24,479 nucleotides of DNA from an uncultured Pseudomonadales bacterium (GTDB lineage: Bacteria; Patescibacteriota; Microgenomatia; UBA1400; CG1-02-47-37), in contig CAZYUF010000004.1 in the NCBI GenBank assembly GCA_964650605.1, positions 1 to 24,479 of the forward strand. Reading direction: 5' to 3'. Shown one piece after another: positions 1 through 24,479 of the stretch. A model generated the notes under the pieces. It did not search any database. It saw nothing but the letters and a program-made list of their open reading frames with translations, and had not been told where the DNA came from. Every line of letters begins with the position of its first letter. Positions within the stretch are counted from its first letter, which is position 1. The position numbers and the translations under genes are program-made.

Positions 1-45
1 AAGCGCGCCGTTACCTGTCCGGCAACCTACGAGGTCCAACCTTGA
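1..45 (+). CDS. 3' end (partial) of a paralog of the thermonuclease/Ada-like-domain protein at 569..1240
   Basis: Frame +1 reads KRAVTCPATYEVQP* (TGA 43-45). This matches the C-terminus KRAATCPSAYEETPRR* of the 569..1240 protein, and the DNA is also similar (aagcgcgccgttacctgtcc vs aagcgcgccgccacttgtcc). Confidence 0.7.
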   Translation, partial: KRAVTCPATYEVQP

Positions 46-48
46 AAG
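26..48. repeat. 23-bp hairpin, variant C (CCTACGAGGT-CCA-ACCTTGAAAG), degenerate member of the REP-like family
   Basis: Same length, same CCTAC start and same 10+3+10 layout as the other copies. Inner stem GAGGT/ACCTT; outer stem has two mismatches. Same codon position as the 1215 hairpin in the paralog. Confidence 0.55.
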
Positions 49-53
49 TTTAA

Positions 54-185
54 AAATTTGTTGATAATCTGGAAAACTTAAGGTCAAGCGAATTACAAAA
101 AATTGCTTGCGCTCAAAAACATTTTCAAGCCATTGATGTCAATTTTAAAGTAATTCAAAAAGAAGATTTAAGAGATTTAAATTAG
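54..185 (+). pseudogene. Startless remnant resembling the extreme C-terminus of a type III restriction enzyme Res subunit
   Basis: Frame +3 between TAA (51-53) and TAG (183-185) reads KFVDNLENLRSSELQKIACAQKHFQAIDVNFKVIQKEDLRDLN. The LR-x-x-E-x-x-KI-x-C-x-x-x-HF-x-A pattern is one I recall from type III Res C-termini. Not in the ORF track because it has no start codon. Recognised from memory, not searched. Confidence 0.5.
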
Positions 186-188
186 ACT

Positions 189-512
189 ATGCCTGAACAC
201 TTTTTAAAACCGGAAGAAGCCGCCGACGTTCGAGATGTTTTAAAAAAGGCCAAACAAGCCGGAGCTGTTTCGGGTGGGGTATTCGGCAGTATCTTAAAAC
301 CCAAAGCCAGGAAACCCACCAGCGATATTGATATTGTTATCAACGATCCCCAGGCGCCGGTATTCGGGGAGATAGAAAGCGAACAGGGAGAAAAAAGCGG
401 TACCTGGCTGCATATTTTCAAGAAGAAACCAGGTTTCACCGGTGGTAAAAGCCGACGGGAAGAAATACTGAATACTGCTGAAACCGAAGGTAAAAAGCTG
501 TTTGGTAAGTAA
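189..512 (+). CDS. Minimal nucleotidyltransferase (MNT/Pol-beta superfamily)-like protein, 107 aa
   Basis: GVFGS-x10-SDIDIVI fits the hG[GS]x(8-13)DhDh NTase motif, and the size is typical of MNT proteins. Confidence 0.6.
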   Translation: MPEHFLKPEEAADVRDVLKKAKQAGAVSGGVFGSILKPKARKPTSDIDIVINDPQAPVFGEIESEQGEKSGTWLHIFKKKPGFTGGKSRREEILNTAETEGKKLFGK

Positions 513-568
513 AACAGTATACTTTAAAGTTGGCAATTCGGCAGTTTAAAGCGGATAATGTAAGTTAC

Positions 569-1240
569 ATGAAATCTAAGGTTGCCAAGATTAGCTTAAT
601 CACAGTTGCTGTTGCCGGCTTTCTTGGTTTGTCTTTCGGTTCAGCTAAGCCTGTCTATGTTCCCAGTTACCGCGCTGTCCGGGTGATCGACGGCGACACC
701 TTTGAAACCGCCGAAAAACAATGGATCCGCGTTTCCGGCATCGACGCCCCTGAACAGGGTATGTGCGGCAGCCGGGAAGCCAAACAAGAACTGGAAAAAT
801 TGGTTCTCGGCAAAGACATTTACTTAAAAGTCATGTACCACGATTCCACCCGGCTGATGGCCCTGGTATATAGCAAAGATGGCTTAATCGCCACCAAGAT
901 GCTTGCTTCCGGCTGGGCAGAACTTAACGACCGTGACGGTTTAGGTCTGCCGGAATTAAGCCAGGCAGTTAAAGCGGCCCGGGAGCAAAAAATCGGCTTG
1001 TTCAGCCAGCAGTGCACTCAAACGGTTAATCCGGATAAACCTGACTGCAAAATTAAAGCCAACAAAACTACCAATAATCCTCCCACCTACCATTTTCCCG
1101 GCTGCAACTCTTACAATGTGGTTTTAGTTGAACTTCATCACGGCGATGACTGGTTCTGCACTGAAAAAGAAGCCCAGGCTGCCGGTTTTAAGCGCGCCGC
1201 CACTTGTCCATCAGCCTACGAGGAGACTCCTCGCAGGTAA
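569..1240 (+). CDS. Membrane-anchored/secreted thermonuclease (SNase family) with C-terminal Ada-metal-binding-like domain
   Basis: N-terminal hydrophobic segment; RVIDGDTFE and IRVSGIDAPE SNase motifs; C-terminal CKIKAN...YHFPGC...WFCTEKEAQAAGFKRA. ATG 569 preferred over the TTG at 530. The last 8 codons come from the hairpin. Confidence 0.85.
   Translation: MKSKVAKISLITVAVAGFLGLSFGSAKPVYVPSYRAVRVIDGDTFETAEKQWIRVSGIDAPEQGMCGSREAKQELEKLVLGKDIYLKVMYHDSTRLMALVYSKDGLIATKMLASGWAELNDRDGLGLPELSQAVKAAREQKIGLFSQQCTQTVNPDKPDCKIKANKTTNNPPTYHFPGCNSYNVVLVELHHGDDWFCTEKEAQAAGFKRAATCPSAYEETPRR
1215..1237. repeat. 23-bp REP-like hairpin, variant A (CCTACGAGGA-GAC-TCCTCGCAGG)
   Basis: Read directly. 1211..1237 is identical over 27 bp to 19915..19941. 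Confidence 0.95.
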
Positions 1241-1241
1241 A

Positions 1242-1841
1242 CTAAAGGCTTAATTTTAATCTGGCGCCGGAAAGATTGGCCTGCTCGCTGCTGGTGGACA
1301 TCAGCTCAATTACATAAGTATTAGTGCCGCTGTGGAGTTTAAAAGCCGGGGAGTTTTTCCAGGTAGCGGTATTGGAATTATTAAATATTTCCGTTACCTG
1401 CATAATCGCCCCGCTGGTTTTATTTTTCAGTCTGGCCCAGGCTTCGCCGTTGACAATTGACAGTTGCCCTTCAAACACCGCCTTTACTTCCGCCGGATAA
1501 TCACTGCTGTTCAGCTGGATTGCCGCGCTGGTTTCCGTCCATTCGGTTTTAACAGTACTAGCCGAACCCAAATAAATATTCTGGGGCTGCCATTGGACTG
1601 TCGCTGCCGGGGTGAAAACAGAACTCGGACTGGGACTGGGGATTAAACTCGGGCTCGGCTCTAAACCAGGGCTGGGGATTAAACTGGGACTGGGAACCAA
1701 ACTGGGTGTCGGAGCTAATTGTTGGCTGGTAATAAATAAATCCAATCTTTCCGCGAGCTTGTTTTGCTTAAGCCATAAACCAACCACGCCCAAGCCTAAA
1801 ACCATTAAACCCACTATCACTCCAATCTTAAAACGATCCAT
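1242..1841 (-). CDS. Hypothetical membrane-anchored protein with Pro/Ser-rich linker and extracellular beta-rich domain
   Basis: 199-aa ORF with an N-terminal TM helix (IGVIVGLMVLGLGVVGLWL) followed by PSPSLI-type repeats. Confidence 0.7.
   Translation of the reverse strand: MDRFKIGVIVGLMVLGLGVVGLWLKQNKLAERLDLFITSQQLAPTPSLVPSPSLIPSPGLEPSPSLIPSPSPSSVFTPAATVQWQPQNIYLGSASTVKTEWTETSAAIQLNSSDYPAEVKAVFEGQLSIVNGEAWARLKNKTSGAIMQVTEIFNNSNTATWKNSPAFKLHSGTNTYVIELMSTSSEQANLSGARLKLSL
1630..1719. repeat. Five imperfect 18-bp tandem repeats encoding P-[ST]-P-[SG]-L-[IVE]
   Basis: Units: ctgggactggggattaaa / ctcgggctcggctctaaa / ccagggctggggattaaa / ctgggactgggaaccaaa / ctgggtgtcggagctaat. Confidence 0.85.
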
Positions 1842-1847
1842 AAACTT

Positions 1848-1863
1848 TGCTATAATCTTATCA
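1848..1863. promoter_or_regulatory. Overlapping divergent extended -10 promoters
   Basis: Plus strand: TG-C-TATAAT (1848-1856), 6 nt before ATG 1863. Minus strand: TG-A-TAAGAT (1863-1855), 13 nt before ATG 1841. Confidence 0.5.
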
Positions 1864-2726
1864 TGAATCCGCTCAAATATGTTTTGATGATGCTCGCCTA
1901 TCTTTGGTTAAGGTTTGACCCGATCCTCTATATGACTTTTAGAAAAGACTGGACGCCCCGTTATGAATTTTTAGCCAATATTTTTGGTGAAATTGCCGCT
2001 GAAAAGTTTTTAGCCCATCGGGTTGACCTTGTTAAAGCCAGAAATAAAATTTTACCGCCGATAGTTCTTTCCGCTGATGTTGATAAAAAAATCACTGAAT
2101 TTTTAACAACTAAACCCTTGGCCCAACCCAATAAAACCAAGCGTCTGGAAATTATCGACCAACTGATCTTTTGGGCAGTTGATCCGGAGATTAACCGTTT
2201 TAATATCGACAGCTACAAATCCCGCTCCGCTATTGTTGACGCTTTATTGAATCCTATCTTCCAGAACAGTTTAGCCGGTGAAATCAACTGTATCTTAGAC
2301 GGTCTTAAAACAATTGTTTTTTCCCGGGTAACCTACCTTGGCAGTAAAGGTGAACCTTCGCCAATCGTTCACAATGTTATTCTTTCCGGCGCCGCCCGGA
2401 TATTAACTTCTCATTTCAACGAACTTGTCAGGCTAAGGGATGAAAAACTGGACAAATTGACCAAGGTCAGGCTGATTAAAGAAATTAATCAAGCCAAAGG
2501 TGAAACCGGTTCTCTCGCTTTTTCCGCCGAACCCAGAATTGAAGAAGACTTTCAAGCCCGCTACCCATTGCCCAATTATCAGGCCAAGCTTTTATGGAAG
2601 ATTTTAACCCATTACCGCTTTTCCGCTTGGCCGGAATCAAGGGAAAAAGCGGCTAAGCTCATTAACAGCTTCCATAAACAACTGGGCTTTCCCCCGGAAG
2701 AACTATTTGTTTTAAGCAGAAAATAA
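1863..2726 (+). CDS. Hypothetical protein (287 aa) immediately upstream of atpB
   Basis: Long ORF with an ATG start and its own -10 box. No family recognised. Confidence 0.7.
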   Translation: MNPLKYVLMMLAYLWLRFDPILYMTFRKDWTPRYEFLANIFGEIAAEKFLAHRVDLVKARNKILPPIVLSADVDKKITEFLTTKPLAQPNKTKRLEIIDQLIFWAVDPEINRFNIDSYKSRSAIVDALLNPIFQNSLAGEINCILDGLKTIVFSRVTYLGSKGEPSPIVHNVILSGAARILTSHFNELVRLRDEKLDKLTKVRLIKEINQAKGETGSLAFSAEPRIEEDFQARYPLPNYQAKLLWKILTHYRFSAWPESREKAAKLINSFHKQLGFPPEELFVLSRK

Positions 2727-2743
2727 TATATAATCAACCTATC

Positions 2744-3457
2744 ATGGCCTTGAATATTTCCATATCGGCAGAGCCGATTTTTAATTTCGGGCAGTTTGAA
2801 TTTACCAACTCCATGCTGGTCAGCCTTCTGGTCACCCTGGGTTTATCAATTTTAGCCGTCAGCTTTAGCCTGTATCTGCAATCAAAGAGAAAATCAAACT
2901 TCTTTGTCTTTATTCAAACAATTCTTGAATCATTTTATGAATTTGTTCAATCGATCGCTCCCCAGCAGGCCGGCCGCTTTTTCCCCTTAATTACCTCAAT
3001 TTTTTTATTTGTGATGTTCGCCAGCTGGGCCGGATTATTGCCGGGAGTGGAAACCATTTTTTGGCATGGAGTTCCACTTTTCCGGGGCGGCACCGCTGAT
3101 TTAAATATTACTTTAGGCTTAGCGATCTTTGCCGTTATCAGTATTCAAATCTATGGCTACAAAACCTTGGGGATGAAATATTTTAAAAAGTTTTTTGATT
3201 TTTCCAATCCGATTAATTTCTTTGTCGGATTCTTAGAATTAATCAGCGAATTTGCCCGCATTATGTCTTTTGCTTTTAGGTTATTCGGCAATATCTTTGC
3301 CGGCGAGGTTTTGCTGGCCGTAATCGCTTTTCTGGTGCCGGTGTTTGCCTCCCTGCCCTTCATGGGCCTGGAAATATTTGTCGGCTTTATTCAGGCCTTA
3401 GTTTTTGCTACACTGACTTTAGTCTTTATTAATATCGCTACTACCAGCCATCATTAA
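2744..3457 (+). CDS. atpB: F0F1 ATP synthase subunit a
   Basis: Hydrophobic; ELISEFARIMSFAFRLFGNIFAGE (conserved Arg helix) and EIFVGFIQALVF. Confidence 0.97.
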   Translation: MALNISISAEPIFNFGQFEFTNSMLVSLLVTLGLSILAVSFSLYLQSKRKSNFFVFIQTILESFYEFVQSIAPQQAGRFFPLITSIFLFVMFASWAGLLPGVETIFWHGVPLFRGGTADLNITLGLAIFAVISIQIYGYKTLGMKYFKKFFDFSNPINFFVGFLELISEFARIMSFAFRLFGNIFAGEVLLAVIAFLVPVFASLPFMGLEIFVGFIQALVFATLTLVFINIATTSHH

Positions 3458-3465
3458 ATTATCTT

Positions 3466-3695
<230 letters not shown>

Positions 3696-3702
3696 ATCAC
3701 TA

Positions 3703-3708
3703 AAGGAG
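3703..3708 (+). promoter_or_regulatory. Shine-Dalgarno site for atpF
   Basis: AAGGAG 7 nt upstream of ATG 3716. Confidence 0.7.
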
Positions 3709-3715
3709 ACAAGCC

Positions 3716-4204
3716 ATGTCCATCCATTGGTATCAGCTTTTGTTTCAAATCATTAATTTTGGCATTTTAATTTTGGTGTTGAAGAAGTTTCTTTATCGGC
3801 CGATCATTACCATCATTAATCAGCGTAATAAAAAAATTGAAGATTCAATTAAAGCCGCTGAAGCTAATTTAAAAGAAAAAGCCAAAATCGAAGAGATTAA
3901 AAAACAGGCGGTGATGGAAGCGGAAAAAGAAGCAGTCCGGATTGTTGAGGCCGCCCGGAAAGAATCAGATAAAACCGCTAAACAAATTCTTCAGGCCGCC
4001 CGCACTGAAGCCGAAGGCGAAGTCGATAAAAAATTAAAACTTTTGACTGAAAAATTGGCCGAACAAGAAAGCCAAATTACCGGCCGGATTACTGACCTGG
4101 TGATTAAAGCCACTCAGAGTGTTTTAAAAGGCAGCCTTACCGTCAGCCAACAAAATGCCATTATTGACAGCGAAATTAAAAAACTAGCCAAATTATCTAA
4201 ATAA
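3716..4204 (+). CDS. atpF: F0F1 ATP synthase subunit b
   Basis: QIINFGILILVLKKFLYRPI N-terminal anchor followed by a charged coiled coil; operon position. Confidence 0.95.
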   Translation: MSIHWYQLLFQIINFGILILVLKKFLYRPIITIINQRNKKIEDSIKAAEANLKEKAKIEEIKKQAVMEAEKEAVRIVEAARKESDKTAKQILQAARTEAEGEVDKKLKLLTEKLAEQESQITGRITDLVIKATQSVLKGSLTVSQQNAIIDSEIKKLAKLSK

Positions 4205-4554
4205 TGAAAGATTCCTATCAAATTGAAGCCATTACCGAAGCGATTTTAGATTACCTGCAAAGCAAAAAAGCCTTGGATTTACTCCCCTCAATTGCTCAAA
4301 AATTAACCGAAGCCGGCTGGGTAAAAATTGATCCGGACCTGGCCCAAATCAGCGCCCCGATCAAGCTTTCTTCTCTCCAAACCAAAGCTATCCAAACTAA
4401 ATTATCAGCCGGTTTTAAACGGCCGATCAGGGTTAAAACCAAAATTGACCCCGGCATTATTGCCGGTTTGAAGATTAGCGTGGCCGGCAAAATCATTGAT
4501 GCTACCGTCAACAACCGTTTAAAAACCTTAAAAGAACAGATAATCTATGCCTGA
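4204..4554 (+). CDS. atpH: F0F1 ATP synthase subunit delta (short form)
   Basis: C-terminal OSCP-like IDPGIIAGLKISVAGKIIDATVNNRL; lies between atpF and atpA. Confidence 0.9.
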   Translation: MKDSYQIEAITEAILDYLQSKKALDLLPSIAQKLTEAGWVKIDPDLAQISAPIKLSSLQTKAIQTKLSAGFKRPIRVKTKIDPGIIAGLKISVAGKIIDATVNNRLKTLKEQIIYA

Positions 4555-6044
4555 TTTACAAAAAATCATTGCCGACCGGATTAATCAATTTACGCCCGAA
4601 CTAAGCGCCAAGAGCGTCGGTAAAATCATTACTCTGGGTGACGGTGTCGCCACTATCAGCGGCTTAAATGATGCCATGATGTCCGAAATCCTCGAGTTCC
4701 CCCGCCAGACCTACGGTCTGGTTCTCAACTTAGAAAAGCACTCGGTCGGGGCGATTATCTTAGGCGGCTATCAGCATTTAAAGGAAGGGGATGAAGTCGC
4801 TACTACCGGAAAAATTCTCCAAATCCCGGTTGGCGAAGCTCTGCTTGGCCGGGTAATCGGTCCTTTAGGCAACCCGATTGACGGCCAGCCTGCCCCCAAA
4901 ACCACAGCCAATAACCCTTTAGAAAAAATTGCTCCCGGGGTGATTACCCGTGAAAAAGTCAACCAGCCGGTGCAAACCGGGATCAGCGCGGTTGACAGCA
5001 TGATTCCCATCGGCCGGGGACAGCGGGAATTGATTATCGGCGACCGCAGTACCGGCAAATCTTCGATTGCCATCACCACCGTTATCAACCAAATCAAGAA
5101 AAATCTTATCTGCGTTTACGTGGTTATCGGTCAAAAGGCCGCTTTTACCTCTCAGTTGGTCGAAACGCTGAAAAATTTTAAAGCTCTCGATCACACTATT
5201 ATTGTTGCCGCCAATGCCGCCGACTCACCCTCCTTGCAGTACCTGGCCCCTTATGCCGGCATGGCCATTGCCGAACATTTTGCCGGCCTGGGCCAAGATG
5301 CTTTAGTCGTTTTTGATGATCTTTCCAAACACGCCTGGGCTTACCGCGAGCTTTCTTTACTGCTCCGCCGCCCATCCGGCCGCGAAGCTTATCCGGGCGA
5401 TGTTTTTTATCTGCATTCCCGTTTGCTGGAGCGGGCGATTAAGTTCAATAAAGATAATGGCGGCGGCTCGATTACCGCCTTGCCGATTATTGAAACTCAA
5501 GCCGGCGATATTTCCGCCTATATTCCCACCAATATTATTTCAATCACTGACGGCCAGATTTATCTGGAAACAGACTTATTTAATGCCGGTATCCGTCCGG
5601 CTATTAACGCGGGACTGTCTGTTTCCCGGGTGGGCGGTAATGCCCAAATTAAAGCCATGCGCCAGGTAGCCGGCAAGTTAAGAATGGACTTGGCCCAATA
5701 CCGGGAAATGGCCGCCTTTGCCCAATTTTCTTCTGATCTTGACCCGGCCACTAAAGCCCAGCTGGACCGGGGCGCCAAAATCACTGAAATCTTAAAACAG
5801 GGCTGGGATAAACCCCTGCCGGTGGAAGAGCAGGTGCTCATCATCTGGGCTGTCACCACCGGTTATTTGGATCAGACTCCTTTGGATAAAATCAAAATCT
5901 GGCAGTCGGAATTTATCACTTACCTTGCCTCCACTCAGCCGGAAATTGCCGCCGCCATCGCCCGGGAAAAAATCCTTTCCGATAAAACTATCAAATCCTT
6001 GCAAAAATATACCCAAAAATTTAATAACCTGCATCCTGATTTAT

Positions 6045-6058
<14 letters not shown>
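4547..6058 (+). CDS. atpA: F0F1 ATP synthase subunit alpha
   Basis: GRGQRELIIGDRSTGKS, RRPSGREAYPGDVFYLHSRLLER and SITDGQIYL motifs. Confidence 0.99.
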
Positions 6059-8346
<2,288 letters not shown>

Positions 8347-8349
8347 CTT

Positions 8350-8778
8350 ATGGCCGCCAACAAACTAAGCCTAACGGTTATTACCCAGGAGAAAATTGTC
8401 CTACGGGATGAGGTTGACCTGGTTTTGGCCCCGGGCTGGGATGGTCAAATCGGCCTCTTGCCCGGCCATATCGGCTTGCTCACTAAACTCCAGCCCGGCG
8501 AACTGTTTATTTTTAAAGGCCCGACAATCACTGTTTTGGCTGTTTCCGGCGGTCTCTTGGATATTCATAATAATCAATTAAGCGTCATGGCTGACAGCGC
8601 TGTCCGGGCCGACGAGATTGATGTCGCTAAAGTCGAAGCCGCCAAACTCAAAGCTGAAGAAGCTTTAAGAGAACGCTTGTCCGGCACTGAATTTGCTCTG
8701 GCCGAAGCCGACTTAAGAAAAGCGGTTTTAGAATTAAAAGTTGCTAAAAAACGCTATCGACACCAACATGGAATTTAA
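8350..8778 (+). CDS. atpC: F0F1 ATP synthase subunit epsilon
   Basis: GQIGLLPGHIGLLTKL, VSGG and a C-terminal helical hairpin. Confidence 0.96.
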   Translation: MAANKLSLTVITQEKIVLRDEVDLVLAPGWDGQIGLLPGHIGLLTKLQPGELFIFKGPTITVLAVSGGLLDIHNNQLSVMADSAVRADEIDVAKVEAAKLKAEEALRERLSGTEFALAEADLRKAVLELKVAKKRYRHQHGI

Positions 8779-9145
8779 TCTCGCTCCGGATATCCAACGC
8801 CGGCTTTCCCAAATTCAGGCCAAACTCCGCCTGCCCCACATTGATCATAAAAGAATTGTTTGCTTTAGAAGTTTTGGCTCCAAAGCCCGGGCCCGGGCCA
8901 GAATCTGGGCCTTTCCCAAAATTTGGCAGCTGGCCTTGAACTTGCCGCCTCATTACTGTCTTGAAATTATTTCCGAAAAATTCGATTCCCTTAAGCCGGA
9001 CGACCAAACCCGCATCATTATTCATGAAATGATGCATATTCCCAAAAACTTTTCCGGCGCGCTTTTACCCCACCGGGGGAGAGGCAGGGTCGTTATTAAT
9101 GCCCGCTCAGTCGAACAATTATTTAAACTTTACCAAACCCCATGA
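8768..9145 (+). CDS. Putative small metallopeptidase (HExxH)
   Basis: IIIHEMMHIP zincin motif; ARARARIW and LLPH resemble small 'putative phage metallopeptidase'-type proteins. Start ATG 8768 overlaps the end of atpC. Confidence 0.75.
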   Translation: MEFNLAPDIQRRLSQIQAKLRLPHIDHKRIVCFRSFGSKARARARIWAFPKIWQLALNLPPHYCLEIISEKFDSLKPDDQTRIIIHEMMHIPKNFSGALLPHRGRGRVVINARSVEQLFKLYQTP

Positions 9146-9804
9146 TCACTATCTTTCAGGGCGATAACTATGTCCAGAGCCGCCAGGCCCTCAACCAATC
9201 TCTTTCCCAACTTTCCACCTCTAAGGTGGAAAGTAACCGCCTTGACGCCCAGAACTTAACCGAAGAAGCCCTGACTCAAGCTTTAGAATCAAACCCTATG
9301 TTTCAAATTCCCAAAATTTTTGTGATTGAGAATCTACTTGCTTTGCCTCGTTCCAAAAATAAAGAACAATTGATTAAAATAGTTTTAAATAATCAGAATA
9401 AATCTATTTATTTGTGGGAAAAGAAAACGATTACTCCGGCAGTCAAAAAACAGTTTGCTAAAGCCGTGATTAAAGAGTTTAAACTGCCGGCCTCTTTATT
9501 TATTTTTTTAGATAACCTGACTTTAACCAACTTTCACCAGGCCTTAATTAATAATCCGGCTGAACTGATTTTTTATCTTTTGCATCGCCGCGTTTCGCAG
9601 CTAATCCAAGCCTTAGACGACCCCGGCTCCTTAAAAGGCGCTCCCTGGCAGATTGGTAAACTCAAAACCCAGGCAAAAAAATATTCTTTAGACCGATTGC
9701 TTGATTTTCACCGCCAACTATTAACTCTTGATGAACAAGCCAAAACCAGTCAAAGTATTCTCTCTCTGGCCGGCTGCCTTGACCTATTACTGCTGGAACT
9801 CTAG
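9142..9804 (+). CDS. holA: DNA polymerase III delta-subunit-like protein
   Basis: MITIFQGDN N-terminus, degenerate AAA+-like layout, and a C-terminal helical region ending LDLLLLEL. Divergent, so the call rests on overall resemblance. Confidence 0.6.
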   Translation: MITIFQGDNYVQSRQALNQSLSQLSTSKVESNRLDAQNLTEEALTQALESNPMFQIPKIFVIENLLALPRSKNKEQLIKIVLNNQNKSIYLWEKKTITPAVKKQFAKAVIKEFKLPASLFIFLDNLTLTNFHQALINNPAELIFYLLHRRVSQLIQALDDPGSLKGAPWQIGKLKTQAKKYSLDRLLDFHRQLLTLDEQAKTSQSILSLAGCLDLLLLEL

Positions 9805-9814
9805 AATAATATCA

Positions 9815-11188
9815 ATGGCTTTAGATCCTATTATTTTTAAAGATTACGATATCCGTGCCTTAGTTCCCAGCCAGCTTGATGCCGCCGGCATTAAGCGGAT
9901 TGCCCAAGCCATGGTGAAATTATTTCAACCCCATTCAGTGCAGATCGGCCGGGACATGCGCCTCACTTCAGTCGAATTACAGCAAGCCTTAATTGCCGGC
10001 TTTTTAGAATCCGGCGTTAATGTCGTCGACTTAGGCCTGATCGCCACCGATATGCTCTATTACGCTTCCGGCACTTACCCCGAAGATCTGGGCATTACCA
10101 TCAGCGCTTCCCATAATCCGCCCGAATATAACGGCCTGAAAATTGTTAAAAAAGGCGCCATAGCCATCAGCGGCAACAGCGGCATTTATCAAATCCGCGG
10201 CCTGGCCGTTTCTGATCAGGATTTAGGCCTTAAAGGCGTTCCGCCGGGAACTTTAACCAAAAGGGATATTTTAGCCGAATGGGTTAACCATGCCCTTAAA
10301 TTTATCGATTTAACTCAAATGAAGCCGTTTAAAGTCGTTATTGATGCCGGTAATGGCATGGCCGGTTACTTTATGCCTGCTTTTGAAGCTAAATTGCCCT
10401 GGCGGGCCACCCGGCTTTTTTATGACTTGGACGGCAGCTTTCCTAATCATCTTCCCAGTCCCAGCGAAGAGAAAAATATGGTCCCGACTATAAATGCTGT
10501 CAAAGGCGGCGGCGCTGATCTTGGTATGGCTTTTGACGGCGACGGCGACCGCGTTTTCTTAGTCGACGAAACCGGCCGGATTGTCTCCGGTACCATTATG
10601 ACGGCTATTATTGCCGAAAACTTGCTCCAAAAACATCCTCACGATACTGTTCTTTATAATGCTATCATCGGCCGGGTAGTCCCGGAAATAATTAAACAAC
10701 ACCAGGGTAAGGCAGTCCGTGTCCGCGTCGGCCACACCTTGATTAAAGAAGCCATGCGGACTAATAACGGCCTGTTTTGCGGCGAACATTCCGGCCATTA
10801 TTATTTCCGGGATAATTTTTTCGCTGATTCCGCTATTATTTCCGCTCTCTTAGTCTTAGAATTGATTTCCCAAAAAAAAGTTCAACTATCCCGCCTGGTT
10901 GACCGTTATGATAAATATCCCTGTTCCGGAGAAATCAACTTTGTCGTTACCGACAAACAAAGCGTCCTAAAACAAATCCAAGCCGAGTATCAGTCACGGA
11001 CCAAATCAATCGATTGGCTGGACGGCATCTCTTTATGGTTTCCGGCTTGGTGGGCCAATATCCGTCCTTCCCACACCGAACCGCTGCTGCGCTTGAACTT
11101 GGAAGCCGATAATGCAAAAATTTTGCAAACCAAAACCGAAGAATTTATTAAACTGATTGAACGCCTTGGCGGTAAAAGGAAGTTATGA
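9815..11188 (+). CDS. Phosphomannomutase/phosphoglucomutase (alpha-D-phosphohexomutase)
   Basis: FKDYDIR, TISASHNPPEYNG phosphoserine loop, DGDGDR metal loop and GEHSGH. Start ATG 9815. Confidence 0.95.
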   Translation: MALDPIIFKDYDIRALVPSQLDAAGIKRIAQAMVKLFQPHSVQIGRDMRLTSVELQQALIAGFLESGVNVVDLGLIATDMLYYASGTYPEDLGITISASHNPPEYNGLKIVKKGAIAISGNSGIYQIRGLAVSDQDLGLKGVPPGTLTKRDILAEWVNHALKFIDLTQMKPFKVVIDAGNGMAGYFMPAFEAKLPWRATRLFYDLDGSFPNHLPSPSEEKNMVPTINAVKGGGADLGMAFDGDGDRVFLVDETGRIVSGTIMTAIIAENLLQKHPHDTVLYNAIIGRVVPEIIKQHQGKAVRVRVGHTLIKEAMRTNNGLFCGEHSGHYYFRDNFFADSAIISALLVLELISQKKVQLSRLVDRYDKYPCSGEINFVVTDKQSVLKQIQAEYQSRTKSIDWLDGISLWFPAWWANIRPSHTEPLLRLNLEADNAKILQTKTEEFIKLIERLGGKRKL

Positions 11189-12264
11189 AAAATTTAGATA
11201 AATTCAATGTTTACGGCTCTATCCTGGACTTAGCCAAGCAATGCCGGCACGCCTATAAAGAAGCCAATCAGGTGGAAATTAAACCCCGCCCAGTTAAACA
11301 GTTGATTATGTCCGGCATGGGCGGCTCGATTCTGGCAGCCCGGGTAATTGAATCACTTTACGCTCAGGAACTGACAGTCCCTTTAATCAAAGTTAATGAT
11401 TATCATTTACCGGCTTGGGCCGATCAAAACAGTTTACTGGTTTGTTCCAGTTATTCCGGCACCACAGAAGAGACGGTCCAAACTTTAAAAGAGGCCATCC
11501 TTAAAAACTGTCAAATTTTAGTTATCTGCGGCGGGGGAGAGCTGGAAACACTAGCCAAACAACATCGCTTGCCGCTGTATAAAATCAACCCGGTTTATAA
11601 TCCCTGTAATCAGCCCCGCATGGCCATCGGTTACTCTTTGATTGGCCAGCTGGTTATGGTCGCCAAAGCCGGCTTATTAAAATTAGCGCAAAAAGAGATT
11701 GACCAGCTTGAGCCGGTCCTGCAGACGGTCATCAAAACTAATCAGCGTGATTTGCCTTTAGCGGTTAATCCGGCCAAAAAGTTAGCCCAAGCCCTGCACA
11801 CTAAACAAATAGTGATGGTGGCAGCCGAACACCTGACCGGCGCTTTCCATGTGGTGAAAAATCAGCTGAATGAGAATGCCAAACAGTTATCCCACCGCCA
11901 CGATTTGCCTGAACTAAACCACCATCTGCTCGAGGGTTTGCGTTTTCCTGAATCTAATCAAAAAGATGTGGCTTTCTGGCTGGTTAACTCTAAGCTCTAT
12001 TCTCCCCGTCTGCAAACTCGTGTCCGCTTGACTATCGATGTGGTTCAAAAAAATAAAATCAAGGCTTTTACCTTTACCCCCTCTGCTGACACTAAACTGG
12101 CCCAGGTTCTGGAACTGATTCAATTCGGCAGTTTTGTTAACTATTATTTAACCGTCCTTAACCGCCTGGATCCCGCCCCTATCCCCTGGGTCGCCTACTT
12201 CAAGAAGAGCCTACAAGGAACATCCTTGCAGGCTAATTCTCCAAATCAATTGTTAAATCTTTAA
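11185..12264 (+). CDS. Bifunctional phosphoglucose/phosphomannose isomerase (SIS-domain PGI/PMI) with hairpin-derived C-terminal extension
   Basis: SGMGGS, SYSGTTEET, QPR, NENAK and PELNHH. The expected end (DPAPIPWVAYFKK) continues through the hairpin as SLQGTSLQA and into the antisense tail of the transposase. Confidence 0.9.
   Translation: MKNLDKFNVYGSILDLAKQCRHAYKEANQVEIKPRPVKQLIMSGMGGSILAARVIESLYAQELTVPLIKVNDYHLPAWADQNSLLVCSSYSGTTEETVQTLKEAILKNCQILVICGGGELETLAKQHRLPLYKINPVYNPCNQPRMAIGYSLIGQLVMVAKAGLLKLAQKEIDQLEPVLQTVIKTNQRDLPLAVNPAKKLAQALHTKQIVMVAAEHLTGAFHVVKNQLNENAKQLSHRHDLPELNHHLLEGLRFPESNQKDVAFWLVNSKLYSPRLQTRVRLTIDVVQKNKIKAFTFTPSADTKLAQVLELIQFGSFVNYYLTVLNRLDPAPIPWVAYFKKSLQGTSLQANSPNQLLNL
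12210..12232. repeat. 23-bp REP-like hairpin, variant B (CCTACAAGGA-ACA-TCCTTGCAGG)
   Basis: Read directly; abuts the stop codon (12233-12235) of the minus-strand transposase remnant. Confidence 0.95.
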
Positions 12265-12404
12265 TAGTCACCACATCTCTTTCTTCTTGTTCTTCAACAA
12301 AATCCTGATAAGATTGTTTTTTAAAATAACTAAGAACTTCGCTTGTCTCCAGCCAAGATTGCGAAAACCTTCCCAGATAATTGGAATAACTAGAATATTT
12401 ATAG

Positions 12405-12427
12405 CCTTCAAGGAACATCCTTGCACT
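12405..12427. repeat. Hairpin variant B inside transposase copy 1 (CCTTCAAGGA-ACA-TCCTTGCACT)
   Basis: Read directly; translated on the minus strand as SARMFLEG. Confidence 0.9.
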
Positions 12428-12699
12428 TGCAGTCAGTGGATTCCTATGAATATATTTACTGATATAGATTAGCTGAGTTTCAGTTTTAATCTCGACAGCT
12501 TTAAAAATATTTTCGTATAATGGGCCGACTCGGTTATATTTTTTATTAAAATACAGCGAATACTTTGTTGCCAACGAACGCATAAAATGATTAATGCCGT
12601 CAATATCCACCTGATAAAGCAAAAAGTGATAGTGATTAGGCATTAAACAATAGGAATGAAGTCTCACTTTTCCAAAGTAATTTTTTAACCGTGAGGGTG

Positions 12700-12722
12700 C
12701 CTGCAAGGAACATCCTTGCAGA
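12700..12722. repeat. Hairpin variant B at the truncated 5' end of transposase copy 1 (CCTGCAAGGA-ACA-TCCTTGCAGA)
   Basis: Read directly; minus-strand frame reads LQGCSLQA. Confidence 0.92.
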
Positions 12723-12765
12723 TTTGCAGATATTCAAAAAGGTGCTAGCCTAAACTAAAAAAAAC

Positions 12766-12774
12766 TGCTATTCT
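12766..12774 (+). promoter_or_regulatory. Extended -10 box for ppsA (leaderless-type)
   Basis: TG-C-TATTCT 6 nt before ATG 12781; no SD. Confidence 0.45.
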
Positions 12775-12780
12775 TAATCA

Positions 12781-15075
12781 ATGCCCGATTCACTGCCCAT
12801 GATTGTTGATTTTAAACAAGTCGGTAAAACAGATATTGGCTTGGTCGGCGGCAAAGGCGCCAATCTTGGCGAAATGGTCCGGGCCGGTTTTCCGGTCCCT
12901 CCGGGATTTATCGTTACCTCTGCCGCTTACTTTCAAGTTCTTCAAATTAATAATTTAAAGCCAAAAATTAAATCCTTTCTCGATGACTTAGACATTCATG
13001 ACATTCATTCTCTCAATCAAGTTTCTCAACAGATTAAATCTTTAATCTCCCGTGCTAAAATTCCCGATCAGCTGGCCCTGGATATTATTAAACGCTATTT
13101 GAAGCTGGGCTCCGGACATAATCAAACTTTAGTGGCCGTCCGGTCTTCGGCCACAGCTGAAGATCTGCCCGATGCCTCTTTTGCCGGCCAGCAGGAAACC
13201 TATCTGAATGTCCAAGGCGAGGCGAACTTAATTCAAAACATCCGCGCCTGCTGGGCCTCGCTTTTTGAACCCCGCGCGATTTTCTACCGCCAGGAAAAAC
13301 ATTTTGACCACTTTAAGGTCGGTATTGCCGTTCCGGTCCAACAAATGATTCAAAGCCGCATTTCCGGCATTATGTTTACCGTTAATCCTGTCACTAACAA
13401 TAAAAATCAACTGGTGATTGAGGCAATCTGGGGCTTAGGTGAAAAAATTGTTCAGGGTGCCTATACCCCCGATCACTATTTAATTCAAAAACTCTCCTGG
13501 AAAATCCTCCAGAAACAAACTAATCCGCAAACTAAACAACTGACTTTGTCTCAAGATAAAAACCGCGAATTAAAACTGCCTAAAAACAAACAACGTCAAA
13601 CCAAGTTAACCGATGAGCAAATTATTTACTTAGCCAAACTGGGCCATCAGATCCAGCAGCACTATTTTTTTCCCCAGGATATCGAATGGGCTTTAACTGA
13701 CAACAAATTTTATCTAGTTCAATCCCGGCCGATTACTACCCTCAATCTTCAGGAAACTAAAATTGCCCCAGTCTCTACCAATAAATTAACCCTGCTTTTA
13801 AAGGGCGAACCCGCCAGTCCGGGGATAATCACCGGTTATAGCAGAATCTTAAAATCATCCCAAGAAATCAACCAGTTGCTACCGGGGGAAATCTTGGTTA
13901 CCGATATGACCACGCCTGACTTTGTTCCGGCCATGAAAAAAGCCGCCGCCATTGTCACCAATAAGGGCGGCCAAACTTCTCACGCCGCCATTGTTTCCCG
14001 GGAAATGGGCATTCCTTGCATTGTCGGCACAGCTACCGCCACTAAGGTCTTAAAAACCCGTACCGTGGTTACTGTCAATGGTCAGACCGGTGAAGTTTTC
14101 CTTGGCGGCGCTATTGCTAAACCTAAAAAAATCTCACTCGAAAAAATTACCAAGATTCCTGCCAAAGATTTAAAACCGGATACCCAAACTACCGCTACCA
14201 AACTCTATGTTAATTTAGGAGAACCGGATCTGGCGGAAAGCATTGGTCAAAAGAACGTTGATGGTTTAGGTTTGCTCCGGGCTGAATTTATGATTGCTCA
14301 AATCGGCACTCATCCCAAAAAACTGATCGCTGACCATAAAGAAGCTCAATTTATCGCCGGCTTAACTGCTGGTTTAGCTAAATTTGCCAAGGCTTTTTAC
14401 CCCCGGCCGGTAGTTTACCGGGCTACTGACTTTAAAACCAACGAATACTCCAATCTGATCGGCGGCAAGGCTTATGAACCCCAGGAACCAAATCCTATGC
14501 TTGGCTATCGGGGCGCCTTCCGCTATTTAACCGATGAAAAAGTCTTTGCCTTAGAACTCTATGCCTTAAAAAATGTCCGGGAAAAACTTGGGTATAAAAA
14601 CCTCTGGCTGATGATTCCCTTTGTCAGGACCGTTAAAGAGTTACAATCTGTGAAAAAAATTGTTTCCAGTTACGGTTTGGTCCGCTCGGCCTCTTTTAAA
14701 CTCTGGATGATGGTGGAAATTCCCGCCAATGTCCTGCTTTTGGAAGAGTTTATTAAAGTCGGCATCGATGGTGTTTCTATCGGCTCCAATGATTTAACCA
14801 TGTTGACACTGGGGGTTGACCGGGATAACAGCGAAGTTGCCTCTGCCTATGACGAACTTAATCCGGCGGTTTTATCTCTAATCGAAACCACCGTCAAAAC
14901 CTGCCGCAAAAATAAAATTACCTGCTCCATTTGCGGTCAAGCTCCTTCCCTCTATCCTGACCTGACCGAAAAACTCGTCCGCTGGGGGATTACCAGTGTT
15001 TCTGTCACTCCGGACATGATCGACCAGACACGCAACATTATTTATCAGGCTGAAAAGCGTTTAATCAATGGCTAA
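12781..15075 (+). CDS. ppsA: Phosphoenolpyruvate synthase (pyruvate, water dikinase)
   Basis: GGKGANLGEM, VAVRSSATAEDLPDASFAGQQETYLN, GGQTSHAAIVSRE (phospho-His) and SIGSNDLT. Confidence 0.96.
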   Translation: MPDSLPMIVDFKQVGKTDIGLVGGKGANLGEMVRAGFPVPPGFIVTSAAYFQVLQINNLKPKIKSFLDDLDIHDIHSLNQVSQQIKSLISRAKIPDQLALDIIKRYLKLGSGHNQTLVAVRSSATAEDLPDASFAGQQETYLNVQGEANLIQNIRACWASLFEPRAIFYRQEKHFDHFKVGIAVPVQQMIQSRISGIMFTVNPVTNNKNQLVIEAIWGLGEKIVQGAYTPDHYLIQKLSWKILQKQTNPQTKQLTLSQDKNRELKLPKNKQRQTKLTDEQIIYLAKLGHQIQQHYFFPQDIEWALTDNKFYLVQSRPITTLNLQETKIAPVSTNKLTLLLKGEPASPGIITGYSRILKSSQEINQLLPGEILVTDMTTPDFVPAMKKAAAIVTNKGGQTSHAAIVSREMGIPCIVGTATATKVLKTRTVVTVNGQTGEVFLGGAIAKPKKISLEKITKIPAKDLKPDTQTTATKLYVNLGEPDLAESIGQKNVDGLGLLRAEFMIAQIGTHPKKLIADHKEAQFIAGLTAGLAKFAKAFYPRPVVYRATDFKTNEYSNLIGGKAYEPQEPNPMLGYRGAFRYLTDEKVFALELYALKNVREKLGYKNLWLMIPFVRTVKELQSVKKIVSSYGLVRSASFKLWMMVEIPANVLLLEEFIKVGIDGVSIGSNDLTMLTLGVDRDNSEVASAYDELNPAVLSLIETTVKTCRKNKITCSICGQAPSLYPDLTEKLVRWGITSVSVTPDMIDQTRNIIYQAEKRLING

Positions 15076-16324
15076 GATTGTTAAAATTTTCGCCCGGGAA
15101 ATTTTAGACTCCCGCGCTAATCCGACGATCGAAACCACGGTCTTTTTAGACTCCGGCCATCAGGGCAAATACAGTGTCCCTTCCGGCGCTTCTTCCAGCA
15201 AATACGAAGCCTTTGAATTAAGGGACAATGATCCCGACCGCTTTGCCGGCATGGGAGTTTTAAAAGCCGTTAATCATGTTAATCAAATCATTGCCCCCAA
15301 AGTGATCGGCCTTGACCCCTCCTCTCAAACCAAGCTTGACCAACTATTAATTGATCTTGACGCCACCCCCAACAAAAGTAATTTAGGGGCTAATGCCCTT
15401 CTCTCGGTTTCTATTGCCGGTCTTAAAGCCAGTGCCGCCTATTATTGCTTACCGGTTTATCAATATATTGCTAAAAAGTATGGCTTAACTAAAATTATAA
15501 AAAAACTGCCCAGCCCAACCTTCAATATCATCAATGGCGGGGCCCATGGTGCCGGCAACTTAGATTTTCAGGAGTTTCATGTCATTCCTACTGCCAGATT
15601 TTCTTACCAGAAAGCCCTGCAAATGGGGATTGAAATTTATCATAGTCTTAAAAAAACCCTTAAGCTGCGGGGAGCGATCCACTCGGTTGGTGATGAAGGC
15701 GGTTTTGCCCCTAACTTATTTACCAACCTGGACGCCTTGGAAGTCATCCTTGAATCGATTAAGCAAACTCAGTATAAACTAACTCAGGATGTTTTTTTAG
15801 GCCTGGATGTTTCGGCGGGATTTTTCTTCAAACACAATCAATATCAGATTAAAGATCGGGCCCAGCCTTTTTCCCGGGATGAATTCATCGCTTACTATCA
15901 ACAGCTCAATCATGAATATCATCTTTTTTCCCTGGAAGACGGTTTAGATCAGGATGACTGGGAAGGCTGGTCTAAGCTGACCGACGAGCTCGGCCAAACT
16001 ACTTTAATTGTTGGCGATGACCTGCTTTCCACCAATAAAGAACGGGTGAAAAAAGCCATCGCCCTCAAAGCCTGCAATGCCGCTTTAATTAAACCCAATC
16101 AAATCGGCACGGTTTCCGAAACCATTGAAGTGATTAAATACTGTCAGGAAAATAATTTAAAAATCATTGTCTCCCACCGTTCCGGGGAAACCAACGATAC
16201 CTTTATTGCCGATTTAGCCGTGGGGGTCGGGGCCGATTACACTAAGTTTGGCGCCCCGGCACGGGGAGAAAGAATCGTCAAATACAACCGGTTGTTAGAA
16301 ATAGAAACCGAGCTTAAACTATAG
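15068..16324 (+). CDS. eno: Enolase
   Basis: AREILDSRANPT, VPSGAS, VGDEGGFAP, VSHRSGET and RGERIVKYNRLL. Confidence 0.98.
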   Translation: MAKIVKIFAREILDSRANPTIETTVFLDSGHQGKYSVPSGASSSKYEAFELRDNDPDRFAGMGVLKAVNHVNQIIAPKVIGLDPSSQTKLDQLLIDLDATPNKSNLGANALLSVSIAGLKASAAYYCLPVYQYIAKKYGLTKIIKKLPSPTFNIINGGAHGAGNLDFQEFHVIPTARFSYQKALQMGIEIYHSLKKTLKLRGAIHSVGDEGGFAPNLFTNLDALEVILESIKQTQYKLTQDVFLGLDVSAGFFFKHNQYQIKDRAQPFSRDEFIAYYQQLNHEYHLFSLEDGLDQDDWEGWSKLTDELGQTTLIVGDDLLSTNKERVKKAIALKACNAALIKPNQIGTVSETIEVIKYCQENNLKIIVSHRSGETNDTFIADLAVGVGADYTKFGAPARGERIVKYNRLLEIETELKL

Positions 16325-16325
16325 T

Positions 16326-17951
16326 ATGGATAAATCTCCGCTGGTTTTGATTATTTTGGACGGTTGGGGAATTTCTGCTCCCGGCCCGGGCAATGCCATT
16401 ACCAAAGCTCACCTGCCTTATTTTCACCAACTTCAGTCTGCCTACCTCTCAACTGAATTAGTTGCTTCCGGTCAGGCGGTCGGTCTCCCCGCCGGAGAAG
16501 ACGGCAACACCGAAGTCGGCCATATTAACATCGGCGCCGGCCAGATTGTCTTCCAGGACTTGCCCCGGATTAATACCGCTATTGCCGACGGCTCCTTCTT
16601 TCTCAATCCCAATCTCCTTAAAGCAATCGAGCATGTTCAAACTAACCATTCTACTTTGCATTTGATGGGCTTGATCGGTTCCGGCGGCGTTCATGCCAAT
16701 AACGAACACCTTTTCGCTTTGATCAAATTTGCCAAATTAAACAATATTCAAAAGCTTAGCCTGCACTTATTTACTGACGGCCGCGATTCCCCTCCCACCA
16801 CTTCCCAAACTTATTTAGCCGAAGTCCAGCAACACTTAACCGACAACAAACTGGGCGTCATTGCTTCGATTATGGGCCGCTACTACGCCTTGGACCGTGA
16901 CTTCCGCTGGGAAAGAACTCAAAGAGCTTATGAATGTCTCACTCAAGGCACTGGCTTAAAAGCTACCTCAGCCATCCAGGCAGTGCAAAACTCTTACCTT
17001 CAGCAAAAAACCGACGAGTTTATCGAACCCACTGTCATAACCGACACCAGCGGCACGCCTTTATCCTTAATTCAGGATAATGACGCCGTGATTTTCTATA
17101 ACTTCCGGGTTGACCGTCCCCGCCAACTGACCAAAGCTTTTGTTCTGTCTGATTTTGCCGCCCAGGCCAACCAACTGGCTTTCGACCCTTTAGCCGACCG
17201 TTATCTCCATAGCCATCTGCCTGCCAAAGCTTCTGTCAATCCTCCCTTCTCCCGTCAAATATTCCTGAAGCGTCTTTTCTTTTTAACCATGACCGAATAC
17301 CAGGCCAACTTGCCGATACCGGCGATTATTTCGCCCCAGCATATCGAAATGCCTTTAAGCCGGGTCCTCAGTGAAGCCAATATCCGACAGTTAAAAATCT
17401 CGGAAACCGAAAAAGAGCGCTTCGTCACTTACTATTTTAACGGCCAGCGGGAACAGCCTTTTGACGCCGAAGATTGGCTGATCATTCCCTCTCCAAAAGT
17501 CGCCACCTACGATCTACAGCCGGAAATGTCTACTCCTCAATTAACCACTGCCTTAATCAATAAGCTAAAAACCGGATTTTATCAGTTTATTGCCATTAAT
17601 ATCGCCTGTCCGGACATGGTCGCCCACACCGGCAACTTAGCCGCTACCATCAGGGCCTGCGAAGCTGTTGACGCTTTTCTGTCCCAAACAATCCCGGTTA
17701 TTTCAGCTCTCAATGGCTCGGCAATTATTACTGCCGACCACGGCAATGCTGAAGAGTTAATCAATTTGCAGACCGGCCAAATCGATACGGAACATTCCGC
17801 CAACCCGGTCCCTTGTATTATTGTTAGCTCTCAATTTCAGGGCCAAACCAGAAAATTAAACCAGGGAATTTTAGCCGACGTTGCTCCGACTATTTTAAAA
17901 CTATTAAACCTGCCTAAGCCTGAGCAAATGACCGGCACCAGTTTAATTTAA
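16326..17951 (+). CDS. gpmI: 2,3-bisphosphoglycerate-independent phosphoglycerate mutase
   Basis: LIILDGWG, GNTEVGH, DGRD, NFRVDR, ETEK, PDMVAHTG and TADHGNAE. Confidence 0.97.
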   Translation: MDKSPLVLIILDGWGISAPGPGNAITKAHLPYFHQLQSAYLSTELVASGQAVGLPAGEDGNTEVGHINIGAGQIVFQDLPRINTAIADGSFFLNPNLLKAIEHVQTNHSTLHLMGLIGSGGVHANNEHLFALIKFAKLNNIQKLSLHLFTDGRDSPPTTSQTYLAEVQQHLTDNKLGVIASIMGRYYALDRDFRWERTQRAYECLTQGTGLKATSAIQAVQNSYLQQKTDEFIEPTVITDTSGTPLSLIQDNDAVIFYNFRVDRPRQLTKAFVLSDFAAQANQLAFDPLADRYLHSHLPAKASVNPPFSRQIFLKRLFFLTMTEYQANLPIPAIISPQHIEMPLSRVLSEANIRQLKISETEKERFVTYYFNGQREQPFDAEDWLIIPSPKVATYDLQPEMSTPQLTTALINKLKTGFYQFIAINIACPDMVAHTGNLAATIRACEAVDAFLSQTIPVISALNGSAIITADHGNAEELINLQTGQIDTEHSANPVPCIIVSSQFQGQTRKLNQGILADVAPTILKLLNLPKPEQMTGTSLI

Positions 17952-17955
17952 ATTT

Positions 17956-19947
17956 ATGGAATTAGCCAGCCTGTTTTCCCCCCGCTCCATTGCTCTAATC
18001 GGCGCCTCGGCCAATAAAGCCAAACTCGGCTGGCAAATTCTAAATAAACTACGGCAAAGCCATTTGCCGATTTTTCCCATTAATCCCCATGAATCCCAAA
18101 TCGCAAACACCCGCGCTTATCCTTCGATTCTGGACGTGCCTGATCCGGTTGATCTGGCCATCGTGGTTGTGCCCGCCCCGATCGTTAATGTGGTCGTAGA
18201 GCAAGCCGCCGAGAAAAAAGTTAAGTCGATCGTGGTAATTTCCGCTGGTTTTTCTGAAACCGGTCCCCAAGGAAAAAAACTGGAGATCGTTTTAAAAAAA
18301 CTCTGCCGAAAACAGCAAATTAATCTCCTTGGTCCCAATGTTTTGGGTTTTGCCAACCCGGCCAAGAAGTTAGATATTACTTTTGCCAAAACCGCTCCTA
18401 TGCCTGGCAACATCGGCTTAATCTCTCAATCAGGCGCCATCGGTGCCTACCTTTTTGACTGGGCTAAATCAGAGAATCTGGGGTTTTCTAAATTTGTTTC
18501 CTTAGGCAACCGCGCCGGTTTAACCGAAACTGACTTCTTAACTTTCCTGTCCGCCGACCCGGACACCAAAGTAATTGGTCTTTATCTGGAATCATTTGCC
18601 GACGGCCAGAAATTTTTATCCGTGACCAGCCAGGTGGCTCGAAAAAAACCAATCGTAGTTATTTTTGGCGGCCAAACTCAAGCCGGCAAACAAGCCGCCC
18701 TCAGCCACACGGCCGCCTTAAGCCCGGAAACAGCCGTGATTAAAACCGCTTTGGCTCAAGCCGGCTGTATTCAAGCCGATAATTTAGAGGCTTTCACCGG
18801 CTTATTGGAAATTTTTTCTCTGGAACCACCCTTAGTTGACAATGACCTCGTGATTGTCACTAATGCCGGCGGTCCGGGAATCTTAGCCGCTGACAAGGCC
18901 GACGCGGTCCGCTTAAAAGTGGAGCGGCCAACTGATGTTCGGGGCGACGCTTTGGCAGAACAGTTCAACACGGCTTTCCGGCAAGTGATTAAAGATAAGA
19001 TTAAAGACGCTTTCTTAATTATTCTTACTCCGCAAACTATGACTCAGTTGGAACTAACCTGTCAGGCAGTAGTAAAACAATTTAAACACATTAAAAAACC
19101 AATAGTCGTTTCCTTGTTAGGCGGAGAAATCACCGCTAAGGCTAAGGAGATTTTAAGAAAAAACCGGATTGCCACTATCGACTTTCCCCAAAAAGCCGTT
19201 GACTATCTAAGTATTCTTTTCCAATATTGGCACAACCGCACTCAGCAAATTACTTATCCTGTGAGGCGAAGCTCACTTATTAAAGTTTCTTGCCCCCGTC
19301 TTCAGCCTGGACAACAAACTTGGCAGCAAATTAAAATCTTAGCCAAAGCTTACCATTTGCCTTTGGTTGCAACTAAAATTGTCAAGGAAAACTCTCTACT
19401 TCAATTAATTAAAGAGTTCGGCTTTCCTTTAGTTTTAAAAGCCGACCCAACCGAAGCTTTGCACCGGACTGAAAAAAAAGCTTTGTTTCTTAATTTAAAC
19501 TCCGCCAAGACCGTTCAAAAATACTTTAATCAATTAAAGTCCCGCTTTACCACCATTCTGATCCAGCCGCAAATCCGTTCCGGCCATGAACTATTCATTG
19601 GTGTCAAGCGCCCCCCTAGCTTCCCCCCCTTATTAACCATTGGCTCAGGCGGAATTTACACCGAAATTTATCAGGATGTGGGCCACACTTTTTTACCTGT
19701 CAACAAAACCTCCGCCTTAAAACTGTTAGCTCAAACTAAACTCGGACAGATCTTGCAGGGCGCCCGGGGCCTGCCGCCGACCAATCTCCGCCCGGTAATC
19801 GATTTAATTTTAAATGTCTCCCAATTAGCGCTTAACTTCCCCCAAATCGAAGAAATAAATATCAACCCGGCCATTATCAATCAAAATAAAGTAGACATCG
19901 TCGATATCAAAATCTCAGCCTACGAGGAGACTCCTCGCAGGCTCTAA
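17956..19947 (+). CDS. Acetate-CoA ligase (ADP-forming), fused alpha/beta (ACD family)
   Basis: CoA-binding N-domain (IALIGAS, AYPSILDVPDPVDLA, GPNVLG), SQSGA, ALSHT phospho-His, TNAGGPG and a C-terminal ATP-grasp (PLVLKA, ININP). No GNAT domain. Last 9 codons are hairpin-derived. Confidence 0.9.
   Translation: MELASLFSPRSIALIGASANKAKLGWQILNKLRQSHLPIFPINPHESQIANTRAYPSILDVPDPVDLAIVVVPAPIVNVVVEQAAEKKVKSIVVISAGFSETGPQGKKLEIVLKKLCRKQQINLLGPNVLGFANPAKKLDITFAKTAPMPGNIGLISQSGAIGAYLFDWAKSENLGFSKFVSLGNRAGLTETDFLTFLSADPDTKVIGLYLESFADGQKFLSVTSQVARKKPIVVIFGGQTQAGKQAALSHTAALSPETAVIKTALAQAGCIQADNLEAFTGLLEIFSLEPPLVDNDLVIVTNAGGPGILAADKADAVRLKVERPTDVRGDALAEQFNTAFRQVIKDKIKDAFLIILTPQTMTQLELTCQAVVKQFKHIKKPIVVSLLGGEITAKAKEILRKNRIATIDFPQKAVDYLSILFQYWHNRTQQITYPVRRSSLIKVSCPRLQPGQQTWQQIKILAKAYHLPLVATKIVKENSLLQLIKEFGFPLVLKADPTEALHRTEKKALFLNLNSAKTVQKYFNQLKSRFTTILIQPQIRSGHELFIGVKRPPSFPPLLTIGSGGIYTEIYQDVGHTFLPVNKTSALKLLAQTKLGQILQGARGLPPTNLRPVIDLILNVSQLALNFPQIEEININPAIINQNKVDIVDIKISAYEETPRRL
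19919..19941. repeat. 23-bp REP-like hairpin, variant A (CCTACGAGGA-GAC-TCCTCGCAGG)
   Basis: Read directly; identical to 1215..1237 including the preceding TCAG. Confidence 0.95.
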
Positions 19948-20600
19948 AACATCAATACTATCTCGCCTTTAATTTTCCTGTCTCGCATTTTTTCTAAAAG
20001 CTCTTCCGGTCTGCCCCGCACTACTTCTTCAAACTTTTTTGTCAGCTCCCGGCAGATAACCACTTGCTTTTCCGGCATTAATTTTTGCAGCAGTTCTAAA
20101 GTTTTAATTATTCTATAGGGGGATTCATAAGCAATCACTGTATATTTAGCCTCTTTTAGCAATTTTTCTTTTTTCCCCGCTTTCTTGGGCAAAAATCCTA
20201 AAAATGTAAACTTGTCAGTTGGCAAGCCGGAAACTACCAAAGCCGCCAGCAATGCCGACGCCCCGGGAATCGGAACAACCTGAATATTTTCTTTTACGCA
20301 TTCCCGCACTAATTTAAAACCCGGGTCGGAAATCAGCGGCGTGCCGGCGTTAGTGACCAAACCGACACTTTTGCCTGCTTTCAACCAAACAATTACCTCG
20401 GGAATTTTTTGCTCTTCCACCGGTTCATAAAAACTGACCAGTATCGGCAAAGGTTTTATCTGATAAAAATCCAACAACTGCTTGGTTTTACGCGTATCCT
20501 CGCACAAAAGATAGTCCAGTTTAGTGAAAATCTCCAAAGCCCGCAAGGTAATATCCTGGCGGTTGCCGATCGGCGTTGACACTATATAAATTTCAGCCAT
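19944..20600 (-). CDS. rsmI: 16S rRNA (cytidine1402-2'-O)-methyltransferase
   Basis: IVSTPIGNRQDITLRAL, CEDTR, AGTPLISDPG, YESPYR and RELTKKFEE. Confidence 0.96.
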   Translation of the reverse strand: MAEIYIVSTPIGNRQDITLRALEIFTKLDYLLCEDTRKTKQLLDFYQIKPLPILVSFYEPVEEQKIPEVIVWLKAGKSVGLVTNAGTPLISDPGFKLVRECVKENIQVVPIPGASALLAALVVSGLPTDKFTFLGFLPKKAGKKEKLLKEAKYTVIAYESPYRIIKTLELLQKLMPEKQVVICRELTKKFEEVVRGRPEELLEKMRDRKIKGEIVLMF

Positions 20601-20609
20601 ATGACTAAA

Positions 20610-20618
20610 ATTATATCA
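20610..20618 (-). promoter_or_regulatory. Extended -10 box for rsmI
   Basis: Minus-strand TG-A-TATAAT, 9 nt before ATG 20600, directly beside the hairpin remnant at 20621. Confidence 0.55.
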
Positions 20619-20630
20619 TGCCTACGAGTG

Positions 20631-20653
20631 CCTGCGAGGAGTCTCCTCGCAGG
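20631..20653. repeat. Hairpin variant A (CCTGCGAGGA-GTC-TCCTCGCAGG)
   Basis: Perfect palindrome around a central T; abuts the stop codon (20654-20656) of transposase copy 2. Confidence 0.95.
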
Positions 20654-21301
20654 TTAAATTTCTTCAATCAAAACAGATTTTATAGTGGGCAAGTCACGTT
20701 CGTCAGTTTCCTCAACAAACGATTTATAAGTACTATTAATAAAATCCAAAGGTTCAACCCAAGCTTGGCTGAACAATCTTAAATAATTAGGATAGCTCGA
20801 GTACTTATAACCTGCAAGACCTGCGAGGAGACTCCTCGCAGGCAAAAGATTCAGGGGATTACGATGAATATACTTAGATAAATAAAGTAATTGATCCTCG
20901 CTTTCCACCAAAACTGCTTTATAAACGCTCTGGAAAACCGGGCCGACCCGCTTGTATTTTCGATTAAAATAACGGGAGTATTTAGTTGCCAAAGATCGCA
21001 TAAAAAAATTAATCCGGTCAAATTCATTCTGCCAGATTAATAGGTGAAAATGGTTAGGAAGCAAACAATAAGCAATTAGTTTAACCTGGTCGGCGTAATT
21101 TTTTAGTTGCTTCGATGGCGCTACTTTAACCTGCGAGGAGTCTCCTCGCAGGTCGGGAAAAGACAAATAAAACTTTAGATAGCTTAAAAAAGTTTTATAG
21201 TCTTGCTCGTTTAGGAATATCGGTTCCTTGTTTACGCCACGGTTATATATATGATAATAGCTTTTCTCGACATATATTTTTAACGTATTTTTCGAAGGCA
21301 T
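20654..21301 (-). CDS. rayT: REP-associated tyrosine transposase (RAYT-like, Y1/HUH, IS200/IS605 superfamily), copy 2, apparently intact
   Basis: YHIYNRG, YCLLPNHFHLL (HUH), YIHRNP (NP motif) and YKYSSY; no tnpB nearby. ATG 21301 (MPSKN) preferred because TATAAT lies 7 nt upstream of it; ATG 21310 is the alternative. Confidence 0.9.
   Translation of the reverse strand: MPSKNTLKIYVEKSYYHIYNRGVNKEPIFLNEQDYKTFLSYLKFYLSFPDLRGDSSQVKVAPSKQLKNYADQVKLIAYCLLPNHFHLLIWQNEFDRINFFMRSLATKYSRYFNRKYKRVGPVFQSVYKAVLVESEDQLLYLSKYIHRNPLNLLPARSLLAGLAGYKYSSYPNYLRLFSQAWVEPLDFINSTYKSFVEETDERDLPTIKSVLIEEI
20820..20842. repeat. Hairpin variant A inside transposase copy 2 (CCTGCGAGGA-GAC-TCCTCGCAGG)
   Basis: Perfect palindrome; translated as PARSLLAG. 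Confidence 0.95.
21130..21152. repeat. Hairpin variant A inside transposase copy 2 (CCTGCGAGGA-GTC-TCCTCGCAGG)
   Basis: Perfect palindrome; translated as DLRGDSSQV. Confidence 0.95.
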
Positions 21302-21308
21302 TGTTTTC

Positions 21309-21314
21309 ATTATA
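21309..21314 (-). promoter_or_regulatory. -10 box for transposase copy 2
   Basis: Minus-strand TATAAT, 7 nt before ATG 21301 and 2 nt from the upstream hairpin. Confidence 0.5.
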
Positions 21315-21316
21315 TG

Positions 21317-21339
21317 CCTACGAGGAGTCTCCTTGTAGG
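21317..21339. repeat. Hairpin variant A upstream of transposase copy 2 (CCTACGAGGA-GTC-TCCTTGTAGG)
   Basis: Read directly; compensatory A4/T20 pair and G6-T18 wobble. Confidence 0.92.
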
Positions 21340-21361
21340 TTTAACTCAGCTTGACCAATTA

Positions 21362-21370
21362 TGATATGCT
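21362..21370 (+). promoter_or_regulatory. Extended -10 box for korA
   Basis: TG-A-TATGCT, 7 nt before ATG 21378. Confidence 0.4.
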
Positions 21371-21377
21371 GGTATTC

Positions 21378-22937
21378 ATGCAGAAGTTTAACTTCAAAAT
21401 CAGTGGCGCCGCCGGGGAAGGAATTAAAGTTGCCGGTCTGATTTTTGCCCAAACTGCCTTTCGGCAGGGTCTTTATGTACATGGTTACACTGAGTACCCC
21501 TCCTTAATCCGCGGCGGCTTAAACACTTTCCAGGTCTGTGCCGATGTTCAACCGGTCCTGGCCCCGGAAGCCAAATTTGACCTGGAAATCTCCTTAAACA
21601 ATCCGTCTTTAGGCAAGCCAAAAAATATTTTTGCTGTCGGGTTTGCCTGTGCCCGGCTGGGTTTAAACTTAGCCGCTTTACAAACAGTAATTAAAGAAAC
21701 TTTTGTCAAAAAAACCACTGCGGTCATTAAACACAATCTGGCAGCCGCTGAACAAGGGTATAAATCTTGTCAAAATCCGCTTCAGCCAATTGCCCGGCCG
21801 CCTCTAACCAACCAAATTTTACTCAGCGGTAATGACGCCCTTAGTCTAGGCGCTATTGCCGGCGGCTTGAAGTTTTTTACCGCTTATCCGATGTCTCCCT
21901 CTACGTCCATCCTCCACTTTTTGGCCGCCAAAGCCAAGAAAACCGGGATTGCTGTCCGCCACGGCGAAGATGAAATCGGCGTTGTTAATATGGCTTTGGG
22001 CGCTTCTTTTGCCGGCGCAAGAAGTCTGGTCGCCACCTCCGGCGGCGGTTTTTCGTTAATGAATGAAGCGATTGGTTTAGCCGGCGTCAGCGAGACACCG
22101 CTCGTCATTGTTAATGCCATGCGCCCGGGCCCGGCTACGGGCATGCCGACCTGGACCGGTCAAGCTGACCTCTTGTTTGCCATTCACGCTTCTCAGGACG
22201 AATTCCCCCGGATCGTCCTGACCCCCGGAGATCCGGAAGAAGCCTTTGTTTTAGCCAAATTGGCCCTGAACCTGGCAGAAAAATATCAGCTGCCGATAAT
22301 TATTTTAACTGACAAATATTTGGCAGAATCTTACTTTACTTTTAACACCCCTGCTGTTAAACAAACCAATCAACGTTATGGTTTTGCTTCAACCCAAAAC
22401 CTGGACACTAACACCCCTTTCCTAAGATATTCCGATTCTAAAACCGGCGTTTCCTTAAGAACCATTCCCGGCCAGCCCGGCGGCGTCCATTTAGCCAACA
22501 GCTATGAGCATGATGAATCTGGTTATGCCACCGAAAGTTCCGGTGAGCGAATTAAACAAGTCGATAAGCGCGCCCGAAAAATTACCACAATTCTCAAAGA
22601 TCCGGAAATGGTTAAACCAAAACTTTTCGGTCCCAAATCCGCCGCTACCACTATCATTTCCTGGGGTTCCAACAAAGGCAGTCTCCAAACTGCCTTAAAA
22701 TCCCTTCCCGATACTAACTTTATTCATTTCCCTTGTGTTTGGCCCTTTCCCAAACAAGAGTTTCTCCATCTCATTAATAAATCCAAAAAATTAGTTACCA
22801 TCGAACTCAACTCCACCGGCCAGCTCAATCAATTAATCAGCCAGGTAATCGGTATTCAAATTCCCAGCAAAATTTTAAAATATGACGGGCGGCCGTTTTA
22901 CCCTGAAGAAATTATTAATCAACTGAAACAACTATGA
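21378..22937 (+). CDS. korA: 2-oxoacid:ferredoxin oxidoreductase alpha subunit (with fused gamma-like N-domain); substrate not determinable
   Basis: SGAAGEGI, EYPSLIRGG, YPMSPST, EDEIG, ATSGGG and RPGPATGMPT. Start ATG 21378 preferred. Confidence 0.92.
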   Translation: MQKFNFKISGAAGEGIKVAGLIFAQTAFRQGLYVHGYTEYPSLIRGGLNTFQVCADVQPVLAPEAKFDLEISLNNPSLGKPKNIFAVGFACARLGLNLAALQTVIKETFVKKTTAVIKHNLAAAEQGYKSCQNPLQPIARPPLTNQILLSGNDALSLGAIAGGLKFFTAYPMSPSTSILHFLAAKAKKTGIAVRHGEDEIGVVNMALGASFAGARSLVATSGGGFSLMNEAIGLAGVSETPLVIVNAMRPGPATGMPTWTGQADLLFAIHASQDEFPRIVLTPGDPEEAFVLAKLALNLAEKYQLPIIILTDKYLAESYFTFNTPAVKQTNQRYGFASTQNLDTNTPFLRYSDSKTGVSLRTIPGQPGGVHLANSYEHDESGYATESSGERIKQVDKRARKITTILKDPEMVKPKLFGPKSAATTIISWGSNKGSLQTALKSLPDTNFIHFPCVWPFPKQEFLHLINKSKKLVTIELNSTGQLNQLISQVIGIQIPSKILKYDGRPFYPEEIINQLKQL

Positions 22938-23761
22938 TCAAAAGAACCACGAAAATAAATCCTACCTGGTGCCCTGGCTGCGGCAACTTCGGCATCTTCG
23001 GCGCCCTTAGACTCGCTTTGGACCAACTTAATATTTTACCTCATCAACTAACCTTTGTTTATGACATCGGCTGTTCCGGCAACATGGCTGATTTTTCTTA
23101 TGGCTATGGGTTTCACAGTCTTCATGGCCGGGCTTTGCCCATCGCCGCCGGCATTAAACTAGCTAACCCTAAACTTCCGGTCATTGCTATCATCGGCGAC
23201 GGCGGCTGCTTTGGTGAAGGCTTAGGCCATTTTATTTCCCTGGCCCGGGGCAACCATGATATTGTCGTCTTCAGTCACGACAATTATCTTTATAGTCTCA
23301 CCACCGGCCAAATGTCACCCACCACTAAAAAGGGGACTATTACCGCCAGTACGCCTAATGGATCAGTCGAAGAAGCTTTTAATCCGCTTGCCAACGCCAT
23401 TATCAATCACGCCACCTTTGTCGCCCGCGGTTTCGCTGGTAATATTTCTCATTTATCCGCCTTAATTGTCGCCGCCATTAAACACCGGGGCTTCTCCTTT
23501 ATCGATATTCTCCAACCCTGCGTTACTTATAATAAAAACATGCCTTATGATTGGTTCAGGAGTCACATTTACCAACTGGAGCAAACCGAGTACGATCCCA
23601 CCAATAAAACTATGGCTTTGCAAAAATCTTTAGAAACCGACCGCCTTCCGATCGGAATTTTCTATGAGATTAACAAACCCACTTACCACGAACAAGTTCT
23701 CCCTGCTTCACCCACCACTTTAGCCGAAGCAGACATCTCCCATATTAATTTGCCGAGTTAA
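22934..23761 (+). CDS. korB: 2-oxoacid:ferredoxin oxidoreductase beta subunit
   Basis: PTWCPGCG, DIGCS, HGRALP, GDG...N TPP-binding motif and QPCVTYN. Confidence 0.95.
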   Translation: MIKRTTKINPTWCPGCGNFGIFGALRLALDQLNILPHQLTFVYDIGCSGNMADFSYGYGFHSLHGRALPIAAGIKLANPKLPVIAIIGDGGCFGEGLGHFISLARGNHDIVVFSHDNYLYSLTTGQMSPTTKKGTITASTPNGSVEEAFNPLANAIINHATFVARGFAGNISHLSALIVAAIKHRGFSFIDILQPCVTYNKNMPYDWFRSHIYQLEQTEYDPTNKTMALQKSLETDRLPIGIFYEINKPTYHEQVLPASPTTLAEADISHINLPS

Positions 23762-24371
23762 ACTTCCTGATTACCCCCACCACCTTGCCCTGGACTTTCA
23801 CATTAGTGGCATAAATCGGGCTCATGCTGGAATTGGCCGGTTCCAACCTGATCCTGGTCGCTTCTTTAAAAAACCGTTTTAATGTCGCCAGTCCGTTTTC
23901 CAATAACGCGACGACAATATCGCCGTTGACTGCTTCCTGTTCCTCTTCTACCACCACGTAATCGCCGTCTAAAATGCCTTCTTCGATCATCGACTCGCCT
24001 TTAACCTGGAGCACAAACGAGCGTTTCTTGCCGCTGACCATGTGCGGAGAAACGCTAAAACTGGCATTCGGGTCAGTGTATGGCTCAATCGGCTTGCCGG
24101 CGGCAATGTAACCCAAAATCGGCAAAGTTAACCCGGCGCTGTCACTGCCATAGCGGGGATCGGTAATCTCTAAACCCCGCACCGCTCCTTCATACTTCTT
24201 CAACACTCCCTTGCGCACTAAAGTGGCAATATGTTCATGCACGGTTGCCAAAGAAGACAGGCTCATGGAAGTAGCGATCTCCTGCAAAGTCGGGGAGTGT
24301 CCATTGGACTGAATATATTGGGAAATAAAATCCACCATCTGTTTTTGGCGCTTGTATAATGTCACTGGCAT
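23745..24371 (-). CDS. lexA: SOS repressor LexA
   Basis: N-terminal wHTH (SPTLQEIA...TVHEHIATLVRKG), IAAG cleavage site, GESM (Ser) and TLKR (Lys). Confidence 0.95.
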   Translation of the reverse strand: MPVTLYKRQKQMVDFISQYIQSNGHSPTLQEIATSMSLSSLATVHEHIATLVRKGVLKKYEGAVRGLEITDPRYGSDSAGLTLPILGYIAAGKPIEPYTDPNASFSVSPHMVSGKKRSFVLQVKGESMIEEGILDGDYVVVEEEQEAVNGDIVVALLENGLATLKRFFKEATRIRLEPANSSMSPIYATNVKVQGKVVGVIRKFNSAN

Positions 24372-24391
24372 AAAATTCCTTTCTTCGTATC

Positions 24392-24421
24392 ATCTTAGCC
24401 CGAACAAAAACCGCATGTCAA
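24392..24421 (-). promoter_or_regulatory. Sigma70-type promoter for lexA
   Basis: Minus-strand TTGACA (24421-24416), 18-nt spacer, TAAGAT (24397-24392); an AAAGGA SD-like sequence precedes the ATG. Confidence 0.55.
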
Positions 24422-24479
24422 GTACATGTTACAATAAAAACATGCTTAAACGCTTATTCCTGATTTTATTTTTATTATT

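Follow-up and report, generated by a model that had tools for sequence, protein, structure and literature searches.

How can the hairpins inside a gene change their sequence together while each keeps its place and its reading frame? The window analysed here, a stretch of 24,479 nt that is the whole of one contig from a 0.7-Mb Patescibacteria (Beckwithbacteria-like) genome, raises this question. Two related genes on its minus strand each contain a pair of short palindromes that are read in frame, and the palindromes of one gene differ from those of the other. The initial annotation held that all hairpins of copy 1 are of variant B and all hairpins of copy 2 of variant A, and both sets are present where it had placed them. 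It also had them in the same frame at the same protein positions, and LRGDSSQV does match LQGCSLQA at site 1, and PARSLLAG matches SARMFLEG at site 2, in equal codon phase. The genes and their hairpins are as follows.

12210..12232: REP of family B in the 3' flank of copy 1, with centre AACAT on the plus strand; doubles as the tail of a pgi-like gene
12233-12706, minus strand: RAYT copy 1 (paralogue B), truncated, with HUH motif NHYHFLL and YIHRNP present
12405..12427: site 2 of copy 1, with a family B centre and decayed outer stem; in frame as SARMFLEG
12700..12722: family B hairpin at site 1 of copy 1, read as LQGCSLQA; the truncated gene is now bounded by it on the 5' side
20631..20653: REP of family A in the 3' flank of copy 2, immediately past the stop codon
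20654-21310, minus strand: RAYT copy 2 (paralogue A), complete, 218 aa, with HUH motif NHFHLLI and the catalytic Tyr in YIHRNP
20810..20818: hairpin arm repeated in tandem (9 nt) by site 2 of copy 2, which gives the protein an additional LAG
20820..20842: family A hairpin at site 2 of copy 2, encoding PARSLLAG in frame, just past the catalytic-Tyr helix
21130..21152: family A hairpin at site 1 of copy 2, encoding LRGDSSQV in frame
21317..21339: REP of family A in the 5' flank of copy 2; a CAAGG-type arm gives it an A.C mismatch

Two RAYT-like genes and their hairpin families

By sequence and modelled fold, the two Y1/HUH genes appear to be RAYT-like ‘REPtrons’ with cognate REP hairpins, and a cleavage activity is predicted for them. 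Pfam Y1_Tnp (PF01797) matches the two copies with 33.6 and 29.6 bits (cut-off 23), and NCBIfam NF047646 (REP_Tyr_transpos) reaches 30-53 bits, below its cut-off of 80. H87 and H89, located in strand 87-94 of the model, are invariant among 37 sequences, and the family alignment shows no variation at Y147 and H149 or in the HUH and Y---NP motifs; the HuH-Y spacing is 60 aa (H87 to Y147). Paralogues A-D have YIHRNP, in keeping with the class-2 catalytic Tyr signature Y---NP (Quentin 2018, PMC6006769), and many distant members of the clade have YIHKQA instead. The AlphaFold model of copy 2 (pLDDT 86) finds as its best PDB match 4ER8_A, the E. coli TnpA-REP (E 1.6e-6, TM 0.63, target-normalised), with IS200/IS605 TnpA structures ranking after it. 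A fold search was needed for this link because a PDB sequence search with the family profile gave marginal ISDra2 matches alone (E 0.013).

At 56% amino-acid identity, copies 1 and 2 are old paralogues, not recent duplicates. Copy 1 is without its ~50 N-terminal residues (module 1), and the break coincides exactly with the site-1 hairpin. A second apparent truncation at site 1, in the relative L051, proved to be an artefact, as an N run separates its 5' REP from its site-1 REP. The genome holds six paralogues, 39-74% identical; those for which a REP family is seen have one of their own. RAYTs are typically single per genome, or one per REP family (Bertels 2017); the sequences here point to one RAYT per REP family, but not one per genome. 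The in-frame insertions occupy residues ~54-61, before the HuH motif, and ~158-162, after the Tyr. The model is less confident at both sites, which are loops or linkers, and site 1 of copy 2 falls in the loop that joins helix 35-49 to strand 76-83 (pLDDT 66-73).

The full hairpin unit in the window is a 23-nt palindrome of the form CCTRCRAGG-N5-CCTYGYAGG. Variant B, AAGGAACATCCTT, occurs three times (at 12215, 12410 and 12705) and variant A, GAGGAGWCTCCTY, at 1220, 19924, 20636, 20825, 21135 and 21322, against a chance expectation of 0.04 in each case. Genome-wide there are ~80 REPs, which fall into families that match the RAYT paralogues at a low copy number of ~7-22 per family. The four paralogues A, B, C and D, the last two lying outside the window, have four variants, each found at the flanks, site 1 and site 2, and each paralogue has an identical palindrome at both ends. 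The scaffold CRRGG-N5-CCYYG is constant, and what varies is the central pentamer, the most variable part of the hairpin, together with certain stem positions. The loop ‘code’ suggested in the initial annotation, if there is one, would not lie in the loop alone, since paralogues D and E have the pentamer ACAGT in common and differ only in their stems, so that the pentamer by itself cannot discriminate between them. Paralogues B and C have identical arms in one genome, yet show no cross-contamination at each other's internal sites. The pentamers TCCAA, TCCGA, ATGGA and TCGAA are all found on the TGACAAGG scaffold, and TCCGA, ACGGA and ATGGA are possibly orphan REP classes. Arms are also duplicated: a partial arm duplicate, CCTACGAGTG, precedes the 3' flank REP of copy 2, and paralogue C has two extra arm copies of the kind seen at 20810..20818. 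An unpaired conserved GTAG (or CGTC) tetranucleotide at the REP 5' foot was not found; GTAG, where present, is a paired portion of the stem (CCTAC...GTAGG), and many copies, all the in-frame ones included, have GCAG or GAAG in its place.

Hairpins of one element change together and keep their codon phase

Across 86 family genes, a Microgenomates-wide set, internal hairpins occupy two alignment positions only. The initial annotation had claimed that copies within an element resemble each other more than copies at the same site, and the family bears this out: over the central 17 nt there are 0.81 mismatches between copies of one element and 5.55 at the same site in other elements, a contrast reached in 0 of 2000 label shuffles. 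Median identity over the central 15 nt is 1.0 within elements and 0.56-0.68 at the same site between elements, and the nearest neighbour of an internal hairpin is in its own element in 36/53 cases and at the same site of another element in 5/53. The internal hairpins follow element identity rather than site-specific descent. A single variant stands at all sites in the four paralogues of the source genome and in ~45 relatives from other Microgenomates genomes, elements of mixed variants are rare, and a rule of one RAYT to one family holds in every genome with two or more loci. Imperfections are repeated as well. The A.C mismatch of variant D is in all genomic copies, in both orientations, and a wobble in the relative L010 recurs at all four of its sites; such imperfections, common to all copies of a family, argue for copying. 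Concerted evolution of the hairpins, as first proposed for the two elements of the window, is strongly supported by these sequence patterns.

Position and phase behave differently from sequence. Among 59 elements there are 26 pentamers, and on the tree the central 5 nt change at least 41 times, a figure that may be inflated on this quick, weakly supported tree, though the number of states by itself demands at least 25 changes; the codon phase of site 2 changes only 3 times on the same tree. In most of the A-D clade the hairpin centre stays 22 nt from the SS codons, although at least eight variants occur there. In-place, in-register replacement, by which position and codon phase are inherited and the sequence is swapped, is supported by these comparisons. 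Site 2 is polymorphic for presence, being empty in L056, L066, L070, L075, L080, L040 and paralogue E, and it occurs in three codon phases in three clades, so that it must have been gained or shifted separately at least 2-3 times. Between sites, and between orthologues, the centre is found freely in either orientation. Near relatives can also differ by small steps: A and L005 have AGACT and AGAGT, and C and L011 differ by a single compensated stem pair. We also considered whether modules had been shuffled at the hairpins, comparing 16 close elements in three segments (from the N-terminus up to site 1, between the two sites, and from site 2 onward); the identity matrices were without clear incongruence.

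Switches at orthologous host sites

Three further hairpins of the window lie in the tails of host genes.

26..48: hybrid REP in the tail of the incomplete ORF that opens the contig, with a CGAGG 5' arm (A-type) and centre TCCAA (family C)
1215..1237: REP of family A (centre AGACT) in the C-terminal tail (YEETPRR-stop) of the SNase-domain gene 530-1240
19919..19941: REP of family A in the tail (YEETPRRL-stop) of the acetyl-CoA-synthetase (ADP-forming)-like gene 17956-19947

Two nuclease tails had been described as carrying variants C and A from the same codon onward. The shared codon stands: the tails at 1-48 (...TYEVQP-stop) and 1190-1240 (...AYEETPRR-stop) are 82% identical over 34 nt and enter the hairpin at the same codon, the first tail having 48 nt inside the window and a putative thermonuclease identity. 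The assignment of the first hairpin to plain C does not, as 26..48 joins an A-type 5' arm to a C centre, and its degenerate C-type 3' arm holds the stop codon TGA. The REP at 12210..12232 likewise supplies the tail (LQGTSLQA...) of a SIS/pgi-like gene, 11185-12264, that is convergent to copy 1.

A close relative, G001, with ~85% DNA identity, allows ~10 orthologous dispersed sites to be compared, its contigs often ending at REPs. Variant switches are present among them and are in register, with the family switched at three orthologous host sites. In the tail of the ACD-like gene (19919..19941) the source genome has AGACT and G001 has TCCGA on A-type arms, with flanks that align to within 0-1 nt of the REP; 5/5 centre bases are changed and 17/18 arm bases unchanged, and the result is exactly the pentamer of a resident family. 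At position 3725 of contig C9 a B consensus stands opposite a C consensus between flanks that are 90-92% identical, and at position 9721 of contig C3 an orthologous dispersed site shows a compensated stem change. These dispersed swaps exchange 23 nt for 23 nt, with flanks aligned up to the REP edge, and the same in-place swapping occurs at REP sites in host gene tails.

Larger units have moved at REP borders as well. The REP at 1215..1237 lies exactly at a synteny breakpoint between the window and G001, and the orthologous rsmI-korA spacer of G001 is without the entire copy 2 REPtron. At the ppsA-RAYT-pgi locus of the two genomes, third codon positions of the RAYT are 46% identical, against 61-74% in neighbouring genes, and the RAYTs are therefore different deep paralogues, the whole cassette having been exchanged. 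Positional orthology is therefore no proof of in situ rewriting at that locus, where the difference stems from exchange of a whole paralogue. The proposal that sites are repeatedly replaced is supported by the in-register switches and inherited phase, and gives way to whole-cassette exchange at ppsA-RAYT-pgi.

How the hairpins might be exchanged

We think it probable, on balance, that these are REPtrons with self-matching in-frame REPs that undergo in-register replacement, and that the cognate RAYT does or drives the swapping. The family is Microgenomates-wide and has a REP in each of two permissive linkers, one before the HUH strand and one just past the catalytic-Tyr helix, with one REP family per paralogous lineage and all copies in and beside the gene kept identical to that family. 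The RAYT would cut and rejoin single-stranded hairpins, trading REPs at sites that already hold a compatible hairpin, and the coupling of transcription and translation would direct it to the hairpins of its own gene before any others. Cis action through such coupling has been proposed before (Nunvar 2013, PMC3686654), and co-evolution of RAYTs and their REPs is documented (Corneloup 2021, PMC8266576). The separateness of B and C despite equal arms would require a strong cis preference, which we assume. REP borders are also places where entire cassettes can be exchanged, inserted or removed. A further-reaching version, which we regard as unlikely, casts the RAYT as an in-place hairpin rewriter that swaps the REP, or its central 5-nt cassette, at identical phosphodiester positions, ORFs included. 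The 23-nt unit would then be edited without change of length or frame, the copies inside the RAYT's own gene would be a self-updating mark or an autoregulatory target, and excised REP single strands might anneal via their palindromic arms in a recombineering-like manner, leading to free orientation flips.

Homogenisation might instead need no enzyme of the family. Short-patch gene conversion, or replication template switching between palindromes, nearby or dispersed, via their common arms, could keep the copies alike and occasionally convert a site to another family, with the RAYT merely co-evolving with the result. Arms are common to several families, pentamers and arms reassort (as with TCCGA on A-type arms in G001), free flips of the centre are expected if palindromic arms pair either way, and the tandem arm duplications suggest slippage. 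We nevertheless find this account doubtful, as 9-nt arms are very short for RecA-type conversion, and neither the separation of B and C at their own genes, with the same arms in the same genome, nor the pairing of one RAYT with one family wherever a genome has at least two loci is explained by it. It is improbable that hairpins are simply lost and regained, that is, that REPs of the current family repeatedly insert into two loops that tolerate ~8 extra residues, with selection purging other insertions, old copies being deleted and no hairpin ever overwritten. The polymorphic presence of site 2, its three phases in three clades and the lower model confidence of both linkers would suit such a history, and intragenic REPs are known from many genes (PMC3733652), but random reinsertion would scramble the phase and single-nucleotide position that stay constant within clades over many switches. 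Identical phosphodiester positions are largely seen in related elements with different variants, and the dispersed swaps of 23 nt for 23 nt, flush with the REP edge, likewise count against it.

Vertical descent under selection, with hairpins as needed binding sites that each follow the enzyme's specificity by point and compensatory mutations of their own, is disfavoured, and we hold it to be very improbable. Small steps among near relatives (A/L005, C/L011) and the compensated stem change on contig C3 are what it would predict. It does not sit well with identical multi-base changes and mismatches at all sites of an element and all dispersed copies, with the rarity of mixed elements, or with the ACD-like tail, where the whole centre became a resident pentamer on nearly unchanged arms. 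In short, replacement in register speaks against simple point mutation as it does against random reinsertion. The family gives an unusually clean read-out of how REPs spread, remain uniform and change their sequence, as each element has four copies, two of them frame-locked, so that position and phase can be traced to the single base over dozens of switches. Families A, B, C, D and E in one genome are natural sets of enzyme and hairpin for specificity and exchange assays. A RAYT that does perform the swap would be a small protein capable of in-place rewriting of a short DNA cassette.

Relation to known systems

Two parts of this picture have been published before: tnpA-REP genes that contain REPs (Quentin 2018) and the orthoswitch of REPs (Nunvar 2013). 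The family resembles known REPtrons (4ER8; PMC2817692, PMC3333891, PMC8266576) in its Y1/HUH fold with HUH and Y---NP motifs, in a gene bracketed by short palindromes that are also dispersed, mostly at gene 3' ends, and in having one REP family per RAYT, with enzyme and REP co-varying. It differs in being very divergent in sequence (41 bits with NCBIfam REP_Tyr_transpos, cut-off 80), and in its six paralogues in 0.7 Mb with ~7-22 REPs per family, where known REPtrons are usually single copy. Known REPs have a free 5' GTAG tetranucleotide, whereas here GTAG is paired inside the stem, and unlike known REPtrons this family has REPs in frame at two fixed intragenic positions. IS200/IS605 TnpA elements occur as near-identical multiple copies with distinct left and right end hairpins, in contrast to the 39-74% identity and the same palindrome at both ends seen here.

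TnpA-REP subclass 2.4 (Quentin 2018, PMC6006769), which corresponds to RAYT group 4 of Bertels 2017, is alike in having its own REPs in frame inside the gene, in a protein region of variable length. As the consulted portions of Quentin 2018 describe it, its HuH-Y spacing is long and variable (median 88 aa) and REP insertions are mostly between HuH and Y; the present family differs in its spacing of 60 aa and in insertions before HuH and after Y, at two fixed positions. Those same portions of PMC6006769 report neither co-switching with the flanks nor conservation of codon phase. In Rickettsia palindromic elements and other intragenic REPs (Di Nocera 2013, PMC3733652), in-frame read-through, or the supply of a stop codon and tail, is likewise seen, but those are scattered insertions in unrelated genes and not hairpins that match their own element at conserved positions within the gene for the enzyme presumed to mobilise them. 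The orthoswitch (PMC3686654) describes related strains whose syntenic RAYT genes have REPs of different classes at their flanks, with REP diversification accompanying RAYT duplication and old classes persisting as orphans; on mechanism its authors "can only speculate", and they assumed mutation of the flanking REPs. Here, by contrast, all four copies of an element, the two in-frame ones included, switch jointly and in register, dispersed host sites also switch, and at one syntenic locus the RAYT itself had been replaced by a deep paralogue.

RAYT-like genes and hairpins of the window

The window holds contig C4 complete, from a genome of 697 kb in 86 contigs with 43% G+C, and its genes have their relatives in Candidatus Beckwithbacteria and other Microgenomates. 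A tblastn search of the genome finds six RAYT paralogues, two of them in the window.

RAYT paralogues of the genome and the hairpins associated with them
20654-21310, minus strand: RAYT copy 2 (paralogue A), 218 aa, Pfam Y1_Tnp above cut-off
12233-12706, minus strand: RAYT copy 1 (paralogue B), Pfam Y1_Tnp above cut-off
Contig C48: paralogue C, centre TCCAA/TTGGA at 5' flank, site 1, site 2 and 3' flank
Contig C1: paralogue D, AAGGACAGTCCCT at 5' flank, site 1, site 2 and 3' flank
Paralogue E: own variant at the flanks, no internal copies
Paralogue F: none

Both window copies carry the HUH and YIHRNP motifs, the family structure model (mean pLDDT 86) has the E. coli REP-associated tyrosine transposase 4ER8 as its best PDB match, and NCBIfam REP_Tyr_transpos is matched only below its cut-off; copies 1 and 2 are therefore divergent RAYT-like genes. 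Pattern searches of the window recover the hairpins that the initial annotation had assigned to variants A and B, with variant B cores at 12215, 12410 and 12705 and variant A cores at 1220, 19924, 20636, 20825, 21135 and 21322 (0.04 matches expected by chance in each search). The whole unit is a near-perfect 23-nt palindrome, CCTRCRAGG-N5-CCTYGYAGG. In both copies the in-frame hairpins do lie at the same protein positions, as alignment positions and codon phases agree and the peptides are those claimed: LRGDSSQV (copy 2) and LQGCSLQA (copy 1) at site 1, PARSLLAG and SARMFLEG in the same order at site 2. The two nuclease tails likewise share the codon at which each runs into its hairpin. The hairpin at 26-48 is hybrid: it combines an A-type arm with a C-type centre. 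Elsewhere in the window, at least four tandem 18-nt units (ACTGGGACTGGGGATTAA-like) occupy 1629-1736 inside a minus-strand ORF (1242-1841) that has no Pfam match.

Hairpins match their own element

We took 80 related loci from other Microgenomates genomes, giving a set of 86 genes in which G+C-rich internal hairpins occur at two alignment positions only, which in copy 2 numbering are residues 54-61 for 22 genes and residues 158-162 for 39. Median identity over the central 15 nt is 1.0 within an element, that is, one RAYT gene with its hairpins, and 0.56-0.68 when one site is compared across elements. For 36 of 53 internal hairpins the nearest hairpin belongs to the same element, for five it is at the same site of another element, and 12 are tied. 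The claim that copies within an element resemble each other more than same-site copies elsewhere is thus borne out by mean mismatches per 17 nt of 0.81 for the own element and 5.55 for the same site of other elements, a result reached in 0 of 2000 label shuffles. Tabulated in tree order, each element has a single centre throughout its four places, and the pattern of orientations varies.

Variation between elements falls mostly in the central pentamer (1.2-1.9 bits) and the outer stem, and within-element agreement at the variable positions is 0.96-0.98. The stem positions between them are nearly constant (C at -7, A at -6, A or G at -5), while the GG and CC adjoining the pentamer are imposed by the hairpin filter.

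Across the genome, about 80 REPs fall into matching families (C 22, D about 10, E 7, A 14, B 9). The A.C mismatch of variant D, AAGGACAGTCCCT, is present in every copy and in both orientations. Families TCCGA, ACGGA and ATGGA have no obvious RAYT in the genome, and pentamers and stems are recombined in different pairings among its REP units. The proposed loop "code" is incomplete, since paralogues D and E have a pentamer in common. A REP with centre TCGGA lies in frame in a host gene as NLQGRTLEE (contig C22:2443-2465) and has the same sequence as site 2 of a RAYT in the close relative G001; our assembly yielded no RAYT of this variant.

Inherited positions, rewritten sequences

On a protein tree for which the hairpin columns were left out, the pentamer (26 states, 59 elements) needs 41 changes, against 47-51 for shuffled labels, whereas the codon phase of site 2 needs only 3. 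Site 2 is a true indel, empty in several lineages: the NP (or QA) codons stand 15-24 nt from the SS codons where it is empty and 36 nt or more where a hairpin is present. Its centre takes three codon phases in three clades, and site 1 always has one. In the A-D clade the hairpin centre is 22 nt from the SS codons in most members, across eight or more variants; the exceptions are off by 9, 12 or 18 nt, which tandem arm duplicates account for. Since phase changes are few and spacing is fixed despite many pentamer changes, hairpin position and phase are inherited and the sequence is rewritten in register, which argues against random reinsertion and independent point mutation alike. The replacement may be the work of the cognate enzyme in cis, or of passive conversion via the palindromic arms.

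Hairpin feet are also hot spots of short tandem duplication. A family-B REP on our contig C2 (about 10070-10120) carries three copies of its 5' arm (GGTTACAAA repeats) and two of its 3' arm, and these repeats resemble the 9-nt duplications of an arm next to site 2 in paralogues A and C.

G001 (the genome with locus L051; about 85% DNA identity) is syntenic over window 1211-24479, and three variant switches of the kind anticipated at orthologous host loci are seen against it. The REP-encoded tail of the ACD-like gene reads CGAGG-AGACT-CCTCG in ours and CGAGG-TCCGA-CCTCG in G001, with flanks aligned to 0-1 nt from the REP; at position 3725 of contig C9 our 23-nt B consensus stands opposite a C consensus of equal length in G001, between flanks 90-92% identical; and position 3550 of contig C5 shows a third family switch. 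The remaining shared sites differ by 0-2 bases or a flip, and one REP is missing in G001. What the initial annotation observed is confirmed, and its core proposal, concerted evolution by hairpin replacement at fixed sites, is supported and sharpened.

Cassette exchange, gain and loss at REP borders

At the ppsA|RAYT|pgi locus, G001 has a full-length RAYT with CAGGG-TCGGA-TCCTG at all four places; our gene has variant B and lacks module 1 (N-terminus to site 1), consistent with REP-to-REP deletion. Third codon positions are 46% identical between these RAYTs, against 74% for ppsA and 61% for rsmI; the locus therefore holds two deep paralogues, and the cassette was exchanged as a whole.

REPtron A (copy 2 with its flanking REPs, 20603-21386) is absent at the G001 site (L096:3100-3130), where 18 nt without a REP separate the starts of rsmI and korA. 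Since rsmI is in place there, the variable unit is the RAYT alone and not an rsmI-plus-transposase block. REPtron D (contig C1:18905-18935 and 19656-19680) has the host sequence of about 20 bp TTCACrGTGACGGATTTrGy on both sides, single at the orthologous G001 site (L133:1500-1522), which lacks the element. This looks like target duplication, which would be unexpected for an IS200/IS605-type enzyme, or precise loss between direct repeats.

The REP at 1215-1237 lies exactly at a synteny breakpoint (window 1211-1237, G001:C3:11558-11582), colinear to the right; to its left we have an SNase-domain gene and G001 a gene for a membrane protein, likewise with a REP-encoded tail (SLRGVSSQVI*). On our contig C2 (9396-10143), a gene of about 200 aa with REP-encoded tail YEETPRR lies between two family-A REPs, both with GGRGGAATTTTA just before them, and the same locus in G001 (C1:50979-52119) has a small gene and a full RAYT with TCGGA hairpins; the same neighbours thus enclose different cassettes. 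Several G001 contig ends, and L051:1398-1497, show assembly breaks or N padding at REPs, so gaps should be checked before RAYT truncations in MAGs are read as real.

Comparison with known systems

TnpA-REP is known to co-evolve with its REPs (PMC8266576), and intragenic REPs and stop codons supplied by REPs are known as well (PMC3733652). Syntenic RAYTs with different REP classes have been published as an "orthoswitch", with the mechanism left open (PMC3686654). For TnpA-REP subclass 2.4, REPs inserted in frame within the tnpA-REP gene have been published, most of them in the HuH-Y interval (PMC6006769). In the family described here HuH and Y are spaced by 60 aa, and the hairpin sites lie outside that interval.

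Follow-up and report, generated by a model that had tools for sequence, protein, structure and literature searches.

RAYT-like genes of a Patescibacteria genome with matching palindromic hairpins at their flanks and in frame inside the coding sequence

Results

Two RAYT-like gene copies and their palindromes

The window, i.e., the whole stretch of 24,479 nucleotides analysed here, belongs to an ultra-small Patescibacteria host with a 0.7-Mb genome and carries two copies of a RAYT-like Y1/HUH gene together with a series of 23-nt palindromes (Table 1). A search with the palindrome family CCTRCRAGG-N5-CCTYGYAGG returned nine matches in the window at two mismatches or fewer, whereas 100 shuffles gave an expectation of 0.02. 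The decayed copy at 12405 requires three mismatches and lies outside these nine. The four palindromes of copy 2 (C4b) are spaced 187, 310 and 189 bp from start to start, and the three of copy 1 (C4a), starting at 12700, 12405 and 12210, are 295 and 195 bp apart, exactly where the first-pass annotation had placed them. The partial tandem copy adjoining S2 contributes the in-frame residues LAG, which are missing from ortholog L005 (alignment gap).

Table 1. Features of the window (positions in the 24,479-nucleotide stretch).
Feature	Position	Strand	Remarks
Dispersed hairpin, subtype D-like	26..48	.	
Dispersed hairpin, subtype A	1215..1237	.	3' end of ORF 530..1240(+)
Copy 1 DOWN hairpin, subtype B	12210..12232	.	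also inside 3' end of converging ORF 11185..12264(+)
RAYT copy 1, 5'-truncated remnant	12233..12727	-	homology to other paralogs starts at S1 hairpin
Copy 1 S2 hairpin, subtype B	12405..12427	.	decayed to 6-bp stem; -4.3 kcal/mol, z -1.7
Copy 1 S1 hairpin, subtype B	12700..12722	.	present 5' boundary of the remnant
Dispersed hairpin, subtype A	19919..19941	.	where acetate-CoA-ligase-type gene and rsmI converge
Remnant half-arm	20619..20630	-	CACTCGTAGGCA, immediately past DOWN hairpin; read from sequence
Copy 2 DOWN hairpin	20631..20653	.	begins 0 nt after stop codon
RAYT-like Y1/HUH gene copy 2	20654..21301	-	215 aa from ATG 21301; ORF also opens at 21310
Partial tandem copy of 3' arm	20810..20819	-	adjoins S2; CTCGCAGGT then CTTGCAGGT
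Copy 2 S2 hairpin	20820..20842	.	in frame; encodes residues 153-161, LPARSLLAG
Copy 2 S1 hairpin	21130..21152	.	in frame; encodes residues 50-58, DLRGDSSQV
Copy 2 UP hairpin, subtype A	21317..21339	.	one A.C/G.T mismatch; ends 15 nt before ATG 21301

Folded as single-stranded DNA, the S1, S2 and DOWN hairpins of copy 2 reach -12 to -13 kcal/mol (z -6 to -7), and the mismatched UP hairpin -5 kcal/mol. Compensatory changes, already noted at pairs 4/20, 6/18 and 10/14, were seen again among 65 genomic copies, which add the pair 11/13. The foot of the hairpin reads GTAGG on at least one strand in 36 of the 65 subtype A-D copies and GCAGG or GAAGG in the others, with GTAG forming part of the stem instead of lying 5' of it. 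A promoter scan called none of the TATAAT boxes adjoining the hairpins.

Copy 2 encodes a RAYT-like protein

The open reading frame of copy 2 (20654..21310, reverse strand) crosses both inner hairpins without a stop. In the numbering of the 215-aa product, it contains the motif N83-H84-F85-H86 and a catalytic tyrosine, Y144, within YIHRNP (Y144-I-H-R-N148-P149); H84, H86, Y144 and the Y..NP motif are invariant in 66 homologs. Copy 2 matches the Pfam family Y1_Tnp (4.8e-8; 33.6 against a cut-off of 23), and the same search revealed nothing beyond Y1_Tnp, with neither an HTH nor a DnaA_C-like C-terminal domain. Against the NCBIfam equivalog REP_Tyr_transpos (NF047646) it scores 41 bits, under the cut-off of 80. 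Sequence comparison to PDB entries gave no match in a single-sequence search and weak matches only in a profile search. The AF2 model (pLDDT 90.3, pTM 0.87) was therefore not compared by sequence but by structure using Foldseek, for which the best PDB match is 4er8_A, the E. coli TnpA-REP with REP hairpin (E 1.6e-6, TM 0.64 by target length), with IS200/IS605 TnpA structures ranking next. In the model, the S1 insert is positioned in the loop that links helix 32-46 to strand 73-80, where the residue block 51-60 has a pLDDT of 64, and the S2 insert comes directly past the catalytic helix 135-152. Given the Y1_Tnp match, the HUH and Y..NP motifs and the TnpA-REP fold, the proposed identity stands and copy 2 belongs to the RAYT-like Y1/HUH proteins; binding and cutting of hairpins by its product would be expected from this family membership.

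The exact 218-aa protein, the four hairpins and the same neighbour genes were found on contigs of at least six independent samples, so the locus is not an assembly artefact. Position 20642 (A/T), the loop centre of the DOWN hairpin, and the adjacent 20654 (A/G) vary together in four of six other assemblies. This is the sole hairpin polymorphism between near-identical strains and does not exceed what a background divergence of 1-2% would give, so accelerated turnover of the DOWN hairpin is not claimed.

Copy 1 lacks the N-terminal strand and the YHIYNRG motif, and the missing portion is exactly the region upstream of its S1 hairpin. No further hairpin-bounded truncation was found among 80 foreign loci, making copy 1 the sole truncated copy in 86 loci. 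The foreign loci that are defective were damaged otherwise, by a frameshift (L068), an in-frame stop (L028) or degenerate motifs (L060 and L066), and none is cut at a hairpin.

Each paralog is associated with its own hairpin subtype

The genome contains six RAYT-like paralogs, alongside palindromes of at least ten families. The paralogs are 39-63% identical to each other, with no near-identical duplicates. An IS200/IS605 insertion sequence, with near-identical mobile copies and a class-1 YIKNQ-type Tyr motif, was considered and rejected, since these paralogs have diverged from one another, orthologs keep their synteny and the catalytic Tyr sits in a Y..NP-class motif. Hairpin subtypes are distributed by gene: C4b has subtype A at all four sites, C1 has C at four, C48 has D at four and C4a has B at its three sites (permutation P = 1e-6 for matching within these genes). 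For the C5 and C17 paralogs, the flanking hairpins come from two other families, E and H. Same-subtype UP and DOWN hairpins flank C4b, C1, C48 and C5, with 10-18 more copies per subtype elsewhere, and inner, flanking and dispersed hairpins are thus of one subtype, as had been claimed. Hairpins are also concentrated near the genes. More specifically, the RAYT ORFs hold seven inner hairpins in 3.8 kb against 0.53 expected (P = 1.4e-6; about a 13-fold excess), and seven dispersed hairpins lie on the contig of their cognate RAYT against 1.32 expected (P = 4e-4).

Hairpins are common inside ordinary genes

By an ORF test, 56 of the 96 hairpins in the genome (about 58%) lie deep within ORFs, and in-frame copies were found in SecA, PheT, ArgS, UvrC and a glycosyltransferase (GT4). 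The first-pass annotation had described the RAYT gene as a hairpin-punctuated substrate; with over half of the hairpins in frame inside other genes, it is not unique in this respect. Non-RAYT genes with several hairpins mix subtypes (UvrC, for example, has G, B and B), and one ArgS loop bears different hairpins in different relatives. The hairpin loops of ArgS and UvrC are absent or different in relatives and therefore represent inserts relative to homologs.

Conservation and co-variation in relatives

Of the 83 loci that we surveyed, 46 show a hairpin family that recurs at the gene. Among these 46 Patescibacteria loci, 28 also carry that family at S1 and/or S2. Many homologs, including all Saccharibacteria-type ones, have no inner copies. 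No hairpin was found between the HUH and Tyr motifs in the 83 loci, and the flanks of 1.5 kb on either side hold only six copies. A well-supported clade of 11 genes has inner hairpins in all members, with differing sequences. Loop lengths vary, and relics of decayed hairpins, for example TLKG..TFKG and QGxA..LR, persist in hairpin-less homologs. The layout of hairpins within the gene is real and common in this Patescibacteria lineage. Where precisely the hairpin sits in the S1 and S2 loops differs from clade to clade, which is compatible with repeated independent insertion and equally with persistence and replacement. A fixed orientation of the hairpins, as for the left and right ends of IS200, was rejected because every orientation pattern occurs.

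C4b shares its gene order with ortholog L005 and with 12 contigs from other samples. Between C4b and L005, pairs 4/20 and 6/18 have changed alike at S1, S2 and DOWN, and parallel changes at inner and flanking sites were also seen for L015 versus L044 and L062 versus L083. The overall dN/dS between C4b and L005 is 0.067, indicating strong purifying selection on the protein. Over the 15 hairpin codons, dS is 0.315 compared with 1.83 elsewhere in the gene (about six times lower), a difference that could reflect either homogenisation or functional constraint.

The first-pass annotation had also suggested that the hairpins divide the gene into three modules that could be shuffled between paralogs. 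Shared 23-bp repeats at equivalent places could indeed support recombination, and L010 is relatively nearer to L008 and L009 over module 1 than it is over module 3. The modules are short, however (about 49, 95 and 55 aa), so small discordances of this kind fall within noise. Module-wise identity matrices for the 11-gene clade gave nearest neighbours that do not change from module to module: the closest pairs, C4b-L005 and L001-L002, stay the same in all three, and identities drop in parallel. We see no sign of shuffling and reject it as hardly credible.

Discussion

A proposed explanation and its alternatives

We consider it probable that these are REPtron-type RAYT genes of Patescibacteria, with cognate REP hairpins, two permissive loops and homogenisation biased to the locus. 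The 23-nt palindromes would be the cognate REP hairpins, each paralog being paired with its own subtype, found on either side of the gene and also scattered genome-wide. Hairpins of this lineage appear to tolerate translation and would often end up in frame within surface loops of ordinary genes, and the RAYT gene would offer two permissive loops, S1 preceding the HUH strands and S2 following the helix of the catalytic Tyr. The enzyme would bind and cut these hairpins mostly near its own gene, the most likely reason for the matching subtypes, and continuing copy replacement or gene conversion may then keep the copies at one locus alike. Selection at the protein level would hold the inserts in frame and free of stops. 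Because Saccharibacteria homologs do without them, the inner hairpins are presumably dispensable for catalysis; as 23-bp repeats, they would also make the gene prone to deletion, as suggested by copy 1. A more specific version is tentative and, on balance, doubtful to us: the enzyme itself might overwrite hairpins, most strongly near its own gene, keeping them identical at the RAYT locus and in fixed loops elsewhere, with the inner copies perhaps serving as feedback sites.

The inner hairpins might instead be selected as a means of control, the enzyme binding its own gene, as single-stranded DNA during replication or as mRNA, and so limiting its production, as in the self-limiting activity that the first-pass annotation had raised, or the hairpins acting as deletion sites for self-destruction, at which the enzyme or recombination would remove part of the gene. 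The constant cognate subtype of the inner copies, the conserved synonymous sites of the hairpin codons, the persistence of the layout over many clades and the truncation of copy 1 exactly at S1 all fit such a role. So does the foot sequence, as a GCAG foot in S. maltophilia is bound but barely cut (PMC8266576) and S1, S2 and DOWN of copy 2 all have GCAGG feet. But ArgS and UvrC have similar hot-spot loops with similar occupancy, many homologs, the Saccharibacteria-type ones among them, lack inner copies, decayed relics are common and hairpin orientation varies; with a single truncated copy in 86 loci besides, we regard selected control as unlikely. At the other extreme, the inner hairpins could be passive, left by random insertion that survives solely at S1 and S2, with no locus bias and no homogenisation. 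In-frame hairpins across the whole genome, the variable position within loops among clades and the location of the inserts in loops remote from the catalytic core are what passive insertion predicts, but it leaves unexplained why each gene has one subtype at all sites despite at least ten families (P = 1e-6), why hairpins are in about 13-fold excess in RAYT ORFs and why orthologs change at several sites in parallel. It is accordingly the more improbable of the two.

The mechanisms by which REPs are disseminated are poorly understood (PMC8266576). Under the explanation that we favour, one tiny genome with six diverged enzymes that each go with a hairpin subtype of their own provides an unusually compact test bed, and dozens of related genomes show the hairpin changing at all sites of a locus together. 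If the overwriting of hairpins by the enzyme were true, it would supply a concrete mechanism of REP dissemination and renewal, and the six matched enzyme-hairpin pairs in 0.7 Mb would amount to a natural specificity code. REP hairpins are, moreover, routinely written into essential Patescibacteria proteins, which is relevant to protein annotation and alignment in the CPR.

Comparison with known systems

In-frame REP insertions inside tnpA-REP genes have been described for subclass 2.4 (RAYT group 4) by Quentin, Siguier, Chandler and Fichant (2018, BMC Genomics; PMC6006769). The Patescibacteria layout is therefore a variant and not a new kind, and the arrangement, whose prior description the first-pass annotation would have taken as a refutation, is in part already on record. 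As in subclass 2.4, cognate REPs flank the gene and enter it in frame in peripheral loops, and the 8-aa insert of that subclass 'at the end of alpha-B' (PMC6006769) may correspond to S1. Unlike there, the insertions precede the HUH strands or follow the Tyr helix, with none between HUH and Tyr. The signatures also differ, with FQ (Q124 nearly invariant), YIH[RL]NP and a YxYSSY extension here versus WQ, YIxNNP and no extension in subclass 2.4 (Table 1 of PMC6006769), and so do the hosts, Patescibacteria versus mainly Cyanobacteria and Bacteroidetes (PMC6006769).

Compared at the level of motifs, the proteins resemble subclass 2.1 (RAYT group 1, TIRYT) in NH[YF]H, FQ, Y[IV]HLNP, a conserved SS beyond the core and their length of about 215-240 aa (PMC6006769, PMC5581495, PMC3733652). 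However, subclass 2.1 has a C-terminal HTH or DnaA_C-like domain, whereas Pfam detects neither in copy 2, and no REP-like sequences have been reported near its genes (PMC6006769), whereas cognate hairpins here flank and enter the gene. In-frame REPs within the gene of their own enzyme are thereby extended from subclass 2.4 to a 2.1-like family.

The REPtrons of E. coli, Stenotrophomonas and Marinomonas share with our genes the fold and the flanking of the gene by hairpins dispersed in the genome (PDB 4ER8; PMC3333891, PMC3479197, PMC8266576). Their GTAG-type foot may have a counterpart in the GTAGG/GCAGG foot here, and their vertical inheritance at a fixed locus may likewise apply. Their REPs are extragenic and their gene is single-copy, whereas the Patescibacteria genome has six diverged paralogs, matched by at least six hairpin families, and translates most of its hairpins. 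Intragenic REPs and Rickettsia palindromic elements are likewise short palindromes, read in frame within loops of genes that are unrelated and often essential (PMC3733652), but in the present genome the intragenic fraction is about 58% and every family can be assigned to a RAYT paralog of the same genome. DNA-repair genes are among the hosts in both cases, UvrC here and uvrA in Di Nocera et al., 2013 (PMC3733652).

The copy 2 gene and its hairpins

The protein encoded by copy 2 (C4b) matches Pfam Y1_Tnp and, below cut-off, the NCBIfam RAYT equivalog. AlphaFold modelling from 66 homologs gave a confident structure (pLDDT 90.3), in which the first inner hairpin site (S1) falls in a low-confidence loop and the second (S2) directly after the catalytic helix. 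E. coli TnpA-REP with bound REP hairpin (4er8, E 1.6e-6) is the top PDB match of this model, with IS200/IS605 transposases next, and the HUH (H84, H86) and Tyr (Y144 in YIHRNP) motifs are invariant across the 66 homologs. Among the best 80 of 572 relatives, the nearest foreign locus (L005, Candidatus Beckwithbacteria MAG, 83% identity) has the same flanking genes, namely a pyruvate/2-oxoacid:ferredoxin oxidoreductase gene, rsmI and an acetate-CoA-ligase-type gene, suggesting that the RAYT-like gene is a vertically inherited chromosomal resident. The dN/dS between C4b and L005 (0.067) points to strong purifying selection on the protein.

A repeat scan of the window found one palindrome family at 1215, 12210, 12405, 12700, 19919, 20631, 20820, 21130 and 21317; positions and spacings at copies 1 and 2 are exactly those proposed in the first-pass annotation, and the hairpin layout at both copies is confirmed. 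A degenerate motif search of the window returned 9 matches (an extra copy at 26 counted, the decayed 12405 copy left out) versus 0.02 expected from shuffles. ORF 20654..21310 on the minus strand is open through both inner hairpins. Folded as ssDNA, copy 2 forms three perfect hairpins at -12 to -13 kcal/mol and an upstream one with a mismatch, and the S2 hairpin of copy 1 is decayed. Contigs from at least six other samples encode the identical 218-aa protein amid unchanged gene neighbours and with all four hairpins, which rules out an assembly artefact. Among near-identical strains, the DOWN hairpin shows a single linked change of two bases, within the range of background divergence.

Hairpins at RAYT-like paralogs and in other genes of this genome (G000)
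Feature	Location	Description
UP hairpin, copy 2	window 21317	end 15 nt 5' of ATG 21301
S1 hairpin, copy 2	window 21130	within ORF 20654..21310(-), in frame, peptide DLRGDSSQV
S2 hairpin, copy 2	window 20820	within ORF 20654..21310(-), in frame, peptide LPARSLLAG
DOWN hairpin, copy 2	window 20631	starts immediately 3' of stop
Copy 2	C4b	subtype A at UP, S1, S2, just after stop
Copy 1, truncated	C4a	subtype B at S1, S2, just after stop
Paralog	C1	subtype C at UP, S1, S2, just after stop
Paralog	C48	subtype D at UP, S1, S2, just after stop
SecA hairpin	G000 C36 3794-3816	in frame
PheT hairpin	G000 C24 4578-4600	in frame
ArgS hairpin	G000 C59 2768-2788	in frame
UvrC hairpins	G000 C26 6827/7516/7650	in frame, three copies of two subtypes
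GT4 glycosyltransferase hairpin	G000 C3 9710-9732	in frame

Paralogs are matched to hairpin subtypes

The 0.7-Mb assembly, in which the window is contig 4 of 86, contains six RAYT-like paralogs and at least ten palindrome families. The CCTRCRAGG family comprises four subtypes, A to D, set apart by their loop and by compensatory stem changes of the kind noticed earlier. The probability that all four loci carrying them are subtype-homogeneous by chance is about 1e-6. For the two most diverged paralogs, C5 and C17, the associated families (E and H) are confined to the flanks and absent from the gene itself: E on both sides of C5, H found only upstream of C17. Dispersed copies also share a contig with their own RAYT in 7 cases vs 1.32 expected (P = 4e-4).

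Other palindrome families have no RAYT in the assembly: AGTTCAATGATTTAAATCATTGAACT, with three copies on one contig (C10 3074-3111, 3544-3575, 7106-7133); TTACCACCCCGGGGTGGTAA, with 5-6 copies mostly within ORFs (C2/C7/C19/C21/C39/C70); and TGACAAGGT...ACCTTGTCA and CCTGCAGGTTC.GAACCTGCAGG.

Layout in relatives

Scanning a single genome per species gave 572 relatives, of which the best 80, mostly labelled Patescibacteria, were examined; these 80 foreign loci plus the six paralogs, minus three without motifs, make 83 scored loci. Of the 83, 46 have repeats of a genome-specific palindrome at the gene, and 28 of these 46 also carry it within the ORF, every time in the S1 loop (from helix FLSYLKxYL to the HUH-carrying strands) or the S2 loop (from YIHxNP to YxYSSY). 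Homologs without hairpins often retain peptide relics of a decayed one. None of the 83 scored loci has a hairpin between the HUH and Tyr motifs, and their ±1.5 kb flanks hold only six copies elsewhere. Hairpin sequences are wholly different between genomes, with an inner CAAGG...CCTTG core common to most. In the tree, all members of a strongly supported 11-gene clade including the window's gene have inner hairpins, of differing sequence; other clades carry them at slightly shifted places of the same two loops, and Saccharibacteria-type genes, with the shortest loops, have flanking hairpins only. A fixed hairpin orientation was rejected, since orientation varies among loci.

Some copies are possibly decaying or inactive: a Candidatus Blackburnbacteria homolog (L068:1467-2201) with all four hairpins (TGACAGGGT..ACCCTGTCA) and a frame change near 1869-1908, L028 with an in-frame stop, and L060 and L066 with PDHFH/PGHFH and a Tyr motif without NP. 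L008, L013, L015-L017, L027-L031, L071 and L073 cluster with Patescibacteria genes despite other MAG labels (many 'uncultured Gammaproteobacteria/Pseudomonadales', one Nanoarchaeia, one Acidobacteriota); probably the labels are wrong or the contigs mis-binned.

Origin and maintenance of the inner hairpins

The first-pass annotation read the RAYT gene as a hairpin-punctuated substrate, but such punctuation is not unique to it: a simple ORF test places 56 of the genome's 96 hairpins 45 nt or more inside ORFs, and Pfam identifies essential genes among these (SecA, PheT, ArgS, UvrC, GT4 glycosyltransferase). A comparison of ArgS from relatives (L095, L098 and L099 against L090:300-2048) shows that hairpin-coded peptides occupy one DALR-domain loop in several of them, differing from genome to genome (LQGDSSQV; LQGESLKVNLQGQTLK; KVRPC), and that other relatives have none there; the loop is a hot-spot whose resident hairpin family changes. 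A UvrC loop has a relic in one relative. Together, these genes and loops indicate that in-frame hairpins in permissive loops, with family turnover, are a habit of the lineage, in agreement with intragenic REPs and Rickettsia elements (Di Nocera et al., PMC3733652). What distinguishes RAYT genes from other hairpin-bearing genes is a hairpin excess of about 13-fold and their own subtype at every site.

Overall, the earlier interpretation is partly supported. We consider it probable that this is a REPtron-type enzyme-hairpin pair, in which cognate hairpins would have become established in two insertion-tolerant loops of the gene that encodes the enzyme, and copying or conversion biased towards the locus would keep inner and flanking copies alike. 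Co-variation is clear: the S1, S2 and DOWN hairpins of C4b all differ in one direction from those of its ortholog L005 at paired positions 4/20 and 6/18, with an intermediate UP copy in C4b. L015/L044 and L062/L083 are two further pairs with such parallel change, at three sites in each case. Synonymous divergence between C4b and L005 is 0.315 in the 15 hairpin codons vs 1.83 in the remaining gene, suggesting that inner hairpin nucleotides are constrained or homogenised beyond the protein's needs. A selected feedback or self-limiting role of the inner hairpins is a less likely alternative. Module shuffling, also proposed, left no sign of exchange when modules were compared within the 11-gene clade, nearest neighbours being the same in all three modules. 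Copy 1 begins precisely with its S1 hairpin. This is most simply read as the outcome of a deletion between the UP and S1 repeats and suggests that inner repeats carry a cost. Other hairpin-bounded truncations were not found among the loci examined (best 80 of 572 relatives).

REPs inserted in frame are known within subclass 2.4 tnpA-REP genes (Quentin et al. 2018, PMC6006769), so the core phenomenon is already published, and the subclass, hairpin positions and phylum are what is new here. The signatures of the present Patescibacteria family are not those of subclass 2.4 (WQ, YIxNNP, no extension; Table 1 of that study), whose insertion sites also differ, those here being outside the HuH-Y core. 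They agree with the second set given for subclass 2.1 (NH[YF]H, FQ, Y[IV]HLNP, SS extension; same table), a subclass in which no REP-like sequences were found near the gene (Quentin et al. 2018). These loci are of use chiefly as a naturally occurring catalogue of enzyme-hairpin pairs and as a way into the question of REP renewal.

Further sequence features

Dispersed hairpins at 1215-1237, 19919-19941 and 12210-12232 coincide with stop codons or are a few bases away from them, where gene ends converge, and are in part coding, contributing to the C-termini of ORFs 530..1240, 17956..19947 and 11185..12264. The 9-nt 3' arm CTTGAAGGT is repeated once at S2 of copy 2 (window 20810-20842) and occurs three times in frame (LEG LEG LEG) at S2 of C48 (L002 753-800). 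In G000, arm CCTGCAGG is common to two hairpins of unlike subtype (C37 2800-2837), and two hairpin copies stand back to back at C84 211-256. TATAAT-like boxes occur immediately after the UP hairpin, 8-13 nt before the RAYT ATG (GTAGGCATATAATG, window 21302-21316), after the DOWN hairpin before rsmI (GTAGGCATGATATAAT, 20601-20630) and, in similar form, after the upstream hairpins of C1, C48 and C5; a consensus promoter scan did not call those beside the window hairpins. It is possible that the hairpins overlap with promoters driving short-leader transcripts. At 1629-1736 of the window, an 18-nt unit (ACTGGGACTGGGGATTAA-like) is repeated in tandem 4 to 6 times within overlapping ORFs 1242..1841(-) and 1612..1866(+).
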